Positions 1 to 64,000 of a stretch of DNA of 64,000 nt are shown one piece after another. Source of the DNA: an uncultured Klebsiella sp. (GTDB taxonomy: Bacteria > Chloroflexota > Chloroflexia > Chloroflexales > Roseiflexaceae); contig CAZIKU010000001.1 in assembly GCA_964539815.1 (NCBI GenBank), positions 7,554-71,553 of the forward strand. The letters are read 5' to 3'. Positions within the stretch are counted from its first letter, which is position 1, and every line of letters begins with the position of its first letter. The notes beneath the pieces are model-generated. The model was given only the letters and a program-made list of their open reading frames with translations. It was not told where the DNA came from and ran no database searches. A program made the translations under genes and the position numbers.

Positions 1-1
1 T

Positions 2-550
2 CCGATGTATTTACCTGCAGATATCCGTGCAATCGTGTGTTGTTTCCCACGAAAGTTACCTGCGTGGCTGACCGCATCACCGTGCTACAACGTGCATCCC
101 TCGCTGTTGCCAACGTTGCGTGGACCAGACCCACTCTTTTATACCGCACGAGGCGATGCACCTGCAGGTATAACAATACACCGCATGGACGGCACGTTTG
201 ACACAGGTCCGGTTGTTGTGCAACAGTCAATTGATACGCAACAGTGTGCGGATGAGCCAGCATATATTGCGTGCCATGCGCATATAGCCGCACAACTCTG
301 TAGCACTAATGACATTTTTTCACTCAGCGAAAGTCCACAGCCATCATCAGATGTCAGCTATGCCCCGATGCCACAACCCGCAGATTACACGCTCCATGCC
401 GTATGGTCGCAGCAACGCATTCGCCACTTCATTCAATGCACAAATCTGCGTAATCATGCCTACTGGGTGCCGCAAATGCGCTGTTGGGTCGGTTCTTTGT
501 CTGATGCAGTCCGTGTTGGAGTTCCGTGTGCGGATGGAATATTAACATAA
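2..550 (+). CDS. formyltransferase-family protein, C-terminal part (5' end lies outside the window)
   Basis: The ORF is open to the window edge. HPSLLPTLRGPDPL and GITIHRMDGTFDTGPVV resemble the HPSLLPxxRG and D.G.I core of Fmt/PurN/ArnA-type formyltransferases. The next gene follows 10 nt later. Confidence 0.6.
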   Translation, partial: PMYLPADIRAIVCCFPRKLPAWLTASPCYNVHPSLLPTLRGPDPLFYTARGDAPAGITIHRMDGTFDTGPVVVQQSIDTQQCADEPAYIACHAHIAAQLCSTNDIFSLSESPQPSSDVSYAPMPQPADYTLHAVWSQQRIRHFIQCTNLRNHAYWVPQMRCWVGSLSDAVRVGVPCADGILT

Positions 551-560
551 TGGAGTTTTT

Positions 561-1301
561 ATGCATGCAGTAACAGTCGTGACCGGTGCAGCGAGTGGAA
601 TTGGAGCTGCATGTGTAGAACTGCTCTTGAAGCAAGGCGCCCATGTGCTGGCCGTCGACATGGCACCAATCGTGATCACGCATCCCAAGCTGACACATAT
701 GCACTGTGATGTGACAACATCGACTGCACCACAACAAATCTGTGCAGCAGTAGCGCATCACCAAGCACGCATTGAAGGATTCGTGCATGCTGCTGGTATC
801 AATCGATTGTGTCATCCGTTTGAAGTAGATGGAGACCATTGGGATGCTGTAATGAATGTGAATGCCAAAGCCACATGGTTTCTCACATCAGCCATCCTGC
901 AACATATGATGCTCAATGGCTCAGGTAGTGTCGTACTCCTGGCATCGATTGCTGGTAAAATGGCGAGTACGATTCAGCATCCCATTTACAATGTCAGTAA
1001 AGCAGCAGTCATCGCAATGACCAAAACATTTGCGCATACGGTTGCAACTGCAGGGATTCGTATCAATTGTGTGTGTCCAGGTGTCATCGAAACACCGATG
1101 CAACATCAAGTGACCATGAGTATGGTGAATGCTTCGCAGTCGTATGCCGATGTAACGCAACAACGCACGGCGAAAGTGCCGATGGGTCGGATGGGGAGTG
1201 CCGCAGAAGTTGCTGAGGTTATTCTATTCCTCTTGAGTGAACAAGCACGCTATGTGCATGGTCAGTCGCTCAATATTGATGGTGGATTGATTTCATACTA
1301 A
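561..1301 (+). CDS. short-chain dehydrogenase/reductase (SDR) family oxidoreductase
   Basis: TGAASGIG Rossmann motif at the N-terminus and a YNVSKAA (YxxxK) catalytic motif. About 246 aa, with a GGAG Shine-Dalgarno upstream of the ATG. Confidence 0.9.
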   Translation: MHAVTVVTGAASGIGAACVELLLKQGAHVLAVDMAPIVITHPKLTHMHCDVTTSTAPQQICAAVAHHQARIEGFVHAAGINRLCHPFEVDGDHWDAVMNVNAKATWFLTSAILQHMMLNGSGSVVLLASIAGKMASTIQHPIYNVSKAAVIAMTKTFAHTVATAGIRINCVCPGVIETPMQHQVTMSMVNASQSYADVTQQRTAKVPMGRMGSAAEVAEVILFLLSEQARYVHGQSLNIDGGLISY

Positions 1302-1313
1302 AGAAGGTACTGA

Positions 1314-2408
1314 ATGCAAATTGCACAAATTGCTACCCCTGCGCTGATTGTCGATATGGCCAAAGTTCAACACAATATCGATCGCTGGCAACATCATGCA
1401 ACACTGCATGGTGTTGCACTGCGTCCACACATCAAAACGCACAAAACGCTCGAGATTGCACGTTTGCAACGTGCACGCGGTGCGCACGGCATTACGTCGG
1501 CGAAACTGAGTGAAGCCGAAGTGTTCATTGACAATGGATTTGATGATGTGTTTATTGCGTATCCTATTATTGGGCATGATAAAGCGGCACATGCTGCTGC
1601 CTTGGCACGGCGTGTCAAATTGATTGTTGGTGTCGATTCGGTTGTGGGTATTGCACAATTACAAGCTGCTGCTCAAGCCGCAGATAGTGTTATCCATGTG
1701 CGTGTCGAGTTAGATACTGGACTTAATCGGTGTGGTACTGCAGCTTCGCAGATGGCTGAATTATGCGAAGTTGTGCGCTACAGTTCACATTTGCAGTTGG
1801 ATGGAATCTTTACGTATCGCGGGGCGTGGTTTACCGGTGCCAATGGTCGTTCTGCCACCGAACTTGGCCGTGAAGAGGCACAAATTATGGTCGATATGGC
1901 CACGCATTTGCGGCAATTAGGGTTGCCAATTCACTCGGTGAGTGTGGGTTCGACGCCCACAGGTATGGCATGTGCCACTGTGCCAGGAATTACCGAAATA
2001 CGTCCCGGTACGTACGTGTTTGGTGATGACATGCAATTACTTAACGGGGCGTGCCAGCTTGATGATGTCGCACTTCATATTCTGTGTACCGTGATAAGTC
2101 GGCCAAGTAAAACAACGGCTACTGTCGATGCTGGTTCCAAGACGTTCGCTGGTGATGTCAATTACGAAAAAATGGGTTTGACTGGATATGCAACAGGGGT
2201 TGATGTCACCGCCTCGTTGGTACGGATGTCCGAAGAACATGGTGTATTACAGATTCCTGAGACGCTCGATTTGCCCGTAGGGAGTCGAATCGCATTGCGT
2301 CCAATCCACGTCTGTACTACCGTTAATTTGTCGGATACAATCTATTTCGCCGATGCAGACGGGAATGCAACTCCTGTATTTGTCGCAGCTCGTGGGAAGC
2401 GCACGTAG
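1314..2408 (+). CDS. PLP-dependent D-threonine aldolase / D-serine dehydratase-like (alanine racemase N-terminal fold, DSD1 family) enzyme
   Basis: PALIVD...RPHIKTHKT carries the lysine motif typical of this family. The C-terminal HVCTTVNL segment is also typical. 364 aa. Confidence 0.75.
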   Translation: MQIAQIATPALIVDMAKVQHNIDRWQHHATLHGVALRPHIKTHKTLEIARLQRARGAHGITSAKLSEAEVFIDNGFDDVFIAYPIIGHDKAAHAAALARRVKLIVGVDSVVGIAQLQAAAQAADSVIHVRVELDTGLNRCGTAASQMAELCEVVRYSSHLQLDGIFTYRGAWFTGANGRSATELGREEAQIMVDMATHLRQLGLPIHSVSVGSTPTGMACATVPGITEIRPGTYVFGDDMQLLNGACQLDDVALHILCTVISRPSKTTATVDAGSKTFAGDVNYEKMGLTGYATGVDVTASLVRMSEEHGVLQIPETLDLPVGSRIALRPIHVCTTVNLSDTIYFADADGNATPVFVAARGKRT

Positions 2409-2410
2409 AC

Positions 2411-3388
2411 ATGTCATCCGCAGACCTGCTGTCTGAACTTCCACCGCTTGATGCACACGAAAACACGCTAATCTGTGCACTCTTTGATGCGGCACGGCGC
2501 CTTGACATACAATGCTCAATCGCTGATATTTTGCTTGCTACTGGCTGGGGGGTGTCGATTGTCGCAGCGGAGGAGTGGTGTGATCCTGCCACGACACTCT
2601 GGCATCCAATGATGGTTGACCGCGCGATACCAGCACTTGCAAAACTCCACGCAGCACAAATGGAACGACTCAGTGCAATAGGGCTGAGCTGTCGCAGTCT
2701 ATGGTTCGCACGCACCGAAAAAGATGCCCTCAGTGATTTTGTGTTGCGTCATTGTGATGCGCACCATGTGATTGTGTTATGGGGTATGCATGGACCGCGG
2801 TACGCCGTGGTACAGCACGCGACTGCAACACATGTCACATCAGGTGAACAACCGCAATCTGCTGTTGCATATGATGCCATCGATGCGCGTGGTGGCATAC
2901 ACTGTGTGGTTGTATCGCGACTTCATCCGGTACCTTCTATGCCATACTGGGAATGGCTCATTGCATCGTTGCATTTTTATCAACGAATCGAATTTGCCAC
3001 ACCAACCCATCCTATTCGTGCCACACAAACATGGCACGTTGGTGTTGGTGGGTGGGATGTGCTGTCATATGTGGCGCGACAGGCTGCGCCATTGTCGTTG
3101 GTTTCAACGCATGTCAGCAAAATCGTGCGAGACTATGCATGGCGGATAGCACATCTCAGGGAATTTTTCATGCATTTTCATGATGAAACAGTTCCTCTAC
3201 GGCAGCGAGTGCGCGTGCGTACTGCAATCGATGATTGCTGTTTTTATATCGGAATATTGTACAAACAGTATGGATTCGTGCAGCACCATGGTGCGTTGAC
3301 TACCACCGATGGTGAGTTGATTGCACAGGTGTGCAGCGATATCGCAATTACACTGCGTGATTTGACGAATTATTTAGGGGAGAAATGA
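2411..3388 (+). CDS. hypothetical protein (Cys/His/Trp-rich, no family recognised)
   Basis: 325-aa ORF starting 2 nt after the upstream stop, so it is likely co-translated with the preceding three genes. I recognise no motif with confidence. Confidence 0.6.
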   Translation: MSSADLLSELPPLDAHENTLICALFDAARRLDIQCSIADILLATGWGVSIVAAEEWCDPATTLWHPMMVDRAIPALAKLHAAQMERLSAIGLSCRSLWFARTEKDALSDFVLRHCDAHHVIVLWGMHGPRYAVVQHATATHVTSGEQPQSAVAYDAIDARGGIHCVVVSRLHPVPSMPYWEWLIASLHFYQRIEFATPTHPIRATQTWHVGVGGWDVLSYVARQAAPLSLVSTHVSKIVRDYAWRIAHLREFFMHFHDETVPLRQRVRVRTAIDDCCFYIGILYKQYGFVQHHGALTTTDGELIAQVCSDIAITLRDLTNYLGEK

Positions 3389-3389
3389 G

Positions 3390-3464
3390 TGGTGGGCCGA
3401 ACAGGATTCGAACCTGTAACCAAGTCGTTATGAGCGACGTGCTCTGCCTTTGAGCTATCGGCCC
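3390..3464 (-). tRNA. tRNA-Met (anticodon CAU); could alternatively be a lysidine-modified tRNA-Ile2
   Basis: Hand-folded cloverleaf. Acceptor GGGCCGA/TCGGCCC, T-arm ACAGG-TTCGAAT-CCTGT, anticodon loop CTCATAA, CCA encoded. The G1-C72 pair argues against an initiator tRNA. Confidence 0.85.
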
Positions 3465-3472
3465 GTATGCAT

Positions 3473-3501
3473 ATGGTAGCATGTGCATGCATTGCTGGCA
3501 A
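3473..3501 (-). promoter_or_regulatory. putative sigma70-type promoter for tRNA-Met
   Basis: On the minus strand, TTGCCA, a 17-nt spacer and TACCAT end 8 nt upstream of the tRNA 5' end. Confidence 0.4.
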
Positions 3502-3523
3502 ATACCAGAATGTTAATTGTGGA

Positions 3524-4999
3524 TCAAGAGCAGCTATTTTTGACGAGTTTACAGCGGTCAAACAAATCTATGCTGCGTTCCCAAATGCGCTGCGGCAACG
3601 ACCATTGCCATTGCCAAAGTTGTGGCCATGTCAGCCCACGGCGTAGTTGTGTCTCGTTGTTGAATAGTGTGGCATTTGCAATTAGCCCCATATTCCAGCA
3701 AATAAACAATGCAATTACTACGCCTAGTACGGTGATTGGGATGCGCGATTGTAGTTTGCTGACGAACGTGGCAAGCCCAACGATGAATATCGGTGAGCAT
3801 TCAATGTAGCGCCGGAATCCGAATGCACCACTCAGATGCCATGTGGTGCCAAATGCACCATTAATCCAGACTTGCAGGGCAAACGCAACGAGCATCGCAC
3901 CACCAATCAATGGATTGCTCCAGACAAATATCCCCAATCCAATCAATGCCACGGCTATTATCGGACTCCACACGAGTGCTCCACGACTCCACGCGGGGAC
4001 AGACACTGGCTCGATGCCAACATTACAATAGGCAGCAGGTGAGGGATCGTAGTCGATTAGCGTATCTATCGCATGAGGGCTACATAAATTGAGTTTCCCG
4101 GAGACTTCTCGGGCAGGCAGTGGTGTCCCATTGACCGCCCAATATGCAACGAATTGTGGTGTCAGTATGGCGAGAAATACCACAGCACAAATGCCGATCC
4201 GGATTACAAGTGGTTTGTATTGCGTGGTATTTGCAGTTCTCCAGAGCTGCCACAAATTGAATGCCACTGTGATTGCAGGTAATGCCAACATGAGAATGAG
4301 TTGCTCACGCACCAGGTACAACATTCCCGCCGATAGGCCGAGTAGTGCCCAGGATCGGTAGGAGCTCTGGTGTTGCTGTGTTTTCCACCATAGCCAAATG
4401 AAACAACTGGTCACAAAAAAGCCGTTGGCGTGGGCGAACGGCATTTGGATCGTCATGTAGTATACAAGTGGTGTCGCGAGCCAAATACCGATGGTTGCTA
4501 GAGTTGCCGGGAGCGCATCAAACCAGTTGCGCGTGAGTCTGCGGCAAATGAGCAATCCGACAAACGCGTAGAGCGCAGACGCATAACACACTGCTCGTTG
4601 ATATGGCCAACTATAGCCATCTGCGGGGATATGGCGCGCAATACCTACACCGTGCAAACTTTGTAGCACGACATCCGTGGCAATAAACCACGGAGCCCAC
4701 AAGATGGCTGAACCAACCGGCGCAATGTTGCCGTAGAGACCGGTTAGCGGTCGGATTCTGTTTGGTTGTAGCAGACTCCGTTCAATGCCAGATTGCGGAT
4801 TAAGCTGTGCAAATGTTTCGTATTCATTTTGGAAGTCTACGTCATGATCTTTCCAAATCGAACGAACCCATGCATAGTACTGCACTTCGTCCGTGGCGTA
4901 GACACGAGGTAACGAGCCCACCAAGCAAACGCACATGATAACGCCGAGCACGAGGTGCCCGGCGTCCTGTATATACCTGTGAGCGAAGAATTGCCGCAT
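3524..4999 (-). CDS. polytopic GT-C-fold glycosyltransferase-like membrane protein (PMT/ArnT-like, GT39/GT83-type)
   Basis: About 12 hydrophobic segments. The first extracytoplasmic loop has YATDEVQYYAWVRS, which resembles the DE-x-(Y/H)-(Y/F) loop-1 motif of PMT/ArnT enzymes. The start lies 3 nt after the stop of the upstream secreted-protein gene. Confidence 0.6.
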   Translation of the reverse strand: MRQFFAHRYIQDAGHLVLGVIMCVCLVGSLPRVYATDEVQYYAWVRSIWKDHDVDFQNEYETFAQLNPQSGIERSLLQPNRIRPLTGLYGNIAPVGSAILWAPWFIATDVVLQSLHGVGIARHIPADGYSWPYQRAVCYASALYAFVGLLICRRLTRNWFDALPATLATIGIWLATPLVYYMTIQMPFAHANGFFVTSCFIWLWWKTQQHQSSYRSWALLGLSAGMLYLVREQLILMLALPAITVAFNLWQLWRTANTTQYKPLVIRIGICAVVFLAILTPQFVAYWAVNGTPLPAREVSGKLNLCSPHAIDTLIDYDPSPAAYCNVGIEPVSVPAWSRGALVWSPIIAVALIGLGIFVWSNPLIGGAMLVAFALQVWINGAFGTTWHLSGAFGFRRYIECSPIFIVGLATFVSKLQSRIPITVLGVVIALFICWNMGLIANATLFNNETQLRRGLTWPQLWQWQWSLPQRIWERSIDLFDRCKLVKNSCS

Positions 5000-5002
5000 T
5001 GA

Positions 5003-7411
5003 TTAGCGTTGTCCAAATGCAATAGGAGCGAACGATTTGTATGTGGTCATTGTAACACTTGTGGTTGTCGAGATTGCCGTGGTGCTCGCATTCCCTGCTC
5101 CATCCAAAAAGCGAACATATGTACAGTATGTGCCACTTGCTGCTGGTGTAGACAAGCCGTTAAGCAAGTTCCAAGACACACTCGGTGAAGATGGGTCAAT
5201 CGGTACTGCTCCCCAGCGTAAATCAGTAGAAGTATCTGCTGGGCAGCTGCCACTCTGCACGGCATTTGCGACCCAAATACCCCAGTACGGCTTGGAAGCA
5301 GTCGAATTATAGATGGTATCCGAGACACTTCCACCACTCAACGACAACGTACCTGTAAATGCACCACTAGATGCAGGAGTAAATGACAGTGATGGAGGTG
5401 TTGTTACACTAGGCGGTTCAACGTCCATAATGAGTGACCGCATTCCGCGTGTTTCACTATTAAGGGCACCGTCTGTCAACGTCAGCGAAATACCTACAGT
5501 ACTAGTGATTGCGTTCAATCCTACAGGGATGCTCTGATTGAGCATTGATGGTAGATACGTCACTCTGTTCCCGTTGACCTCAAATGTATTGAGCCCAGAA
5601 GGATCAGTGACGCCAGTGATTTTGAGAATGCCAGTCGATGAACGTGTGTGGCCTGAATCGGTATACGATGAACCACGCATACTGTAGGTGTCGAGATAGT
5701 ATGGTGTTGTGCTGGTGTTCGATAGTGTTGCGGTTGCCCCAACGGTCGCCACCGTGTCAACAGTAATACTTGCTGTCATCCATGAATCAACAGGGCGAAG
5801 CGAATCATCCAACAGCCGTACATGGATGTAGTTGAGCGCGTTTGCTGTGAGCCCAGTAACCCCAATTGTGCCATGCGCAACCGAGAAGGGCGCCACTTTG
5901 GTGTTATCAATTGTCGCTGGAGGAGTTGCACTGTTCGATGCAACCGCATAATACTTTGTGGCTGGACATGTTAGTCGCGTGTATATGGCGCCACCAATCG
6001 ATGTGTTGTTTACGAACGATGCACCAGATTCAAGTACCAAATTCGAGCGACATTTTGTTAATTGTCCCTTGAGCGGTGTTCCATAGGATGCGATATATGT
6101 GCCGTGAATCGAACTATTTCCTTCAAGGACATACACTGCAATAAGTCGTGTTTGGCCATTTACGTCCGCTAATGCAAGACTTGGACTACCAAAATGCGCA
6201 GGTGCCGTAGAAGGAAGGAATTTTTCGGACCACGTACTGTTGTAGTACAGAGCGACCTTGCCAAATCCACCACTCCCTGGAACTCCCGATGGAAGCTTGT
6301 ATGTGATACCAATACCGAATGCAATATTACCGTCTTCATCTACATACATGCTTGTGCCACCAAAGAGGTTTTCGAGGTTGATGAATGGTGAGAGTAAGGT
6401 TGGCATCGGACCATTGAGTCCACTCCACTGTTTGGTGGTCATATCGTAGCGCCATACCATGGTGGCACGTGATGAACCGCCCCGTTGGACAGAAAGTAAT
6501 GTGAGATATAAATTTCCATCTTCGCCTACGACTGCATGTGGTGTTTGGCACCCGTAGAGCGGTGATACACTTCCTGGGCCATTACACGGTATGTAACCCA
6601 CGCCGTTCTGAGTGATATTCAATGGGTTTTTCTCGACTTGTGCGACTGGGTCATAAAAGACCGCCCAAAGGCTCCCTTCGCTCTGATCTCCCATCACAAA
6701 GAACATGCCATTGGGTAGACCAACAATCGCGTCGTAGTTCTTGCCGACTTTCGAGCCGAAATTTCGCCAACTTGCAGTAATTGAAGCCATTGTTTTGACA
6801 GTTTCGATTGATAATACTGCATATGCAGGCACAATTGCTTCGCCACCGTTAAATGACGATACTGCGATTGCAATATGGTTTGTTGTTACCGCCAGTGATG
6901 TAAATGTGTGAAACATTTTCCCTGTATTTGTTGCAATCTTGCGTTTAAGCATCCCTTGGAACGGGCTGCTTGCAGGGGCGTCGTTGGGAATCATCAGCAA
7001 TCGGTAGTAGCCTGCCGAGCCTTTGCCGACAAATATATTCCCAGTTGCATCTGCCACCGCAAGTGCAGGGTTGTATTTAACGGTAAATGCAGTGTAGTTG
7101 TCTTCTATTGCGTCTTGATAGACTGCCACCACAGGACAAACGCCTTCACCGATACTGTTCGGGTCAACCACAATGATCGACGTGTATGCTTTGTTCACCA
7201 TGTCGGTATATGACGACACGGAACGTGTGATATACAGAAGTCCGTTGTTGTGGAGTACTACGGATCCACCCCACGTGATGAGGCCGTTATTCAAGCGACA
7301 GTTGGAGGCGCGAAGCAAATCATTGGCTGCAGCGGCGGGTTTTGGTTGACTCACGAACGTCGCTACTACCACGGCGAACAGACATATAAATCGTAATATT
7401 CGTTGATGCAT
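5003..7411 (-). CDS. secreted Ser/Thr/Asn-rich protein (putative beta-propeller N-terminal half, Ig-like/beta-sandwich C-terminal half); function unknown
   Basis: Signal peptide MHQRILRFICLFAVVVATFVSQPKPAAAA. Recurrent D-x-(D/T/N)-G-(N/Q) blade-like motifs: ADATGNIFV, GEDGNLYL, DEDGNIAF, ADVNGQTRL. The C-terminal 300 aa is very S/T/N-rich. GGAGG Shine-Dalgarno. Confidence 0.75.
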   Translation of the reverse strand: MHQRILRFICLFAVVVATFVSQPKPAAAANDLLRASNCRLNNGLITWGGSVVLHNNGLLYITRSVSSYTDMVNKAYTSIIVVDPNSIGEGVCPVVAVYQDAIEDNYTAFTVKYNPALAVADATGNIFVGKGSAGYYRLLMIPNDAPASSPFQGMLKRKIATNTGKMFHTFTSLAVTTNHIAIAVSSFNGGEAIVPAYAVLSIETVKTMASITASWRNFGSKVGKNYDAIVGLPNGMFFVMGDQSEGSLWAVFYDPVAQVEKNPLNITQNGVGYIPCNGPGSVSPLYGCQTPHAVVGEDGNLYLTLLSVQRGGSSRATMVWRYDMTTKQWSGLNGPMPTLLSPFINLENLFGGTSMYVDEDGNIAFGIGITYKLPSGVPGSGGFGKVALYYNSTWSEKFLPSTAPAHFGSPSLALADVNGQTRLIAVYVLEGNSSIHGTYIASYGTPLKGQLTKCRSNLVLESGASFVNNTSIGGAIYTRLTCPATKYYAVASNSATPPATIDNTKVAPFSVAHGTIGVTGLTANALNYIHVRLLDDSLRPVDSWMTASITVDTVATVGATATLSNTSTTPYYLDTYSMRGSSYTDSGHTRSSTGILKITGVTDPSGLNTFEVNGNRVTYLPSMLNQSIPVGLNAITSTVGISLTLTDGALNSETRGMRSLIMDVEPPSVTTPPSLSFTPASSGAFTGTLSLSGGSVSDTIYNSTASKPYWGIWVANAVQSGSCPADTSTDLRWGAVPIDPSSPSVSWNLLNGLSTPAASGTYCTYVRFLDGAGNASTTAISTTTSVTMTTYKSFAPIAFGQR

Positions 7412-7532
7412 AATTTCCTCGCTTATCCCTCCATTTCATCATACTCTAGGGAAGTATGTGAATTAAATAGCTCTTTATGAGCGCTATCTGATGTCTATCT
7501 GATATCTGTGACGATAAACACATGCATATTGT

Positions 7533-8321
7533 TCACACTGGCGGTCGTTGGAATATAGCCAGAAGCATTGAACGACTGCTCGGAATGACTTTCGTCACAA
7601 TAGAAATTAGTGCTTTAGCTACCCAACGATGAGGTGCCTGGAAGAGTCGTTTGGTTTCGAGACCGACTGGTTCATAGGCCGCGATAAACTCCTTGCTAGT
7701 GACTGTGTAGCCACATTGTGCGCTTAGCCATTCTAGTTGCGCCATACTGAATAGTCGACTATGCGTGTAATAACGGGCATCATGCCGTAGCAATGCCCAG
7801 CGTTGGAATTCTGCGTCGTGATCAAATGGTCGCATCAGCACCACATCAAAGAGTGTGCGTAAACGACTTTTGAAGTAAAACTGGTTGGGCGTACTTATGC
7901 ATAGATATCCACCAGGAGCGAGCAAACGATAGAAGGTTTCCAGTGCTTCAAGTGGTGGATTCGCCAAGTGTTCGATGACTTCCGAGAATACGATAATATC
8001 GAAGCTACCATCTGCATATGGAGGTGCTTCGATGTCAATATTCCATCTGCGTACTTCTACTCCGAGACGTTGCCAGACCTCGGTGCGATGTTCTGGGAAT
8101 AAGTCAGTCCCCGACACTGAAAAGCCAGCGTGGACGAGCATTTCGGTGAATTGTCCTGGATTCACGCCGATTTCCAAGACGCGTTTGCCAGGGAGCGCTA
8201 TAATCGCTGCCAACATTGCGGTAAAACGGAAGCGGTGATAGCGATAGTATTCACTTTTGTGTTCAGGTGTGTTATTCGGATACGCACGGACAATATCTGC
8301 TGCACGTTGATAATTCGACAT
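7533..8321 (-). CDS. class I SAM-dependent methyltransferase
   Basis: VLEIGVNPG motif I and FDIIVFSEVIEHL motif. I chose the start at 8321 (GGAG 5 nt upstream, 8 nt after the upstream stop) rather than the ORF-track start at 8354. Confidence 0.8.
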   Translation of the reverse strand: MSNYQRAADIVRAYPNNTPEHKSEYYRYHRFRFTAMLAAIIALPGKRVLEIGVNPGQFTEMLVHAGFSVSGTDLFPEHRTEVWQRLGVEVRRWNIDIEAPPYADGSFDIIVFSEVIEHLANPPLEALETFYRLLAPGGYLCISTPNQFYFKSRLRTLFDVVLMRPFDHDAEFQRWALLRHDARYYTHSRLFSMAQLEWLSAQCGYTVTSKEFIAAYEPVGLETKRLFQAPHRWVAKALISIVTKVIPSSRSMLLAIFQRPPV

Positions 8322-8329
8322 ACCCGCTC

Positions 8330-9559
8330 CTATAATTCCAGTGCGCGACGACAAATCGCCACCAATTCTGACGCACGATTACGATAGGTATGTGGTGCCA
8401 CGGCCTGTAACCCTGCAGTTGCATATGATTGACATAAATCTGGGTTATTCAACAAATTCGTGAGCTGTTTTGTCAACGACGATTCGTCCCCACGCACGAA
8501 TGTGCATGCGCCATTCTCACCAATGATCTCGCGTAATGCGGGCATGTCAGGACATATCACTACACGTCCGGTGGCGAGATATTCGAATAATTTGAGTGGT
8601 GATGCGGTTTCATCAGTCACGGTATCTGGTATCGCCAAAATAGTGCTGGCTCGGAGATACTCCGCTACCGTGGTTTGTGGGACAACCCCGACAAATGTGA
8701 CCAAGTCTGTGATATTGAGTGACGCTACTAATTGACGTAACTCCAGGACTTCTTGTGTTCGGCCACCAATAAAAATGAGACGCGTGTGCTGGCGCACCTG
8801 AGGCGCAAGTCGTGCGAATGCTCGTACCAATAGATCTAGTCGACGATAAGCAAATGTCAACCCTGCATAGGTAATGACATTGATGTCTGATGCAATGCCC
8901 AACGCTTGGCGTGATTCATTCATGTTGCCTGGTGTGTAGAGTGCATCATTATATGCATCAGGCAGGATATCAACGTGCTGCGAATCTCGTAACGTTTCGC
9001 GAGCGAGCAGTGTACGAAACGCCTGCGTCAACGATACGAGCCGTTTGGGCTTGGATATTGTGATGTCATCGATGCGACGCACCAACGATTGTGCCCATGA
9101 TTCCTTTGGTCGAGAGTGATTTGTATGCTCTAAATGATGGACTTCGTAGACTACTTGTGCACCGCACCATCGTGTCGCATACAAAGAAAACCAGTACGCA
9201 CATATAACTTCACGCACATAGATGACATCGATTCGTGCGCCACGCCATTTACGCCAGCGCATTATCCACAGCACTAACCAAGCGAAGACGCTACGCTCTA
9301 GGTAATACCACAACGTCGATTTATATAGCCGCGATAAACGACCAATGCCAATACGTGGCAAGTAGTTGACACCTAATTCATCGAATGGATTGGCTTCACG
9401 TGTCATGCGTGGGATGAAAATTTGCGTGTCTGGGGCAATCGCTTTGAGTTCTCGCAATGTGGAATACGTTTGTACCGCATTCGCAGAGGCTAACGTCAAG
9501 CTAGTGGGATATGCAATGTAATAAATTGTCGGTGATTGTGAATGCTTGTCTATTTGCAT
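8330..9559 (-). CDS. glycosyltransferase, GT4/GT-B fold (group 1)
   Basis: C-terminal GT-B half with TASPLKLFEYLATGRVVICPD. 409 aa. Overlaps the upstream GT gene by 10 nt. Confidence 0.75.
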   Translation of the reverse strand: MQIDKHSQSPTIYYIAYPTSLTLASANAVQTYSTLRELKAIAPDTQIFIPRMTREANPFDELGVNYLPRIGIGRLSRLYKSTLWYYLERSVFAWLVLWIMRWRKWRGARIDVIYVREVICAYWFSLYATRWCGAQVVYEVHHLEHTNHSRPKESWAQSLVRRIDDITISKPKRLVSLTQAFRTLLARETLRDSQHVDILPDAYNDALYTPGNMNESRQALGIASDINVITYAGLTFAYRRLDLLVRAFARLAPQVRQHTRLIFIGGRTQEVLELRQLVASLNITDLVTFVGVVPQTTVAEYLRASTILAIPDTVTDETASPLKLFEYLATGRVVICPDMPALREIIGENGACTFVRGDESSLTKQLTNLLNNPDLCQSYATAGLQAVAPHTYRNRASELVAICRRALEL

Positions 9560-10779
9560 AAACCATGTTCCCGATACGTAGCTAAGAGATCATCAGCGAT
9601 TTTGCTGGCACGAAAGTCTTCGGCAAATGCTGGGCAACGTGCTTGTAATGTGCTGTAGCGAGCGAGTGCCCGTGTGATACCTGCTGCAAGCGACGCGGCA
9701 TCTTGCGGCTCGACCACTTCACCACAATCTGCGTCTTTGACGTAATCGCTCGCACCGGTGGTGCGCGTGACAACGGGAGGAGTGCCGACTGCGGTGGCTT
9801 CGATTACCACACGACTGAATGATTCTGCCACAGAAGGGATTACCGCTATATCACACCCCGCCATGTATTCTGCAGCTTGATGGTGCGCTACCCCGCCAAT
9901 TTGATGGACACGATCTGCCACACCGAGTGCCACCGCACGCTGTTGCAAGTACGCACCATAATCGCCGAACTTTGCAGTGCTCCGATTGCCACCCACAATG
10001 ACAGCATGCGCATCAATTCCTTGTGCGATGAGCGACGGTAATGCTTCGACGAGGTATTCTATGCCTTTGAACGGATGCAGCCGATTGAGGCTGAGTATCA
10101 ATGTTGCTTGTGGATTCCACCCATGACGTGCACAGATTTGGGCACGTGACGTGTGGCGAAACGAATCACTATCGACGCCATGTGGTGGGTATGTTGGTTC
10201 TGTAATGTTGTAGGGGATTGCGACGACATTACTCGGTGGTGCGTTATATGTTGCGACGACAAGTGTGGCTATCTGACGTGAATCTGCGCGTACAAGATTG
10301 GCATGACTAACAACCCAACGAACCGCTTGGCGTACAAACCAATTGCGTGCATACCCATAATCAAAGGCAGGAACGGCCATCACATCAGCACCGGGTAATG
10401 TGACAGCCACAGGTGTGTGATCGTTTCGCGCAAGCATGACAATAAGTCCGAGTGGAAATGAGGTTTCGATATGAATCAAGTCATAATGCTGGCGTGTCAA
10501 TAATACACGAAAGCCTTGCCATGCACCAAACAAATACGGATAACCCGTCAACCAGCCTAGTACACGGTTGGCTAATTTATCGAACAATGTGCTCGAGGTT
10601 GGAATATGCTGTACTGTGATGTCGTCCATGACGAACGTGCTGATTTGATGCTCGCGTGACGAGAGTGACGCAACGTGTGTCTCATGTCCTTGTGCATTCC
10701 AATGTGCAATCACTTCGGTGTGCATCAGGTTTCCCACGGCATCTTTGTCGTATCGTGGGATGCAATACAGAATCCGCAT
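9550..10779 (-). CDS. glycosyltransferase, GT4 family
   Basis: PSVAESFSRVVIEATAVGTPPVV (E-x7-E motif). The MRILYCIPRY N-terminus is typical of GT4. Confidence 0.85.
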   Translation of the reverse strand: MRILYCIPRYDKDAVGNLMHTEVIAHWNAQGHETHVASLSSREHQISTFVMDDITVQHIPTSSTLFDKLANRVLGWLTGYPYLFGAWQGFRVLLTRQHYDLIHIETSFPLGLIVMLARNDHTPVAVTLPGADVMAVPAFDYGYARNWFVRQAVRWVVSHANLVRADSRQIATLVVATYNAPPSNVVAIPYNITEPTYPPHGVDSDSFRHTSRAQICARHGWNPQATLILSLNRLHPFKGIEYLVEALPSLIAQGIDAHAVIVGGNRSTAKFGDYGAYLQQRAVALGVADRVHQIGGVAHHQAAEYMAGCDIAVIPSVAESFSRVVIEATAVGTPPVVTRTTGASDYVKDADCGEVVEPQDAASLAAGITRALARYSTLQARCPAFAEDFRASKIADDLLATYREHGLCK

Positions 10780-10822
10780 GAGTTATCCCTTAGTACTATT
10801 GATTGTAGTATATCATGGATTT

Positions 10823-12025
10823 TTAGTTTGTAAACGTATCGATGTAGTGTTGATAATACGAAAGCGTCTGATTGGCGACGATTTGTGGCGTATAGTGTGT
10901 GTTGACATGTGCCAATCCATTGATCTGTAGCGACATACGCAGTGTTGTATCATGCAGCACACGCAACACTGACGCAGCGTAGCCTGCCACATCGTCGTAT
11001 GCCACGAGCAATCCATTTACTTCATGCGATACCATCTCGTTGCCTGCGGCACAATCTGTGGTTACCACAGGACATTGCGCGGCCATGGCTTCGATGGGTG
11101 GGATCCCGAACCCCTCATAGCGACTTGGCGCAAGTAGGACGTGCGCTTCTTGGAGGAGTTGTACTTTGTGCGCTTCGTCTACTTTGGTTAGTACCTGCAC
11201 ATGTGCTTCCACTCCTAGTTCGTTTGCGAGCGCATGTAAATCCGATAATTGACTGGTATTGTGTGTAACCATGACAAGTTGTACATCTGGTTCTTGTGCA
11301 ACTATTGCGGGAAGTGCACGGATTGCCAAATCCCACCCTTTGCGCGGGACAAGCTGCCCAATGTACAGTACCATCGGGTGCTGACGCCGACTCCGCGGTG
11401 GAGCATCAATATACTGGTCGAACTCTACCGCATTTGGTACCACATGAATATTATCGGAACGGATACCGAGATCAACAAGAACACCTTTCTCGTGTTTTGA
11501 CAACGCCAGGATGCCATCGTAGCCGAGTAGTGGTGCATGGATGAGGTAGTTACGTACGCTGCGACGGGGATGTGCACGTTGCCGCAACACATTCCATAAT
11601 TGCCGAGTATTCAAGAGCAATTTTTCAGGAGTAAGCGGGTGTTCAAGCGGACGTTCGCGATCTACCACCAAATCACCGTCGTGGAGCATGCCATGAGGGG
11701 TGAGAATCATCGGTGCAACATCTCGCCATAATCGTTGTGCTTGGTATGCCAGCAAATGACGTAAATGATGTACGTGGATAATATCTGGGCGCGGTAGGGT
11801 ACGTGCAAGTCGCCACAAGTCATACGAGAAAAATCCGAACGTGCGACAACGATAGATAGTCAAATTTGTGGCAAATTGTTGTACTGATGGCATAGCTTGA
11901 TTATGCGCATACTCGATTGCACTTACGGTGTGTCCCATCCGTGCAAGTGTACGTGCAAGCACGAATTCTGGGCGACTGGGGTAGTGTGGATCGAATCCAA
12001 ATGTGGAAATCAGTACGATGTGCAT
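10823..12025 (-). CDS. glycosyltransferase, GT4 family
   Basis: PSRYEGFGIPPIEAMAAQCPVV (E-x7-E). I chose the start at the MHIVLIS ATG (12025), 1 nt after the upstream stop, instead of the ORF-track start at 12091. Confidence 0.85.
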   Translation of the reverse strand: MHIVLISTFGFDPHYPSRPEFVLARTLARMGHTVSAIEYAHNQAMPSVQQFATNLTIYRCRTFGFFSYDLWRLARTLPRPDIIHVHHLRHLLAYQAQRLWRDVAPMILTPHGMLHDGDLVVDRERPLEHPLTPEKLLLNTRQLWNVLRQRAHPRRSVRNYLIHAPLLGYDGILALSKHEKGVLVDLGIRSDNIHVVPNAVEFDQYIDAPPRSRRQHPMVLYIGQLVPRKGWDLAIRALPAIVAQEPDVQLVMVTHNTSQLSDLHALANELGVEAHVQVLTKVDEAHKVQLLQEAHVLLAPSRYEGFGIPPIEAMAAQCPVVTTDCAAGNEMVSHEVNGLLVAYDDVAGYAASVLRVLHDTTLRMSLQINGLAHVNTHYTPQIVANQTLSYYQHYIDTFTN

Positions 12026-12026
12026 C

Positions 12027-13130
12027 TTACCCTCGCGAACGAATGTTGTTGTACGTGGTTTCAACTCTATCTGTGACAGCATCCCAGGCAAATTGTTTGG
12101 CCCATATAGGTGCAGCTAGTGCCATGGCTGCTCGGAGCGTCGGATTTTGATAGAGTGTGTTGATTTGTGCAGCCAATTCATCGGGGCGTTGTGGTGTGAA
12201 AAAGAGCCCGGTTTGACCTTCTGCAACTACTTCTACAAAGCCACCAAACCGGGAAGCAATCACAGGTATGCCAGATGCTTGTGCTTCTACGAGTCCAATA
12301 CCGAACGTTTCGCTGGCATAACTGGTAGCAACAAGTGCGTGAAATTGTGCAAACAGCGTGGCAATTTCATGGCGTGGGCGTGAACCTAGGAATGTGACGC
12401 GTTGCCGAATACCAAGTGTATCAACTAATGCCTCGAGCGCTGCTCGATGGACACCATCACCAGCAATTGTCAACGTGGCATCAGGCACGAGTGCAATAGC
12501 GCGGATCGCAGTGTCGACACCTTTCCATGGCTGTAGTCGACCAACAAACAAAAGCTTAAATGGAGTATTGGGCAAATGAACAGGCGATACCGGTACGCTG
12601 AACAGCGATGTGTCAATGCCGTTGTAAACTACATCAATCGTAATAGGGTAGCGCTGTTTGACGGTATCTGCATTGAATTGACTGCAACTCACTGCACCAT
12701 CGACATGTGTCGCGAGCCACGTATCCCCCCGATAAAAATCCTCGCCGTGACATCCGAGGATGACTTTTGCTCCTGAAAGACGGGCTGCAATGAGTGCAGG
12801 GAGTAAATCGTATGGTTTTTGGATATGAATAATGTCGAATCGCTGGCGAATTAAATACCAAATGGCAAAAATAGCCATGCTGAGACGTTCGAGGAGTTTA
12901 CGTTCGGCATAGGCCCGGCGTAGTCCGGGGATCCACGCGAATGCGTCTCGATCGATATAGGGGAATGTCTTGACTTTGACATCTGTACTGTTTTCACGCA
13001 CAGACCCATTCCCGCCGACAACGGTGACATGATGGCCACGGGCAGCCAGATGATTGGCCAAATCCCACACAAAACTTTCGACTCCACCATATTTCGTTGT
13101 GTTGGTCAGATTGTATAATGCGATTCGCAT
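12027..13130 (-). CDS. glycosyltransferase, GT4 family
   Basis: TSYASETFGIGLVEAQASGIPVI (E-x7-E) and an N-terminal GGVESFV motif. ATGA overlap with the upstream flippase gene. Confidence 0.85.
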   Translation of the reverse strand: MRIALYNLTNTTKYGGVESFVWDLANHLAARGHHVTVVGGNGSVRENSTDVKVKTFPYIDRDAFAWIPGLRRAYAERKLLERLSMAIFAIWYLIRQRFDIIHIQKPYDLLPALIAARLSGAKVILGCHGEDFYRGDTWLATHVDGAVSCSQFNADTVKQRYPITIDVVYNGIDTSLFSVPVSPVHLPNTPFKLLFVGRLQPWKGVDTAIRAIALVPDATLTIAGDGVHRAALEALVDTLGIRQRVTFLGSRPRHEIATLFAQFHALVATSYASETFGIGLVEAQASGIPVIASRFGGFVEVVAEGQTGLFFTPQRPDELAAQINTLYQNPTLRAAMALAAPIWAKQFAWDAVTDRVETTYNNIRSRG

Positions 13131-14779
13131 CAGAGCACCCGCATCAAATATGCTTTGAATGGTAGTTTGAGTTTGAAGAGTTGGTCGCGATCACTCGTGT
13201 CGAGTCCACCACAAAGGCGTAACACGATGATGAATCCGATCAGACTGGCCATGCCAACAAGCGCATACCCCGGGATAAGCTGGAGCCGTGCGAGGATATC
13301 CATTGACACATTGGGGGTATTGATAACGGTATTACAAAGGTAAATGATGATACCCATCGCTGTAGTGGCCAATAGGACGCGTGCACTGAACTGCCACGGC
13401 CAGCTGAGATTGAGTTTGCGCCATCCCCAGAAGGTGACCCAGATTCCTGCGAGCACGCGTGCCGAGCCATAGGCGAGTGCTAGACCGGTCACGCCATACC
13501 AGTCTCCGAGCCACATGCCCAGCGGAATGACGATGAGTGTGAGCAGGCGACCAATGGTCACGATGGTCAGTTTTTCGTACACAATCATCACATTATGCGC
13601 AACGGTCAATAGACTCTCGAGAAATAAACAGGGCACGAGCACATATACCAGTGATACCGCGTCTGCGTACTGCGGTGTCAGAATTATTAGTGCTGGCTTG
13701 GCCAGAAGCATCAAGGCGACGCCGCCAGGGACGAGCAAGAGCAACTGGAGTCGCACAATAGAGGCAAACGCACCTTGAATGGTGCCCCCTTCGCCTGCAC
13801 GCACCCGGGTGAACAATGGGACGGTGACACCGACGAGTGGGGTGTAGAGATACGATAGCACCATGCCTACCAGCGATGCGCCAGCCCAGAGTATCGCTGC
13901 GTCACTTATACTACTCGTCAAATATATCGCAAACGATTTGCCAGCAACAAAATCCGTCATTGTCATCAAATACGATACACCCGTGTATTTGAGAAATCCC
14001 GTAGGAATCCACTGGGTGGATGTCGTCATTGCGGTGACAGTTGGCGTGTGACTCTCGCGCCATATGCTGATGACTTGCCATGTCGCCACGGCTACAGCCA
14101 ATGTGGGGGCAAGCGCTGAGGCAATCAGGATCCCAACAATACTCCAGCGCAGTGGTTCGTGCGTATAGTGTGCAACTAAAATAGCGATAACTGCCAGTAA
14201 TTGCGGTAACAATCCGGCGAGGAGCGTGATGCCATTCCATGCGCGCTGTTTAAAAAAACTGTTCAAATAGGCCATTAATACGTCATAACAGACACCCATG
14301 GTGAGCATGACGATGATGACAGTAATGAAAACCCACCCTTGCTGCTGCAAGAGGGCATGTAACAGCGTTTGCGCCGCAGCGTCGATACGCGTATCTGCAC
14401 TGATTCGGTCGCCGAGTGACCGTAGGTAGGATTGCTGTTGCACGGCCAAGCCAACGGCAATACCCAGTAATATAACTGCTTGAGCGATGAACACTGCGCC
14501 GATTAGGCGAATAACAGCTGAAGGGCCCCGCTGTTGCATCGTTTCTGGGATAAACTTGGGGAGTGCTCGGGTAGTACCCAAATCAATCCATGTACCAAAC
14601 GCAGACGCCGCACCACTTACCAGTGCCAGCATGCCATACGCCGCAATTGGCAATACCGTGAGCTTTAAGGCGGTGGCAGCTATTTCGGCCAGCATGCGCA
14701 ACGGTACAAAAAATGTATTCCATACCACAGCGCGTGATACTTGATGTGATAAAGTTGCTGGTTTGGGCGTTTCTGACAT
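13130..14779 (-). CDS. Wzx-like oligosaccharide/polysaccharide flippase (MOP superfamily)
   Basis: 549 aa with about 14 hydrophobic segments, embedded among GT genes. ATGA overlaps at both ends. Confidence 0.6.
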   Translation of the reverse strand: MSETPKPATLSHQVSRAVVWNTFFVPLRMLAEIAATALKLTVLPIAAYGMLALVSGAASAFGTWIDLGTTRALPKFIPETMQQRGPSAVIRLIGAVFIAQAVILLGIAVGLAVQQQSYLRSLGDRISADTRIDAAAQTLLHALLQQQGWVFITVIIVMLTMGVCYDVLMAYLNSFFKQRAWNGITLLAGLLPQLLAVIAILVAHYTHEPLRWSIVGILIASALAPTLAVAVATWQVISIWRESHTPTVTAMTTSTQWIPTGFLKYTGVSYLMTMTDFVAGKSFAIYLTSSISDAAILWAGASLVGMVLSYLYTPLVGVTVPLFTRVRAGEGGTIQGAFASIVRLQLLLLVPGGVALMLLAKPALIILTPQYADAVSLVYVLVPCLFLESLLTVAHNVMIVYEKLTIVTIGRLLTLIVIPLGMWLGDWYGVTGLALAYGSARVLAGIWVTFWGWRKLNLSWPWQFSARVLLATTAMGIIIYLCNTVINTPNVSMDILARLQLIPGYALVGMASLIGFIIVLRLCGGLDTSDRDQLFKLKLPFKAYLMRVL

Positions 14780-15642
14780 CAGGAATCTTTCGTGAGTGCA
14801 AGCTCGAACATGCCCACGTACCAGGCTCGTTGCACTTTGTAGGCAACATATTCCAGGCCAAGTGCGCGAAGGAGCGCACGAATTCGTTGTCGACTGCTCC
14901 TTTTGCTGACGAAGTGTCCGCTTTGCAGTGCGACTTCGTTCATATCGACAGTTGTGTACCCAGTCTGCTTGGCAAGTGCCACAAATTCTGGGTAGTCAAA
15001 GTAGTGCATGGTGCTGAGGCGTTGCATGTCGTTGAAGCGTGCGTTTTCTTTGCTGCGCCCACGGCGTGCAATATACCATTCTGCCAGAGCACGTGGCCAC
15101 CAGTTGATGCTCGGGATGTGATAATGCGGATCTATCCAGGCACGCCGATTGATAGCCGTCAGGAGCACGTGTCCACGTGGTTTCAGGACACGATGAATTT
15201 CACGCAGAACCTGTGTAGGATGTTGTACGTGTTCAAGGACATCCCAACAGACGACTGCATCAAATTGTGCGTCTGCAAAAGGTAAATTCTCACCTGCGGC
15301 ATTCACAATGGGAAGTGAGAGTTGATAGCGATCTGCACGCAGTTGAATGATTTCGCAGTACGGCATATTAAATTCAGAGACGAACACATGTGCCCCGTGC
15401 AATGCACTCGCTACGGCGAAGCCTCCCATGCCGGCACCAAGGTCGAGGATGCGCAACCCGCGTATCGACCCAACAAATTGTTCGATTTGTGCGATGCGTT
15501 CTGCTTGATAGCGTTCCTGGTAGAGACGGCGCTCACGCCATGTGGCATAGTCGCGGCGCCATGTCATATGTGCCAACCAAGGGTCGATGGCATCTGCTAA
15601 GGCATCGATCGAGTGTACAGCGGCTTGATCGAAATTATTCAT
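14779..15642 (-). CDS. class I SAM-dependent methyltransferase
   Basis: ILDLGAGMGGF motif I and FDAVVCWDVLEHV motif. 4-nt overlap with the upstream gene. Confidence 0.85.
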   Translation of the reverse strand: MNNFDQAAVHSIDALADAIDPWLAHMTWRRDYATWRERRLYQERYQAERIAQIEQFVGSIRGLRILDLGAGMGGFAVASALHGAHVFVSEFNMPYCEIIQLRADRYQLSLPIVNAAGENLPFADAQFDAVVCWDVLEHVQHPTQVLREIHRVLKPRGHVLLTAINRRAWIDPHYHIPSINWWPRALAEWYIARRGRSKENARFNDMQRLSTMHYFDYPEFVALAKQTGYTTVDMNEVALQSGHFVSKRSSRQRIRALLRALGLEYVAYKVQRAWYVGMFELALTKDS

Positions 15643-17984
15643 GGGATCACCAGTGGCGCGCGGTCAATGCGAATAATCCACAAATAGATTGCACTTGTAA
15701 GTGTATAGAGCATTGTAATTGTCACGAGGAGCTGACCACTCCAGCCACGCCGCCACCATTGACTTGCCACAATACCCCAGCAGACCATCATGGCCGGCAT
15801 CATATAAAAGATTTGCTTGTCAACCATCGGGAATCGATATCCTGCAAGCATGAACAATACCGACACACTAAACCACGCAGCAGCAAATGCCCAGAGAATT
15901 GGTTTTTTGGCTAGTAGCACAAACCCTGGGATGACGGTTATTATTGGGATGAAAATCCCGTAGTATAAATAGGGATTCAGCACGAAGTCGTAGCGTAGTG
16001 TGGTCACGAAATTCCACATATACACGGCAAAAGATTGCTGTGCCTCAGCAGTCGCGCCTGTATGCTCACTGTTCGGCTTGAGCAAATACGGAATGGTTCG
16101 TTCGATGATTGGTCCGATGTACTGCCCGTAGTAAATCAGTGTCGCAAGTGCGAGACCACCGTATACGACGAGTAGCATATACTTCACTTGGGCACGCAGT
16201 GGGTGATTGGGCATCAACCAGATGATGAGCACAAGGATAGTGACAAAGACGACGTGAAAGACCGCAGTGACGGTATAGATGAGCATTGAGACGATGTGCA
16301 GCCCAATCAGAATGCTGAACACCTTGCGATTGGGGAGTTTGTGCCCCCATGCCAACAATACCATGCTGGTCACGAGCGTCCACCACAATCCTGTGGTTGT
16401 CGGCGTATTGCCCCACGCATGCAGCAAGAACGTAACAGGAGTTACTGCATAGAGGAGTGCAGCGAGCAATGAAACTCGTTGAGTTAACCCACCGATGCGT
16501 GCAATGATTGCAATGAGCAATACACGTGACGCATCACCGATTGCATTGATAATCGTTGCGGATTTTTCGAGTGGCCATGGAAAAATGGCGAAAAGTAGCG
16601 CACTGAAGTGATAAAACGGAGAATAGGGAATCATTGGTCTGTTTTCGCCCCATTCCGTGATGGGCATCACCGATTCCGAAAATGCACCAGGGAGATAGAA
16701 TTTGGCGAAATCACCTGTTGATAGCATCTCACGCACCTTGTTCATGTGCCACTCAATGTCTATGGGGCGCATGATGGGATAGAGAATGCCACCACCTTTG
16801 AGCCAGATGCTGACAACAAAAAGTGCGATGAGTAGATTACGCATCTCTGGACTAAAGCTGAATATCTCATCACCCCACACAAATATGCGATAGCACAAGG
16901 GAATGAGCAATACGCTAACAGCAACTAATACTAGTAATTGTGGATACCACATTGCGAGATAGGCACGTTCCATACCCATTGCCATAATCAGCATTGTCGC
17001 GAACGTGATGCCTACACCGAGCATGGATAGCGACATCAAGTGTGCAGCTACAGCAATCAGGACAATAATGGCAATGACACTCGCTAACTGCCACGAAAGT
17101 GCGATGTCCCACCATGGTGTTGAAATAGGGGAAATGTGCATCGATGCCACGGCGATACCGAGTGTGCGTACGTCTTTGGCATTGCCACCCCATGTTGGGC
17201 TCTGCAGGTTGACGACCACATCGCCACGTTCGTGACCATCAGGTGGAATCAACATGTGATAGACACGAAATCCGGTTTGGGTGCTAGGAATCGTGCTAAT
17301 GAGCGCCTCATTTACCTGTACTTGTGCGGTAAATGGCTGATTATCGGGGTGTTGCACCAACATAGTGCTTTGTAAGTGCCACCATCCACCACCACTCCCA
17401 TAGAAATTAACCTTACCGTCGCCTTTGCTCCAGCGATACACGTTGGCATTGCTCAGCGATACGCGTGTGACCGTCAATGGGGGCGGAGTGAGTTTGTCAT
17501 CTGGGATCGTGGTGATACGGATAACCGACCCAGCATTCAATGTGATGGTGGTTGGAATGATGAATCCGAAATCTTGGAAACGACCGGTGTCTTTGGTGTC
17601 GAGAACACGCTTGTTATCAATAAAGACGGCGAGTAGTCGACGTGTGTACGCACTCGGTAATTCGTCGATAGTGAAGGTGATGGTGCGATATTTGGCTAAA
17701 TCTGGCGAATCTGGCACCGTGATGCGCCATTCGGCAGCATTGTACGGTACTGCCTCGACGTTGCGCGTTGGTTCGATAACGGCGTATTCACGGCTATGAA
17801 ATTCATCGAGCTTGAGGACCGTGCGTGGATACAAAAAATTAATCGTTTGACTGAGTCGCATGCTACTCAGAATGCCAAACAACAGACAACTGTATACGAT
17901 AATGATTCCGAGATGTCGAATCTGTATTTGTCGCAACCCGTTCATGGCCAACCCTTCAACGACTGTTACCTTGCCATTATACAC
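15639..17984 (-). CDS. large membrane protein: N-terminal anchor, about 270-aa ectodomain and polytopic core; GT-C-like (possible polyprenyl-phosphate-sugar-dependent transferase or polymerase)
   Basis: 781 aa. Hydrophobic anchor at about residues 25-45, then a beta-rich soluble region, then more than 10 TM segments. Loop motifs DIEWH...IPYSPFYH resemble the D...Y/YxP loops of GT-C families such as GT87. An alternative start at 17945 has better Shine-Dalgarno context. Confidence 0.5.
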   Translation of the reverse strand: MYNGKVTVVEGLAMNGLRQIQIRHLGIIIVYSCLLFGILSSMRLSQTINFLYPRTVLKLDEFHSREYAVIEPTRNVEAVPYNAAEWRITVPDSPDLAKYRTITFTIDELPSAYTRRLLAVFIDNKRVLDTKDTGRFQDFGFIIPTTITLNAGSVIRITTIPDDKLTPPPLTVTRVSLSNANVYRWSKGDGKVNFYGSGGGWWHLQSTMLVQHPDNQPFTAQVQVNEALISTIPSTQTGFRVYHMLIPPDGHERGDVVVNLQSPTWGGNAKDVRTLGIAVASMHISPISTPWWDIALSWQLASVIAIIVLIAVAAHLMSLSMLGVGITFATMLIMAMGMERAYLAMWYPQLLVLVAVSVLLIPLCYRIFVWGDEIFSFSPEMRNLLIALFVVSIWLKGGGILYPIMRPIDIEWHMNKVREMLSTGDFAKFYLPGAFSESVMPITEWGENRPMIPYSPFYHFSALLFAIFPWPLEKSATIINAIGDASRVLLIAIIARIGGLTQRVSLLAALLYAVTPVTFLLHAWGNTPTTTGLWWTLVTSMVLLAWGHKLPNRKVFSILIGLHIVSMLIYTVTAVFHVVFVTILVLIIWLMPNHPLRAQVKYMLLVVYGGLALATLIYYGQYIGPIIERTIPYLLKPNSEHTGATAEAQQSFAVYMWNFVTTLRYDFVLNPYLYYGIFIPIITVIPGFVLLAKKPILWAFAAAWFSVSVLFMLAGYRFPMVDKQIFYMMPAMMVCWGIVASQWWRRGWSGQLLVTITMLYTLTSAIYLWIIRIDRAPLVIP

Positions 17985-17996
17985 GGCAACGAACGG

Positions 17997-19790
17997 TTAG
18001 TCATGGAGATATGTCATGACACGTACCCACGCGGGTATATACATCACACAGAGCCATGCTGCAGTACTCGTCACTGCAAGGAGTTTGCCGGCACGACCTA
18101 TACGCCACATGTGTGTGAGTACCATCGCAGTTGGCAGTGCTAAAAATGGCACGACACTTATGCCCCAGCGTACGGTTTGCGTGTTGATGAGAAGCATGCT
18201 TGCAGAGAGGAGTGCTGCACCAACGCCTACGCGGACGACGGTACGATGGAGATGCGTGTTGAGCATGCCAATGCCGAGAAGTGCAATCAGCAAGAAGGCT
18301 GGCGGAATGACATTCGCAAGGCTGGCCATGCGCTGACCAAGGGGGATTACTGGCGGACAACCAGCGTATCCCGGTGCTTGACCAATCAACGCCGTATAGT
18401 TTGAGTAATACAAAAGCGTCAAACATATCGGAATCACGACGTATGGAAACATTCTATGCAGCGATAATTCACGTTTTTCATAGATGTTGAGTAAAACGAG
18501 AATGCCCAACATTATTACGAACGAAATGCTATTACCAGTATGTGCCAAAAGTGCTATTGATGCCAGTAGAATGCGCAGTCCTGTAGATGTACGCGGATCA
18601 AACCAACTAATGATTGCTATCGTTACGAGGCCGTGTGCGACCGCATTACTAATTTCGCCGGTATGGGCGGCACGTAGTAATGGGAAATTCATACTGGCAA
18701 GCACCACGAACCAAGCGTGCTGTAGTGGCATACGCTGAGCGGCGAATAATACACGCCCCATATACAATACGGCCACACCATTGACAACTATTGCACTTGT
18801 CAGCAACAGATACCGTATGGCATCAGGATGGGGCATTATCATGGCAAATGGTGCGAGTAGCACATACGCCATCGGAGGATACGGACTAATGTATGCGCCG
18901 GCTTCGCATGGTAACTGTGCGGTGAAAAGCAGTGAACCAGAAATGACTTGCTTGAGCATACGTACGTGCATGGCAATGTCTGAGGAGCGTAACCAGGGGC
19001 TCATCAACATAATCATTTGCATCAAACTTGTCATAATGATAATTTGTGCAACATGCCAACGTGTGCGATTGCGCCACCACAGTATGCCGCTGAGGAGCAT
19101 GCCTGACAACGTCAATGGCAATCCAATCGTCGTGTGAATGTGCACCCACTCTTGGAAGAAATAGTATGTACCAATGCTTAACAGAGCGCTAAAAACACTA
19201 ACGATTGGCATGCGCGTGAGTAACAACCAACTCCACCACAAGCAGACGACGAGCCACACAAACCCCAGCCCTGGCAGCATGCGTTGTAGCGGTGTAAGTC
19301 GGATCTGTGTAACGGCGATGCCTAATTGACGTGAATCATTTGCTGGTTGAAACGTATCAACGGTACTTGCAACCGTTGGGGAGTCGCTCTTGCTAGACTG
19401 CACCAACACATGGTACACACGAGCAGTGGTTTGAAATTGATGCGTGCCAATATTTGGCGAATGCCAGTGTATTGGCACAGACGGTGACGAGTTGCGCCCT
19501 GATGCATCGATGTGCAAAGAGGCGATCCACCAGCCAAATCCAGCATGCGGCCACGCGATATGCCAATCTGCGTGACTCCAGCGCAAGGCTGGGCCTTGTG
19601 ATGGAGTCCATGGTTGTGGTTCTGATGGCCAAAATCCAGTCAGGTATGGTGTGTCGTATTCGCGCAGGCCAGACTGGCGGTCGCCACCGATGTCAACGGT
19701 AACAGACTGAGGAATGTGCCCAAACATCCACGTTGCTAATGCAATATATACAAGCAAGACGGCGTATGGATGTTGTGTGACACGTTTCAT
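17997..19790 (-). CDS. large membrane protein, paralogous architecture to 15639-17984 (anchor, ectodomain and polytopic GT-C-like core)
   Basis: 597 aa. Shares DSRQLGIAV (versus DVRTLGIAV) at the end of the ectodomain. Also shares the DIAMH...SPYPPMAY loop motifs with its neighbour. Confidence 0.5.
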   Translation of the reverse strand: MKRVTQHPYAVLLVYIALATWMFGHIPQSVTVDIGGDRQSGLREYDTPYLTGFWPSEPQPWTPSQGPALRWSHADWHIAWPHAGFGWWIASLHIDASGRNSSPSVPIHWHSPNIGTHQFQTTARVYHVLVQSSKSDSPTVASTVDTFQPANDSRQLGIAVTQIRLTPLQRMLPGLGFVWLVVCLWWSWLLLTRMPIVSVFSALLSIGTYYFFQEWVHIHTTIGLPLTLSGMLLSGILWWRNRTRWHVAQIIIMTSLMQMIMLMSPWLRSSDIAMHVRMLKQVISGSLLFTAQLPCEAGAYISPYPPMAYVLLAPFAMIMPHPDAIRYLLLTSAIVVNGVAVLYMGRVLFAAQRMPLQHAWFVVLASMNFPLLRAAHTGEISNAVAHGLVTIAIISWFDPRTSTGLRILLASIALLAHTGNSISFVIMLGILVLLNIYEKRELSLHRMFPYVVIPICLTLLYYSNYTALIGQAPGYAGCPPVIPLGQRMASLANVIPPAFLLIALLGIGMLNTHLHRTVVRVGVGAALLSASMLLINTQTVRWGISVVPFLALPTAMVLTHMWRIGRAGKLLAVTSTAAWLCVMYIPAWVRVMTYLHD

Positions 19791-19812
19791 ATGCTGCTCG
19801 TAATTCGTGCGA

Positions 19813-21558
19813 TTATTCTACGGGGAGTTCATTGCGCTGTGCGAGTTCTCGCATAAATAGTTCCGCATAAATCCCTGTGCGTTCCATCAGTGCCTGGTGA
19901 TTCCCGTATTCTACGAGTGCGCCGTTATCAAGCACCATAATAGCATCGAGATGGCGTACAGATGATATTTTTTGGCTAACCATAATCGTTGTTTTGCCGG
20001 CGCGATAATTGCGGACACCGACCACGATGTCATACGCTGTCCGAGCATCGATATTCGAGAGTGCATCATCAAATAGCATTACCGGTGCATCGGTAATCAG
20101 TGCACGAGCAATGCCCAGGCGTTGTTTCTGTCCGCCCGAAAGCATAGTGCCGCGTTCGCCGATTAATGTGTCGAGTCCATTGGAGAGTTGGGCGATGTCG
20201 CGATCTAGGCACGAAACGCGCAAGGCGTCGGCGAGTTGTGCGTCACTTGCATCTGGTGTGCCTAGTTTGATGTTTTCTTTGAGCGTCATACTGAACAACA
20301 CGTGTTCTTGGGGAACGTACGCCATACCACTACGCAATGTTGCCAAATCAATCGACTTGGCATCGATGCCATCGAATGCCAGCAGGCCACTATCGGGATC
20401 ACGGAGGCGGAGCAGGATGCTCAACAAGCTACTCTTCCCTGCACCGGTCAGACCGACTACACCGATATGCTGCCCTTTGTCGATAGTCACACACACATCG
20501 TCCAATAATGCTTGTTGCCCATAGCGCCATGTCACGTGTTGTAATTCGATATGCCCAGCAGGGATGTGTTTCTGCGCATTTGGCTGATTGCGCACTTGTG
20601 GGACACGCTGAATCACTTCGCCAATACGTGCTGCTGCGGCACTCCCCTGTTGTAATCGCTCAAACGCATTGCTGAGTTGATTTGCCGCATTACTCAGCAA
20701 TCCCAAATAGACAATAAATTGCACATATTGGCCAATACTGAGTTGGTTGTTGATAATCAGGATGGCGCCATATGCAACTACGATGGTTGCTGCAAGACGT
20801 ACAACAAGTTGAGGAAGTGGTGAAATAGCACTTGAGTAGACTACAAATCGGATTGATTCGTCGGCGTAGTCGTTACTCAACTTGCGAAATGCATTGCTAC
20901 TGGGTTGTTCTTGTGTGTAAGCCGCCACCGTGCGTTGCGCCGTGATGTGTTCTTGAGCAAATGTCGAAATCGCCGCAAGGCGTTGTTGTACCACATTAAA
21001 GGCATCTTCAACGAAGACGGCTAATCGTGTTTGTGCTATCAGACTGAGTATCAACATCACGACGGTAACCACCGCAAGCGGTACACTCGTCATCGCCATG
21101 AGTCCACATCCGATGAACAACAAAAAAATCGCATGTATGGCCATCTGGAAGCCAGCGCTATAAAATCGCCAAATGTAAATAAAGTCACTCGATGCACGTG
21201 AAAGTAAATCACCTGAACCGAATTCTGCCTGAGTCGCTCGGTCAAATGTGAGAATATGCTTGTATAAATCTTGGGCCATGGTGTAACTGACACCTGCTGC
21301 CATCGTACCAGTCAACATGCGGAGCAGATAGCGGAATACTGCCAGAATGATGGTGAGTACAATAATCAAAAGCGCATATTTGATGAGCTCCCATTGATCT
21401 ATCTTCTTGAGGAGGGCATCAATTGCATAACCAAGTACAACCGGATTAAATGCACTCGCAGCAGCGCCGACGAAGGCATAAAACGTGCCAAGGATGAGCA
21501 GTCCACGATATGGTCGTCCGTATGGGAGCAACGTTCGCAATCCAGATGGTTGTTCCAT
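19813..21558 (-). CDS. ABC exporter, fused permease and ATPase (MsbA/type IV exporter-like half-transporter)
   Basis: N-terminal 6-TM domain. Walker A GLTGAGKSS, signature LSGGQKQRLGIARAL, Walker B VMLFDDALS. I chose the start at MEQPSG (21558), 2 nt after the upstream stop, instead of 21714. Confidence 0.9.
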   Translation of the reverse strand: MEQPSGLRTLLPYGRPYRGLLILGTFYAFVGAAASAFNPVVLGYAIDALLKKIDQWELIKYALLIIVLTIILAVFRYLLRMLTGTMAAGVSYTMAQDLYKHILTFDRATQAEFGSGDLLSRASSDFIYIWRFYSAGFQMAIHAIFLLFIGCGLMAMTSVPLAVVTVVMLILSLIAQTRLAVFVEDAFNVVQQRLAAISTFAQEHITAQRTVAAYTQEQPSSNAFRKLSNDYADESIRFVVYSSAISPLPQLVVRLAATIVVAYGAILIINNQLSIGQYVQFIVYLGLLSNAANQLSNAFERLQQGSAAAARIGEVIQRVPQVRNQPNAQKHIPAGHIELQHVTWRYGQQALLDDVCVTIDKGQHIGVVGLTGAGKSSLLSILLRLRDPDSGLLAFDGIDAKSIDLATLRSGMAYVPQEHVLFSMTLKENIKLGTPDASDAQLADALRVSCLDRDIAQLSNGLDTLIGERGTMLSGGQKQRLGIARALITDAPVMLFDDALSNIDARTAYDIVVGVRNYRAGKTTIMVSQKISSVRHLDAIMVLDNGALVEYGNHQALMERTGIYAELFMRELAQRNELPVE

Positions 21559-21560
21559 AC

Positions 21561-22316
21561 TTATGCTCGTGATGCCTGGGAAGGGAGAATGATGCGGGCC
21601 GTCATATACAAACTCACTACCACGTAGTACACAACATATGACAACGAAACAACCAACAACCATGGGCTGGGGGTGGGCATTTGCCACAACGCGATTCCAT
21701 AGATGATGGTGCACGCAGTAGTGTATATCAGCGTCACGCGTCTGAGGAATAACGTACGTGATGGATAGACATAACGAATAGGAATGAAAACTAACACAGA
21801 ACAGATGATGATGATAAGGGAAACAAGATCAGGGCTGAGATTCATCACTACTGCGTAGAATGCGATGACATTCCAGTAACTGGGAAACCCAAGGAAAAAG
21901 TGGTCTTCGGCGACGACGTGATAATCGTCTGTTTTGGCGTCGACGCGGCAGAACTGATACGCTGAGGCAATGAGGGGGAGCATGGCGAGAAACTGGCCGT
22001 ACATGCCCTCGGGTAAAAATCCGTTTTGCCATAACAACACAACGGGCGCAAACACATAGGTCAAATAATCGACAATGTCGTCGAGTCGACGTCCATCAAA
22101 CCAAGGGACGGTTTCACTCACTTTGAAGCGACGTGCGAGTGTGCCGTCAGTACTATCGATAAATACCGCAGCAAACCCATACCACAGCGCCATCACCGGA
22201 TTACCGCGCACCGATTCCATTATCATCAGCATGGCCAAGATTGCTCCGGCAGCTGTATAGATATGTACAAACACCCCAGCGATTGCCTGGAATGGTGAAT
22301 GCGTGGCTTGCCGCAT
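21561..22316 (-). CDS. CDP-alcohol phosphatidyltransferase, phosphatidylcholine-synthase-like subclass
   Basis: DSTDGTLARRFKVSETVPWFDGRRLDDIVD matches DG-x2-AR-x12-G-x3-D-x3-D. The x12 spacing is the one described for Pcs-type enzymes, whereas most family members have x8. About 8 TM segments. GGGAG Shine-Dalgarno. Confidence 0.7.
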   Translation of the reverse strand: MRQATHSPFQAIAGVFVHIYTAAGAILAMLMIMESVRGNPVMALWYGFAAVFIDSTDGTLARRFKVSETVPWFDGRRLDDIVDYLTYVFAPVVLLWQNGFLPEGMYGQFLAMLPLIASAYQFCRVDAKTDDYHVVAEDHFFLGFPSYWNVIAFYAVVMNLSPDLVSLIIIICSVLVFIPIRYVYPSRTLFLRRVTLIYTTACTIIYGIALWQMPTPSPWLLVVSLSYVVYYVVVSLYMTARIILPSQASRA

Positions 22317-22346
22317 GAGATGCTCCCTTTTGTATGAATTGCTACT

Positions 22347-23771
22347 CTACGATACTATACCACTTTCATTGCGGTAGAGTGTTTGTGCAATAGCAGCACG
22401 ATGTGACCACCCATACCAGCCTACCCACAATGCATGACAGAGTGATTCATATAGCACAGAGTCAATGTGAAGTGATGCTGGTGCTGGGAATGTTGCAATC
22501 ACCGTACTGCATGTGATGATCCACAAAAACGGTGGGTAGACCATCCAATGAACAAATGGCACAACAGTTGGACAAATCCACACCAGCACAAGTACCAAAC
22601 TACCGATGAGCATGGCATATGGGACAACTGGCGCCGTAATGATGTTTGCCAACAAACTCCACGGCGATGGTGTGGTCAATCGGAACAGCATAATCGGCCA
22701 CGTGGTGATATGTGCGGCAAGCGTCGCAGCAACACTTTCGCGCGCCCATGCCAAACTGTGATGTCCGAATGGCGACTTTTCGAGTGCGTTATCCACCGTA
22801 TTCCCAAACAAAATCAAACCGAGGGTGGCGAGTGTGCTCAGTTGAAAACCGATATCCCAGAGTGTACTCGTATCGTAAGCGCTCATCACGAGTGTGGCAA
22901 CAGCAAGAAGATTCATCCCATGCCGTGGTCGATTTATGGCTTTGCCGAGCACTGCAACGCATCCCATAATGCCGGCACGGACAACAGCTGCAGACGCACC
23001 TGTCGCAAACACATACAGGATGATGCATCCTATGACGGAGATTGTCCTCATAGATAGCGAGATGGGTAGGCGCATTGCAAGTGTCACACATAGCCACGCG
23101 ACTATCGAAATATTCCAGCCGCTGATGACAAGCAAGTGTGTGGTACCACTGCGTTGAAACGCCTGTGCCAGCCCTGGTGTGACATCACCAGATACCCCTA
23201 TCAACATGCCGGCCATGATAGTTGCGGTTGGTTCACGAATCCAATGTTGAATTCGCGTTGTGGTTTGCATCCGCCAGGCTTCGAGATGACTGCGCCACGT
23301 TGTGCGCGTGATTACATGCAAAACTTGAATGTTTTCGCTGCGAAACGTTATCTTTTGACGGTGTAGTTGCTGTAGATATGCGACGTGTTTCGACGTGATT
23401 GGTTGTAGCGTCCCTGCGATATACAAGCAATCATCCGTGCGATATTGTGGGAACACCGGCACGCGCAGTTGAATACCCGTATGAACAGCGTTGAATGCAA
23501 CGAGCTGTTGTCCATCCCAGTTGTGTTGATGCTGTGTTACACAAAACCAGTCTGGGAGATGTACTTTTGCAGGTTGCTGATTTTGATCTAGTAACATGCG
23601 CCCGCCCCCTGCAGCGCATGCCAGCGCTAACACGATAAATGAGCGTTGGCGCATCACACAACCGTAGGCAATCAAGCTCACACATAGAATTACTAGCAGG
23701 GCAGGACAGTGTGCATCGATACACACCATCCCAACTACCCACATGCAGACGACCAGTGATAATATCGGCAT
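22347..23771 (-). CDS. comEC: ComEC/Rec2-family membrane protein lacking the C-terminal metallo-beta-lactamase domain
   Basis: TTHLLVISGWNISIV resembles the HLLAISGLH competence-domain motif. Polytopic. I chose the start at MPILSL (23771), with GGAGG 8 nt upstream. Confidence 0.7.
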   Translation of the reverse strand: MPILSLVVCMWVVGMVCIDAHCPALLVILCVSLIAYGCVMRQRSFIVLALACAAGGGRMLLDQNQQPAKVHLPDWFCVTQHQHNWDGQQLVAFNAVHTGIQLRVPVFPQYRTDDCLYIAGTLQPITSKHVAYLQQLHRQKITFRSENIQVLHVITRTTWRSHLEAWRMQTTTRIQHWIREPTATIMAGMLIGVSGDVTPGLAQAFQRSGTTHLLVISGWNISIVAWLCVTLAMRLPISLSMRTISVIGCIILYVFATGASAAVVRAGIMGCVAVLGKAINRPRHGMNLLAVATLVMSAYDTSTLWDIGFQLSTLATLGLILFGNTVDNALEKSPFGHHSLAWARESVAATLAAHITTWPIMLFRLTTPSPWSLLANIITAPVVPYAMLIGSLVLVLVWICPTVVPFVHWMVYPPFLWIITCSTVIATFPAPASLHIDSVLYESLCHALWVGWYGWSHRAAIAQTLYRNESGIVS

Positions 23772-23832
23772 ACGACATTCCTCCATGTATTTCTACATGG
23801 ATACCGTTGTTGCATCTGTCAGAGGTCCGCAT

Positions 23833-24171
23833 TTATTCTGTTTCGGTGTAGTGTTGGATCTTGTGTGTGATTGCCTGGATTGTGGCATGCACCGATTCGT
23901 GACGTGTTACTGCGGGAGTGTGTGAAGTATGGTCGCATACGTGCCAGTGAGTGGGTGTAGTCTCAGAAGCCGCCACCGTAAAACAGAGTGTGGGCACGGG
24001 CATCGGTGCATTCCCGATTCCGAGTGCACCCAGTGTGACTTCGCTTGTGAGGATTGGTCGACGGAACACCTCGATGACGTCGTTGTTGATGGTCACCCGC
24101 CAGCGCTGTGCGTCTGCCCGTTTACGGCAGAGCGCGTCGATGTGCATGTAGAGTTGGTGATTCGTATTCAT
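23833..24171 (-). CDS. hypothetical small protein with a His-rich C-terminal tail
   Basis: 112 aa. ATGA overlap with the upstream cupin gene. The last 40 aa or so contain 8 His and 1 Cys (THWHVCDHTSHT...HESVH...HKIQH). Confidence 0.5.
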   Translation of the reverse strand: MNTNHQLYMHIDALCRKRADAQRWRVTINNDVIEVFRRPILTSEVTLGALGIGNAPMPVPTLCFTVAASETTPTHWHVCDHTSHTPAVTRHESVHATIQAITHKIQHYTETE

Positions 24172-24491
24172 CGTGGTTGTGGTGCCATGGTAATCAACAT
24201 GATGAGTGGTTGATCACCGATATTTTCGACTGCGTGCACCGTATCGGCTGGTGCCCAGATTACATCGCCAGGTAGGGCATCGAATGTGTCTTCGCCAATG
24301 CGGAAGTGTGCATTGCCCTGTTGAATGTAATACATTTTGTCATGACCGGCGTGCATATGTGGCGCTTGGGATTGGCCGATTGCGAGGCAATCGATGCCGA
24401 CAAGCATATGCGCACTTTCAAACAACGTTCCTTTGTAGAAACGTTCCTGTGAAAAGCGGATATGTTGTGAGAGTGTGGTTTTGAATTGCAT
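24168..24491 (-). CDS. cupin domain protein
   Basis: PHMHAGHDKMYYIQQG...GDVIWAPADTVHAVEN matches the two cupin motifs. The ORF-track N-terminus (to 24563) runs into tRNA-Ala, so I take the start as MQFKTT at 24491. Confidence 0.75.
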   Translation of the reverse strand: MQFKTTLSQHIRFSQERFYKGTLFESAHMLVGIDCLAIGQSQAPHMHAGHDKMYYIQQGNAHFRIGEDTFDALPGDVIWAPADTVHAVENIGDQPLIMLITMAPQPR

Positions 24492-24502
24492 GATAAGTGG
24501 GG

Positions 24503-24578
24503 TGGTGGAGCAATGGGGATTCGAACCCCAGACCTCCTGCGTGCAAAGCAGGCGCTCTCCCAACTGAGCTATTGCCCC
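24503..24578 (-). tRNA. tRNA-Ala (anticodon UGC)
   Basis: Hand-folded. Acceptor GGGGCAA/TTGCTCC with the diagnostic G3:U70 pair, anticodon loop TTTGCAC, T-arm TGGGG-TTCGAAT-CCCCA, CCA encoded. Confidence 0.95.
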
Positions 24579-24594
24579 AAAAAAACGACGATTG

Positions 24595-24671
<77 letters not shown>

Positions 24672-24690
24672 GAACATCACAACGCACGGT

Positions 24691-24719
24691 AGTATAGCAT
24701 GGTGAGATATGAGTGTCAA
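24691..24719 (-). promoter_or_regulatory. near-consensus sigma70-type promoter driving tRNA-Ile and tRNA-Ala
   Basis: On the minus strand: TTGACA (24719-24714), a 17-nt spacer, then TATACT (24696-24691). The -10 element ends 19 nt upstream of the tRNA-Ile 5' end. Confidence 0.7.
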
Positions 24720-24827
24720 ATGTGATTTCACGATTTTGAGTGATATATCATCTAAATTTCGGTAAATGATAATGCTAACCGATATGAAATTAGGCTATCC
24801 TTACATAGGATGTGCTATGAAGCACAA

Positions 24828-24836
24828 TGGTATAAT
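24828..24836 (+). promoter_or_regulatory. putative extended -10 promoter (TGgTATAAT) for the M14/deacetylase/ABC operon
   Basis: TGGTATAAT lies 35 nt upstream of the ATG at 24872. The -35 element is weak. The site sits in an A+T-rich divergent intergenic region. Confidence 0.45.
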
Positions 24837-24871
24837 TTGTACATGTCGATTGACACATGTAAGGTTTGTAC

Positions 24872-26182
24872 ATGAAGTTTTTTATTCTCGGGTGTGTACT
24901 TCTCCTCTGTATATATATTGGATTCACTCCAGCGATTGTGACTCATGCGTCTCAGACTTCACGAATTACCATTGGCAAGAGTGTGATGGGTAATGCCATT
25001 GAAGCCGTACGCTTTGGTAACGGGTCGCGTAAATTTGTGGTCGTTGGCGATACGCATGGTGGTCCTGAACGAAATACATACGTCCTCAGCAATCAGCTCA
25101 TTGATTGGTTTACCAATCATCCCGAAGATGTCCCTGCGGATGTGCGTTTGTATATCATTCCGACGCTTAATCCAGATGGCGAAAAGCTTGATACACGCCA
25201 AAACGCCAATGGCGTGGACCTTAATCGTAATATGAATACGAATCTGGATGCCTGTAGTGAAAATGATTGGTCACAGCGTGCATTTGGCGCATACGGGGTT
25301 GTTGCAGATATCGGTGGACCGTATGCAGATTCAGAAGTTGAAAGTCGCACAATACGTGGTTTTTTGCTCGATGCCGCGTCTGTCGTATTTCTGCATTCTG
25401 CGGCGGGCTTGATATTCCCCGCTTATTGTGAAGACGCTGTGTCCATTGCCATGGCACAAGCCTACGCCAAGGCGGGTGACTACTCATACGAGCGATATTG
25501 GACGAATTATCAGATTACGGGTGGGATGCACGACTGGGCACGAGGCATCGACTTGCCTGCAATTGTCCCCGAGCTCGAAAGTGGTGACGAACCAGAATTT
25601 GATCGCAATTTAGCGGGTATCAAAGCGTTATTGGCTGCACCGGATACATACATGCCGGTCCTCACCTCGAAAACTGTTGCGGAGTTTGTGATGCCGTTGC
25701 CAATCTGGCGATTCTGGCAGGCCCACGGTGCCGCACAGCTTGGTGTTCCGCTTGCTGCATCCCGTGAAGAAAACGGCATCACTTACCAGGATTTTGCCAC
25801 AATTCGCCTGGCCTATGATCCCAAGCGTGATGATGATGCGGTGTATGCACTGCCGATCGAAATGCCACCTCTCGATGGTGACAAAGTTGATGTCATCGAT
25901 GAAGAATCGGTCGTGGCATTTGCCAATACCGATGCCATCGTGCACGATGCATTTGCCACGTATTATCAGCGTGTTGAAGGCGAATTATTACTGGGCACCC
26001 CAACAGATAACGAACGCGCAGTTACATTTCTTTCGCAACCGACGGAGTCACAGCAACAATTCGCGTATGGTGCTATTCGCTACGATGAAGCGTCGAATAC
26101 CATACAACGACTGCCTGTGGTTTGGCAAAACGTGGTGGTGCAGCAACTCACTGCACCGACACAACCATTTCAGATACGATGA
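24872..26182 (+). CDS. M14-family zinc carboxypeptidase-like protein with N-terminal signal/anchor and two C-terminal repeat modules
   Basis: GDTHGGPERNT, IIPTLNPDGE and NANGVDLNRN are M14 signatures. The C-terminus has two copies of an FW..(H)G...LG.P...E....Q.F module. I prefer the ATG at 24872 (AAGG 8 nt upstream) over the TTG at 24866. Confidence 0.75.
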   Translation: MKFFILGCVLLLCIYIGFTPAIVTHASQTSRITIGKSVMGNAIEAVRFGNGSRKFVVVGDTHGGPERNTYVLSNQLIDWFTNHPEDVPADVRLYIIPTLNPDGEKLDTRQNANGVDLNRNMNTNLDACSENDWSQRAFGAYGVVADIGGPYADSEVESRTIRGFLLDAASVVFLHSAAGLIFPAYCEDAVSIAMAQAYAKAGDYSYERYWTNYQITGGMHDWARGIDLPAIVPELESGDEPEFDRNLAGIKALLAAPDTYMPVLTSKTVAEFVMPLPIWRFWQAHGAAQLGVPLAASREENGITYQDFATIRLAYDPKRDDDAVYALPIEMPPLDGDKVDVIDEESVVAFANTDAIVHDAFATYYQRVEGELLLGTPTDNERAVTFLSQPTESQQQFAYGAIRYDEASNTIQRLPVVWQNVVVQQLTAPTQPFQIR

Positions 26183-27930
26183 ACAACAAACTCCTCTGGC
26201 TGAACATTTTAGTCGCGTGTGTAGGCATCAGTTGCTTCTGGCTGATCAGCCGTGAGCAACGTTGCCAAAATAGCTGGCAAGCAGTCGTACGCACCGATCA
26301 AGCCCTTGACCAAATGGACAATACCTTTCCTGATGGATGGGTAGCAGGTGCACCTGGTGTACGCCGTGGCGAGTTTAGTGTGGCAGGTGGAACTTCGATT
26401 CACATGCTTGGAATTGGTTCGTGGTTGGGTGTTGTTGATATGCCAGTTGTGGCGGCCAAACCATACTGTATTGCGTTGCGTGCTCTCGCAGACAGCTCAT
26501 CTTCGACAGCCATTCGCACCCGCTGGATTTGGCGAAATGCCGATGGTGTTGTGCGTGAACGAGTTGCTGTATGGCAAGCGGTACGCCGCTGGAACGGTGA
26601 GCAAGATACGCAACCGTGGTCGTATTACACGCAAACCGATGTTGCCCCGCCCGGTGCGACAATGTTGGATATCCATATCGAACCCGCATCGGATGACCGG
26701 TTGTATTTGGACCAGGTGGTGGTGCGCCAATCGATACTTGGGACAGCACTCCCTGAACACCGGGATGTTGGTGTTCGGGCGCACCCGTGGCCTGCAGGTT
26801 ACACTGCAGCGGTATCCTTTTCATATGACTGGGAAACAGCCATGGGGGGACTCATCCACTCACGTTCCATTGATCCGTTGGCAAATATCGACCCAGAGTT
26901 GCGTGGGATGCGCATGCGAGATGGACTCACCAACACGTTGCGATTGTTCGCACCGTACAACTTCCAAGCCACATATTTTGTGAACGGCTACAACTTTTTG
27001 AGTGGAAACACTGCACGTGCTCAATACATGGGGAATCCGACATTTTCGTGGGCAAGTGCCGCCAATGGGTGGCTCGGTGATACATGGGTGCACGTACCAT
27101 GGTTTAGTCGTGACCCATACGGTGATGTGCGCACCAATCCAGCGTGGTATTTCGGCGATCTAATTAATCCAGTGCGCAATGCACATCATGACATCCAAAG
27201 TCATACGTTTAGTCACTTTTATGGTGGACTTGCAACCCCAGCAGAATGGCAACGCGACATTGAAGCGTGGAATGCAATGGCTGCAACGCGTGGAGTCGCC
27301 CCGGCTACTGCTCTGGCTTTTCCATGGAGTAGTAGTGCCGGGATGCGCTACGAAACATGGGAACTTCTCGCAAAAGCAGGATATACTACCATTACACGCA
27401 CGGCGTGGAATCCTCGATTGCCACAATATCACATTGTTTCTGCTGACGAGGCATTGTGTAAGCCTCTCCCCGGTCATGAGCAACTCATGGTATGTCCTGA
27501 CTACTATCTCACTGTGGGGAGTCGGGATGGTGCACTGGCGTTGTTGCATCGGATTCGCGGTACGGATGGCATGATAGACTTCTGGGCGCATACTGAGGAA
27601 GTCGTAACGCCAGAACAAATCGCGGCTTGGCAATCGGTGGTGGATGCTGTTGCCCAAGCCAAGGACGTTTGGGTTGCTCCAATGCGAGAAATCACTGCCC
27701 GTCAACGAGCCGTCGCATCGTTGCAATGGCATGTGGTTGCGGAGAATTCTCAGATACGGACGTTAGTTGTCTCGAATCCGTCAGCGCTGCACATCAACGA
27801 TGTCGTGTTGACTGTGGACCGGCCGGGATTTGTTTTTGCTGATACGCGCACGCCATCACGTGTAATATCACTGTTGCCACATGCGCGAGCTACATTGAGG
27901 ATAGTGATTGATGACGCTTCGTTACCGTAA
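26179..27930 (+). CDS. membrane-anchored polysaccharide deacetylase-like (CE4/NodB-homology) protein with an N-terminal beta-sandwich-like domain
   Basis: TM segment LLWLNILVACVGISCFWLI. HTFSH matches the H-(S/T)-x-x-H metal motif, and SFSYDWE sits at the position of the TFDD/TFDVD motif. ATGA overlap with the upstream gene. Confidence 0.55.
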   Translation: MNNKLLWLNILVACVGISCFWLISREQRCQNSWQAVVRTDQALDQMDNTFPDGWVAGAPGVRRGEFSVAGGTSIHMLGIGSWLGVVDMPVVAAKPYCIALRALADSSSSTAIRTRWIWRNADGVVRERVAVWQAVRRWNGEQDTQPWSYYTQTDVAPPGATMLDIHIEPASDDRLYLDQVVVRQSILGTALPEHRDVGVRAHPWPAGYTAAVSFSYDWETAMGGLIHSRSIDPLANIDPELRGMRMRDGLTNTLRLFAPYNFQATYFVNGYNFLSGNTARAQYMGNPTFSWASAANGWLGDTWVHVPWFSRDPYGDVRTNPAWYFGDLINPVRNAHHDIQSHTFSHFYGGLATPAEWQRDIEAWNAMAATRGVAPATALAFPWSSSAGMRYETWELLAKAGYTTITRTAWNPRLPQYHIVSADEALCKPLPGHEQLMVCPDYYLTVGSRDGALALLHRIRGTDGMIDFWAHTEEVVTPEQIAAWQSVVDAVAQAKDVWVAPMREITARQRAVASLQWHVVAENSQIRTLVVSNPSALHINDVVLTVDRPGFVFADTRTPSRVISLLPHARATLRIVIDDASLP

Positions 27931-29623
27931 CCGTACCTATGTGGTGCTCCTGATATTAATCGTAGTGATTGCATTTGGCATGGTCATGCCGAGGCAACTT
28001 GCACAACCGATCCTCTATCAAACACAGGTTCCTTTACACATAGACGTTGATCGTTATCACGAGCTTTTCGATACACAAGGTCAGCTTGACAGTGAATTTA
28101 ACGATATCCTCTTTCAAGCGCGTGCCGTGATGACCCATCGCTACCCTGGTTTTGGACAAGTGCAACTGGCAGATGCAGTGGTGCTGCAAAACAATCAACT
28201 TCTTGTTTCCATCACCACGAATACGCCAATTGAGGCAGCTACGATTGCCAACGAGTATGCTGATGTCCTGATTTTGACGATTCAAGCAGCTGGTGGCCGC
28301 GAAATTCTGCGCAATTTGTTGGGTTGGGAAACAACACTCGCACTACAGGGTCGGCCAGCCAGTGACAACGAAGCACGGTTGTTGCGTGATTTTGTACGCC
28401 TGTCAGTCTTTTCATTCAATAGACCGATTGAGCCAGTGTCTGAGTATAGTAGTGTGAGCAAACTAACTTTTGCTGACCAGAGTGACATGTTGCGTGCAGT
28501 TGAATTACATCGCATGCAACTCGAATACTTCACACTGCCACAGGCAGAAAGTGCCAAGCGTCAGCAATATCTAGACATGGTACAAAGTCTGCGACTGTTT
28601 GAGGCCGTCATTGTGCAACATGTTCCGGATTTGGCATTTAATCCGATGCGACCAGGGGAACTCTACCGCACGACGGACGCTCCATTACCAGCCACACCGC
28701 TTTCGCGGAACATCCTGGTAAGTGCTGCACTGACGCTGGTTGGCGCACTCTTGTTGACGGTAATTATCATCTGGTTTGATCAAAGCGTTGGCATTGTATC
28801 GCGCCTGCAGGACGTATGGCGTTACCGCATCCTTATTGAACACCTTGTGCGGCGAAATCTGCTCCTCCGCTACCGCGGGAGTGTCCTTGGTTTTGCATGG
28901 ACCCAAATTGCGCCACTTATGCAACTGCTTGTGTATTGGGTTGTATTTGGCTATTTCTTTCCAGGGAATTCATTGCCGCTCTACCCGTTGTTTATTGCAG
29001 TTGCATTGATTCCATGGGGATACACATCGGATGCGATTGCGACATCGGTGCGCAGTATTGTCGACAACGCGCCCCTTGTTCGCCATGCGTATTTCCCGCG
29101 GGAAATTCTGCCGATTGCGAGTGTATTGACGAGTATGGTCAATTTCTTGCTTTCCATGCCCGTATTGCTGTTGTTTCAAATAGTGATGCGATATGTGGCA
29201 ATGCACCATGTCGAAGTACCCGCCACCATTCTCTACTTTCCGGTGATTTTGTTGGTGCATACACTCTTTGTGCTTGGATGTGCGTTGCTGCTGGCAGCAA
29301 TTGCCGTCTATTCACTCGATATCATTCATTTTGTTGGAATATTCTTGCAGATATGGTTCTTTTTGACGCCGATTGTGTATGCACTCAATGGTATCAATGC
29401 CCAGTTGGCGCGCATCATCCGGTGGGCGAATCCAATGGCATCAATTATTGAGTATTACCGTGAAATATTTTATGGCCAACCTGTTCCCGCGGGGATGCTG
29501 CCAACGCCTGGCATTCCTGCAAGTGAATCAATGGTGCGTTCACTTATTACGGCGTTGTTTGTCTTGGGGGTGGGATATTGGCTGTTTCGTCGGACACATG
29601 ACTATATTAGTGAGACGCTGTAA
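27911..29623 (+). CDS. fusion protein: Wzz/PCP-like domain (TM, about 240-aa loop, Pro-rich motif, TM) joined to an ABC-2 (Wzm/TagG/KpsM-type) permease
   Basis: N-terminal half: TM at about residues 10-27, then ...APLPATPLSRNILVSAALTLVGALLL (PCP-type proline motif plus TM2). C-terminal half: WRYRILIEHLVRRNLLLRYRGSVLGFAWTQIAP plus 6 TM segments, typical of Wzm/TagG. Confidence 0.7.
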   Translation: MTLRYRNRTYVVLLILIVVIAFGMVMPRQLAQPILYQTQVPLHIDVDRYHELFDTQGQLDSEFNDILFQARAVMTHRYPGFGQVQLADAVVLQNNQLLVSITTNTPIEAATIANEYADVLILTIQAAGGREILRNLLGWETTLALQGRPASDNEARLLRDFVRLSVFSFNRPIEPVSEYSSVSKLTFADQSDMLRAVELHRMQLEYFTLPQAESAKRQQYLDMVQSLRLFEAVIVQHVPDLAFNPMRPGELYRTTDAPLPATPLSRNILVSAALTLVGALLLTVIIIWFDQSVGIVSRLQDVWRYRILIEHLVRRNLLLRYRGSVLGFAWTQIAPLMQLLVYWVVFGYFFPGNSLPLYPLFIAVALIPWGYTSDAIATSVRSIVDNAPLVRHAYFPREILPIASVLTSMVNFLLSMPVLLLFQIVMRYVAMHHVEVPATILYFPVILLVHTLFVLGCALLLAAIAVYSLDIIHFVGIFLQIWFFLTPIVYALNGINAQLARIIRWANPMASIIEYYREIFYGQPVPAGMLPTPGIPASESMVRSLITALFVLGVGYWLFRRTHDYISETL

Positions 29624-30840
29624 TGTCAGAGATTGCCATACAACTGGTAAACGTGTACAAATCATACACGCGCGGACGCATGGTGTGGCCATGGGCACGT
29701 TGGTTCACGCCCGTTACACCACAACATGATGCATTGCGTCGTATGGTAATCGATGACGTGTCGTTGTGTATCACCAAAGGTGAACGTATTGCATTAATTG
29801 GTAATAATGGTGCAGGCAAAAGTACACTCCTCAAACTGATCAGCAACATTCTTGTTCCGGACGCCGGTAAAATCACCGTCAATGGACGTATTTCGTCGTT
29901 GCTCGAGCTCGGTATCGGCTTCCATCCTGAAATGACGGGTTTCGAAAATGTCTACTTTTATGGTGCGATGATGGGATTGCGCCGGCATGAAGTAACTGCC
30001 CTGCTCCCAGAAATTGAAGCATTTGCGGATATTGGTGCGTACATCCAACAACCAGTCAAAATGTATTCATCTGGCATGTATCAGCGCTTGGCGTTTGCAA
30101 GTGCATTTGCCATGTATCCGGATATTTTGATAGCCGACGAAGGTCTCTCTGTTGGCGATGCGACTTTTCAGCAAAAGTGCTTGAATCGCATCGAGGATCT
30201 GGGACGGCAAGGAACAACTATTTTGGTTGTGGCCCATAGTGCTGCGGCCACCATGCGTATTGCATCACGCGGGATATGGCTGCATAACGGCAAAATCCAT
30301 CTCGATGGCCCGATTGCAGACGTCGCCGAGGCGTATGCATCGCATATGACGCTCGAAGCCTTTGAACGGGCTACTGTCGTGCCTGCAGGTGAAATTCAAC
30401 GTGTCTCGAATCCCTATCTATTGTTTTCTGAGTCGATTCGTGTCAGTGCTGTGCGTATACAGGCGACAGATAACATATGGGATGTCACTACGCCATTGGT
30501 GCTCTATGCGGATGTCGATGTGCATGCGACTGAGTATATTGGACGAATGCGCGTGCGCATCATCGGAGCCGCAGAAAATACACCGGTAATCGAGAACGAC
30601 TATGTTGCTGCGGATACTAAAACATTCCGTCATGGAGTGCAAACGGTGCGCATCACGGTACCGCCACAATCACTCAAACCTGGTTTGTATCGTATCGGAG
30701 TGGCGATTTTTACATCGGATGCAACAGACCGCGAAGCCGCAAATTCTACGCTCTTTGTGCGAGTGACGAATGCACATTCGGCTCCTGATGCTGCGTGGCT
30801 TACGACGAATTCAATAATGATCGAAGATGCCAATGCCTAA
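29623..30840 (+). CDS. polysaccharide/teichoic-acid-type ABC transporter ATPase (Wzt/TagH-like) with an approximately 150-aa C-terminal extension
   Basis: Walker A GNNGAGKST, signature YSSGMYQRLAFA, Walker B ILIADEGLSVGD. The beta-rich C-terminal extension sits where Wzt carbohydrate-binding domains are found. TAATG overlap with the permease gene. Confidence 0.85.
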   Translation: MSEIAIQLVNVYKSYTRGRMVWPWARWFTPVTPQHDALRRMVIDDVSLCITKGERIALIGNNGAGKSTLLKLISNILVPDAGKITVNGRISSLLELGIGFHPEMTGFENVYFYGAMMGLRRHEVTALLPEIEAFADIGAYIQQPVKMYSSGMYQRLAFASAFAMYPDILIADEGLSVGDATFQQKCLNRIEDLGRQGTTILVVAHSAAATMRIASRGIWLHNGKIHLDGPIADVAEAYASHMTLEAFERATVVPAGEIQRVSNPYLLFSESIRVSAVRIQATDNIWDVTTPLVLYADVDVHATEYIGRMRVRIIGAAENTPVIENDYVAADTKTFRHGVQTVRITVPPQSLKPGLYRIGVAIFTSDATDREAANSTLFVRVTNAHSAPDAAWLTTNSIMIEDANA

Positions 30841-32104
30841 ACAGTGGCTACCATACATCTTGCTCGTGTTGATATTGCATGGGTGTGCTGCAGCAGCACC
30901 TGTGACTCCCCCTGCACCAACTCCAATACTCCCCACTCCTAATCCGAGTGGCTTAATCGAAATAGACACCTCCGACCAAATCGACTCCGAATTGACGACG
31001 TTGGGTGCCTTTCCCCGTATCGATGAGGTCGAGTTTGGTGTCGTCGCACATCTTTTTTATACAGATAGAAATCGCGCGTTGACACTCGCACAAATTGCAG
31101 GGTTTGATTGGGTGCGTCAGCAAATCCATTGGAAAGATGTGGAAGCATCGCCAGGTGTCTACTATTGGGATGAAATCGACCGTATCATCGAAGATTCGTC
31201 GGGATTTAATACCAAATTGATGATTAGCATTGTGCAGGCACCTGAATTTTATGAAAAAAATCACGGTATCCCGATTGACCCCAAACCATTCGGAGACTTT
31301 GTGGCCAACATGATTGATCGATATGGTGGCTTGGTGACCGCCGTAGAAATATGGAACGAACCAAATCTCGCTATCGAAAATGGTGGTCGTATCGATGAAG
31401 AAGCAGTCGGTCATTATGCCGAAATGCTGATGGAAGGGTACCGGCGCATCAAAGAAAAACGCCCCTATACATATGTCATTGCTGCCGCCCCATCGTCTAC
31501 CGGTGTCAACGACGTGAATTTGGCGATGGACGACGAGAAATATCTCCGTACGCTGTATGCCTATAAAAACGGTGCAGTTAAAAACTTTTTCGATGCCCAA
31601 GGTGTCCACCCTGGTGCTGCAGCAAACCCTCCTGATACGCTGTGGCCGGATAAACCAGGCAATCCAATCGGGTGGAATGATCATCCATCGCACTATTTTC
31701 GCCATGTAGAAAACATCCGTGCACTGATGGTTGAGGCAGGCTTGGCAGAAAAACAAATCTGGCTCACCGAATATGGTTGGGCAACAGCGAACAACACGCC
31801 CGGGTATGAGTATGGGAATGCGGTTTCACTCGAAGATCAGGCGGCATTTACTGTGGCTGCTGAACAAATGGTCTATGAAAAATATCGCGACGAAACTGGG
31901 CGATCATGGATTGGTGTGATGTTTTTGTGGAATCTGAATTTTGCCATCCTGTGGGGACAAGAAGGCAACCCGAATCACGAACAAGCCGCGTACGGCATCT
32001 TGAATCCGGATTGGAGTCCTCGTCCTGTGTTTATTGCGCTCCAAGGAATCAATGAGCGGATAAAAAAAGAACAAGGAAAATGGCGGCCATTACCACCGCC
32101 ATAA
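30827..32104 (+). CDS. lipoprotein, clan GH-A glycoside hydrolase (GH5/GH39/GH30-like)
   Basis: Lipobox-like LILHGC after an N-terminal hydrophobic segment. VEIWNEPN (acid/base) and WLTEYGW (nucleophile) motifs of (beta/alpha)8 clan GH-A. Confidence 0.7.
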   Translation: MPMPKQWLPYILLVLILHGCAAAAPVTPPAPTPILPTPNPSGLIEIDTSDQIDSELTTLGAFPRIDEVEFGVVAHLFYTDRNRALTLAQIAGFDWVRQQIHWKDVEASPGVYYWDEIDRIIEDSSGFNTKLMISIVQAPEFYEKNHGIPIDPKPFGDFVANMIDRYGGLVTAVEIWNEPNLAIENGGRIDEEAVGHYAEMLMEGYRRIKEKRPYTYVIAAAPSSTGVNDVNLAMDDEKYLRTLYAYKNGAVKNFFDAQGVHPGAAANPPDTLWPDKPGNPIGWNDHPSHYFRHVENIRALMVEAGLAEKQIWLTEYGWATANNTPGYEYGNAVSLEDQAAFTVAAEQMVYEKYRDETGRSWIGVMFLWNLNFAILWGQEGNPNHEQAAYGILNPDWSPRPVFIALQGINERIKKEQGKWRPLPPP

Positions 32105-32134
32105 TCCGTCTCGCTGCAATTGAACATGTACTGT

Positions 32135-33403
32135 TTAGTCGTCGTACCCAATAAACCGCATGGCAGTTATCGCCAACGTTTTGGCCACGTGGACAAGTTC
32201 TGCCACGGGTACGTTTTCATCTGGCTTGTGCGCAAGTCGCACATCACCTGGCCCATACATAACAGTTGGCATCCCACCGTGTAACACAAACAGTCGCATA
32301 TCTGCACCGTACGGCATTCCTTCGAATGTGACGGTACCACCGAGGTCGCGATGTGCGTCTGCTAGCGTGTGCACAATTGGATGCGCCATGTCGGTTTCTG
32401 CAGGTTCAAATGTGCCACCCCACCATTCCACGATGGGGGGATGATCACGCAACCAGGGATCGTTTTGTGCGACCCGCCGCACGGCATCTTCGAGTTCGCG
32501 TCGGGCAGCCTGCGAGTCTTCACCAATACCAATGCCATATCGCCCCTCTGCCACGAGAATTTCGGGAACGCTCGATGGCCAATTCCCCGCATGTACCGTG
32601 CCAATGCTGAGGGGATAGGGCAAGCGGTAGTTGTGAAAGAGTGGATGTCGCATGCGCGCATTGCGTTCGGATTCGAGTGCGATGAGTGCTTGATGGATGA
32701 GTATGTACTTTTCGACCGCACTGACACCTTCTTCGCGGTAACATCCGTGTGCGGACAACCCTGGCACCGTAATGCGCACATTGTGTGCACCCGCTTGTGC
32801 AGGTGCGATGGCCATTCGTGTTGGTTCTGGGATGATGACTGCATCTGCGGTGTAGCCCCGTACGATGCCAGCCAATGTGCCACACCCACCGTCTTCTTCA
32901 CCAATCACACTTTGTACATGCAAGCGACCGTTGAGTCGAATTCCTGCGTGGTGGATTGCCCGTGCAGCCCATACCGCGGCAATCAGTCCACCTTTCATGT
33001 CGAGTGCACCTCTGCCGTACATGCGCCCATCGACGATTGATGCGTGCCATGGATGGTGGTGCCAGTTGGCATGGTCGCCTTCAGGGACGACATCAATATG
33101 CCCATTGAAAATTAACGATTTCCCGCCATTGTCACTGCCTAGTGTGCCGACGACACCGAGCCCTGCGCTCCGCTCAATTTCCCACGAAAAACCAGGATGC
33201 TGTTGTAGTGTGGCAAAGTCGATATCCCAGACATCAACTTCGAGACCAGAGTAGCTCATGATATGTGCAACATGGCGGTGAGCATCGCTTTCGTGGTTGC
33301 CAAAACTTTGAAAGCTGACGATTTGTGTTAACGCGTCTAACATGCTTGCTTCATCGAAATGGGCAAGTACGCGCGCTTCACTACTGTTCTGTGCGTGCGT
33401 CAT
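32135..33403 (-). CDS. M20-family deacylase (ArgE/DapE/acetylornithine deacetylase-like)
   Basis: FNGHIDVVP and SVIGEEDGGCG motifs. 422 aa. Confidence 0.85.
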   Translation of the reverse strand: MTHAQNSSEARVLAHFDEASMLDALTQIVSFQSFGNHESDAHRHVAHIMSYSGLEVDVWDIDFATLQQHPGFSWEIERSAGLGVVGTLGSDNGGKSLIFNGHIDVVPEGDHANWHHHPWHASIVDGRMYGRGALDMKGGLIAAVWAARAIHHAGIRLNGRLHVQSVIGEEDGGCGTLAGIVRGYTADAVIIPEPTRMAIAPAQAGAHNVRITVPGLSAHGCYREEGVSAVEKYILIHQALIALESERNARMRHPLFHNYRLPYPLSIGTVHAGNWPSSVPEILVAEGRYGIGIGEDSQAARRELEDAVRRVAQNDPWLRDHPPIVEWWGGTFEPAETDMAHPIVHTLADAHRDLGGTVTFEGMPYGADMRLFVLHGGMPTVMYGPGDVRLAHKPDENVPVAELVHVAKTLAITAMRFIGYDD

Positions 33404-33412
33404 TGGGTTGCT

Positions 33413-34282
33413 CTAGTCTCGTAGTAATGGTCGGGTCAGACAGGTTGGTCCGCCTTCAGCCTTCAAGGAAATTTCATTACCGCGGTACGTTTGCACTTCG
33501 CACCCCGCATCACTCAACAGCCGTGCCGTGATTGGGTTACAGTCGAGCATCAAACAGACTTTGGGGGCAATAGCGAGGACATTGGTGGCCATGGTGTCAT
33601 ATTCACTCGCAGGAATCTCGATCAACTTCATATTGCGGCGTTTGAGTTCCTGATACATGGCAGTCGGCATGAGTGGTAAATGCACAACAGCCATATCATG
33701 GTCGACCATAGAAATGAACGATAGTAAGTGCAGGCAGGCTTCTGGACCGGTGTAATACGGTAAATCATACGAAATGACAGTGACGCCATGCGGAGTGAGC
33801 ATCTCGCGAATTTGCTGAACGGCTGCATAATTAGTACGGAAGCCAACGCCAATCATCAGGGTGTGGTCATCGACCCACATCGTATCGCCACCTTCGGCGC
33901 GTGCATCACCCGTGAGTTGGCCGAGGATTGGGATACCGTGCTTCTGCATACTTTGCCCGATGGCCTGTTCTTCCCCGACGCGCAGTGGTTTGCCCATATG
34001 CAGGAGAATGGCACCGTGATTGGTAACAATGGCTGGATCAAAACAAAAAATCGCATCTGCGTGATCGGGCAGTGCAGTATCGTGCATGATGACTTCACAC
34101 CCTGCGCGGCGTAGCGTGTCACAGAGTGCGGCATGTTCTGCGAGTGCACCGTTTTTGTCTGGCTGTGATGTATAGTGCCAGCGTAATGGGTCGGCCTGAT
34201 AAAATGCACGATCAGGTGTTCTGAGCATGACTTTGCGCAATTGACTGACCATGTTTTGGGATCCATACGTACGTACACTCAT
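33413..34282 (-). CDS. amidinotransferase-fold enzyme (dimethylarginine dimethylaminohydrolase / arginine deiminase-like)
   Basis: C-terminal EGGPTCLTRPL carries the catalytic Cys motif of the DDAH/ADI guanidino-modifying superfamily. I chose the start at MSVRTYG (AAAGG upstream). Confidence 0.7.
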   Translation of the reverse strand: MSVRTYGSQNMVSQLRKVMLRTPDRAFYQADPLRWHYTSQPDKNGALAEHAALCDTLRRAGCEVIMHDTALPDHADAIFCFDPAIVTNHGAILLHMGKPLRVGEEQAIGQSMQKHGIPILGQLTGDARAEGGDTMWVDDHTLMIGVGFRTNYAAVQQIREMLTPHGVTVISYDLPYYTGPEACLHLLSFISMVDHDMAVVHLPLMPTAMYQELKRRNMKLIEIPASEYDTMATNVLAIAPKVCLMLDCNPITARLLSDAGCEVQTYRGNEISLKAEGGPTCLTRPLLRD

Positions 34283-34333
34283 AACACAACCTTTCATCAA
34301 AACAAACTCGTCATCGACGTTGGAAAAAGAACA

Positions 34334-35719
34334 CTAGAGACCCATGGTGCGGACGATAAGTTCGTCAACTGTAACACTTCCTGATGTATGTAACTTGTAT
34401 GCCTTTGCGGCATGGGTAGGATACACACGAAGTGAACATACGGCATATTTCCCTACATAGACTTCAATGATGGAGCGATCGATATAGATATGCAAGGTGA
34501 TTGTTGCCCCAATCGATGGATGTAACGGGATGGTATAGCTATCTTTGGCTGTATTTTGATTCAGACTGCTCTGCGCCATACTCAAAGTGACGGTGTTTGC
34601 CTGGCGATTCCACGTTACGGTTGTTTGTTCGCCGCTCTGTGCATCATGGCGCAAACATAAAGTAACGAGCGCATCTGCGCTACCAGTGAGTGTGGCATGA
34701 ATGGCCAGGCTGTCACCTTGCACATGGGCCAATGCCAATTGTGTCTGCGCAACGGATGTATCGCGCGCATGCACTAACGTCTCTTGTTCGAGCGCAGTGA
34801 CTTCTGGTGCGACAGTGTAGGTCATATCGCCTGCGTCATCGAGTGCCAACACACGAGGTAACGTCATAACGCCTTGCCAGCCTTCGGCACGGCACGCACT
34901 TTCGTGGCGCTGTTCTTGGCACCAGCCAATCATTATCCGCCGTCCTTGTGCATCGGTAAAACTTTGTGGTGCATAGAAACTTACACCATGGTCGACATAA
35001 TCACGGTTTTGTGGTGTGAATGTCCGACCGTTGAATTGGCCACTCATGTAGATTACCCGTCGCATCGGGAGTGGGGACGTAATGAATACGTGCTTGTTGT
35101 TACTGGCAAAAAAATCAGGACACTCGTAGAGTTGTTCGTTGACCGTGTCTTCTGACTGAATAAGACGGCCGAGATATTCCCATTGCAACAAATCACGGGA
35201 ACGAAACAGTGGCGCAACAGCACGTACCCCATCACCAGAACCGAGCACTTGATACCAAAATTCCCCATCGTGCCACATCGTATGGTCACGAAAATCATAG
35301 ACCAAATTGTCGGGCAGGGTGCGGATGACAGGGTTCTCTGGTGCCTTGGTAAACGCACGCATCGTGTCATCAGCATAGGCTAGGCATGGAAGTTGATAGG
35401 GGTTATTTACGCCGGTGTAGACGATGACGGGTTTCCCATTGTGCACAATGGCGCATCCTGAGAATACACCATCACGGTCATATGGTTGGTCGGGTGCAAG
35501 TGCAATCGGCAGATCCTCCCAGTGCACTAAATCTCGACTGACTGCATGTCCCCAGTGCATTGCACCCCAATATGCCGCATGTGGATTGTACTGATAAAAC
35601 ATATGATACTCACCACGCCAATGAATAAGTCCATTTGGATCATTTATCCACTGTTGAGGTGCAGTAAAGTGATATCGTGGTCGATGTCGATCTGTGCTCG
35701 ATTCGTATCGTTTTTCCAT
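34334..35719 (-). CDS. GH32 beta-fructofuranosidase / sucrose-6-phosphate hydrolase-like
   Basis: RPRYHFTAPQQWINDPNGL (WMNDPNG block), FRDH (RDP block) and ECPDFF (EC block). Confidence 0.9.
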   Translation of the reverse strand: MEKRYESSTDRHRPRYHFTAPQQWINDPNGLIHWRGEYHMFYQYNPHAAYWGAMHWGHAVSRDLVHWEDLPIALAPDQPYDRDGVFSGCAIVHNGKPVIVYTGVNNPYQLPCLAYADDTMRAFTKAPENPVIRTLPDNLVYDFRDHTMWHDGEFWYQVLGSGDGVRAVAPLFRSRDLLQWEYLGRLIQSEDTVNEQLYECPDFFASNNKHVFITSPLPMRRVIYMSGQFNGRTFTPQNRDYVDHGVSFYAPQSFTDAQGRRIMIGWCQEQRHESACRAEGWQGVMTLPRVLALDDAGDMTYTVAPEVTALEQETLVHARDTSVAQTQLALAHVQGDSLAIHATLTGSADALVTLCLRHDAQSGEQTTVTWNRQANTVTLSMAQSSLNQNTAKDSYTIPLHPSIGATITLHIYIDRSIIEVYVGKYAVCSLRVYPTHAAKAYKLHTSGSVTVDELIVRTMGL

Positions 35720-35914
35720 TGTTTCCTCACATTGCTTGTGCGCAATTTGCTGACGTAGGAATTATACTATTGTTACATGATGCTGTTGTATCGGCCTAGC
35801 TATGTATGTGTGCCACGGATAGTAGACTGTAGTGCACAATATTGCATATAATATATCTCACGCGCATTTTTCACACTTCACATAAATTCAGCATACATCG
35901 AATACGGAGGTCGT

Positions 35915-37522
35915 GTGGAGGCTTTCTCTAAATCAAAACACATGCAATCGCGCATTATTGCCCTGGTCGTTTCAGTGGCAATGTGTGCCTCGTTGTATCT
36001 CCTTTTTACCCCACGTTGGGAGACCAACGATGATATCGGTATGTCAATGGTGGCACATGGGTATGGAACTACGGCATATGCATCGGCCAACCTGATATTT
36101 TCGAATGTTATTTGGGGATATGTTATTCAATTACTCCCAACGGTGAACGGTGTACTAGGGTATTCGCTTGCTGCTATTCTGGTGATGATTATTAGTTGTA
36201 GCGTTTTACTGTACATATTACATCATGCGCAATCAGCATGGTTATTCGGAGTTGTTGTCACATTCGTAATTTTTCTGCGACCATTATTATTCCCGCAATT
36301 TACTATCAACGCTGGCATGATGACACTTGCGGGGATCGTATGTTGGATGCGATTTAGGCATCATCAATCAATCCAACTCGTTGTGGTCGGTTGTGTTTGT
36401 GTATTTCTAGGGTATCTTATTCGTAATCAAGAAGCATATCTTCTTTTGTTGGTTGCATCACCGCTGATACCATGGATTTTGATTTGGCGTCATTATCATG
36501 CGCGTCTTGCGCTATTCGTAACAGTTGCTGCCGTTGTTGGTGCGTTTTTGCTTGATGCACAGGCGTATTCGGCGAGCGAATGGCGTCAATTCAACAACTT
36601 GAATCAGATCCGCGCTCAGTTTACAGATTACAATGCAGATAAATACATCAAAGCACGCCCAGAAATCATGGCAAAATATGGCTACAGTGAAAATGACATA
36701 AATCTTGTGCGAAATTGGTTTTTTGTTGATGCGTCATTGGTAAATCCACAGACACTATCTCAAATGCTTGCCGAACTTGGTCCGATTTCAGCGAAACTTG
36801 GAGAGATGAAAAGTGGGTGGGCGAGTATCCAAGCGTTAGCGCATCCTCAATTACGACTGTTGTTTGTGTTGGCAATATGTTTCTTGGTGTTGAATCAAAG
36901 TAGCCGGGTGTTTCTTAGTTGGATACTCTGTGTTATTGCTGTTTTTCTCATGGGAATATATGGGCGACCAGGGGTACTCCGCGTGTATGTGCCTCTTGAA
37001 TCGCTGTTGATTGTAGCACCATTGCTTGTGCAAAATGCTCATTCATATACGACATGGCATAGAATTCGCAAAATTATGACATTTCTTTTGGTGTGCATTA
37101 TTGTTGTCCCATATACCATTCACGTAACTTCAGAATCAGTACGTTCGACTGCTCAAATGGCGCAACTGCAAGCTGATTTTCGTGATTTCCCACGTGATGA
37201 AGTTGTTGTGTGGGGGGCGTCATTCCCCTTTGAAGCGATGTATCCAGTATTGCAACAATCTCCGATTGCGATGCAATATCAGCTCCATAGTCTTGGTGCG
37301 TTTACGACTGCACCTTTCTCACGAGCTTTTGTTGCGCATCACGCAGGGAATGGCATGGTTGCTACATTGCTGTCTCGTGGTGGTATTCGTGTGCTTGCTG
37401 CTCCATTTCAATTTGAATTGCTTCGCATCTATTGTGCAGAACATTACAGTGGCGAACTCATCGATCTGTCACAACAACAATTTGGCAAACTACAAATGCG
37501 ACACGTTCGCTGTATCAAATAA
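35915..37522 (+). CDS. polytopic membrane protein, unknown function (visibly A+T-richer gene)
   Basis: 535 aa with about 9-10 TM segments. WETNDD lies in the first loop. GTG start with GGAGG 4 nt upstream. Confidence 0.6.
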   Translation: MEAFSKSKHMQSRIIALVVSVAMCASLYLLFTPRWETNDDIGMSMVAHGYGTTAYASANLIFSNVIWGYVIQLLPTVNGVLGYSLAAILVMIISCSVLLYILHHAQSAWLFGVVVTFVIFLRPLLFPQFTINAGMMTLAGIVCWMRFRHHQSIQLVVVGCVCVFLGYLIRNQEAYLLLLVASPLIPWILIWRHYHARLALFVTVAAVVGAFLLDAQAYSASEWRQFNNLNQIRAQFTDYNADKYIKARPEIMAKYGYSENDINLVRNWFFVDASLVNPQTLSQMLAELGPISAKLGEMKSGWASIQALAHPQLRLLFVLAICFLVLNQSSRVFLSWILCVIAVFLMGIYGRPGVLRVYVPLESLLIVAPLLVQNAHSYTTWHRIRKIMTFLLVCIIVVPYTIHVTSESVRSTAQMAQLQADFRDFPRDEVVVWGASFPFEAMYPVLQQSPIAMQYQLHSLGAFTTAPFSRAFVAHHAGNGMVATLLSRGGIRVLAAPFQFELLRIYCAEHYSGELIDLSQQQFGKLQMRHVRCIK

Positions 37523-37535
37523 ATAGGGCATCGTA

Positions 37536-38312
37536 TTACGAATCTATGCGTGGCCGTACATAGGTCATGGTCACATTGTGCATTACCGTATGAAACCCTA
37601 ATGCATGGTAAAGAGTGATTGCATGATAATCATGTATCGCGAATAAATATACCGTTTCTGCTTGAAGATGCGCATGAGCGACTGCATGGCTGACCAGGTG
37701 TTTTGCTACACCTTGCCGGCGCAATGGTGCTGTCACAAAAACCGATTCAATTCGACAAATATTGTTGTGTGTGAATGTCAAGCAACGACCTGCAGGTACA
37801 CCATCGAGATATGCAATATAGCCTTGTACTGCACTGTCGCGCAATTCTTCACGCCGTAGCGCATACATTTCGCTAGACGTGCTATGTGGCGTTGCTTCTT
37901 CAAGTGATGCCCATTGAATACGTTGTTCATCTGTTGAGACACGCACAACGTCGATCCGTGATGTTGCGGTGACAGGAACCGGTGCATCTAGGATGAGTAA
38001 ATCTGTGATGCCCCAGTCGTAGCGTGCAGTAAACCCGTGACTAGTAAGGAGTTGAGGGAATGTTGATGGTGTGGCATAGCTGTCAAGGTAGACTACGCTA
38101 TCACATCCGAGCGCTTCGTAGAATGCAATAATATCTGTGATAGCATGGGTGGCTTCTTGTTCGCTCTGTAGACGAAACAAACCTGCGTGATTGGGGTCAT
38201 AACGTGTCGGCAACGCAGGATTTGTGTAGAGGACGTATCCATCGCGTACCGTTTGTTTGCTGATAGTTTGCCAATAGGCACTGTCATGTTGCCAAATATA
38301 GTTGTAATTCAT
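37536..38312 (-). CDS. GNAT-family N-acetyltransferase
   Basis: The C-terminal half has RRQGVAKHLVSHAV, matching the Q/RxxGxG/A acetyl-CoA motif A. ATGA overlap with the upstream gene. Confidence 0.7.
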   Translation of the reverse strand: MNYNYIWQHDSAYWQTISKQTVRDGYVLYTNPALPTRYDPNHAGLFRLQSEQEATHAITDIIAFYEALGCDSVVYLDSYATPSTFPQLLTSHGFTARYDWGITDLLILDAPVPVTATSRIDVVRVSTDEQRIQWASLEEATPHSTSSEMYALRREELRDSAVQGYIAYLDGVPAGRCLTFTHNNICRIESVFVTAPLRRQGVAKHLVSHAVAHAHLQAETVYLFAIHDYHAITLYHALGFHTVMHNVTMTYVRPRIDS

Positions 38313-39364
38313 AATCCTGAGTTGCGTGTAGGTATCGCTACCGGCTCGGAGTAAAGTTCGAGTGGCCAGACATCTGGGTAAACATTTGTCAAAGGCAAGT
38401 CAATGCGATCACGGTAGACGGCTGATAAGTAGGCTGCCAAATTGACTTCGGCGGATTCAACGACGTGGTTAAATCCAATACGGGGCTCATTACCAGTTGT
38501 AATCCAGTTGGCCATATCGTGTATGGCATTGTCCCAACACCCATCCCAGCTGACTTTATTTCGGAAGTCGTATTCATACGTTCCCGTACGATTCGTCAGT
38601 GTCATGCGTTCTTCATCATGGATGGATATTGTGCCATGTGACCCGACTATCGTCATGATATCATCGCCGGGCATGGCTTGCCCACCATCGAGAATGCCAC
38701 GCGCGCCATTCGCAAACCCGATGTGGACTGTTGCATGGTCTTCCATTGCATGCCCAAACCCGCGTAGATCGCGCACACGAGCCTGTCCCATGACCCAACT
38801 CACGGGTTGTTCCGATACCAAGTAGCGGAACATGTCGATCCAGTGTGATCCCCATTCGCTCAAATCCCAGCCTGCGATTCCTGCGAGACACGCAATTGGT
38901 GTGCCAATCCGACCTTCTGTGATGCATTGTTGTGCATGGGTGAATACGGGACGATAACGGCGCACATGGGCCACACCAATTTTGATACCTGTTGATGCAA
39001 CAAGCTGACGAACTGCATGGAGCTGATGAACTGACGCCATAAACGGTTTTTCACAAAAGACAGCTTTCACCCCTGCATGGGCTGCGGCTTCGAGCATCTC
39101 GTAGTGTAGTCCGACGTATGTACAAATACTCACGATATCCGGTTGCTCATCACGGAGGAGTTGTTTGTAGTCGAGATATCCGGTGGCGTCGAACCGTTCA
39201 TTAAACGCATCGAGATGACTTTGAACGATATCTGCAACGGCCACGAGTTTGCAGGTAGCGGTGCGCTGGTATGCACCCGCATGCGTATAACCTATTTGAT
39301 AGCCACCGAGCTTGGTTTGCGTGGCATTGGCTTTGCCGGCACCAATAATTGCAGTACGATACAT
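38309..39364 (-). CDS. Gfo/Idh/MocA-family NAD(P)-dependent oxidoreductase
   Basis: IIGAGKA N-terminal Rossmann motif, the EKP motif (FCEKPF), and family-typical size. Confidence 0.85.
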   Translation of the reverse strand: MYRTAIIGAGKANATQTKLGGYQIGYTHAGAYQRTATCKLVAVADIVQSHLDAFNERFDATGYLDYKQLLRDEQPDIVSICTYVGLHYEMLEAAAHAGVKAVFCEKPFMASVHQLHAVRQLVASTGIKIGVAHVRRYRPVFTHAQQCITEGRIGTPIACLAGIAGWDLSEWGSHWIDMFRYLVSEQPVSWVMGQARVRDLRGFGHAMEDHATVHIGFANGARGILDGGQAMPGDDIMTIVGSHGTISIHDEERMTLTNRTGTYEYDFRNKVSWDGCWDNAIHDMANWITTGNEPRIGFNHVVESAEVNLAAYLSAVYRDRIDLPLTNVYPDVWPLELYSEPVAIPTRNSGL

Positions 39365-39373
39365 TGTTTGATC

Positions 39374-40051
39374 CTACATGTGCGGCTGAAGCAGCCATTG
39401 CACGCTATTACGCCATAGTTGACGTATGGCGGGGGCTTCGATTGAGCGTAAGTTGTGCCCGAGTGCAATATATACCGCAGTTCCTGCGGCATGTGATGCA
39501 GAAAGTGTTGTCACCATTGGATGCTGTTGTTCATCCCAGGGTGCCCACGCGTGATGGGTCGGATTGCGCGACTCATCCATCCATAATTTATAGTAGATTT
39601 CATCTACGGTGGCGAAATCATGTACCCCGGCAACGACTGGATGATTGGTGTTCCCAATATGAATCATATGTGCTTGGAATGGCGAGTGTGATGCACGTTG
39701 CCAGCCCCACTGTACACCCAGGCGTTGCGCGAATTCTGGCCAGTCGCTGTAGCATCCAATGGCACCATGGTGAATGAGGAGCGGGCGTTTGCTGTCGCAA
39801 TAGCGCAAAAACTTTGCTTGAGCGTCAGCGGTAATCGGTGTATAGGTCATATTGCCGGCCCAATCGGCACTCATCCCTGGCCAGAGCATACCCATAGGGA
39901 CGAGTAAATCGACATCGTCGAGGTCATCAAATGCTGCTGCATCGTGTCTGACGCTAATACGATATTGTGGGTCGAGCCATGTACTGATGATTGATGCTTG
40001 TTCATCAACTGGATGTGCACGTGGCCCACCCACATGGAAGCGAATATGCAT
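39374..40051 (-). CDS. ThuA-domain (trehalose-utilisation-like) protein
   Basis: LLIHHGAIG, HPVVAGVHDFATVDEIYY and VYIALGHN motifs are typical of ThuA. I chose the start at MHIRF (GGAG upstream). Confidence 0.7.
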   Translation of the reverse strand: MHIRFHVGGPRAHPVDEQASIISTWLDPQYRISVRHDAAAFDDLDDVDLLVPMGMLWPGMSADWAGNMTYTPITADAQAKFLRYCDSKRPLLIHHGAIGCYSDWPEFAQRLGVQWGWQRASHSPFQAHMIHIGNTNHPVVAGVHDFATVDEIYYKLWMDESRNPTHHAWAPWDEQQHPMVTTLSASHAAGTAVYIALGHNLRSIEAPAIRQLWRNSVQWLLQPHM

Positions 40052-40165
40052 GGAATTCTCCTCGTTCCTACGATTTTGTATCATTATATGTGCAAACCTA
40101 CAACACAATGAACATGGTCGAAATATACGCTACACTAGTCATGATGAATTACAACGAGGCACATA

Positions 40166-41353
40166 ATGGCGCTGACTTGGTTACCACGGTGGTTGCGCAA
40201 TCCGGTGTTGCGTGGTGCACTTTACTATTTTGGGTACTGGGGTGTGGTGGGATTCTACGTTCCCTTTTTGTTTGTTCACTTCAAAGAAATAGGACTGAGT
40301 GGCACCCAAATTGGCATTTTTGCTACCATGTTGCCCTTGCTGATGCTGACATCTGCACCGTATATCGCGAGCCTTGCAGACCGCTGGCGTGCACGTGTGC
40401 GCATACTGGCCGTGTGTATTGCCTTGACCGGCATTTCGATACTGTTGCTCGGGATGAGTGATAATTATCTTATTCTCGCACCACTGATGTTATTTATGTC
40501 AGTGGTGCGTAGTCCAATTGCGGGAATTGGCGATGGAATTATTGCCAAAATGGCAGTTCAGCACAATATCAACTTTGGATCGATGCGGATGTGGGGATCA
40601 TTTGGTTTTGCATCGATAGCTATCATTAGTGGCTATATTTGGCAGCAGACCGGTTATGCCCCAATGTTCGTGGCTGCATGTGTCGGGTTTGTGCCGGTTG
40701 CCATCATAGCGCTGTTTCTCGACGAAGAGCAAGTTGCGGCGCGACAAGGGCCGACGTGGGGACCGCTCCTCAAAGATCCTGCAATGCGCAATATTCTGAT
40801 TGTGGCGTTTCTGATGGCAGGCTCTTTGAGTATGAGTGGCACATTTGAAGGTATTTTGATGTCGTCGCTGGGTGGTGGCGGTCTGTATATCGGTCTCTTG
40901 TTGGGTGTAACTGGGATGTCCGAAATTCCCATGATGCGCAATGCGCCACGACTCTCCGCATGGCTAGGCGCAGAGCGCACACTCATGCTCGGCTGTGGTA
41001 TTTTGGCGTTTGCACATCTTGCATATGCCCTGGCATGGTCACCTACTATCCTGCTTGCGGCTGCCGTGTTGCGCGGTTCCGGTTTTGGGCTTTCGTTCGT
41101 CATGCTCGTTTCCATTGTGGCGGCACGTGCTCCAGCTGGCTTGGCAGCAAGTTCACAAGCGGCCGTGTCAGCCGCTGGTTGGGGGCTCGCACCATTAATT
41201 GGCATCCCACTTAGCGGAATGTTGTATGATGCTACTGGCGGGGCACAAAGCATTTTTCTCGTCAGTGTGGTGATGGCATGTGCGGCAGCAAGTACCGTTG
41301 CATTTGGTGTCTGGCGAGGGGTCTTTCGACCGCATGCGTCACAGGAGGGATAG
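40166..41353 (+). CDS. MFS transporter
   Basis: 395 aa with 12 hydrophobic segments. Has an LADRWRAR loop 2-3 motif. Confidence 0.85.
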   Translation: MALTWLPRWLRNPVLRGALYYFGYWGVVGFYVPFLFVHFKEIGLSGTQIGIFATMLPLLMLTSAPYIASLADRWRARVRILAVCIALTGISILLLGMSDNYLILAPLMLFMSVVRSPIAGIGDGIIAKMAVQHNINFGSMRMWGSFGFASIAIISGYIWQQTGYAPMFVAACVGFVPVAIIALFLDEEQVAARQGPTWGPLLKDPAMRNILIVAFLMAGSLSMSGTFEGILMSSLGGGGLYIGLLLGVTGMSEIPMMRNAPRLSAWLGAERTLMLGCGILAFAHLAYALAWSPTILLAAAVLRGSGFGLSFVMLVSIVAARAPAGLAASSQAAVSAAGWGLAPLIGIPLSGMLYDATGGAQSIFLVSVVMACAAASTVAFGVWRGVFRPHASQEG

Positions 41354-41752
41354 ATGGCGTATTGGCTGCTCAAAACAGAACCTGACGATTATCAGTATGC
41401 CCAACTTCAGGCTGCCGGGCGCACTATCTGGGATGGTGTGGCCAATGCAATGGCCGTAAACTTCATCAAAACAATGCAGGTTGGGGATGAGTGCATCATC
41501 TATCATACGGGTGATGAACGTCGCTGTGCCGGTGTGGCACGCGTGGTGTCTCCACCATACATCGATCCGACCGACTCCACCAAAAAACTTTTTGTGGTCG
41601 ATGTTGAAGCCGTACGTGCATTGCATGATGGGATTCAGCTTGCCCAAATCAAAGCGCAAGCACTATTCGCTGATTCGTATTTGGTGCGCATCGGACGGCT
41701 TTCTGTTGTGCCGTTAACAGAAGCACAGTTCGCGTATTTACTCGCAGAGTAA
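41354..41752 (+). CDS. EVE (PUA-like) domain protein
   Basis: MAYWLLKTEPDDY...WDGVANAMA...GDECIIYHTG matches the EVE-domain consensus. The start codon directly abuts the MFS stop codon. Confidence 0.8.
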   Translation: MAYWLLKTEPDDYQYAQLQAAGRTIWDGVANAMAVNFIKTMQVGDECIIYHTGDERRCAGVARVVSPPYIDPTDSTKKLFVVDVEAVRALHDGIQLAQIKAQALFADSYLVRIGRLSVVPLTEAQFAYLLAE

Positions 41753-41770
41753 TCTGGAAAGGGTTTATCA

Positions 41771-43276
41771 ATGTCTCAAGAACTCCAAGAATTAAAGACA
41801 CGACTTGCGGAGTTGAGTGACCTCAATGCAATCGCCGCATTGCTCGGGTGGGATCAAAGCAGTATTATGCCGGCTGGCGCAGGTGAGGGGCGTGGTCGTC
41901 AGATGGCCCTGATGTCCAAAATGCTCCATGAGAAATTCACTGATCCGGCGATTGGTCATTTGTTGGAAAAATTGCGCGTCCAGGCTGAAGATTGGCCAGC
42001 GGAGAGCGTAGATGCTCAATTGGTTGCAGTGACTGCCAAAGACTATGACCAGGCTACACGCGTGCCTGCAGAATTTGTCAGTGAAATGGCATCACATTCC
42101 AATGCAAGCTACATGGCATGGGCCGAAGCACGCCCCAACAACGATTTTGCCAAAGTAGTGCCGTATCTCGAAAAAACGCTCGAACTCAGTCGTAAATATG
42201 CCTCCTTTTTCCCTGGGTTTAGCCACATCGCCGATCCGCTCATCGACCAATCAGATGCAGGCATGACCGTGGCCACCATCCGCCCACTCTTTAAAACGTT
42301 GCGCGATGGTCTGGTACCGATGGTAGATGCTATTTGTCGGCAAGCACCGGTCGATGATTCATGTCTGCTCGGCCCCTATCCGATTCCCGCACAGATGGAA
42401 TATGGCCGGCGCTTGGCAGAGATTGTTGGTTATGACTTCCATCGTGGGCGCCTCGATACGGCGCTACATCCATTCGAAGCCCGTTTGGCATATGGTGATA
42501 TCCGCATCACCACGCGTGCGCGTGAAAATGACCTCGGTGACTGTATTTTTAGCGTCATCCACGAGTGCGGGCATGCCATGTACGAGCAAGGTGTGGCATT
42601 CGAACTCGAAGGCACTCCATTGGCACATGGGACGTCGAGCGGGGTGCACGAAAGTCAGTCACGGTTGTGGGAGAATATCGTTGGTCGCTCGCGTACGTTT
42701 TGGCAACACCACTATGCAGGATTGCAGGACGTCTTTCCCACGCAGCTCGGTAATGTATCACTCGATACCTTTTATCGTGCCATCAACAAAGTTTCACGTT
42801 CATTGATCCGCACCGATGCCGATGAAGTGACCTACAACCTGCACGTGATTATTCGTTTTGAGTTGGAACTTGAATTGCTCGAGGGAACGTTGGCGGTAAA
42901 AGACTTAGCCCGTACATGGAAAGAGCGCTATGCCAGCACGTTGGGCATCGAGCCACCAAACGACAAAGATGGCGTGCTGCAAGACGTACACTGGTATGCG
43001 GGAACGATTGGTGGTTCCTTCCAAGGCTATACCATTGGCAACGTCATGTCTGCACAGATTTACGATGCCGCAATAGCAAGTAACCCGGGCATCGCACAAG
43101 ATATTGCCACAGGCAACTATCGTTCGTTGCTGACATGGTTGCAACAACACCTCTATGCCACCGGTCGACGGTATAATGCCCCTGATACACTCAAGCGTGT
43201 CACCGGACAAGAGTTGTCGGTGATCCCGTATTTCGCTTACTTGCGCAAAAAGTATGGGGCGATTTACTCATTATAA
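41771..43276 (+). CDS. M32 carboxypeptidase (Taq/thermostable carboxypeptidase 1 family)
   Basis: HPF, DIRITTR, HECGHAMY (HExxH) and IRTDADE motifs. 501 aa. Confidence 0.9.
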   Translation: MSQELQELKTRLAELSDLNAIAALLGWDQSSIMPAGAGEGRGRQMALMSKMLHEKFTDPAIGHLLEKLRVQAEDWPAESVDAQLVAVTAKDYDQATRVPAEFVSEMASHSNASYMAWAEARPNNDFAKVVPYLEKTLELSRKYASFFPGFSHIADPLIDQSDAGMTVATIRPLFKTLRDGLVPMVDAICRQAPVDDSCLLGPYPIPAQMEYGRRLAEIVGYDFHRGRLDTALHPFEARLAYGDIRITTRARENDLGDCIFSVIHECGHAMYEQGVAFELEGTPLAHGTSSGVHESQSRLWENIVGRSRTFWQHHYAGLQDVFPTQLGNVSLDTFYRAINKVSRSLIRTDADEVTYNLHVIIRFELELELLEGTLAVKDLARTWKERYASTLGIEPPNDKDGVLQDVHWYAGTIGGSFQGYTIGNVMSAQIYDAAIASNPGIAQDIATGNYRSLLTWLQQHLYATGRRYNAPDTLKRVTGQELSVIPYFAYLRKKYGAIYSL

Positions 43277-43296
43277 TCTCATGCAACTTTGGCATG

Positions 43297-43330
43297 CCCA
43301 CCCACGTCATAAATGTGGGTGGGATTTATT
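43297..43330 (+). terminator. rho-independent terminator
   Basis: CCCACCCAC, a 9-nt loop, then GTGGGTGGG followed by ATTTATTCTATT. It starts 21 nt after the M32 stop. Confidence 0.6.
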
Positions 43331-43342
43331 CTATTATTCTAG

Positions 43343-44092
43343 ATGGGGCACCATATGAGTCGAATCGATACTATAGTTTTGGTTGCATTCACACTAATTG
43401 CTGCACTGGTTGGTAGTGCACTACCAACACTCATTCGGCCACAATCGCCAGTTGCAGTTGGTCCTGATGCACAACCAGTGACGCGGCGCATCGATGTGTC
43501 CGGTTCAGGAATTGTGTATGCGATTCCTGACCAGGCCACGGTGCAAATCGGAGTGTCTTCGCAATCGGCGAGTGCATCAGATGCACTCAAAGATAACTCG
43601 AGCAAGACAGCCGCTGTGATTGAAACAATCAAATCGTTGGGTGTAGAAGAGAAAGATATCCAGACGCGCGATTTTTCAATTTACCCCACGTATGATCAGG
43701 CTACGAGTACAAAAATAACCGGGTACCAGGTAAATAACGCGGTGGTGGTGATTATCCGCGATGTCAAAAACGCGGGTGCCATCCTCGACCAGGTAGTCCA
43801 GTCGGGTGCAAACAATATCTCAGGTTTGTCGTTTGATGTATCGGATCCGACTGCACAACAGGCTGAAGCGCGTGCCAAAGCAGTTGCTGTTGCCCGTGCC
43901 AAAGCAGAAGTGTTGGCGTCAGCAGCTGGGGTATCGTTGGGTGATATCATCAGTATCAACGAATCGGTAACCAATAGCGGTCCGATTATGCCGTACGCAC
44001 GTGCAGATATGGCAATGGCTGAAGCCGTGCCAGTTGCGACAGGTCAACAAGCAATCACCGTGGATGTGTCGATCTCATTTGCCATCCGCTAA
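43343..44092 (+). CDS. SIMPL-domain (DUF541) secreted/periplasmic protein
   Basis: N-terminal TM or signal segment. SGSGIVYAIPDQATVQIGV...IQTRDFSIYPTY matches the SIMPL consensus. Confidence 0.8.
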   Translation: MGHHMSRIDTIVLVAFTLIAALVGSALPTLIRPQSPVAVGPDAQPVTRRIDVSGSGIVYAIPDQATVQIGVSSQSASASDALKDNSSKTAAVIETIKSLGVEEKDIQTRDFSIYPTYDQATSTKITGYQVNNAVVVIIRDVKNAGAILDQVVQSGANNISGLSFDVSDPTAQQAEARAKAVAVARAKAEVLASAAGVSLGDIISINESVTNSGPIMPYARADMAMAEAVPVATGQQAITVDVSISFAIR

Positions 44093-44111
44093 GCGATTCA
44101 TTCAACATGCA

Positions 44112-44147
44112 ACCACGGGCAGGTGTATACCTAGCCCGTGGTTTTTG
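44112..44147 (+). terminator. rho-independent terminator
   Basis: ACCACGGGC, a 13-nt loop, then GCCCGTGGT followed by TTTTTGG. Confidence 0.7.
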
Positions 44148-44185
44148 GTATTATAGACACGAATAGTTCTAGTAAGTAGGTCGTC

Positions 44186-45229
44186 GTGTTCATTCCAGAA
44201 GATCATTCGCACCGTCGATACAATCCATTGCTCGATGAATGGGTACTCGTCTCGCCTCATCGTACCAAGCGTCCATGGCAAGGTCAGGTAGAATCATTGC
44301 CGCCAGAAGCACGACTACCGTATGATGCAGGATGTTATTTGTGTCCTGGGAATGCGCGCGTCGGTGGACACACCAACCCCACATACAATGATGTGTTCGT
44401 GTTTGATAATGACTTTGCTGCACTCCAGAGTGATGCCCCTGCAGGAGGATCAAATCAAGGATTGTTACGTGCCGAAAGCGAGCGCGGGACATGCCGTGTC
44501 ATCTGTTTTAGCCCGCGTCATGATTTGACTCTGGGGGAAATGCACCGTGACGATATCGCGCGTGTCGTGCGCGTCTGGCAATCGCAATATGCCGAGCTCA
44601 GTCAGGAGCCCGATATCGGCTACGTGCAAATATTTGAAAATCGTGGTGCCATGATGGGGTCGAGTAACCCGCATCCGCATGGGCAAATCTGGGCAACGCA
44701 GCATACGCCAACGTTGGTGGTCCGTGAAGATGCTAACCAACTTGTCTATTTTGCCAGTCATGGCCGCACGTTGCTGACTGACTACCTCGCCCAAGAAATC
44801 AGCAGTGGTGAGCGTATTGTCGCAATCAACGATGCATTTGTCGCATTAGTACCGTGGTGGGCGATATGGCCATTTGAAACAATGATTTTGCCGCGTCGCC
44901 CACAAGCGCACATCGGCGAACTCAGTTCAAGTGAAGTCGTCGACTTGGCAGATATCCTCAAACGGACGGTGACGCGCTACGACAATCTCTTTTCAACGTT
45001 GTTTCCGTATTCACTGGGTATTCATCAAGCGCCGAGCAAAATGACCAAAGTTGACCACTGGCATTGGCATATTCACATCGTTCCACCGTTGCTGCGCTCT
45101 GCTACCGTACGCAAATTTATGGTCGGGTATGAATTGCTCGCCGAGCCACAACGTGACATAACTCCCGAACAAGCGGCGAAGCGTCTGCGTGAACTGTCTG
45201 AAAAACACTACCGGGAGCAAAAAGTATGA
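44186..45229 (+). CDS. galT: galactose-1-phosphate uridylyltransferase
   Basis: [32 protein letters not shown] (zinc site) and HPHGQIWA (HPH active site). GTG start. Confidence 0.9.
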
Positions 45230-45753
45230 GTATTAGTACTGCATGGCTTGATGCTGAATCTGTAGATGTGGCACTTCCTCGACTTCATGAGATCCTGGTT
45301 GCGGTTGTCGAAGCAAATGCAAGTGTAGGATTTATGTTGCCGGTGGATCATGCCGTTATTGCTCGCTATTGGTATGGTGTTGCTGATGCGGTAAAACGTG
45401 CAGCCAAGCATGTTGTCGTTGCTTATGATGCGGATGGTCACATCATCGGAACAGCGCAAATCGAAAACGCATCATCCGCGAATGGTGCTCATCGTGCCGA
45501 AGTTATGAAGGTATTAGTGCATCCACGCATGCAGCGCCATGGCGTCGGACTCGTGTTGATGCACGAGCTCGAGAAATTCGCACAGGCACGGGGTTGGTGG
45601 TTGCTGTTGCTCGACACCAAACAGGGCGACGGAGGCGAGCGATTATACGCCAAGGCAGGCTGGACAAAGTTCGGCGAAGTGCCGGAGTATGCCTTTAGCC
45701 CAGATGGGACGCTCGCGGGGACGAGTTTTTGGTATAAGTTACTCGCGCACTAA
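45226..45753 (+). CDS. GNAT-family N-acetyltransferase
   Basis: [15 protein letters not shown] matches motif A. 175 aa. ATGA overlap with galT. Confidence 0.8.
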
Positions 45754-46586
45754 ATCAACAGGATTTCCTGTGATTTTGGTGCTTTTTGTTCATTCATACT
45801 GCCCGATCGGTAGCCAGTTAAATCGAGCGTTACAAACTTATACCCGAGTGCTTTGAGTTTATCGGTGATTGCATCACGATGCGTCATGGCAAGTTCGAAT
45901 TGGTCGTTGGTGACTTCGATCCGCGCAATCGCATCATGATGGCGTACGCGGAATTGATGGAATCCCAAGCTGCGCATGTGGCGCTCTGCTTCGTCCAAGA
46001 TGCGGAGTTTGTCTGCAGTGACTCGTTCTCCGTATTGAATTCGCGATGAAAGACACGCATACGACGGTTTGTTCCAATTCGAGAGCCCGAAGTTTTTGGC
46101 CAGGACGCGGATTTCTGCCTTACCGAGACCTGCTTCAATTAACGGACTACGCACATTGAATTCTTTGGCGGCCTGGTGTCCTGGCCGGTGCGTGCCTACG
46201 TCATCGGCCATCGCCCCGTAGACAATCGTTTGTATGCCGAGAGAATGTGCGAGTGGCTCGAGCTCACTGAAGAGTGTTTTCTTGCAAAAGTAACAGCGAT
46301 CGGTATCGTTGCGTGCATATCCCTCGAGCGCGAGTTCATGCGTTGTGACGACTTCGTGTCGCGCACCAATGTCGCGTGCGAGTTGTTGCGCTTGGGCCAA
46401 TTCCTCACGCGGATATGTTTCGGAGTCTGCAGTGCCAGCAACACACTTATCACCGAGTACATCGTAGGCAACTTTCAGCAGCACTGTGCTATCTACGCCA
46501 CCTGAAAATGCCACGAGGACACTCCCCATGTCGCGCAACAACTGTTGCAAGTGTGTGTATTTTTCTTGAAGTGACTGAGTAGTCAT
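45750..46586 (-). CDS. larE: LarE-like PP-loop ATP-dependent sulfur transferase
   Basis: SGGVDSTVL PP-loop and PSYACLSSRI, the LarE-type Cys-containing motif. 278 aa. Overlaps the upstream LarB-like gene by 4 nt. Confidence 0.7.
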   Translation of the reverse strand: MTTQSLQEKYTHLQQLLRDMGSVLVAFSGGVDSTVLLKVAYDVLGDKCVAGTADSETYPREELAQAQQLARDIGARHEVVTTHELALEGYARNDTDRCYFCKKTLFSELEPLAHSLGIQTIVYGAMADDVGTHRPGHQAAKEFNVRSPLIEAGLGKAEIRVLAKNFGLSNWNKPSYACLSSRIQYGERVTADKLRILDEAERHMRSLGFHQFRVRHHDAIARIEVTNDQFELAMTHRDAITDKLKALGYKFVTLDLTGYRSGSMNEQKAPKSQEILLI

Positions 46587-47302
46587 ACGCGAGTTCCTTT
46601 GTGACGAGCCGTAAATAGCTGACGTGCAATGCGTGCCGCGGCCGCCCCTGCGCCTACGCCATTATCAATATTAACCACAGTAATTCCTGGTGCGCAACTT
46701 TGCAACATGGTGCCGAGTGCGGCATGTCCTGCCCCGCCAAAGCCATAGCCGACTGCGGTAGGGAGCCCGATGACCGGGACATCCACTAATCCCGTGATGA
46801 CCGAAGGTAGTGCACCGTCCATCCCTGCTGCTACTATGATAACATCGACGGGGATTGTTAATAAATGGCGGAGCGGTTCAAAGAGCCGGTGTAACCCAGC
46901 AACTCCCACATCAGTGACACGGTGTACATCACATCCCAACTCATGGCAGATAGCTGCGGCCTCATCTGCAACTGGTAAATCGCTTGTTCCTGCGGCCACA
47001 ATACCAACGTTGCCTCCTTTTTCGGGGAGGCTACTCGACGTGTGTGCAATGGTGATAATGCGATCTGCGGTCCCGCGTGTAATCATATCTGCGGGATACG
47101 TGGCACATAATGCCGCAACAGTCTCTGGTTGTGCTCGACTCACGAGTGCGCGTCCGTTGCGTGCGAGTAACCCGGCTACGATAGCAAGTGTTTGTTCTGT
47201 GGTTTTGTTGATGGCATATATGACTTCGGGCATGCCGGTGCGTTGTTGACGTAGCAAATCAATGGAGGCAAAAGAGTCGATGTGCAAAATTGGATTTGTC
47301 AT
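46583..47302 (-). CDS. larB: LarB-like (PurE-fold) pyridinium-3,5-biscarboxylic acid mononucleotide synthase
   Basis: GMPEVIYAINKT and IIVAAGMDGALPSVITGL...VIGLPT are PurE/AIR-carboxylase-like motifs. The N-terminal extension is typical of LarB. Confidence 0.65.
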   Translation of the reverse strand: MTNPILHIDSFASIDLLRQQRTGMPEVIYAINKTTEQTLAIVAGLLARNGRALVSRAQPETVAALCATYPADMITRGTADRIITIAHTSSSLPEKGGNVGIVAAGTSDLPVADEAAAICHELGCDVHRVTDVGVAGLHRLFEPLRHLLTIPVDVIIVAAGMDGALPSVITGLVDVPVIGLPTAVGYGFGGAGHAALGTMLQSCAPGITVVNIDNGVGAGAAAARIARQLFTARHKGTRV

Positions 47303-48213
47303 GATGTGTAATCCTCGCGTGTTTCTCCATATGCAGTTATACCAATTCCGCCTAAGAGGCTGATTAGCCCGACGAGTTGGAATGGCGTAATCTGTTCACC
47401 AAAAAGGGTGAATGCCAAAATCGCCGAACCTACCGGTTCACCGAGCAATGCGATTGTAACGAGCAATGCAGATAAGTGGCGCATTGCAAAGTTGATGGAT
47501 GTGTGCCCGAGTAATTGTGGGCCAAGTGCTAATCCGATTAAGTAGAGCCATGCCACAGGTTGTGCTGGCAATGCGGTGAGGCCTACACTCATGCATGCGA
47601 GCAGAAGTACGATGGCAGCACTGCCGTATGTGATCCAAATATAGTGAAGCAACGGAATGTGTGCGCGGACACCGCGCCCAATCAGAAAGTATATAGAACC
47701 ACTAATTGCACCAATGAGTGCGAGACTGTTGCCGAGGAGTGGTTGTGGTCCATTGGCACTTTGCTGGTCGCTGAGTGCGATAATAATTGACCCGGCAATG
47801 GTCAACACCATTCCGCCAATCCGCCATTGATTGAGTCGTTCTTTGAAAATGAGCATGGCTGCAATTCCGACCCATAGTGGCGTCGTCGAGACCAGGGCCG
47901 CAGACGACGCCACTGTGGTGTATTCTAGGGATTGAATCCATGTGGCAAAATGTACGGCGAGACATAGTCCTGACAAAAGTGCCATGCGTACATGTGACCA
48001 TGCATACGCGCGTGCTGTTGTCGCCCATCTGTAGGCAACAATGAGTGTCAAGATACTTGCAGAAACACCGAGGCGTATCGCTGCAATGCTCAGCGATGGG
48101 ATAGCCATCCCTTGAGCGTAACGTATGAGGATTGAAGATGTGGCAATTACACAGATGCCACATGCGAGGAAAATCGCTGCCAGCACTTTTGCCGAGACAA
48201 CTGGTGTGTTCAT
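47299..48213 (-). CDS. EamA/DMT-family transporter
   Basis: 304 aa with 10 TM segments in a two-fold repeat. 4-nt overlap with the downstream LarB-like gene. Confidence 0.8.
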   Translation of the reverse strand: MNTPVVSAKVLAAIFLACGICVIATSSILIRYAQGMAIPSLSIAAIRLGVSASILTLIVAYRWATTARAYAWSHVRMALLSGLCLAVHFATWIQSLEYTTVASSAALVSTTPLWVGIAAMLIFKERLNQWRIGGMVLTIAGSIIIALSDQQSANGPQPLLGNSLALIGAISGSIYFLIGRGVRAHIPLLHYIWITYGSAAIVLLLACMSVGLTALPAQPVAWLYLIGLALGPQLLGHTSINFAMRHLSALLVTIALLGEPVGSAILAFTLFGEQITPFQLVGLISLLGGIGITAYGETREDYTS

Positions 48214-48328
48214 AGTTAAATTGTACCATTATGCATGGTCTGACAGTATAGGAACTTTGTATTGGTGCAATTACATCAAAATGTGATTGTTTAGTATAAT
48301 ATGCACATAGGTATAGAGGAATCAAAAC

Positions 48329-49537
48329 ATGCGCGTGTTGATGATATCGTGGGAGTATCCACCGCATATGGTCGGTGGACTTGGCCGGCATGTCGCAGAC
48401 TTGGCACCACAACTTGCCAAACAAGGTGTTGACTTGACACTGCTTACTCCGTGGTCTGCGGGTGCATTGCAATATGAGCAGGTTGCACCAAATTTGCATA
48501 TTGTCAGAGTGCCACTCAATGAACGTGCACTCGATATTGTGACGCGGGTTTCAGATGCAACAGTAGCCTTAGTAAATGTTGCACATGCACTCTGGAAAGA
48601 ACATGGTGGGTTTGATTTAATCCACGTTCATGATTGGTTGTTGGCAGATGCTGCTATAACGCTCAAACACCATTATCGGCGACCGTTGTTGGCCACAATC
48701 CATGCAAGCGAACGTGGACGTCGACGCGGTGATATTTCTTCCCCTGAATCACGTGCAATTGATGCAATTGAGTGGCGACTCACGTATGAGGCCTGGCGGG
48801 TGATTGTCTGCTCACAATACATGGTTTCACAGCTCGTCAATGACTTTGACTTGCCACACGACAAAATTGATATGGTTCCAAATGGAGTGGTCATTCCGGC
48901 GAACCCGTTTGCCTGCGCACAAGACCGGTTGCACTATCGTATGCGCTATCAGCCGTTCGATGCTCCGTTGCTTTTTGCTGTTGGCCGACTGGTTCATGAA
49001 AAAGGCTGGCATGTGTTGATTGCGGCACTCGCGCGCCTACGACATGTATTTGCCCATACGCGACTCGTTTTGGCTGGCGTCGGAGGATATCGTGATGAAC
49101 TGCTCTGGCTCGCACGCAAACATGATGTATTGAGTGCAGTGACATTTGCTGGCTTTATTAGCGATGACGATCGCAATAAACTGTATGCAGCTGCCGATAT
49201 AGCAGTATTTCCGTCACTCTATGAACCGTTTGGAATAGTCGCATTAGAAGCTATGGCGTTGCGTTGTCCGGTGGTCGTCAGTAATACGGGTGGGTTACGA
49301 GAAGTGGTTCAGTCGAATCGTACGGGAGTGCTCGTATCGCCAGATGATGTAGATGCATTAGTCGCAGGATTGACTACGACCTTGAGTGAGTCAGTGCAAA
49401 CGAATGAGCGCATCCAACTTGCGTACGAAGATACGCGTATTACCTATGGTTGGCAGACGATTGCTGCGTCGACAGCGGCTGTGTATGGGCGAGTAATCGC
49501 CGAGTGGCAAAACTCCGATTGGGGGCATGCATCGTGA
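48329..49537 (+). CDS. glycosyltransferase, GT4 family (glycogen-synthase/GlgM-like N-terminus)
   Basis: MRVLMISWEYPPHMVGGLGRHV and PSLYEPFGIVALEAMALRCPVV (E-x7-E). GAGGA Shine-Dalgarno. Confidence 0.85.
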   Translation: MRVLMISWEYPPHMVGGLGRHVADLAPQLAKQGVDLTLLTPWSAGALQYEQVAPNLHIVRVPLNERALDIVTRVSDATVALVNVAHALWKEHGGFDLIHVHDWLLADAAITLKHHYRRPLLATIHASERGRRRGDISSPESRAIDAIEWRLTYEAWRVIVCSQYMVSQLVNDFDLPHDKIDMVPNGVVIPANPFACAQDRLHYRMRYQPFDAPLLFAVGRLVHEKGWHVLIAALARLRHVFAHTRLVLAGVGGYRDELLWLARKHDVLSAVTFAGFISDDDRNKLYAAADIAVFPSLYEPFGIVALEAMALRCPVVVSNTGGLREVVQSNRTGVLVSPDDVDALVAGLTTTLSESVQTNERIQLAYEDTRITYGWQTIAASTAAVYGRVIAEWQNSDWGHAS

Positions 49538-49587
49538 TTTGTTGCGTGTTTGTGTACTGTCAGATACACTACACATAGATTTGTTAG

Positions 49588-50157
49588 ATGAGGTACGCTA
49601 TGACTGCACCTGTTCGTCCACCACGTCGTTCTACAGCATACGTGCATGCTGCGTATACCCGCTGTGTTGGTACGTGGCTCGAGAATGCTCCGAGCAAAGA
49701 AGAACTCTCCGCCATGCGTGATGCGATGGAAGCCGCCCGCCGCTACCGCGAAACGGTAAAAGATGCCATTCCAACAGTTGATGCCTACAACGAAATGAGT
49801 TTGGCACTCTTTCGCCATGAACGATTCCGTGCAATTGCGTTGGATGGCTGGATTATCGCCGATGTCATTGATGCGAATGGTGAACCACCAATCGTCGAAG
49901 ACGAAGCTGATCCCACGTTCTCACAATACATCCGTGCTGCAGTAGGCACTGTGGCATCTGCGCGTATCCGTCGTGCATTAGCAGAACAAGCACAACGCTT
50001 TTTGCCCATGCTGATTGATGAAGATGATAAGGTGGGAGCTATTTTGTTGGCTCAAAATACCTACATGACATTAATGAGTGAATCATCCACTCCACTCTTG
50101 GTGCAAAGCATCGTGAGCGGCTTGTCAGCATATTACGACGAATTGCCCGAAGAATAA
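49588..50157 (+). CDS. hypothetical protein
   Basis: 189-aa ORF with an acidic C-terminus. The alternative start at 49600 has better Shine-Dalgarno (GAGG) spacing. A strong terminator follows. Confidence 0.5.
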   Translation: MRYAMTAPVRPPRRSTAYVHAAYTRCVGTWLENAPSKEELSAMRDAMEAARRYRETVKDAIPTVDAYNEMSLALFRHERFRAIALDGWIIADVIDANGEPPIVEDEADPTFSQYIRAAVGTVASARIRRALAEQAQRFLPMLIDEDDKVGAILLAQNTYMTLMSESSTPLLVQSIVSGLSAYYDELPEE

Positions 50158-50173
50158 CGCCACGAAGATAGAA

Positions 50174-50207
50174 CCACCTGTCACAAATCTGTGACAGGTG
50201 GTTTTTT
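50174..50207 (+). terminator. rho-independent terminator
   Basis: Perfect 12-bp stem: CCACCTGTCACA, loop AATC, TGTGACAGGTGG, followed by TTTTTT. Confidence 0.9.
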
Positions 50208-50259
50208 CGTACCTTTTTGCATTACAAGAGCGGTATACCTCACAACAAAGGAGGTAGGT

Positions 50260-51762
50260 ATGCTTGCTCGTATCATGAGTTGTGCGCTTCGTGGTTTGGA
50301 TGGCGTCACCGTAATGGTTGAGGTCGATATATCCGGTGGACTGCCGTTTTTTGCTGTCGTTGGTCTGACTGATACTGCGGTCCAAGAAAGTCGTGAACGG
50401 GTCCGTGCAGCCATTCGAAACTCCGAGTACGAATTTCCGATGCGCCGTGTTGCTGTGAGTCTGGCTCCGGCGGATTTGCGCAAGGCTGGTCCAGCATATG
50501 ATTTGCCGATTGCGTTGGCGATTTTGGCAGCCACCTATCAAATTCCGTTGCCGAGTGCGACAACGGCCTTTCTCGGTGAAGTCGGATTTGATGGCAGTTT
50601 GCGTCATGTTGATGGCGTATTGCCGATGGTGATTGCCGCCAAAGATGCAGGGATGACCCACGTGGTGGTACCACAGATCGACGCACGAGAAGCAATGCTC
50701 GTCTCGGATATTACCGTCGTCCCATGTGCATCCATACGTGATGTTGCCCGTGTGATCAATGGCGGTCGCCCACACGAACTTGTGCTCCATGCAACAGAGC
50801 GAGTAGCGTCGGTCGAACAAATCGATTTTGCTGATGTACGGGGCAATCAGCATGCGCGCCGCGCCATGGAAATAGTAGCGGCAGGGCGACATAATATTCT
50901 ACTCACGGGTGCACCTGGATCTGGTAAAACAATGATGGCACGCGCATTGTGGAGCATCATGCCACCCCTGACAGATAGTGAATCAATGACTGTTGCCAAA
51001 ATTCAAAGTGTGGCCGGTACATTACGACGTGATATTCATCTTTCACATCAAATTCCATTTTGTGCTCCACATCACACAACGTCACTTGCTGGATTAATAG
51101 GTGGTGGTGCAAGTCGGATTCGTCCCGGCATGGTGACACTTGCACATCATGGCCTGCTCTTTCTTGATGAATTTCCCGAATTTGGCCAAAAACTCGAATC
51201 CCTGCGTCAGCCTCTCGAAGATCGCAGCATAACAATAAGTCGTGCGCATGGGTCGCTAGAGTTACCTGCGAACTTTCTGTTGGTGGCTGCACGAAATCCA
51301 TGTCCATGCGGCTGGTACGGTGATCGAGAGCGTGCATGCACTTGTACTCCACATGCTTTGGAGCGCTATCAGCGCCGGGTGAGTGGTCCTATTTTGGATA
51401 GAATCGATATGCATTTAGATGTGCCACGCATCGAATCACACCAGCTCATTACTATTGCCTATGGCGAATCATCAGCGCAGATTCTGGCACGCGTGTTGAC
51501 TGCGCGTCAATTCGCACACTCACGTGGGCAAAAAAAGCATAATGCAGACTTGACTGTCGCTGAGTTGCGAAGTCATGCGTCACCAGACGCACACGGGCAA
51601 GCCTTGCTTGAAACAGCGATAGCCAGACTCGGCTTATCTGCACGTTCGTACTTCCGAATCTTGCGTGTGGCACGGACAATTGCTGATCTAGCTGGTGCCA
51701 GTGACGTGTTGCAGCTACACATCGCAGAAGCATTGCAATACCGAGGATTTCGATTAGTGTGA
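50260..51762 (+). CDS. comM: YifB/ComM-family Mg-chelatase-like AAA+ ATPase
   Basis: MLARIMSCALRGLDGVTVMVEVDISGGLPFFAVVGL N-terminal Lon-protease-like domain. Walker A GAPGSGKT and LFLDEFPEF. AAGGAGG Shine-Dalgarno 5 nt upstream of the ATG at 50260. Confidence 0.9.
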   Translation: MLARIMSCALRGLDGVTVMVEVDISGGLPFFAVVGLTDTAVQESRERVRAAIRNSEYEFPMRRVAVSLAPADLRKAGPAYDLPIALAILAATYQIPLPSATTAFLGEVGFDGSLRHVDGVLPMVIAAKDAGMTHVVVPQIDAREAMLVSDITVVPCASIRDVARVINGGRPHELVLHATERVASVEQIDFADVRGNQHARRAMEIVAAGRHNILLTGAPGSGKTMMARALWSIMPPLTDSESMTVAKIQSVAGTLRRDIHLSHQIPFCAPHHTTSLAGLIGGGASRIRPGMVTLAHHGLLFLDEFPEFGQKLESLRQPLEDRSITISRAHGSLELPANFLLVAARNPCPCGWYGDRERACTCTPHALERYQRRVSGPILDRIDMHLDVPRIESHQLITIAYGESSAQILARVLTARQFAHSRGQKKHNADLTVAELRSHASPDAHGQALLETAIARLGLSARSYFRILRVARTIADLAGASDVLQLHIAEALQYRGFRLV

Positions 51763-51816
51763 GTCGATTATGTGTTTGCTATTATAATGGGCTTGGATAT
51801 GTGAAAGGGGGGGGAT

Positions 51817-52164
51817 ATGCAAACTCCAATGGGGCAAACGCTCGTCGCGTTGGTAGCGATGGCAGTCTTTTTATTGATGGCTCAACGTGCGCAATCGGTT
51901 GGCCAAACGAATCGCATGCGTGCTATGCGCGCTGCGGCAGCAAGTACTGCTATTTTGTCGGCAAATGCAGCGTTGCGAATGTTTGGCATAGATGTTTCCG
52001 CATACCAGACATATATCGCACTTGGGGCGTTTGCATGTATCGCACTTGCAGGATTCTTTTTGGTGCGGGCTGCACTGCGGAGTGAAGCCATGCAAATCCG
52101 CGTAGAGGTTCAACGACGTGCAGATGAATTCAAAAGCAACACCCCACCAGATGACAAAGCCTGA
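51817..52164 (+). CDS. small membrane protein, hypothetical
   Basis: 115 aa with two hydrophobic segments. G-rich Shine-Dalgarno upstream. Confidence 0.5.
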   Translation: MQTPMGQTLVALVAMAVFLLMAQRAQSVGQTNRMRAMRAAAASTAILSANAALRMFGIDVSAYQTYIALGAFACIALAGFFLVRAALRSEAMQIRVEVQRRADEFKSNTPPDDKA

Positions 52165-52165
52165 T

Positions 52166-52516
52166 ATGCGTATATTGTCCGCGGTACGCCTCTTTAATCA
52201 ACAACGTTGGCGCGATGCGTTGTTGCTATTTGAGGCAGTATGGCTACAAACACGTCACCCCGAACACAAGGCGCTCGTTCAGCTCGCGAATATCGTGCTA
52301 CAACTACATCTCGGCTTCTACAAATCACCACGATTGCTGATTCCCAAGGCGCGGGCACTTCTTTCCCAGGCGTCACCATGTACTGGGATCGACATTGCCG
52401 GACTTATGCACAGTTTGTATCTGCTTGCTGCGCTTATTCCTGAACACGACGACGATTCATTTCAGGTTACCGCCATTCCAGATATACAGATACGGTGGAT
52501 GTATGGCAACAGTTGA
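52166..52516 (+). CDS. DUF309-like protein
   Basis: RLFNQQRWRDALLLFEAVW...LVQLA resembles the DUF309 helical consensus. I chose the ATG 1 nt after the upstream stop. Confidence 0.45.
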   Translation: MRILSAVRLFNQQRWRDALLLFEAVWLQTRHPEHKALVQLANIVLQLHLGFYKSPRLLIPKARALLSQASPCTGIDIAGLMHSLYLLAALIPEHDDDSFQVTAIPDIQIRWMYGNS

Positions 52517-53414
52517 ACTCCAATATGTGACAGCACGTACTGCCTATGTACCTGGCACAAATAATCTTGGCGTAGTCGTGGTTGGTTCTGGCGAGGCCGT
52601 GGCAATTGATACGGGCATCGATAAAGAATCGGGGCGTTTATTGCGCCGGGCATGTGAAGCCGCCAATCTTGAGTTAGTGGCAGTTATTTCAACGCATCAT
52701 CATGCCGATCATATTGGCGGTAATGATTACCTAGTGCGCAATATTGCCCATCTAGAAGTCTACGCTCCACTGCGTGAAGCACCATTCATCGAAGATACAT
52801 ACCTCGAACCGAGCTATTTGTCATATGGCGCATCACCGATTCCTGCGTTGCGCAATCGATTCGTGATGGCCACATCTGCACCCGTGCATCATCGTATTCA
52901 ATCTGATGTGCTGACAATCGGTCACACTGAATTTGGTGTGATTGCAGTACCAGGTCATTCACTGGCACAAATCGCAGTACTCGTCGACGGCGTCTGTTTT
53001 GCTGCTGACAGTTACTTTGGTGATGCTGTTATTGAAAAGTACGGGATGCCGTATGCGCATGATGTTAATGCGCAAATTAATTCATTCGATGTCGTAACTG
53101 CGCTAGCTGCGCAAACGTGGATTCCTGGTCACGGGGTGTTGGCAACTCGCGAAGACCTCTTGCCAACTATTGCGCATAACCGTTTGGTGATTGCACAGAG
53201 TAAAACGATGATTTGTGATGTGTGTCGGATACCACAGTCACTTCAGTCGATTGTGACCGCAGTGCAACAACAGATGGGTAAACCATCGACCGCACTTGCA
53301 CAGTATGCAGTATTTGCCTCTGGAATTTCCGCATATTTGGCTGCGCTCGTGAGCGATGGTATGCTCACCGTGGAATTAACGTCGATGGGGCCAATGTGGC
53401 AGACAATCAAATGA
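52503..53414 (+). CDS. metallo-beta-lactamase-fold hydrolase
   Basis: STHHHADHIGG (HxHxDH motif). I chose the start at MATVELQ (GGTGGA upstream). Confidence 0.85.
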   Translation: MATVELQYVTARTAYVPGTNNLGVVVVGSGEAVAIDTGIDKESGRLLRRACEAANLELVAVISTHHHADHIGGNDYLVRNIAHLEVYAPLREAPFIEDTYLEPSYLSYGASPIPALRNRFVMATSAPVHHRIQSDVLTIGHTEFGVIAVPGHSLAQIAVLVDGVCFAADSYFGDAVIEKYGMPYAHDVNAQINSFDVVTALAAQTWIPGHGVLATREDLLPTIAHNRLVIAQSKTMICDVCRIPQSLQSIVTAVQQQMGKPSTALAQYAVFASGISAYLAALVSDGMLTVELTSMGPMWQTIK

Positions 53415-53857
53415 TGCATTGTTCGTATCTCCGTGTTCGCTATGCCGAAACCGATGCCATGGGGGTTGTGCATCATGCCGCCTATGTCCCGTGGCTAGAA
53501 GTTGGTCGTGTCAATTTACTACGTGCTGCAGGATGCCCATACGGCGAGATTGAGGCGCGAGGATTGCTGGTGGTACTTTCCGATCTGAGCGTGCGCTATC
53601 GCTGGCCTGCACACTTTGACGAAGAAATTACCGTACAAACGTGCGTCGTGACACTCAAAAGTCGTCAAATTGGTTTTCAGTACACGGTCATGTTGAGTGA
53701 CAGTGAACGGATATTGGTTGAAGCGACGACGACCCACATCGTGGTGTTTCGCGCAACGATGCGCCCAACGATATTGCCAAGTGATTTGCATGCACTCCTT
53801 GCCCCATGGGTTACCACAGCCAATGATTCGTCTGTAACGAAAGGTGGAGTACCGTGA
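53411..53857 (+). CDS. acyl-CoA thioesterase (4HBT/YbgC hot-dog fold)
   Basis: RVRYAETDAMGVVHHAAYVPWLEVGR is the YbgC-type motif. ATGA overlap with the upstream gene. Confidence 0.85.
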   Translation: MMHCSYLRVRYAETDAMGVVHHAAYVPWLEVGRVNLLRAAGCPYGEIEARGLLVVLSDLSVRYRWPAHFDEEITVQTCVVTLKSRQIGFQYTVMLSDSERILVEATTTHIVVFRATMRPTILPSDLHALLAPWVTTANDSSVTKGGVP

Positions 53858-54669
53858 CAACCTGGACTTCCGCATTTGTAGATACTGGTGATGTCAAACT
53901 GCGATACCAGCGTGCTGGGAGTGGTAGACCGATGATTTTCTTGCATGGAATGACGGATAATGGCGATTGCTGGAAACCGTTCGCTGCACAGCTTGTACCG
54001 CACTATGACGTGATTTTGCTCGATGCACGTGGTCATGGCGAGTCTGATAAATCCTGTACTACCGTGGCGCATGTTGATCAAGTGGCTGATTTACGGGTCG
54101 TCATTGCACAACTTCAGCTCGTCAAACCCATCTTGATTGGGCATTCCATGGGGGCAATGGTCGCATTCATTGCTGCGTGTACGTACCCAGAGCTGTTGCA
54201 TGCAGTCATCCTTGAGGATCCACGCTTTCGTCCATTGATCTATGTCACCGAATCATTGCGTGAATCTGCACGTGCGAATGTGTGGAAATGGGTAGATAGC
54301 ATGCAGTCAATGACGCATGATGCACTGGTGATGCGGTGTATCGCTGAGAATCCGACATGGCGAGCAGAGGAACTCAATGCGTGGGCGGCGGCAAAGCTAC
54401 AACTTGCGCCGCGACTGCACTGGGAGGACGAACGCAACATGGTGCCATGGCAACAGCGTATGCAGGACCTCGCAGTGCCGACATTGCTCATTAGTGCAGA
54501 CGAATCTCGCGGTGGGCTCGTCACCGCAGAGTCTGCTGCGGAAGCACGCATGTTGTCGCAGTTCGTGGAAATTGCCCACATCCGCAAGGTTGGTCATTGT
54601 ATTCGCCGCGAAGCGCCTGATGCCTATCGAGCGCTTACCATGGATTTTGTTCGTAGAATGTCTATATGA
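53854..54669 (+). CDS. alpha/beta hydrolase
   Basis: GHSMGA nucleophile elbow and an HG oxyanion motif (IFLHGMTDNG). GTG start overlapping the upstream stop. Confidence 0.85.
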   Translation: MTTWTSAFVDTGDVKLRYQRAGSGRPMIFLHGMTDNGDCWKPFAAQLVPHYDVILLDARGHGESDKSCTTVAHVDQVADLRVVIAQLQLVKPILIGHSMGAMVAFIAACTYPELLHAVILEDPRFRPLIYVTESLRESARANVWKWVDSMQSMTHDALVMRCIAENPTWRAEELNAWAAAKLQLAPRLHWEDERNMVPWQQRMQDLAVPTLLISADESRGGLVTAESAAEARMLSQFVEIAHIRKVGHCIRREAPDAYRALTMDFVRRMSI

Positions 54670-54680
54670 AAGGCAGCAAC

Positions 54681-55493
54681 ATGGTGACATGGCAATCTGG
54701 TTTTGTGGATTCAGGCGGTGTAAAGATTCGCTATCAGCGTGCGGGCAATGGTGTGCCATTTATTATGGCTCATGGTTTTTCAGACAACGGCAATTGTTGG
54801 AAAGCATGGGCAGAGCGGAATTTTGTGGCAGCGTACGATGTGGTTTTGCTCGATGCCCGCAATCATGGCCAATCGGATCGCACCGATTCACATAATGGTG
54901 GTATCGACAGAGCAGCAGATACTAAAGCACTCATCGAGCAACTCAACTTGCATAAGCCATTGTTAATTGGGCATTCTATGGGGGCAGATATGTCTCTCCA
55001 TGCTGCTACCATGTATCCTGAGTTGTTACGCGCCGTCATTCTCGAAGATCCACCCATGTGGGGTGTGCCCGCAGAGCCATTGAGCGATGCCGAACGCAAA
55101 GCGAATATCGATCGCTTTGAAAAGTGGATTAGCGAGATGAAACACACGCCAGCGCCTGAATTACTCATCCGCTGTATCCGTGAAAATCCCACATGGCGCG
55201 CCGAAGAACTCGAAGCGTGGGTACAATCAAAGCACGAATTTGGTGTACCAGTATCACATCGAGACCGCTCGCAGCCGTGGCAAACGTTGTTTGCGCAGGT
55301 TGTTGTGCCGACGCTTCTCATTTGTTCAGATGAACAAAAAGGATCGATTGCGCCAGCTGAGTCGGTGGCACAGGCACGGGTGGCATCGAAACATATCGAA
55401 GTCGCGCATATCCGCAATGTTGGTCATTGTATTCGGCGTGAAGCACCAGATGCCTTTACTGCGCTCGTCAAAGAATTTATTCGTCGGCACTGA
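54681..55493 (+). CDS. alpha/beta hydrolase (tandem paralog of 53854-54669)
   Basis: GHSMGA. Its ENPTWRAEEL and VGHCIRREAPDA blocks are near-identical to those of the upstream gene. I chose the start at MVTWQSGFVDSG by alignment to the paralog. Confidence 0.85.
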   Translation: MVTWQSGFVDSGGVKIRYQRAGNGVPFIMAHGFSDNGNCWKAWAERNFVAAYDVVLLDARNHGQSDRTDSHNGGIDRAADTKALIEQLNLHKPLLIGHSMGADMSLHAATMYPELLRAVILEDPPMWGVPAEPLSDAERKANIDRFEKWISEMKHTPAPELLIRCIRENPTWRAEELEAWVQSKHEFGVPVSHRDRSQPWQTLFAQVVVPTLLICSDEQKGSIAPAESVAQARVASKHIEVAHIRNVGHCIRREAPDAFTALVKEFIRRH

Positions 55494-55507
55494 TGAGGAG
55501 GTTGGGA

Positions 55508-56635
55508 ATGTTTCAGTATGATTTACACGAAGCAACAGAGTTGCTGCGTGCGCTTGTTGCCATCAAAAGCTACCCTGGTGCAGAACATGATGTGCAGTAC
55601 GCAATTCGTGATTGGTTTAATGAACAAGGGATAATCGCTGAAGTGTGGCCAACGACGCAGGCGCCAAACATCGTCGTGCGTATCGAGAACGGCGCTGGTC
55701 CCACATTCATGCTCAACGGGCACACGGATACGGTATTGGCAGCCGAAGGCTGGGAATGTGATCCGTGGCAAGGCAAAATCGACGGCGACATCATGTATGG
55801 CCTTGGCGCATGCGACATGAAGTGCGGTGTGGTTGCCAACATGCTCGTGACGCGTGAATTTGCCCGACATCGTGAAATGTGGTCAGGGACATTGATTTGT
55901 AGCGTGGTTGTCGATGAAGAAGCATATTCACTCGGTGCAAATACACTGATAGAGCAAGGAATACGGGCTGACTACTGTATCGTGACAGAATCGTTGCCCA
56001 ATATTGAGCTTGGTGCCACCGGCAAAATCCTAATCAAGGCCGATGTTATCGGGAAAGCGGCGCATGGATTCATGCCATGGCAAGGGATTAATGCGGCCAG
56101 CGAAGCTGCGCGATTTGTCGTTGGTGTCGATGCGTTACCACTTGGTGACCATCCGCGTATCCCTGCATCACAGTCAATTCTTTCGTTTCTGAGTGGTAGT
56201 GCACAGTATGTGGTGACAATCCCAGAACGCGCAGAAGTGTTGATTTCGCGCCAAATTGTCCCTGGTGAGAACAATGAGACCGTGCTCGCGCAAATGCACG
56301 CAGCTGCACAGTCACTTAATTCCCCGGCACGCATTGAATTGACGACTCCGCCACCATACTACCCACCGTTCGAAATCAGTAGCGATCATCCACTTGTGCA
56401 GGCAACACAGCGTGCGTTCACATCTGTGCATGGAAAAACTGCCGAATATGTCTATTCGACTGGGGTGAGCGATGCAAATCTTTTCGCCGAACTCGCGCAT
56501 ATCCCGACAATTCTGGTGGGATGCACTGGTGGGAATTATCATCAATGCCAAGAGTGGGTAAATCTCCCATCAATGATAAAGCTATGTGATTTGTGTACAC
56601 AGGTGATTATCGAATTACTGCCAGCCAAGAAATAA
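55508..56635 (+). CDS. M20-family peptidase/deacylase (ArgE/DapE-like)
   Basis: LNGHTDTV and VVDEEAYS motifs. GAGGAGG Shine-Dalgarno 6 nt upstream of the ATG at 55508. Confidence 0.8.
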   Translation: MFQYDLHEATELLRALVAIKSYPGAEHDVQYAIRDWFNEQGIIAEVWPTTQAPNIVVRIENGAGPTFMLNGHTDTVLAAEGWECDPWQGKIDGDIMYGLGACDMKCGVVANMLVTREFARHREMWSGTLICSVVVDEEAYSLGANTLIEQGIRADYCIVTESLPNIELGATGKILIKADVIGKAAHGFMPWQGINAASEAARFVVGVDALPLGDHPRIPASQSILSFLSGSAQYVVTIPERAEVLISRQIVPGENNETVLAQMHAAAQSLNSPARIELTTPPPYYPPFEISSDHPLVQATQRAFTSVHGKTAEYVYSTGVSDANLFAELAHIPTILVGCTGGNYHQCQEWVNLPSMIKLCDLCTQVIIELLPAKK

Positions 56636-56640
56636 GCAAA

Positions 56641-56672
56641 ACGCGGCAGTCAGCGTGCGCTGACTGCCGCGT
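56641..56672 (-). terminator. GC-rich hairpin between convergent genes (terminator, T-tract on the minus strand)
   Basis: CGCGGCAGTCAGCG and CGCTGACTGCCGCG form a 13-14 bp stem. On the minus strand TTTTGC follows. It lies between the stops at 56635 (+) and 56693 (-). Confidence 0.7.
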
Positions 56673-56692
56673 ACAGTATCCTGTCAATCCAA

Positions 56693-59410
56693 TCAGTGCA
56701 TAAGTGGTGAGACTTTGTTCGTGTCTTTCCAGTTACTCGTGATTTCGTAGTCGCCTGATCCGAGTGTCACTACTACTACACCATCGGTGATGCTGGCATT
56801 CTTGAGCGTACGTCCATCGATCCGCAACGACTTGATGGTATCACACGGAATGTGTACTTCTGCTTGGCAGCCTGCCGGAATAGAAACGGTGAGCTGTAAC
56901 AAATTCCCGCTGAGTTTCCAGCCCGATTTATACGTGCCAAACTGTGACGTATAGCTACCCCGTGCATATGATAACCCACCGCCTGGTTTGGGGGCGATAC
57001 GGGCGATGCGGAATCCGGGTGTATCGGGATGGTCACAAATACCAACCATGGTGCGCATCATCCAATCACCTACGCACCCGTATGCGAAGTGATTAAATGA
57101 ATTCATGGTGGGTGTTTGCAAGCCAAATTCGTGATGGATTGAATCCCAACGTTCCCACATGGTGGTTGCCCCTTGGGTGACCGGATAAAGCCATGATGGA
57201 AATGTCTGCTGACGCAAGAGTCGATATGCGGTTGTAAGTGCTCCGCCTTTTGTTAGTGCAGGGAGCAAATGCATCGTTCCAATAAATCCAGTGGAGAGAT
57301 GATCGCCACGGCGAACGATATCGCGCACGAGGCGATCTGTTGCATATGCCACAGTGTCTGCAGGAATGAGATCAAGATTGATGGCGAGTGCATAGTTGGT
57401 CTGTGTTTCACCGTTGAGTTGCATATTGAGGTGGACGAGGTGTGGCTGGAGTTGTGTGATATCGCCAACGACCGCGCCTTCTGGAGATACGTGTGCAGTG
57501 CAGAATGCAGTGCGGATGTCGTTTGCGAGCTTGTAGTACTTGAGTGCATCGTCGAGTCGTCCGGTGGCTGTTGCCATTTCAGCCATCAACGTTGCATCGT
57601 GTGCCCAGTACGCAGTACCAATTAAATCACGAGCGGTGTGTGAATCCATGGCAACCCAATCCCCATAATCGTTGCCACGGCGTTGCATGCGGCGTAGATT
57701 TGGGTTGGTGTGTTGTAAAAAATCCATCCAGCGTTCCATCGCATCGTAGTTTTCATTGATGAACTCGACATCACCGTACATGCGCCACAACGTCCAAGGC
57801 ACGACTACGCCGCAATCACCCCAACCTGGTGCGCCTTCTGCTTGGACGACGATACGAGGTGCGACATCTGGGAATGCTCCCGATTCATGTTGACCATCGC
57901 GCACATCACGCATCCATTTGGTGAGATATGCGGCACAGTCCATCTGATAGATACCAGTACGCACATATATTTGCATATCGCCTGTCCATCCGAGGCGTTC
58001 ATCGCGTTGTGGACAGTCGGTAGGTACACTCAAGAAATTGCCACGCTGACCCCAGCGGATGTTTTTCCATAACTGATTGAGTAACGGGTCACTACATTTG
58101 ACATCTGCGGTGAAGGGGGCGTCGACTTGCATGACACACCCTTCGATGTCTGTGGCTTTGGGTGCATTGTCCAAACCGGTGATTTCGACGTACCGGAATC
58201 CCTTGTATGTAAATGGCGCATCGAGCCAACGTTCTTTCCCATCCATGATGAATGTATCTGTTTGTTTGGCTCCACGCAGATTGATGGTATGGAGTGATCC
58301 ATCGGGATTGAGGATTTCGCCATAGCGCATGACTATTTTGCGCCCTTTGGCTGCTTTGCAAAGGAGGCGTATGTTGCCAGCATATATTTGTCCGAAATCG
58401 ACAATGTAGACACGCGAACTCGGCTGTGTAATCCGAGTGACGGGTAATTTTTCTACGATGCGCAGCGGTGGAGATGTATCGGGGCTCATCACACCATGAT
58501 AGGTGATGACCTTGACTGAATTCCATGTGCTATCGTTGTACCCAACAAGATCCCATCCTGGAATTTCTTTGGTGTAGTCGATGGTGGCTCCCATATAAAA
58601 GTCAGCAGCGCGGATATGTGCGTTGGTGCCTTTCCATGCGGGTGAAGTAGTCACTGTCTCTGTGCTACCGTCTTCGTACGTGATATCGAGTCGACAACGC
58701 AGGGCCGGGAAGTCGCCATAGCGCGAAAAGTTTCCTTCGAAACCGAGATAACCACAATACCAGCCATCGCCGATCATGCCAGCAATTGCATTAGTACCAG
58801 TCGTCAGAAGTGCTTTCACATCATACGCTTGATACATGGCCCGATGATTGTAGTCGGTCCATCCTGGTGTTAGTACACGATCACCTACCATGGTGCCATT
58901 GAGACGAATTTCATACAATCCTAGCGCAGTCGCATAAAGGGTCGCAGATGATATTGCGCTATCGACTGCAAACTGATGGCGTACAAACGCGACTGGTTGA
59001 CTGAGTTGTCCATCGTCTTTGGCCGTTGGAAATGCAATCCAACTTGCTTGTTCCCATGCGGCTGCGTCAATACCATGTTGCCAAAATGTTGCTTTACTCC
59101 AGGCAGAGGGTTGATCAGATTCATCCCATACGCGCACTGTCCAATATGCGGTTTGTCCATTTGAAAGTGGCGTGCCTTTATAGCGTACAGATGGGACTAA
59201 TTCACTGGCTACTTTGCCACTATCCCAGAGCAATGATTTGCCTAATTTGAGTGCTTGTGGTGATGTGGCTACGTGGATTTGATATGCAGTTTGTCGGCGA
59301 TTATTGCCATCACCGGTGAATCGCCAGCTAAGCCGAGGCGTTGCAGTCGCAATTCCTCGTGGTTCTTCTAGATATTCGGTGCGTAGTGCAATCAGGCGTA
59401 GTGGTTGCAT
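56693..59410 (-). CDS. GH78 alpha-L-rhamnosidase
   Basis: N-terminal LRTEYLEEPRGIATATPRLSWR and central DCPQRDERLGWTGD are GH78 signatures. 905 aa. Confidence 0.9.
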   Translation of the reverse strand: MQPLRLIALRTEYLEEPRGIATATPRLSWRFTGDGNNRRQTAYQIHVATSPQALKLGKSLLWDSGKVASELVPSVRYKGTPLSNGQTAYWTVRVWDESDQPSAWSKATFWQHGIDAAAWEQASWIAFPTAKDDGQLSQPVAFVRHQFAVDSAISSATLYATALGLYEIRLNGTMVGDRVLTPGWTDYNHRAMYQAYDVKALLTTGTNAIAGMIGDGWYCGYLGFEGNFSRYGDFPALRCRLDITYEDGSTETVTTSPAWKGTNAHIRAADFYMGATIDYTKEIPGWDLVGYNDSTWNSVKVITYHGVMSPDTSPPLRIVEKLPVTRITQPSSRVYIVDFGQIYAGNIRLLCKAAKGRKIVMRYGEILNPDGSLHTINLRGAKQTDTFIMDGKERWLDAPFTYKGFRYVEITGLDNAPKATDIEGCVMQVDAPFTADVKCSDPLLNQLWKNIRWGQRGNFLSVPTDCPQRDERLGWTGDMQIYVRTGIYQMDCAAYLTKWMRDVRDGQHESGAFPDVAPRIVVQAEGAPGWGDCGVVVPWTLWRMYGDVEFINENYDAMERWMDFLQHTNPNLRRMQRRGNDYGDWVAMDSHTARDLIGTAYWAHDATLMAEMATATGRLDDALKYYKLANDIRTAFCTAHVSPEGAVVGDITQLQPHLVHLNMQLNGETQTNYALAINLDLIPADTVAYATDRLVRDIVRRGDHLSTGFIGTMHLLPALTKGGALTTAYRLLRQQTFPSWLYPVTQGATTMWERWDSIHHEFGLQTPTMNSFNHFAYGCVGDWMMRTMVGICDHPDTPGFRIARIAPKPGGGLSYARGSYTSQFGTYKSGWKLSGNLLQLTVSIPAGCQAEVHIPCDTIKSLRIDGRTLKNASITDGVVVVTLGSGDYEITSNWKDTNKVSPLMH

Positions 59411-59463
59411 ATCATCTCCTCGGAATTGGTGAATATGACTATCCTATCAGATTTTTGGGCATC

Positions 59464-59500
59464 AAAAAAGCACTTCACACGACAATGTCGCGTGAAGTGC
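59464..59500 (-). terminator. rho-independent terminator of the DEAD-box helicase gene
   Basis: On the minus strand, GCACTTCACGCGAC and GTCGTGTGAAGTGC form a 14-bp stem with one G:U pair, followed by TTTTTT. Confidence 0.85.
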
Positions 59501-59512
59501 TTTATCTGTGGG

Positions 59513-61153
59513 TTACTTACGAGTTGTGGCGAGGTTTGCACGGATTCGTTTACCGCGAATCGTGGAGTGGTTGAGCACATCGATGACCCGGCGTGCATCA
59601 CGTTGTGGCACACTCACATACGAAAACGCATCATGCAATTCGATGCTGCCAATCAATCGGCCTGGAATTTTGGCTTCATTGGCAATAGCGCCAACAATGT
59701 CGCCAGGTCGTACCCCTTGGTCCCGACCAATGTCGATGAACAAGCGTACGCTGTCGCGCATTGGTGGGCGCGATGGGGCAGCACCACCCGAATATGGCCG
59801 TTGCTCAAATGACCGCGAGGCAGGTGCGCTTGCCATTGACTTGGCAAGTGGATCCTGGGCTGGTTCATTGAGCAAGTGTCCAAATGCGATGTGCAACGTG
59901 GCTGCCGCAATCGTGTCGCTGTCGAAATGTTCGAGCAACTGTGCGAGGAGGGCTTTTTCGTTGCGCAAGTCTTTTGAGGTAACCGTATCTGCGACCTGTT
60001 TGGCCAACCGCATGCGCTGGCGCTTGTTGAGGTCGCTGAGCACTGGAATTGGATGGGTCGTGATCGTGGCATTTGTGGCACGTTGGATTTGTTTGAGTGT
60101 AAACCGATCGCGTGGTGTGATGATTGAAATGGCAATCCCACTACGGCCGGCACGCCCGGTACGCCCAATGCGATGCACATACACCTCTGGGTCTGGGGGG
60201 ATTTCGTAGTTGATAACATGCGTCACGTGGTCGACATCCAATCCACGCGCTGCTACATCGGTGGCCACGAGAATCGTGCTTTGTGCGGTGCGAAAGCGTT
60301 GCATGACGCGGTCACGCTGTGTTTGTGACAATTCGCCATGGAGTGTGTCACAGTTAAAGCCACGTGAAGTGAGCTTTTCACCGAGTTGGTCGACATCATT
60401 GCGCGTGCGACAAAAAATCATGGCTGCGCCTGGCTCTTCGTATTGAAGGAGGCGAGACAAGACTTCGAGTCGTTCGCTATGATGTGCTTCGTACACACGC
60501 TGTTCGACGAGTTCGGCGGTGCGCTGTGTGGCTGCAATGGACACACGCGCAGGGTTGTTCATGTAGCGCTTGGAAAGATTGAGAATTGGCTCTGGCATTG
60601 TTGCCGAATACATTGCGGTCTGATGCGGCTGTGGAATCTTAGCCAAAATCTGCTCGACGTCTTCAATGAAGCCCATTGCCAACATTTCGTCGGCTTCGTC
60701 GAGTACAATGCATTTCACATTCCCGAGTGAAATAGTGCCACGATTTATATGGTCAATCAAGCGCCCTGGTGTTGCAACAACGACGTGCGCCCCTGTTGCT
60801 AAAAACCGGAACTGACGTTCTATCGGTTGCCCACCATAGATGGCCACAGTATTGAGGTTTCGATGCTTGGCATAGTTTTTGAACGATGCAGCAACCTGAA
60901 CCGCAAGCTCGCGTGTCGGTGCGAGCACAAGTGCTTGTGTGTGGCGAACGCTGATGTCAATGTTTTCAATGATTGGCAACGCATAGGCAGCAGTTTTACC
61001 TGTGCCTGTCTGTGCTTGGGCGATAACGTCGTCGCCTGCAAGCATGTGTTGGATTGAGGCGGCTTGGACCGGTGTCGGGGTTACGTATCCGAGCGACTGC
61101 AACGTCTCGAGCAACCCGCTGCTCAGACCGAGATCCTCAAATGTCTGTGTCAC
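59513..61153 (-). CDS. DEAD-box ATP-dependent RNA helicase with a C-terminal DbpA-type RNA-binding domain
   Basis: AQTGTGKTAAY, DEAD, SAT and HRIGRTGRAG motifs. The C-terminal block is RLFIDIGRDQGVRPGDIVGAI. GTG start with AGGAGG 5 nt upstream. Confidence 0.95.
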   Translation of the reverse strand: MTQTFEDLGLSSGLLETLQSLGYVTPTPVQAASIQHMLAGDDVIAQAQTGTGKTAAYALPIIENIDISVRHTQALVLAPTRELAVQVAASFKNYAKHRNLNTVAIYGGQPIERQFRFLATGAHVVVATPGRLIDHINRGTISLGNVKCIVLDEADEMLAMGFIEDVEQILAKIPQPHQTAMYSATMPEPILNLSKRYMNNPARVSIAATQRTAELVEQRVYEAHHSERLEVLSRLLQYEEPGAAMIFCRTRNDVDQLGEKLTSRGFNCDTLHGELSQTQRDRVMQRFRTAQSTILVATDVAARGLDVDHVTHVINYEIPPDPEVYVHRIGRTGRAGRSGIAISIITPRDRFTLKQIQRATNATITTHPIPVLSDLNKRQRMRLAKQVADTVTSKDLRNEKALLAQLLEHFDSDTIAAATLHIAFGHLLNEPAQDPLAKSMASAPASRSFEQRPYSGGAAPSRPPMRDSVRLFIDIGRDQGVRPGDIVGAIANEAKIPGRLIGSIELHDAFSYVSVPQRDARRVIDVLNHSTIRGKRIRANLATTRK

Positions 61154-61247
61154 GCATTCCTCCTAGTGTGATAACTTATCAATTATACACGGTATTGCGT
61201 CACTGTGCCGTGGCATGTATGAGGAATGCGTGTGTATTTTCGCGCTA

Positions 61248-62255
61248 TCACTCTAGATATTTTTTGACTAATTCTCGGGCAGTTTCTTGGAAGAGTTGTA
61301 CAAGTTCTGGTGGCTCCACCACCTGACATGCGCCGCCATACCGCAACAAAATTTGCCGAGTCGTCCATAGATTATGCACGTCGGCGGTAACCGTTGCACT
61401 CCCATCGTCGTGGTATGTCGTCTGTTGGTTTTGAAAGAACACTGCCAAATCGCGTCGCCGTGCAACTTCTGGGGGGAGATGATACATAATCTGGTATATG
61501 CGTTGCGCTGGACGGACTGCAGGATTGCGCGTTGGGAGCATTTTGGCTGACCGTAGCACAATTCGATCAATTCGGAATTCTGCGGTGGCATTTGGTGGTA
61601 CGTTTCCCGGTGGATTGGTCGATATCACCACTGCATCCAAATACCCATGTCCATCTCGAAAAAAGATATTGTATGGCGCGACGATATGGCGTCGTGAACC
61701 ACTAATTTCAAAATTGCTCACATATTCGAATTCAAGCTGTTGGCCATTCTCAATAGCCTTTTTGACCGTATTAAGCGTGCGCTTGTCCAATGACGTAACT
61801 TGTTTTCCTGGATTGCGCATCAAGTATGGCATTGCTGCCGAACTTTTGCCATAGTCGGGTACCAACATTTTTATCTGACGGAGCAGATTTTGGATGTTGA
61901 CAAATGCTGACAACACCGAATCATCGCTATAGTTTGTTTCTAGAAAATGTAGCGCATCGCGACTTTCTTGAGTCAAGTCGAGGAGTGCGAAATCTCCTAC
62001 ATTGTGGAGTTGATACATGCCGGTACGCCGATCCATGCGTATTTTACAGTTGTACTCGCGCTTGAGTGCATCGAGATCATGTTTTAATGCGCTATCTGGA
62101 TTATCTGGATATCCGTCGTGATTCAGTTGCTGGTTGACGATAGAAATGAGCTGATTGGCGGTGCTATCTTCACGAAACAACTGCCGAAAAATAATCAACC
62201 GTCGTCTGAATGTAAGTATTGAACTTCGGCGAATCCCGTTTTTGCGTACTGGCAT
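61248..62255 (-). CDS. HTH-WYL-WCX architecture transcriptional regulator (PafBC/BrxR/CapW-like)
   Basis: N-terminal wHTH-like segment. The WYL-like core is RRHIVAPYNIFFRDGHGYLDAVV. The C-terminal LLRYGGACQVVEPPELVQLF resembles the WCX domain. AAGGA Shine-Dalgarno. The gene starts 9 nt after the ParB-like gene. Confidence 0.65.
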   Translation of the reverse strand: MPVRKNGIRRSSILTFRRRLIIFRQLFREDSTANQLISIVNQQLNHDGYPDNPDSALKHDLDALKREYNCKIRMDRRTGMYQLHNVGDFALLDLTQESRDALHFLETNYSDDSVLSAFVNIQNLLRQIKMLVPDYGKSSAAMPYLMRNPGKQVTSLDKRTLNTVKKAIENGQQLEFEYVSNFEISGSRRHIVAPYNIFFRDGHGYLDAVVISTNPPGNVPPNATAEFRIDRIVLRSAKMLPTRNPAVRPAQRIYQIMYHLPPEVARRRDLAVFFQNQQTTYHDDGSATVTADVHNLWTTRQILLRYGGACQVVEPPELVQLFQETARELVKKYLE

Positions 62256-62264
62256 GAATGTTCC

Positions 62265-63290
62265 TTAATCACTGTCAATTGGCCATTGTTCGGCACGTGC
62301 AATGTTTGTCAGATAGGTAATCATGTGCCGCAAATTTGAAACTATCGCTTGGACGGTTTGTGGGGCTGCGTCGTCTTTGTCGACGAGCTCTTGCAGTTGA
62401 CCATGGGTAAAAAACTGCAACATGCGTTCAGTTTCGTCATTGATTTGTGTCAGATGCTTGAATCGAAGTGGTCGTAATCGGTTATGAGAATTAATTGCGG
62501 CTGTGTCTTGCGAAAAATCATCGTGGGGTGCTGATTTTGGCTGTGCACGTGACGCATGCCAGGCTGTGTCATTTTCGTCGTCTATTGGAGCTTCTGTGGT
62601 AGTGCGTTGCTGGATACTGCCATTTGTTTGCGGTTGTTGAAGCGCATGAACCGCACTATCTAACGATTGATCGGGGTTCGCTGCAAAAAAACTCGCCAGA
62701 CGACTTAATTCTACAGCAGACATGCCTTCATCGACTGCTGCACGTGCGAGTTCAATGCGGTTTTGCGGATTGGTGATACGCCTCAGGTGTTGCGCCTGTG
62801 TGACGGTGAGTTGACCGCTGCGTAAATATGCCTGGATGCTCTCTTCGAGATCGAGCAACCCAAGATACCGACGCACCGAGCGTGCCGAAAGACCGACTGT
62901 TTGTGCCACAAGGTCGTCGAGTGTCCCCTCATCGCTATCGGGTTGACGTAACTGGAATTGTTGGCGAAGCCGTGCAAACGCACGTGCTTGTTCGAGGTCG
63001 TTGAGGTCCCGTCGTTGCAGATTTTCTGTGAGTTGACGGATAAGATGCCGATCGTCATCGGCAAGCACGAGGCATGGGACACTTGAGAGACCCAAGCTGA
63101 TTGCCGCACTACGACGTCGATGCCCATACACCAATTGGTAGCTACCAGATGGCCTGAGCATGACCCCAAGTGGTTGTAGCATCCCCTGGTCTGCAATTGT
63201 GGTTGCTAATCCAGTGACATCGCCGATTTCTTCACGAATACCCGTGTCGGCAACATAAATATCGTTTGGATTTAGATCAATGATGTGCAT
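62265..63290 (-). CDS. ParB/Srx N-terminal-domain protein with HTH (orphan ParB-like, no ParA partner)
   Basis: GMLQPLGVMLRPSGSYQLVYGHRRRSAAISLG covers ParB box I/II, with GHRRR in place of GERRxRA. The HTH-like segment is LVAQTVGLSARSVRRYLGLL. Confidence 0.75.
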   Translation of the reverse strand: MHIIDLNPNDIYVADTGIREEIGDVTGLATTIADQGMLQPLGVMLRPSGSYQLVYGHRRRSAAISLGLSSVPCLVLADDDRHLIRQLTENLQRRDLNDLEQARAFARLRQQFQLRQPDSDEGTLDDLVAQTVGLSARSVRRYLGLLDLEESIQAYLRSGQLTVTQAQHLRRITNPQNRIELARAAVDEGMSAVELSRLASFFAANPDQSLDSAVHALQQPQTNGSIQQRTTTEAPIDDENDTAWHASRAQPKSAPHDDFSQDTAAINSHNRLRPLRFKHLTQINDETERMLQFFTHGQLQELVDKDDAAPQTVQAIVSNLRHMITYLTNIARAEQWPIDSD

Positions 63291-63329
63291 AAATTCCCTG
63301 TTGCTTGCTCGCTAGGACGATACTTTGGC

Positions 63330-64000
63330 TTATGACAGTGTAGTGGCACGCAAAAAATGATGGTTTTGCACTGATTCAATGACGAGCATTGCTTCTTCGA
63401 TGTCGGCGATACTGACAAGTCCTAAATATTCTTCATTGCGAAAAACAGCAGCCACATCAGAATCCTGAGATTGTAGCTTTATGCGCACTTCGTCAAGTGT
63501 GGCCGTATGGGCGACTTTTGTGACTTCCCGTTGCATGATTGCTGTAACATACTCGTCTTGAGTGCTTTGTTCGAGTGCAGTCAAGACGTCGTCTCTTGTG
63601 ACGATCCCAAGAAGTATGTTTCCTTGTAAGACCGCAAAATCGGGTTGATACGATGTCAAAATATGGTCAACAACCGTGCTGATTCGTGCATTTGGTGCGA
63701 GTACAATTGCATTGCGATTATACGCCATATCGACTCTTTTGGTGTCAAGTAGCGTGCGCGCGCGTGTGGTATTGCGATCGTGTTCACCGCTTCTGAAAAT
63801 AATATATGCAATAAACGGCAACATGATATCTCCGCTCATGATCCCGATATATGCCATCACAAGTGCAATCGCATGCCCTACATATGCAGTATAGACACTT
63901 CCGCGGCGCTCTCCAACAATCATGATGAGCAGTGCGCGGATAATGCGTCCACCATCAAGAGGCAATGCAGGGAGTAGATTGAATATTACCAACATCATGT
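63330..64000 (-). CDS. M50 site-2-protease-family membrane protein with tandem CBS domains (N-terminus outside the window)
   Basis: NLLPALPLDGGRI is the M50 second motif. The C-terminal portion has about two CBS repeats. The ORF is open to the window edge. Confidence 0.8.
   Translation of the reverse strand, partial: MMLVIFNLLPALPLDGGRIIRALLIMIVGERRGSVYTAYVGHAIALVMAYIGIMSGDIMLPFIAYIIFRSGEHDRNTTRARTLLDTKRVDMAYNRNAIVLAPNARISTVVDHILTSYQPDFAVLQGNILLGIVTRDDVLTALEQSTQDEYVTAIMQREVTKVAHTATLDEVRIKLQSQDSDVAAVFRNEEYLGLVSIADIEEAMLVIESVQNHHFLRATTLS

Follow-up and report, generated by a model that had tools for sequence, protein, structure and literature searches.

A putative composite envelope-glycan assembly locus in a freshwater Roseiflexaceae bacterium and a candidate family of membrane glycosyltransferases

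Results

Gene content and extent of the locus

It was found that 13 consecutive ORFs lie on the minus strand at positions 3524 to 22316 of a 64-kb stretch of DNA (the window) from a freshwater Roseiflexaceae bacterium. The genes are as follows.

3524..4999, minus strand: 491-aa polytopic membrane protein, putative divergent PMT_2/GT39-like GT-C glycosyltransferase (Pfam matches of its relatives)
5003..7411, minus strand: 802-aa secreted protein with a predicted beta-propeller (signal peptide, AlphaFold2, Foldseek)
7533..8321, minus strand: class I SAM methyltransferase MT1, 262 aa from the ATG at 8321 (longest ORF to 8354; Methyltransf_23, Methyltransf_11)
8330..9559, minus strand: GT4 glycosyltransferase a (Glycos_transf_1; NCBIfam matches generic only)
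9550..10779, minus strand: GT4 glycosyltransferase b, E319-x7-E327 (Pfam, NCBIfam, motif scan)
10823..12025, minus strand: GT4 glycosyltransferase c, 400 aa, E304-x7-E312, core member (Pfam, motif scan)
12027..13130, minus strand: GT4 glycosyltransferase d, E274-x7-E282, core member (Pfam, motif scan)
13130..14779, minus strand: 549-aa putative divergent MOP-superfamily (Wzx-type) lipid-linked glycan flippase (transitive homology)
14779..15642, minus strand: class I SAM methyltransferase MT2 (Methyltransf_11, _23, _25)
15639..17984, minus strand: 781-aa sequence-orphan protein, candidate GT-C-fold enzyme (AlphaFold2 and Foldseek, family conservation)
17997..19790, minus strand: 597-aa distant paralogue of the 781-aa protein (BLASTP, hhalign)
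19813..21558, minus strand: type IV ABC exporter half-transporter, MsbA-like, 581 aa, not 633 (ABC_membrane and ABC_tran)
21561..22316, minus strand: CDP-alcohol phosphatidyltransferase, nearest to phosphatidylcholine synthase (PF01066)

The tight co-directional packing given in a preliminary description was verified for all of the ORFs and their coordinates, as were the start/stop overlaps at 13130, 14779, and 15639-15642 and the 121-nt gap at 7412-7532. With starts consistent with homologues, the intergenic gaps from 3524 to 22316 are 3, 121, 8, -10, 43, 1, -1, -1, -4, 12, 22, and 2 nt. The starts of the ABC gene, GT4c, and MT1 are probably internal to the longest ORF, and the shorter lengths listed above agree with the homologues. 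The same-strand run goes past 22316 through ComEC, a 112-aa ORF, and a cupin gene to 24563 (gaps of 30, 46, and -4 nt). Therefore, the functional unit is not definable by packing alone. The base composition is flat throughout the region and therefore gives no island signature, and scans of the region for promoters and terminators yielded nothing beyond the shuffled expectation.

Pfam and NCBIfam agree with the four GT4s, two class I methyltransferases, ABC half-transporter, and CDP-OH_P_transf protein of the preliminary description. The other five proteins (491, 802, 549, 781, and 597 aa) have zero matches in Pfam or NCBIfam, even at E<10. Their earlier labels were inferences, which now have backing from remote homology and predicted structures. 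The demonstrated part of the present account is the gene content, folds, homologies, and synteny.

The E-x7-E motif, claimed for three of the four GT4s, was located at residues 319, 304, and 274 of GT4b, GT4c, and GT4d, and is missing from GT4a. The best PDB sequence matches of GT4d are MshA-like, PimB', and PimA, all weak and limited to the C-terminal domain. No GT4 reached the PimA or PimB equivalog cutoffs, and the EpsE, HpsO, HpsP, and PEP-CTERM-associated GT4 models gave weak scores with the GT4s. MT1 has no equivalog in NCBIfam.

The 781-aa and 597-aa membrane proteins

The 781-aa protein matched nothing in Pfam, NCBIfam, or the PDB sequences. Its 46 homologues are each from Chloroflexia or Roseiflexaceae, and none of them has a Pfam domain. 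The AlphaFold2 model (pLDDT 84.8, pTM 0.82) consists of a single N-terminal transmembrane helix, a double beta-sandwich ecto-domain (residues 46-286), and then about 17 helices. When compared with the PDB by Foldseek, the membrane domain matched the oligosaccharyltransferases STT3, PglB, and AglB as well as AftB, ArnT, AftA, and Pmt4, with E-values down to 5e-5 and a probability of 1.0 at moderate TM-scores (0.3-0.45). Transporter folds are missing among the top matches except for one low-TM SID1, which agrees with the earlier reading of this large membrane protein as a GT-C and not a transporter. Thus, one predicted structure suggests that the 781-aa protein is a GT-C enzyme. Profile comparison of the 781 family with the PMT_2-like family and with DUF2079 gave no sequence link. 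D409, W412, H413, E444, W445, H459, D484, R487, H522, W524, G525, and N526 are invariant across the family, and the catalytic residues may be guessed to lie among them.

The ecto-domain matched the sandwiches of BcsB, GH2, and PNGase F in Foldseek, and in the model it looks like a carbohydrate-binding domain. Since it resembles glycan-binding sandwiches, a glycan acceptor would fit. Emb and AftD enzymes carry carbohydrate-binding modules, which are comparable to an ecto-domain with a glycan acceptor in the 781-aa protein.

The 597-aa protein is 21% identical to the 781-aa protein across 467 aa (BLASTP, E 6e-5), and hhalign aligned it with the 781 family over 492 columns (probability 98%, E 2.5e-13). 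The two proteins share the ecto-domain motifs RWS...GxGWW...DxRxLG and the membrane domain. This homology supports the GT-C-like character first ascribed to the 597-aa protein. The 781/597 type is most likely a previously unclassified membrane glycosyltransferase family.

The flippase, the 491-aa enzyme, and the 802-aa secreted protein

The 549-aa protein has about 12-14 hydrophobic segments and belongs to a family with 201 representatives among 1.84 billion proteins. Its own sequence has no Pfam match. Among 41 relatives, 24 match Polysacc_synt_3 (best E 1.6e-23), 16 match Polysacc_synt, and 6 match MurJ, while the family profile matches MurJ 7waw (E 1.1e-4) and the teichoic-acid flippase 9xzn (E 1.1e-3). 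The Wzx/MOP-like label is thus borne out transitively, and these sequence relationships support a divergent MOP/Wzx-type flippase.

The 491 family has more than 340 homologues, including Rcas_2502 of Roseiflexus castenholzii, which is one of the Roseiflexus orthologues carrying a GT39 annotation. PF13231 (PMT_2) is matched by 21 of 42 family members (best E 4.8e-7), and D37-E38 is invariant in the first outward loop directly after TM1. The window protein itself has no Pfam match, and the family profile found no match among the PDB sequences. The GT-C-like label is supported transitively by the sequences of these relatives.

The 802-aa protein has a Sec signal peptide whose hydrophobic segment ends with PAAAAN, a beta-propeller at about residues 35-445, and then a C-terminal beta-rich, Ser/Thr-rich region. 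Nothing over noise was found in Pfam, only 8 homologues were found, and the protein evolves fast (29-72% identity). The AlphaFold2 model is moderate (pLDDT 64), and Foldseek matched it to carbohydrate-related propellers of a generic kind (the BT4663 sensor, PL42 and PL24 lyases, and a sialidase). It is possible that the 802-aa protein is a partner or substrate of the 491-aa enzyme.

Conservation in Chloroflexales

A core composed of a 781-like gene, a methyltransferase gene, the flippase gene, and two GT4 genes is conserved across Chloroflexales, spanning Roseiflexus, Chloroflexus, Oscillochloris, Chloroploca, Viridilinea, and Kouleothrix. MT2 is upstream of the flippase gene in 55 of 64 loci, and GT4d, the most conserved core GT4, is downstream of it in 51 of the 59 loci with enough sequence. 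GT4c accompanies the flippase in many Chloroflexales loci, and a 781-like gene is present in 35 of 51 loci. The triad of 781-like gene, MT2, and flippase gene is kept in the deepest relatives L007, L084, and L086 at 33-41% identity. In the deep relatives L001 and L006, a GT2 gene lies one to three genes from the 781-like gene (directly downstream in L006). In other Chloroflexales, the core is flanked by further GT-C-clan genes: DUF2079, PMT_2 with TPR repeats, and DUF2298. A second module (a methyltransferase, a secreted protein of about 800 aa, and a 491-like gene) recurs in R. castenholzii, where the MT1 orthologue is 62% identical and an 811-aa counterpart of the 802-aa protein adjoins the 491 orthologue. 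In many Chloroflexales loci with the core, the 10 kb around it yielded no 802-like gene.

In 12 of 12 loci of one freshwater Roseiflexaceae clade, the CDP-alcohol and ABC exporter genes are no more than 10 kb from the flippase core; among 26 loci of other Chloroflexales, none has them there. In L003, L004, and L022, an opposite-strand GH172 gene splits these two genes from the glycan genes (in L003 and L004, the ABC gene from the 597-like gene). The two proteins are much more conserved (72-90% identity; 70-90% in the freshwater clade for the ABC exporter) than the GT-C proteins (30-73%). Thus, the 13-gene block is syntenic in relatives, but it is composite, since the ABC/CDP-alcohol pair is next to the core in the freshwater clade alone. 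The upstream synteny with relatives reaches through ComEC and the cupin gene, and therefore the adjacency of the pair reflects general colinearity. The best NCBIfam model of the ABC exporter is MsbA_rel (347 bits, the cutoff of 780 not being reached). The five best NCBIfam matches of the CDP-alcohol enzyme are all Pcs (191 bits, cutoff 440), and serine-type synthases come next; models of PI or PIP synthases do not occur among its matches. The pair is probably an adjacent lipid module outside the conserved glycan system. The whole region is best read as a composite envelope-glycan assembly locus, and not as a single 13-gene pathway.

Pathway parts not found in the window

The lack of a primer, Wzy, and nucleotide-sugar genes noted earlier held here: neither the cluster nor the other large ORFs tested across the window yielded a priming enzyme (PF00953/PF02397), Wzy_C, a GT2, or a nucleotide-sugar pathway. 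The same holds for the closest long relative, in the 10 kb past its counterpart of the 491-aa gene. A conventional primer or Wzy nearby would have made this an ordinary Wzx/Wzy cluster. A polyprenyl-phosphate-sugar synthase and an LCP-type ligase were also not found in the window. Therefore, the start and the end of the proposed pathway are unseen.

Discussion

A proposed pathway and its alternatives

The best reading, to which I give about an even chance, is that positions 3524-19790 encode a Chloroflexales-specific, flippase-dependent pathway for a wall-associated methylated heteroglycan. The cytoplasmic GT4s and the two SAM methyltransferases would assemble a carrier-lipid-linked, O-methylated oligosaccharide, with the priming enzyme encoded elsewhere in the genome. 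The MOP/Wzx-type flippase would carry this intermediate across the cytoplasmic membrane to its outer face. The 781-aa and 597-aa GT-C paralogues may then act outside the membrane to polymerise, transfer, or extend the glycan, taking on the job of Wzy or WaaL-type proteins in classical systems. The PMT_2-like 491-aa enzyme may work together with, or on, the neighbouring 802-aa protein. The MsbA-like exporter and the Pcs-like phospholipid synthase (19813-22316) would be a more conserved membrane-lipid module beside the glycan genes. I infer the carrier lipid, the order of the steps, the donors and acceptors of the GT-C enzymes, and the product, which would most likely be a wall-associated O-methylated heteropolysaccharide. 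If so, the locus gives genetic access to the cell envelope of these bacteria, which is poorly understood.

A peptidoglycan-polysaccharide complex has been reported in Herpetosiphon (cited in PMC3368417). The proposed product is of the same general kind as this complex, which is known chemically from Chloroflexota.

The same genes could serve protein glycosylation, which seems rather unlikely to me. A lipid-linked methylated oligosaccharide made by the GT4s and methyltransferases would be flipped by the MOP protein or the PglK-like ABC exporter, the GT-C enzymes would attach it, or single sugars, to secreted proteins, and the 491-aa enzyme would O-glycosylate the Ser/Thr-rich 802-aa protein. 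The best structural matches of the 781-aa protein (the catalytic oligosaccharyltransferase subunits STT3, PglB, and AglB), the PMT_2/GT39-like nature of the 491 family, and the formal parallel with the Campylobacter pgl locus point this way. So do the 3-nt distance of the 802-aa gene, whose product is secreted and fast-evolving, from the 491-aa gene and the recurrence of the pair in R. castenholzii. However, the 781 family has no conserved WWDYG-type motif; the window protein has W291-W292-D293, but the Asp is not family-conserved. Its soluble domain is N-terminal and carbohydrate-binding-module-like, and a C-terminal peptide-binding domain is missing. Moreover, the ABC exporter is outside the conserved core, many core loci have no detected 802-like gene within 10 kb, and neither a primer nor a polyprenyl-phosphate-mannose synthase was found in the tested window ORFs. 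It is improbable, in my estimate, that the product of this machinery is an exopolysaccharide, slime, or sheath that is secreted or attached only loosely and has no peptidoglycan link; such a polymer could serve, for example, gliding, filament cohesion, or a fibrillar layer. GT4s, a Wzx-type flippase, and methyltransferases are typical of exopolysaccharide loci, and the weak GT4 scores against the EpsE, HpsO, HpsP, and PEP-CTERM-associated models agree with this. The 802-aa protein, whose propeller is similar to polysaccharide lyases, could process the polymer, but this likeness is a generic match of a moderate-confidence model. No Wzy, PCP/Wzz, or other typical polymerase or export gene lies inside the cluster. 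Multiple GT-C enzymes are unusual for exopolysaccharide loci and typical of wall-glycan or glycoconjugate elaboration. On the other side, cryo-ET of Ca. Viridilinea, a core-carrying genus, revealed a fibrillar layer outside the outer layer (PMC7332563).

The main reading of the preliminary description was a phospholipid-anchored lipoglycan like PIM/LM, with a logic from PgsA1 through PimA/PimB to PimE: the CDP-alcohol transferase would make the anchor, the GT4s would glycosylate it in the cytoplasm, the ABC or MOP protein would move it across, and the GT-C enzymes would extend it outside. The formal parts are co-directional and tight (2 nt between the CDP-alcohol and ABC genes and 22 nt between the ABC and 597-aa genes), the arrangement is kept in every freshwater-clade locus with enough upstream sequence, and GT4d has its weak matches to PimA and PimB'. 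Against this, the CDP-alcohol enzyme is Pcs-like and is next to the core in no clade but the freshwater one, and therefore the PIM/lipomannan analogy is weak. The GH172 interruptions also disagree with a PIM-like unity of the locus, the GT4s fall short as PimA/PimB counterparts at the equivalog cutoffs, and neither the cluster nor the tested window ORFs yielded a PatA-like acyltransferase, a Ppm1-like synthase, or a GT87/PimE-like protein. I consider a lipoglycan very unlikely.

Likeness to known systems

The proposed wall-glycan pathway resembles actinobacterial arabinogalactan and LM/LAM assembly (EmbA/B/C, AftA-D, PimE) in that a cytoplasmic lipid-carrier stage is followed by several extracytoplasmic GT-C enzymes, some of which have carbohydrate-binding ecto-domains, and in that the priming gene is located outside the main cluster. 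The structures matched by the 781-aa protein include AftA and AftB. In contrast, the window proteins have no sequence relationship to the Emb, Aft, and PimE families, and the locus has no decaprenyl-phosphate-sugar synthesis genes. The ecto-domain of the 781-aa protein lies at the N-terminus and not at the C-terminus, the flippase belongs to the MOP type, the methyltransferases are integral to the conserved core, and the neighbouring phospholipid synthase is Pcs-like and not conserved with the glycan system.

Wzx/Wzy O-antigen, capsule, and secondary-cell-wall-polymer clusters likewise have GT4s, sugar-modifying methyltransferases, and a MOP-family (Polysacc_synt-type) flippase in one co-directional block. 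The window has three GT-C-type proteins instead of a recognisable initiating phosphoglycosyltransferase, Wzy, Wzz/PCP, and WaaL/LCP ligase.

In the Campylobacter pgl locus, the GT4 enzymes PglA, PglH, and PglJ are accompanied by the ABC flippase PglK and the GT-C oligosaccharyltransferase PglB. The window shares with it GT4s, an MsbA/PglK-like ABC exporter, an oligosaccharyltransferase-matching GT-C enzyme, and a co-encoded secreted protein. It differs in that the 781-aa protein lacks the conserved WWDYG motif and the C-terminal periplasmic domain, a PglC-type primer is missing, and the ABC exporter is outside the conserved core.

Three-component extracytoplasmic glycosylation systems, such as GtrA/B/C and ArnC/E/F/T, consist of a GT2 polyprenyl-phosphate-sugar synthase, a small flippase, and a GT-C enzyme (Kelly et al. 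2024, PMC11127046). They are alike in having outer-face GT-C enzymes beside a dedicated flippase, and the GT2 genes near the 781-like gene in L001 and L006 recall them. Unlike these systems, neither a GT2 synthase nor a GtrA-like small flippase is present in the cluster and tested ORFs, the flippase is a 14-TM MOP protein, and four GT4s imply an oligosaccharide, not a single-sugar donor.

Against the wall-glycan reading, the top Foldseek matches of the 781-aa protein are oligosaccharyltransferases, with which a protein acceptor would agree equally well.

Gene organization

As counted from the ORF list, thirteen minus-strand ORFs follow one another from 3524 to 22316. According to Pfam, they encode four GT4 glycosyltransferases (GT4a, 8330-9559; GT4b, 9550-10779; GT4c, 10823-12025; GT4d, 12027-13130), two class I SAM methyltransferases (MT1, 7533-8321; MT2, 14779-15642), an exporter with ABC_membrane and ABC_tran domains, and a CDP-OH_P_transf protein (21561-22316). 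Pfam and NCBIfam gave no match, even at E<10, for the other five products (491, 802, 549, 781 and 597 aa). The longest-ORF starts of three genes overlap the upstream gene implausibly, while internal ATGs fit the lengths of the homologues. The revised genes are as follows.

19813-21558, minus strand: ABC exporter gene, start revised, 581 aa (homologue length)
10823-12025, minus strand: GT4c, start revised, 400 aa (homologue length)
7533-8321, minus strand: MT1, start revised, 262 aa (homologue length)

With these starts, the intergenic gaps are 3, 121, 8, -10, 43, 1, -1, -1, -4, 12, 22 and 2 nt, so the tight spacing and the start/stop overlaps reported in the preliminary description proved correct. 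Its run of thirteen genes is present, but the same tightly spaced strand continues upstream to 24563 through three more genes. Thus, the co-directional run comprises 16 genes rather than 13.

22347-23786, minus strand: ComEC (Competence domain), prolonging the tight run
up to 24563, minus strand: a 112-aa ORF and then a 131-aa cupin with a weak MannoseP_isomer match, in the same tight packing

These three genes are syntenic across the freshwater Roseiflexaceae relatives (hereafter the freshwater clade). The edge of the cluster at 22316 is a matter of interpretation and has no mark in the sequence. In a scan of the region, consensus promoter and terminator sites were not above their frequency in shuffled sequence. 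GC content and skew are flat throughout, and a genomic island was rejected on this ground. The sole long intergenic gap in the cluster (7412-7532, 121 nt) is AT-rich and closes with a strong GGAGGG ribosome-binding site ahead of the 802-aa gene. This gap may contain an internal promoter from which the secreted 802-aa protein would be expressed separately and at a higher level.

The 781-aa and 597-aa proteins

It was found that the 781-aa protein has 46 detectable homologues among 5.8 billion cluster representatives. Those bearing a name all come from Chloroflexia or Roseiflexaceae MAGs, and a Pfam domain was found in 0 of the 46. An AlphaFold2 model from a 31-sequence alignment (pLDDT 84.8, pTM 0.82) has one N-terminal transmembrane helix, an all-beta ecto-domain (residues 46-286) and a bundle of about 17 helices. 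When the model was compared with the PDB by Foldseek, STT3/PglB/AglB came first, followed by AftB, ArnT, AftA and Pmt4 (probability 1.0, E 5e-5 to 9e-3, target-normalised TM-score 0.31-0.45). At least five different GT-C families are represented among these matches, and no transporter fold is found among the top ones save one low-TM SID1. The beta domain matches carbohydrate-binding sandwiches, namely BcsB, the sugar-binding domain of GH2 and PNGase F.

The modelled membrane domain of the 781-aa protein thus has the GT-C structural core, and hhalign links the 597-aa protein to it. By sequence, neither protein matched a described GT-C family (Pfam clan or CAZy) at E<10 in Pfam and NCBIfam. The 781 family profile gave only chance-level matches to PDB sequences, and the single sequence gave no match. 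Since hhalign of the 781 family against both the PMT_2-like family of the 491-aa protein and DUF2079 gave probabilities below 1%, the GT-C assignment is based on the fold. Given a confident model with GT-C matches and no sequence-profile relationship, the 781-aa protein is a sequence orphan with a predicted GT-C fold. The 597-aa protein is its distant paralogue. The two sequences share 21% identity over 467 aa (BLASTP, E 6e-5), the families align by hhalign over 492 columns (probability 98%, E 2.5e-13), and both have the ecto-domain motifs RWS, GxGWW and DxRxLG[IV]AV and the D-I-x-x-H loop.

In GT-C enzymes, a conserved catalytic acidic residue opening the first long extracytoplasmic loop (compare PglB D56 and ArnT D55) was considered as a criterion. 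The invariant residues of the 781 family are concentrated in a long outward loop past helix 379-400 (D409, W412, H413, E444, W445, P450-P456 and H459). The outward-facing stretch 401-456 is highly conserved, and its invariant D409, H413 and E444 have the counterparts D271, H275 and E296 in the 597 family. In the GT-C core, it would correspond to the first external loop, which is the catalytic one. The hallmarks of oligosaccharyltransferases (OSTs), the WWDYG motif and a C-terminal extracytoplasmic peptide-binding domain, were not found in the 781-aa protein. Its soluble domain is N-terminal (46-286), and the modelled chain terminates inside the membrane domain. A WWD sequence at 291-293, a site at which the family consensus is WWxxxP, lies outside the invariant and near-invariant columns.

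A beta-sandwich module with an RW[SR]W motif recurs in many large polytopic proteins of Chloroflexales glycan loci, and a DxRxLG motif marks its N-terminal versions. Besides the 781-aa (15639-17984) and 597-aa (17997-19790) proteins, it is N-terminal in proteins of two homologous loci from related genomes (L089, 3973-6252; L040, 16310-18613), and it is C-terminal in two further proteins (L054, 6404-8599; L089, 1784-3880). A 731-aa family with the module is present in 21 of 83 loci.

The flippase, the 491-aa enzyme and the secreted protein

The 549-aa protein has 201 relatives among 1.84 billion representatives. Among the 41 full-length ones, 24 match Polysacc_synt_3 (PF13440, best E 1.6e-23), 16 match Polysacc_synt (PF01943) and 6 match MurJ. 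Of PDB sequences, the family profile detected MurJ (7waw, E 1.1e-4) and, with E 1.1e-3, the teichoic-acid flippase 9xzn; a six-member profile detected none. The protein has about 12-14 hydrophobic segments. The profile match and the number of transmembrane helices expected of the MOP superfamily are thus both found, the former transitively through relatives, as the 549-aa protein itself has no Pfam match. It is predicted to be a divergent MOP/Wzx-type flippase.

The 491-aa protein has more than 340 homologues. Its Roseiflexus orthologues, including that of R. castenholzii, are 48-50% identical and annotated as GT39. PMT_2 (PF13231) was matched by 21 of 42 aligned family members (best E 4.8e-7), the 491-aa protein of the window itself being unmatched. 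An Asp-Glu motif after the first transmembrane segment is diagnostic for the PMT_2/GT39-GT83-like family. The 491-aa protein has this motif in its first extracytoplasmic loop; D37 and E38 (in YATDEVQYY, right after segment 16-34) are invariant in 42 sequences of the family. Neither the single sequence nor a six-member profile matched a PDB sequence. The preliminary description had read the three large membrane proteins as GT-C-like, and the 781-aa model, the paralogy of the 597-aa protein and the PMT_2/GT39 matches of the 491 family bear this out.

The 802-aa protein has a Sec-type signal peptide and 8 detectable homologues. It is fast-evolving, with 29-72% identity where the adjoining 491-aa protein keeps 56-72%. 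Its AlphaFold2 model has an N-terminal beta-propeller and C-terminal beta domains. Foldseek gave generic matches to carbohydrate-related propellers (lyases of families PL24 and PL42, a sialidase and a heparin-sensing HTCS domain), and the family profile gave only chance-level matches to PDB sequences. Because the model is moderate (pLDDT 64) and the propeller matches are generic, the likeness to lyases and sensors may serve as a lead, not as an assignment.

Glycosyltransferases, methyltransferases and missing functions

The E-x7-E motif was found in three of the four GT4s, as had been claimed, and is missing from GT4a (8330-9559). No GT4 or methyltransferase reached an NCBIfam equivalog cutoff, all matches being far below it. 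For GT4d, the PDB sequence matches (MshA-like, PimB' and PimA) are weak and cover the C-terminal domain only. In one sublineage, a third SAM methyltransferase lies between the GT4 genes (17157-17984 of the homologous locus L002, and the same region of L017), and the GT4b orthologue there is 55% identical, versus 76-80% in other relatives. These two features suggest that the glycan varies by lineage.

In the cluster and in the further large ORFs of the 64-kb window that were tested, no initiating phosphoglycosyltransferase (PF00953 or PF02397), Wzy/WaaL-type protein, GT2 enzyme or nucleotide-sugar pathway gene was found. Nor were these classes seen in the closest long relative, within 10 kb past its 491-aa gene, or among the gene families recurring in 83 related loci. 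Wzy_C and Wzz gave no match in the cluster; Wzy proteins are very diverse, and a functional analogue may have escaped detection. Apart from the flippase, only the three GT-C-type proteins of the cluster are polytopic. Within the stretches covered, a conventional priming enzyme and Wzy just outside the cluster, named in the preliminary description as a ground for refuting it, were not found. Two kinds of candidate for a hidden priming enzyme in the 83 loci were rejected: recurrent neighbours of 362-364 aa look like solute-binding lipoproteins, and a 354-aa candidate is a spurious high-GC ORF. Sugar-metabolism genes exist elsewhere in the window, none of them a nucleotide-sugar pathway dedicated to the cluster.

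34334-35719, minus strand: GH32 fructosidase
44186-45229, plus strand: galactose-1-phosphate uridylyltransferase
48329-49537, plus strand: GT4/GT5 glycogen-synthase-like protein
56693-59410, minus strand: GH78 alpha-L-rhamnosidase

Distribution of the locus in related genomes

With the flippase alignment I scanned GTDB genomes, one for each species; 125 loci were found and 80 were retained. Most of these 80 have Chloroflexales or another Chloroflexota rank in their titles, and five have other organism names. The named or cultured carriers are Roseiflexus, Chloroflexus, Oscillochloris trichoides DG6, Chloroploca, Viridilinea and Kouleothrix. When the window proteins were compared with the retained loci by tblastn, three layers emerged, and the locus is a composite of a core, a second module and a clade-limited lipid module.

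The core consists of the 781-like protein, MT2, the flippase, GT4d and GT4c. Among the loci with enough sequence, MT2 is present in 55/64, GT4d in 51/59 and the 781-like gene in 35/51. Even the deepest relatives keep the triad of 781-like protein, MT2 and flippase (33-41% identity). Deep relatives also have a GT2 gene within one to three genes of the 781-like one (directly downstream in the locus L006), and further proteins of the GT-C clan (DUF2079, PMT_2 with TPR repeats, DUF2298) surround the core in other Chloroflexales. The second module (GT4b, GT4a, MT1 and the 802-aa and 491-aa genes) was found in the freshwater clade. R. castenholzii has, in a separate locus, MT1 (62%), the 491 orthologue (48%), two large membrane proteins, one of them with an RWS/DNRDLG ecto-domain, and a secreted protein of 811 aa whose sequence is related to the C-terminal part of the 802-aa protein (E 9e-7).

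The lipid module comprises the ABC exporter, whose best NCBIfam match is MsbA_rel (347 bits versus a cutoff of 780), and the CDP-alcohol enzyme, whose top five matches are phosphatidylcholine synthase (Pcs) models (up to 191 bits against a cutoff of 440), with serine-type synthases next in rank. Both genes lie within 10 kb of the flippase in 12/12 freshwater-clade loci and in 0/26 other loci. Their products are 72-90% identical across the clade, whereas the 597-aa and 781-aa proteins are 30-73% identical. In three relatives (L003, L004 and L022), an opposite-strand GH172 gene parts the lipid module from the 597-like gene.

L003 6407-8017 and L004 2712-4322, opposite strand: GH172 gene between the ABC exporter and 597-like genes

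The inserted GH172 gene interrupts the co-directional run exactly at the proposed module boundary. Since upstream colinearity in the clade runs through ComEC, the cupin and an M14 peptidase, the adjacency of the lipid module to the glycan genes looks like general genome colinearity in a shallow clade.

Several public MAG contigs (L010, L019, L027, L030 and L024) contain a Roseiflexaceae-type cluster with 67-80% protein identity, but their record titles name 'uncultured Klebsiella sp.', 'Singulisphaera sp.' or 'Thermoflexus hugenholtzii JAD2'; these records are probably mislabelled or misbinned. In O. trichoides DG6 (L071), the glycan core has a pPIWI_RE prokaryotic Argonaute-like defence gene (2506-5427; pPIWI_RE_X, MID and RNaseH domains) a few kb upstream.

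A possible pathway and its product

From the observed folds, homologies and synteny, I infer a lipid carrier, donors, acceptors, an order of steps and a product as follows. On the cytoplasmic face, the GT4s and methyltransferases would build an O-methylated oligosaccharide on a lipid carrier whose primer is encoded elsewhere. A primer encoded elsewhere is known from WecA for mycobacterial arabinogalactan and, commonly, from TagO for teichoic acids. The MOP flippase would export the lipid-linked intermediate, and the GT-C enzymes with carbohydrate-binding-like ecto-domains would polymerise, transfer or extend the glycan outside. The PMT_2-like 491-aa enzyme may work with, or on, the secreted 802-aa propeller protein.

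The product favoured here is a wall-associated heteropolysaccharide, a reading with about an even chance of being right, because the core is order-wide and independent of the 802-aa protein, the ecto-domains resemble glycan binders more than peptide binders, and a peptidoglycan-polysaccharide complex was reported for Chloroflexota (Jurgens et al. 1989, as cited in PMC3368417). A literature search on O-methyl sugars in Chloroflexus walls gave nothing relevant, so the link to O-methylated wall sugars is drawn from gene content. The same independence of the core from the 802-aa protein argues against protein glycosylation by the locus. OSTs are the top structural matches of the 781-aa protein, and the pairing of 802- and 491-type genes is conserved, but the 781 family has no conserved WWDYG motif and the 781-aa protein no C-terminal domain; this reading is unlikely. 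The genes might instead make a loosely attached exopolysaccharide, slime or fibrillar layer. Their GT4, Wzx and methyltransferase content is compatible with such a layer, and a fibrillar layer has been observed in Viridilinea (PMC7332563), but multiple GT-C enzymes would be left unexplained, and I consider it distinctly unlikely.

The main proposal of the preliminary description, a phospholipid-anchored lipoglycan resembling phosphatidylinositol mannosides and lipomannan, fares worst and is very improbable. The CDP-alcohol enzyme is Pcs-like, not a PI(P) synthase that would supply an anchor and be linked to the glycosyltransferases. The module is near the core only in the freshwater clade and is split off by GH172 in three relatives, and the matches of GT4d to PimB' and PimA are those weak C-terminal ones. 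Among the ORFs tested in the window, no GT4 reached an equivalog cutoff for the PimA/PimB type, and the domains expected of PatA (acyltransferase), Ppm1 (GT2) and a GT87/PimE-type GT-C (DUF2029) were absent.

Beyond the favoured wall-associated heteropolysaccharide, it may be speculated that the triad (CBM-bearing orphan GT-C protein of the 781/597 type, methyltransferase and divergent MOP flippase) is the core of a Chloroflexales-specific pathway for a wall-linked glycan scaffold of a non-LPS, non-Bam envelope. In freshwater Roseiflexaceae, this pathway would be functionally coupled to the Pcs-like synthase and the MsbA-like lipid exporter. In that case, the entire block would be a combined lipid and glycan island serving outer-layer biogenesis, a functional but evolutionarily independent analogue of the mycobacterial arabinogalactan and mycomembrane system. 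This extension is a long shot.

In its overall logic, the locus is like actinobacterial wall-glycan assembly and the three-component GT-C systems (PMC11127046), and the flippase class is shared with Wzx/Wzy pathways, but it lacks the defining features of each. A succession of cytoplasmic glycosyltransferases, a flippase and GT-C enzymes is a recombination of known parts and mechanistically unsurprising. What seems new is a sequence-orphan, Chloroflexales-restricted family with a predicted GT-C fold and an N-terminal double beta-sandwich, a putative MOP flippase clade missed by current profile libraries, and their conserved linkage with a methyltransferase. The two families matter for metagenome annotation. 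Whether the Chloroflexota envelope has one membrane or two has been disputed for decades; LPS genes and bamA are lacking, and cryo-ET of Chloroflexus and Viridilinea, but not of Roseiflexus, shows an outer layer whose nature is unknown (PMC7332563, PMC7203096). The literature searches turned up no account of a locus for glycan assembly in Chloroflexales. The locus supplies concrete genes for this envelope of disputed architecture (PMC7332563, PMC7203096). The 781-like GT-C protein, the methyltransferase, the MOP flippase and two GT4s form an order-wide set to target, express and localise, and the second module is likewise accessible in cultured R. castenholzii.

A neighbouring Wzm/Wzt-type module

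A second glycan-related module lies on the plus strand at 26122-32104, 1.6-7.5 kb past the end of the co-directional run.

within 26122-32104, plus strand: 602-aa membrane-anchored protein with a polysaccharide deacetylase domain
within 26122-32104, plus strand: 571-aa ABC-2 (Wzm-type) permease, extended at the N-terminus by about 290 aa
within 26122-32104, plus strand: 405-aa ABC ATPase, extended at the C-terminus by about 170 aa
within 26122-32104, plus strand: 425-aa lipoprotein with an EIWNEPN motif, which looks GH5-like

The extension of the ATPase is like that of Wzt proteins reading chain-end modifications. The module might serve to export a methyl-capped polymer that the GT4s and methyltransferases nearby produce. 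Around the core of other Chloroflexales, neither a Wzm nor a Wzt orthologue was found. The M14 peptidase and deacetylase genes are syntenic in L002.

Follow-up and report, generated by a model that had tools for sequence, protein, structure and literature searches.

A conserved Chloroflexia gene cluster that may encode a surface glycoprotein together with its own glycan-assembly and transfer machinery

Here we describe a secreted 802-aa protein and a compact 491-aa glycosyltransferase encoded side by side at the end of a gene cluster conserved in the Chloroflexia. The pair is not a stand-alone module, as the same cluster holds a probable flippase, four GT4 glycosyltransferases and a methyltransferase. 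We read it, with somewhat less than even confidence, as encoding a candidate surface glycoprotein and the machinery that assembles and transfers its glycan. Positions are those of the window, the 64,000-nt stretch of contig CAZIKU010000001.1 (GCA_964539815.1) that was analysed, in which the following features are found.

3524..4999, minus strand: gene for the 491-aa compact GT-C glycosyltransferase (P0002), from the ORF, AF2 model and structure matches
4886..4891, minus strand: codons of Asp37-Glu38 (TDEVQYY), candidate catalytic pair in extracytoplasmic loop 1, invariant in 38/38
5000..5002, minus strand: 3-nt spacer between the 802-aa stop and the GT-C ATG, read from the sequence
5003..7411, minus strand: gene for the 802-aa secreted protein (P0001), from the ORF and translation, stop codon 5003-5005 included
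5006..5041, minus strand: C-terminal tail kept in the family, aa 791-802 (..YKSFAPIAFGQR), with P796 invariant or almost so
5042..6061, minus strand: three predicted Ig-like beta-sandwich domains, aa ~451-790 (AF2 model), Ser+Thr ~23-32%
6062..7327, minus strand: predicted beta-propeller, aa ~29-450, from the strand pattern and four exact plus two degenerate D-x-x-G-N/Q motifs
7328..7411, minus strand: signal peptide, aa 1-28, with basic n-region, hydrophobic core and AAA-A site, a helix in the AF2 model
7533..8354, minus strand: SAM-dependent methyltransferase, 273 aa, Methyltransf_23 at 5e-25, syntenic in the genus and other genera
8330-9559, 9550-10779, 10823-12091 and 12027-13130, minus strand: four GT4 (GT-B) genes, Glycos_transf_1 at 5.6e-19 to 1.8e-39
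13130..14779, minus strand: 549-aa polytopic protein (P0003), putative Wzx/MOP-type oligosaccharide flippase, from language-model look-alikes, syntenic with the cluster
14779..15642, minus strand: second methyltransferase, 287 aa, upstream edge of the block, Methyltransf_11 at 1.9e-20

The earlier note had placed the stop codon of the 802-aa gene 3 nt before the ATG of the 491-aa gene, and the junction (...CAA CGC TAA tca ATG..., both ORFs on the minus strand) confirms this. Stop and start are 2-17 nt apart in 21 of the 23 loci of the genus and 42 nt apart in one, with one locus left unresolved by the script. Contigs from four freshwater metatranscriptome runs (three studies), mostly at least 99% alike, together cover most of the 802-aa gene (X1, 5025-7489 with two gaps; X2, 5030-7468); these matches record the presence of the gene in RNA libraries and are no measure of expression level.

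By its predicted fold the 491-aa protein belongs to the GT-C superfamily, a fold on which the earlier note had staked its proposal. In the AF2 model (pLDDT 85.1, pTM 0.89) the best 40 Foldseek matches in the PDB are all GT-C enzymes, and the highest VIA Z scores fall to ArnT (5f15; 22.9, rmsd 4.0, 343 aligned), ALG12 (22.7) and STT3 (21.7), with AglB/STT3/PglB entries at 17-21.7, Pmt4 at 19.7 and Pmt1-Pmt2 at 19.2. Some 50 GT-C entries score between 22.9 and 11, of which the top ~35 exceed the helical-bundle noise level of ~13. The Asp-Glu loop-1 motif that the note had pointed out, DEVQYY, comprises residues 37-42, directly after the first hydrophobic helix; in the model D37-E38 lie between TM1 (13-27) and the first loop helix (36-51), and D37, E38, D51 and D53 are invariant in all 38 aligned members (43-80% identity). 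From alignment ranges (7..446 vs 26..457), D37 would superpose on the catalytic Asp of ArnT/PglB.

The note's further label, PMT/ArnT-like, held in part. The 491-aa protein had no Pfam match at E<=0.01, and PMT (PF02366), MIR and PMT_4TMC had none at E<=1 in any of the 38 aligned members; lacking these domains and only 491 aa long, it was rejected as a GT39 PMT. Its longest outer loop (~291-345 in the model) is too short for a MIR domain, and by sequence and model the chain ends after its last helices, with no soluble domain. An STT3/AglB/PglB oligosaccharyltransferase was likewise rejected, there being no C-terminal extracytoplasmic domain, no WWD and no STT3 Pfam match. PMT_2 (PF13231) is matched at E<=1 by 22 of the 38 relatives (best 4.8e-7) and NCBIfam ArnT (PRK13279) by 10 (best 4.4e-5), all far under the curated cut-offs, and by the profiles the window's own protein, which matches neither, appears distantly related to these families rather than a member.

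Among known systems, the lipid-to-lipid enzymes of the ArnT/PMT_2 type provide the best structural match and share acidic residues in loop 1, but lipid A is absent from this setting. GT39 PMT/POMT enzymes share the fold and the Asp-Glu of loop 1 but differ in domain content, and a PMT requires just a Dol/polyprenol-P-Man synthase, not a cluster of four GT4 enzymes and a flippase. AglB/PglB pathways and slg clusters are alike in combining cytoplasmic glycosyltransferases, a methyltransferase, a flippase, a GT-C enzyme and a surface protein target, and their GT-C enzymes are alike in fold, but the 491-aa protein has neither their C-terminal periplasmic domain nor the WWDYG motif. A precedent for the gene pair, and one that favours the glycoprotein reading, is TfpW of P. 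aeruginosa, a GT-C arabinosyltransferase/oligosaccharyltransferase whose gene adjoins that of its substrate, the group IV pilin, and whose donor is lipid-linked, according to the available part of the preprint (bioRxiv 10.1101/2020.04.19.049825); here, too, a polytopic GT-C is encoded immediately downstream of a secreted protein. The two differ in that the candidate substrate here is an 802-aa propeller/Ig protein, that no sequence relation was found (TfpW is absent among the matches listed), and that the cluster here contains four GT4 enzymes, methyltransferases and a Wzx-like flippase.

The 802-aa protein (8 close homologues; 71 cluster representatives at E<=1e-3) begins with MHQRILRFICLFAVVVATFVSQPKPAAAAN, whose basic n-region, hydrophobic core and A-x-A site bear out the signal peptide proposed earlier; its all-beta AF2 model (pLDDT 84.8) has an N-terminal helix at 2-20 and a linker with pLDDT<50 at 21-28. 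At least four blade-like repeats had been claimed for the N-terminal half, and four exact D-x-x-G-(N/Q) copies were found, ADATGN (121-125), GEDGN (296-300), DEDGN (358-362) and DVNGQ (416-420), with degenerate copies at 55-57 and 233-235 and a modelled propeller of ~6-7 four-stranded blades (residues 33-444). Foldseek matched it to propeller-plus-Ig proteins, namely integrin alpha, BT4673, the M. viridifaciens sialidase, the archaeal YVTN+PKD surface protein 1l0q and the PLL lectin. A BNR/sialidase-type enzyme was rejected, since the Pfam scan gave no BNR match in the protein itself (weak BNR_2/BNR_4 matches occur in 3 of 6 distant family members scanned) and no catalytic-type residues are conserved. 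Near-invariance in the propeller is limited to W215, P291 and W329, which argues that it is not an enzyme and so favours the glycoprotein reading.

The Ser/Thr-rich C-terminal part would form folded Ig-like domains (pLDDT ~85-95 in the model) rather than a disordered linker; relatives give weak Big_13 matches, and D647, D663, P667, W710-G711 and LDGAGN (769-774) are invariant in the family. Ser+Thr amounts to 29.7% at 500-802, 30.9% at 556-665 and 32.1% at 666-802, against a genome mean of 12.3% (sd 3.3; 1310 long ORFs), and the protein's 10 N-x-S/T sequons give a density of 1.25 per 100 aa, where the same ORFs average 0.35. This enrichment, with the presence in RNA libraries, favours a glycoprotein, although the earlier "extremely rich" was an overstatement: among these 1310 ORFs the whole protein ranks 40th for Ser+Thr and 29th for sequon density, and beta-rich extracellular proteins often have a high Ser/Thr content in any case. 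Bacterial O-mannosylation typically uses disordered Ser/Thr/Pro linkers, and the folded state here weakens the glycoprotein reading. So does the paucity of conserved sites, the only invariant Ser/Thr being T589, within a YTR motif that looks structural, while the N774-x-S sequon falls inside the common D-x-A-G-N Ig-domain motif. Folded Ig-like targets do have a parallel in the cadherin and IPT Ig-like domains modified by TMTC and TMEM260, as described in the available part of that work (PMC11292533).

The earlier note saw no anchoring motif, and the search agrees: the protein shows no LPXTG and no TM segment at its C-terminus, and SLH, sortase or other Pfam domains had no match at E<=10 except sub-threshold ones to Kelch. 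It had overlooked the conserved C-terminal tail, which reads FAPIAFGQR here and ..LPxxxR/K elsewhere in the family and is a low-confidence, unstructured segment in the model. We rejected it as a genome-wide sorting signal because P-x4-QR ends only 2 of 4753 ORFs in the genome, one of them the 802-aa protein. An S-layer role has a further bearing from R. castenholzii and C. aggregans, in which no S-layer was seen by cryo-ET according to the available part of that study (PMC7332563). The homologous pair is carried by R. castenholzii and Roseiflexus-type genomes, so the target would not be a classical S-layer protein, at least in Roseiflexus, and the Pfam scan found no SLH or other known anchor in the 802-aa protein.

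The earlier proposal also depended on linkage of the two genes in other genomes, and this was found across the class. A hand tally over 61 genomes of the family found the two genes on a single contig, and within 2.8 kb of each other, in 47. In 40 of them, 24 of the 25 genomes of the genus among these, the distance is no more than 500 nt; in the other 7, where GT4a and the methyltransferase intervene, it is 1.5-2.8 kb. Among 65 assessable genomes of other Chloroflexia families (those with matches listed for both genes), 58 have the pair within 5.5 kb (<=1.6 kb in 41, 2.2-2.7 kb in 10, 4.7-5.5 kb in 7), the remaining 7 having the genes on different contigs. The 835-aa neighbour in Roseiflexus-type genomes is a full-length homologue of the 802-aa protein (hhalign 100%, E 2.6e-57, 698 columns). 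Within the genus the secreted protein drops to ~28-35% identity while the GT-C holds 56-72%, and secreted-family matches number 1-5 per genome, once 6 (with three tandem paralogues in genome G036), whereas the GT-C is mostly present in one copy. Such a contrast is what variable substrates of a single enzyme show and, like the linkage and the identity of the GT-C, it favours the glycoprotein reading. Against it, two genomes have propeller-only neighbours of the GT-C (G054, 441 aa; G177, a 461-aa frame); the Ser/Thr-rich part, absent from the orthologous neighbour in at least these two lineages, cannot be the sole basis of the link.

The secreted-protein gene is embedded in a cluster of glycosyltransferase, flippase and methyltransferase genes, a further point for the glycoprotein reading, and in some genera it lies between GT4b and GT4a. 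The four GT4 genes keep the same order in 10 of 10 genus loci and are partly kept in other genera, and the second methyltransferase is found in genus loci extending that far; otherwise gene order inside the cluster is rearranged, yet synteny of the pair is kept in at least 5 families. The 549-aa protein had no Pfam or NCBIfam match, but its language-model look-alikes (score 0.99, 222-226 of 256 features in common), from clusters in which 89-99% of members carry PF01943 Polysacc_synt, are a lead rather than a test, and it is probably a Wzx/MOP-type oligosaccharide flippase. A similar make-up of glycosyltransferases, methyltransferase, flippase and GT-C is seen in archaeal Agl and bacterial S-layer-glycan clusters.

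On the glycoprotein reading, the pair would be the distal end of a conserved glycan-assembly operon and would work as glycoprotein and transferase. A short oligosaccharide, methylated in part, would be assembled on a polyprenyl-phosphate carrier by the four cytoplasmic GT4 enzymes with the methyltransferase(s), and the Wzx-like protein would flip it to the outer side of the membrane. There the GT-C, through Asp37-Glu38, would transfer sugar, either en bloc or one residue at a time, from the lipid carrier to the propeller/Ig-like protein emerging from the Sec channel; this protein would then be exposed at the surface as a fast-evolving component. The lipid-linked donor, the flippase step, the neighbouring protein rather than a glycan as acceptor, and the residues modified are what we infer here. 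Two further observations weigh against this scheme: the domain scan identified no priming phosphoglycosyltransferase or GT2 polyprenyl-phosphate sugar synthase in the conserved block, and the GT-C has no counterpart of the soluble domain with which STT3, PglB or PMT binds its acceptor.

A doubtful but serious alternative is that the cluster makes a wall-bound or secreted glycopolymer, that the GT-C adds or ligates sugar to this glycan rather than to protein, and that the secreted protein, with lectin-like propeller and Ig-like stalk, binds or organises it, as do S-layer and wall proteins encoded beside genes for synthesis of their anchoring polymer. Most of the bacterial GT-C enzymes closest in fold, namely ArnT, AftA/B/D and Emb, have lipids or glycans as acceptors. 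The GT-C family occurs in 150 of 251 Chloroflexia genomes; in many families nearly every genome has it, mostly as a single copy, and it is conserved like a housekeeping envelope enzyme, which weakens the glycoprotein reading since a role in wall-glycan biogenesis fits equally well. The propeller resembles PLL/PHL lectins (TMt 0.62-0.63, Foldseek) and the M. viridifaciens sialidase, relatives show the weak BNR matches, and the propeller-only forms keep the linkage. Chloroflexus walls reportedly contain, in literature of the 1980s, a peptidoglycan-bound polysaccharide with O-methyl sugars, which would fit the two methyltransferases. However, a glycan-binding site should leave more conserved residues than the three nearly invariant ones, no LCP-type ligase or polymerase was seen in the conserved block by domain scan, and tight translational coupling over gaps of 2-17 nt and a position of the gene between glycosyltransferase genes are more typical of clusters of a target plus its machinery.

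We consider it improbable that the secreted protein is instead a trans-acting extracytoplasmic subunit supplying the GT-C with an acceptor-binding domain, the C-terminal tail being the docking element. Larger GT-C enzymes carry such a domain in cis (MIR in PMT, CBMs in Emb/AftD, the C-terminal domain of STT3), and the small size of this GT-C, the tight coupling and co-inheritance of the pair across the class, and a tail with invariant P796 that is kept across the family and specific to it in this genome would all suit such a role. Against this role, the secreted family evolves much faster than the GT-C, occurs in 2-5 copies beside one GT-C and adjoins it still in tail-less propeller-only form, and the protein carries a cleavable signal peptide but lacks any membrane anchor. 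That the adjacency has no functional meaning, with two unrelated envelope genes just sharing an operon, is very improbable: operons frequently combine functions, but synteny here persists across at least 5 families of the class despite the rearranged order inside the cluster.

We therefore retain, tentatively, the reading of a glycoprotein encoded with its own transferase. A fast-evolving secreted protein beside a compact GT-C makes this pair a good candidate for a dedicated surface-protein glycosylation system in filamentous Chloroflexia.

The strongest result of this analysis is the linkage of the gene for P0001, an 802-aa secreted protein, to that for P0002, a 491-aa GT-C protein. Single-sequence queries within the family of the source organism (61 genomes) recovered P0002 in 60 genomes and P0001 in 48, and a tally made by hand from the single-sequence and profile searches combined placed both genes on one contig in 47 of the 61. 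They were at most 500 nt apart in 40 of those 47, among them 24 of the 25 genomes of the genus (the remaining one, G056, is 60% complete and had no GT-C match), and 1.5-2.8 kb apart in seven family genomes. Across 251 sampled Chloroflexia genomes the GT-C profile matched 150 at E<=1e-30 and the secreted-protein profile 181 at E<=1e-5, totals that take in six genomes flagged as unpublished; many of the weaker secreted-protein matches may be generic propeller/Ig domains. Outside the family, 65 genomes had both matches among those listed, and among these listed matches the two lay within 1.6 kb in 41 genomes, 2.2-2.7 kb apart in 10 (all of Chloroflexia family f3), 4.7-5.5 kb apart in seven (one genus of f2) and on different contigs in seven; these adjacency tallies leave out families f7, f10, f13, f14 and f16 and draw on the best ~150 matches listed.

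Both open reading frames described in the earlier note are present on the minus strand of the window, and the junction between them reads TAA-tca-ATG. The pair forms the end of a row of minus-strand genes:

19813-21714, minus strand: ABC exporter
17997-19790, minus strand: P0005, polytopic protein of no known family, paralogue of P0004
15639-17984, minus strand: P0004, polytopic protein of no known family, paralogue of P0005
14779-15642, minus strand: methyltransferase
13130-14779, minus strand: P0003, 549-aa polytopic protein
8330-13130, minus strand: four GT4 glycosyltransferases
7533-8354, minus strand: second methyltransferase, directly before the pair
5003-7411, minus strand: P0001, 802-aa secreted protein
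3524-4999, minus strand: P0002, 491-aa GT-C protein

The exporter frame, with its GTG start at 21714, overlaps an upstream CDP-alcohol phosphatidyltransferase-like frame by 154 nt (21561-21714), and its true start is probably further downstream. P0003 had no family match; look-alike clusters retrieved by a language model (score 0.99, 222-226 of 256 features in common) provide a lead that it is a Polysacc_synt/Wzx-type flippase. P0004 (781 aa) and P0005 (597 aa), each with an N-terminal extracytoplasmic domain, are distant paralogues of one another (BLASTP E 6e-5 over 467 residues) and matched no Pfam or NCBIfam family; their Atlas look-alikes are hypothetical proteins of Chloroflexota and Acidobacteriota, and a weak lead to DUF6311 came from 21% of one cluster. 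Both may act in this pathway too, as additional membrane glycosyltransferases or polymerases; that they are GT-C paralogues of P0002 was unsupported (hhalign probability 0.3% and 0.1%). Convergent on the GT-C gene is P0006, a 325-aa protein of no family (2411-3388, plus strand), which occupies this position in each of the 10 fetched genus loci, at 25-42% identity.

The order of the cluster was the same in 10 of 10 fetched genus loci: Wzx-like protein, GT4d, GT4c, GT4b, GT4a, methyltransferase, secreted protein and GT-C. Parts of this order recur in other genera, where the secreted-protein gene may be found between GT4b and GT4a. Genomes G022, G025 and G036 exemplify arrangements in which the members of the pair are separated by GT4a and the methyltransferase, and one G036 locus (L043, contig C6, about 5800-15400) carries three tandem secreted-protein paralogues (755-789-aa frames) between GT4a and GT4b. 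The class-wide, rearrangement-resistant synteny of the secreted protein, the GT-C, the GT4s and methyltransferases, and the Wzx-like flippase points to these four elements belonging to one system.

The gap from stop to start was 2-17 nt in 21 of 23 genus loci and 18-70 nt in other genera, often with an inverted repeat. In Roseiflexus-type loci (L046 at 10722-10778, L047 and L028) the 50-56-nt spacer contains a GC-rich inverted repeat, ggagcgttgagga...tcctcaacgctcc, which may act as an attenuating hairpin and would then set a high:low expression ratio. A scan of 3300-7700 for promoters and terminators was uninformative, with 6 and 4 sites found where 6.0 and 3.9 were expected. Since the stop of P0001 and the ATG of P0002 share a frame in the window, and "open frames" of about 1300 aa appeared for genomes G041, G052 and G055, read-through or fusion of the pair was considered; it was rejected, as the DNA has a real TAG separating the genes and the 23 genus loci comprise 15 with the same frame, seven with different frames and one not resolved.

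Neither P0001 nor P0002 matched any Pfam or NCBIfam model at E<=0.01, and PDB sequence searches with P0002, its 38-member profile, P0001 and P0003 gave nothing meaningful. P0002 had 340 relatives at E<=1e-3 among scored candidates; every named one belongs to Chloroflexota or Roseiflexaceae, and a small number carry the annotation "glycosyltransferase family 39" with PF13231. In the 38-member alignment (43-80% identity to P0002) the first-loop residues R32, D37, E38, Y41, D51 and D53 are invariant, as are many positions beyond the first loop. The AF2 model is a helical bundle (pLDDT 85.1, pTM 0.89) in which TM1 (13-27) is followed by loop helices at 36-51 and 57-66, and the first 40 Foldseek matches in the PDB were all GT-C enzymes (AglB, STT3, ArnT, ALG12, AftA/B, PglB, Pmt4, DPY19, PimE, ALG9/3, Emb and AftD). 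Re-alignment gave Z scores of 22.9 against ArnT (5f15; rmsd 4.0 over 343 residues), 22.7 against ALG12, 21.7 against yeast STT3, 19.7 against Pmt4 and 17.5 against PglB. PMT_2 was matched at E<=1 by 22 of the 38 relatives (best 4.8e-7), though not by P0002 itself, and the NCBIfam ArnT model by 10 of the 38 (best 4.4e-5); searches of P0002 for a PMT, MIR or STT3 domain or a WWDYG motif found none. From these fold matches, weak family matches and missing domains, P0002 is a compact GT-C that carries an Asp-Glu motif in loop 1 and bears a distant resemblance to ArnT/PMT_2. The comparison drawn earlier with protein O-mannosyltransferases does not extend to membership of GT39, given the lack of a PMT or MIR domain, nor is P0002 an STT3.

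For P0001, a word-indexed search found just eight close relatives and an exhaustive search 71 cluster representatives at E<=1e-3, mostly of 740-830 aa and aligned over the C-terminal 230-350 residues. With a profile of 39 sequences the family extends full-length into other families of the order, and the 835-aa neighbour of a Roseiflexus-type GT-C aligns with it over 698 columns (hhalign 100%, E 2.6e-57). In the all-beta AF2 model (pLDDT 84.8, pTM 0.60) a signal-peptide helix precedes a propeller of ~6-7 blades (33-444), which is followed by three beta-sandwich domains (about 455-790) and a tail that is unstructured. Foldseek returned ectodomains that combine a propeller with Ig domains (integrin alpha, BT4673, the M. 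viridifaciens sialidase, PLL/PHL lectins and the archaeal YVTN+PKD surface protein 1l0q), and distant family members weakly match BNR_2, BNR_4 and Big_13. Nearly all invariant or near-invariant positions lie in the Ig-like part (D552, T589-R590, D647, D663, P667, D698, W710-G711, W713, A715, L769-N774 and P796). The propeller keeps only W215, P291 and W329, and is therefore unlikely to be an enzyme. Ser and Thr make up 29.7% of residues 500-802, compared with 12.3% (sd 3.3) on average in the genome, and there are 10 sequons. The C-terminal tail (FAPIAFGQR here, ..LPxxxR/K elsewhere) is family-specific; as a genome-wide sorting signal it was rejected, with P-x4-QR ending two of 4753 ORFs of at least 120 aa and a relaxed pattern matching 14 ORFs with no resemblance among them.

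The two families evolve differently. Within the genus the GT-C is 56-72% identical and the secreted protein falls to about 28-35%, and genomes carry one to five (once six) secreted-family matches beside a mostly single GT-C. In two lineages the GT-C neighbour is propeller-only, without the Ig-like Ser/Thr-rich part or the tail (G054, L035 8367-9692, 441 aa; G177:C2:518722-519867, a 461-aa frame), and matches in family f8, to proteins of 905-965 aa, are confined to the propeller part; the GT-C linkage is thus independent of the Ser/Thr-rich Ig-like part.

A literature search, with subscription journals mostly outside its coverage, found no description of the pair, of either family or of a Chloroflexia glycoprotein. 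The system joins a conserved GT-C to a variable, multi-copy, non-enzymatic secreted protein. By analogy we tentatively favour a dedicated glycoprotein system, in which the GT-C would transfer a lipid-linked sugar onto the adjoining secreted protein. The Agl and slg clusters offer one such analogy. Another is TfpW, a GT-C encoded beside its pilin target (bioRxiv 10.1101/2020.04.19.049825); here too the presumed protein target and a GT-C would be encoded together, with a Wzx-type glycan cluster around them. For the Ig-like part of P0001 the parallel is with TMTC and TMEM260, enzymes whose targets are folded Ig-like domains (PMC11292533). In the main rival, possible though rather doubtful, the GT-C would instead act on a wall glycan, which the propeller/Ig protein would bind or organise. 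We consider it improbable that the secreted protein is a trans-acting acceptor-binding subunit of the GT-C. Complex prediction with the GT-C alignment and residues 556-802 of P0001 (score 0.01, mark 0.32) spoke neither for binding nor against it. The secreted protein is unlikely to be a classical S-layer protein, at any rate in Roseiflexus, where cryo-ET shows no S-layer (PMC7332563).

A further reading, which we regard as unlikely, makes P0002 a new and minimal kind of bacterial oligosaccharyltransferase: a GT-C free of soluble domains, using a polyprenyl-diphosphate donor. A Wzx-flipped, methylated oligosaccharide would go en bloc to the folded propeller/Ig-like proteins encoded alongside, in an Agl-type pathway conserved across the Chloroflexia as the bacterial counterpart of the archaeal one, and the variable secreted paralogues would form a glycosylated outer coat of monoderm-like filaments.

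Freshwater metatranscriptome contigs from four runs (X1-X4, three studies), mostly at least 99% alike, together span the greater part of the 802-aa gene and show its presence in RNA libraries only. Contig cover, a measure that cannot rank genes, was slight or absent over the flanking GT-C, methyltransferase and GT4a genes, and the contig ends (near 7489 and 5025 in X1, 7468 and 5030 in X2), with no DNA run for comparison, hint at best weakly at transcript ends. Because near-identical contigs (5025-7489) occur in freshwater libraries of three studies, the source organism seems to be a planktonic freshwater representative of the family; its genome is small (2.7 Mb at 84% completeness). Ordinary sugar-use genes are found elsewhere in the window (34334-35719, 44186-45229 and 56693-59410: GH32 fructosidase, galactose-1-phosphate uridylyltransferase and GH78 alpha-L-rhamnosidase), as is a second envelope-related gene row:

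24866-32104, plus strand, within the row: M14 carboxypeptidase-like protein
24866-32104, plus strand, within the row: 602-aa protein, weak polysaccharide-deacetylase match
24866-32104, plus strand, within the row: ABC-2 permease and ATPase (Wzm/Wzt-like)
24866-32104, plus strand, within the row: 425-aa protein of no family

To our knowledge, Chloroflexia have no LPS, their envelope is poorly understood with its layers debated, and almost nothing is known of their surface proteins. As a concrete target found across the class, the pair brings together two uncharacterised families, one GT-C and one secreted, in a conserved glycan cluster, and cultured Roseiflexus and Chloroflexus allow it to be tested. 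Should the protein prove to be the acceptor, bacteria would have a third architecture of lipid-linked-donor protein glycosylation, beside PglB/PglL-type OTases and PMT, and the small size of the enzyme would make it attractive for glycoengineering. Should a wall glycan be the acceptor, the pair would represent the missing extracytoplasmic step of Chloroflexia wall-polysaccharide synthesis.
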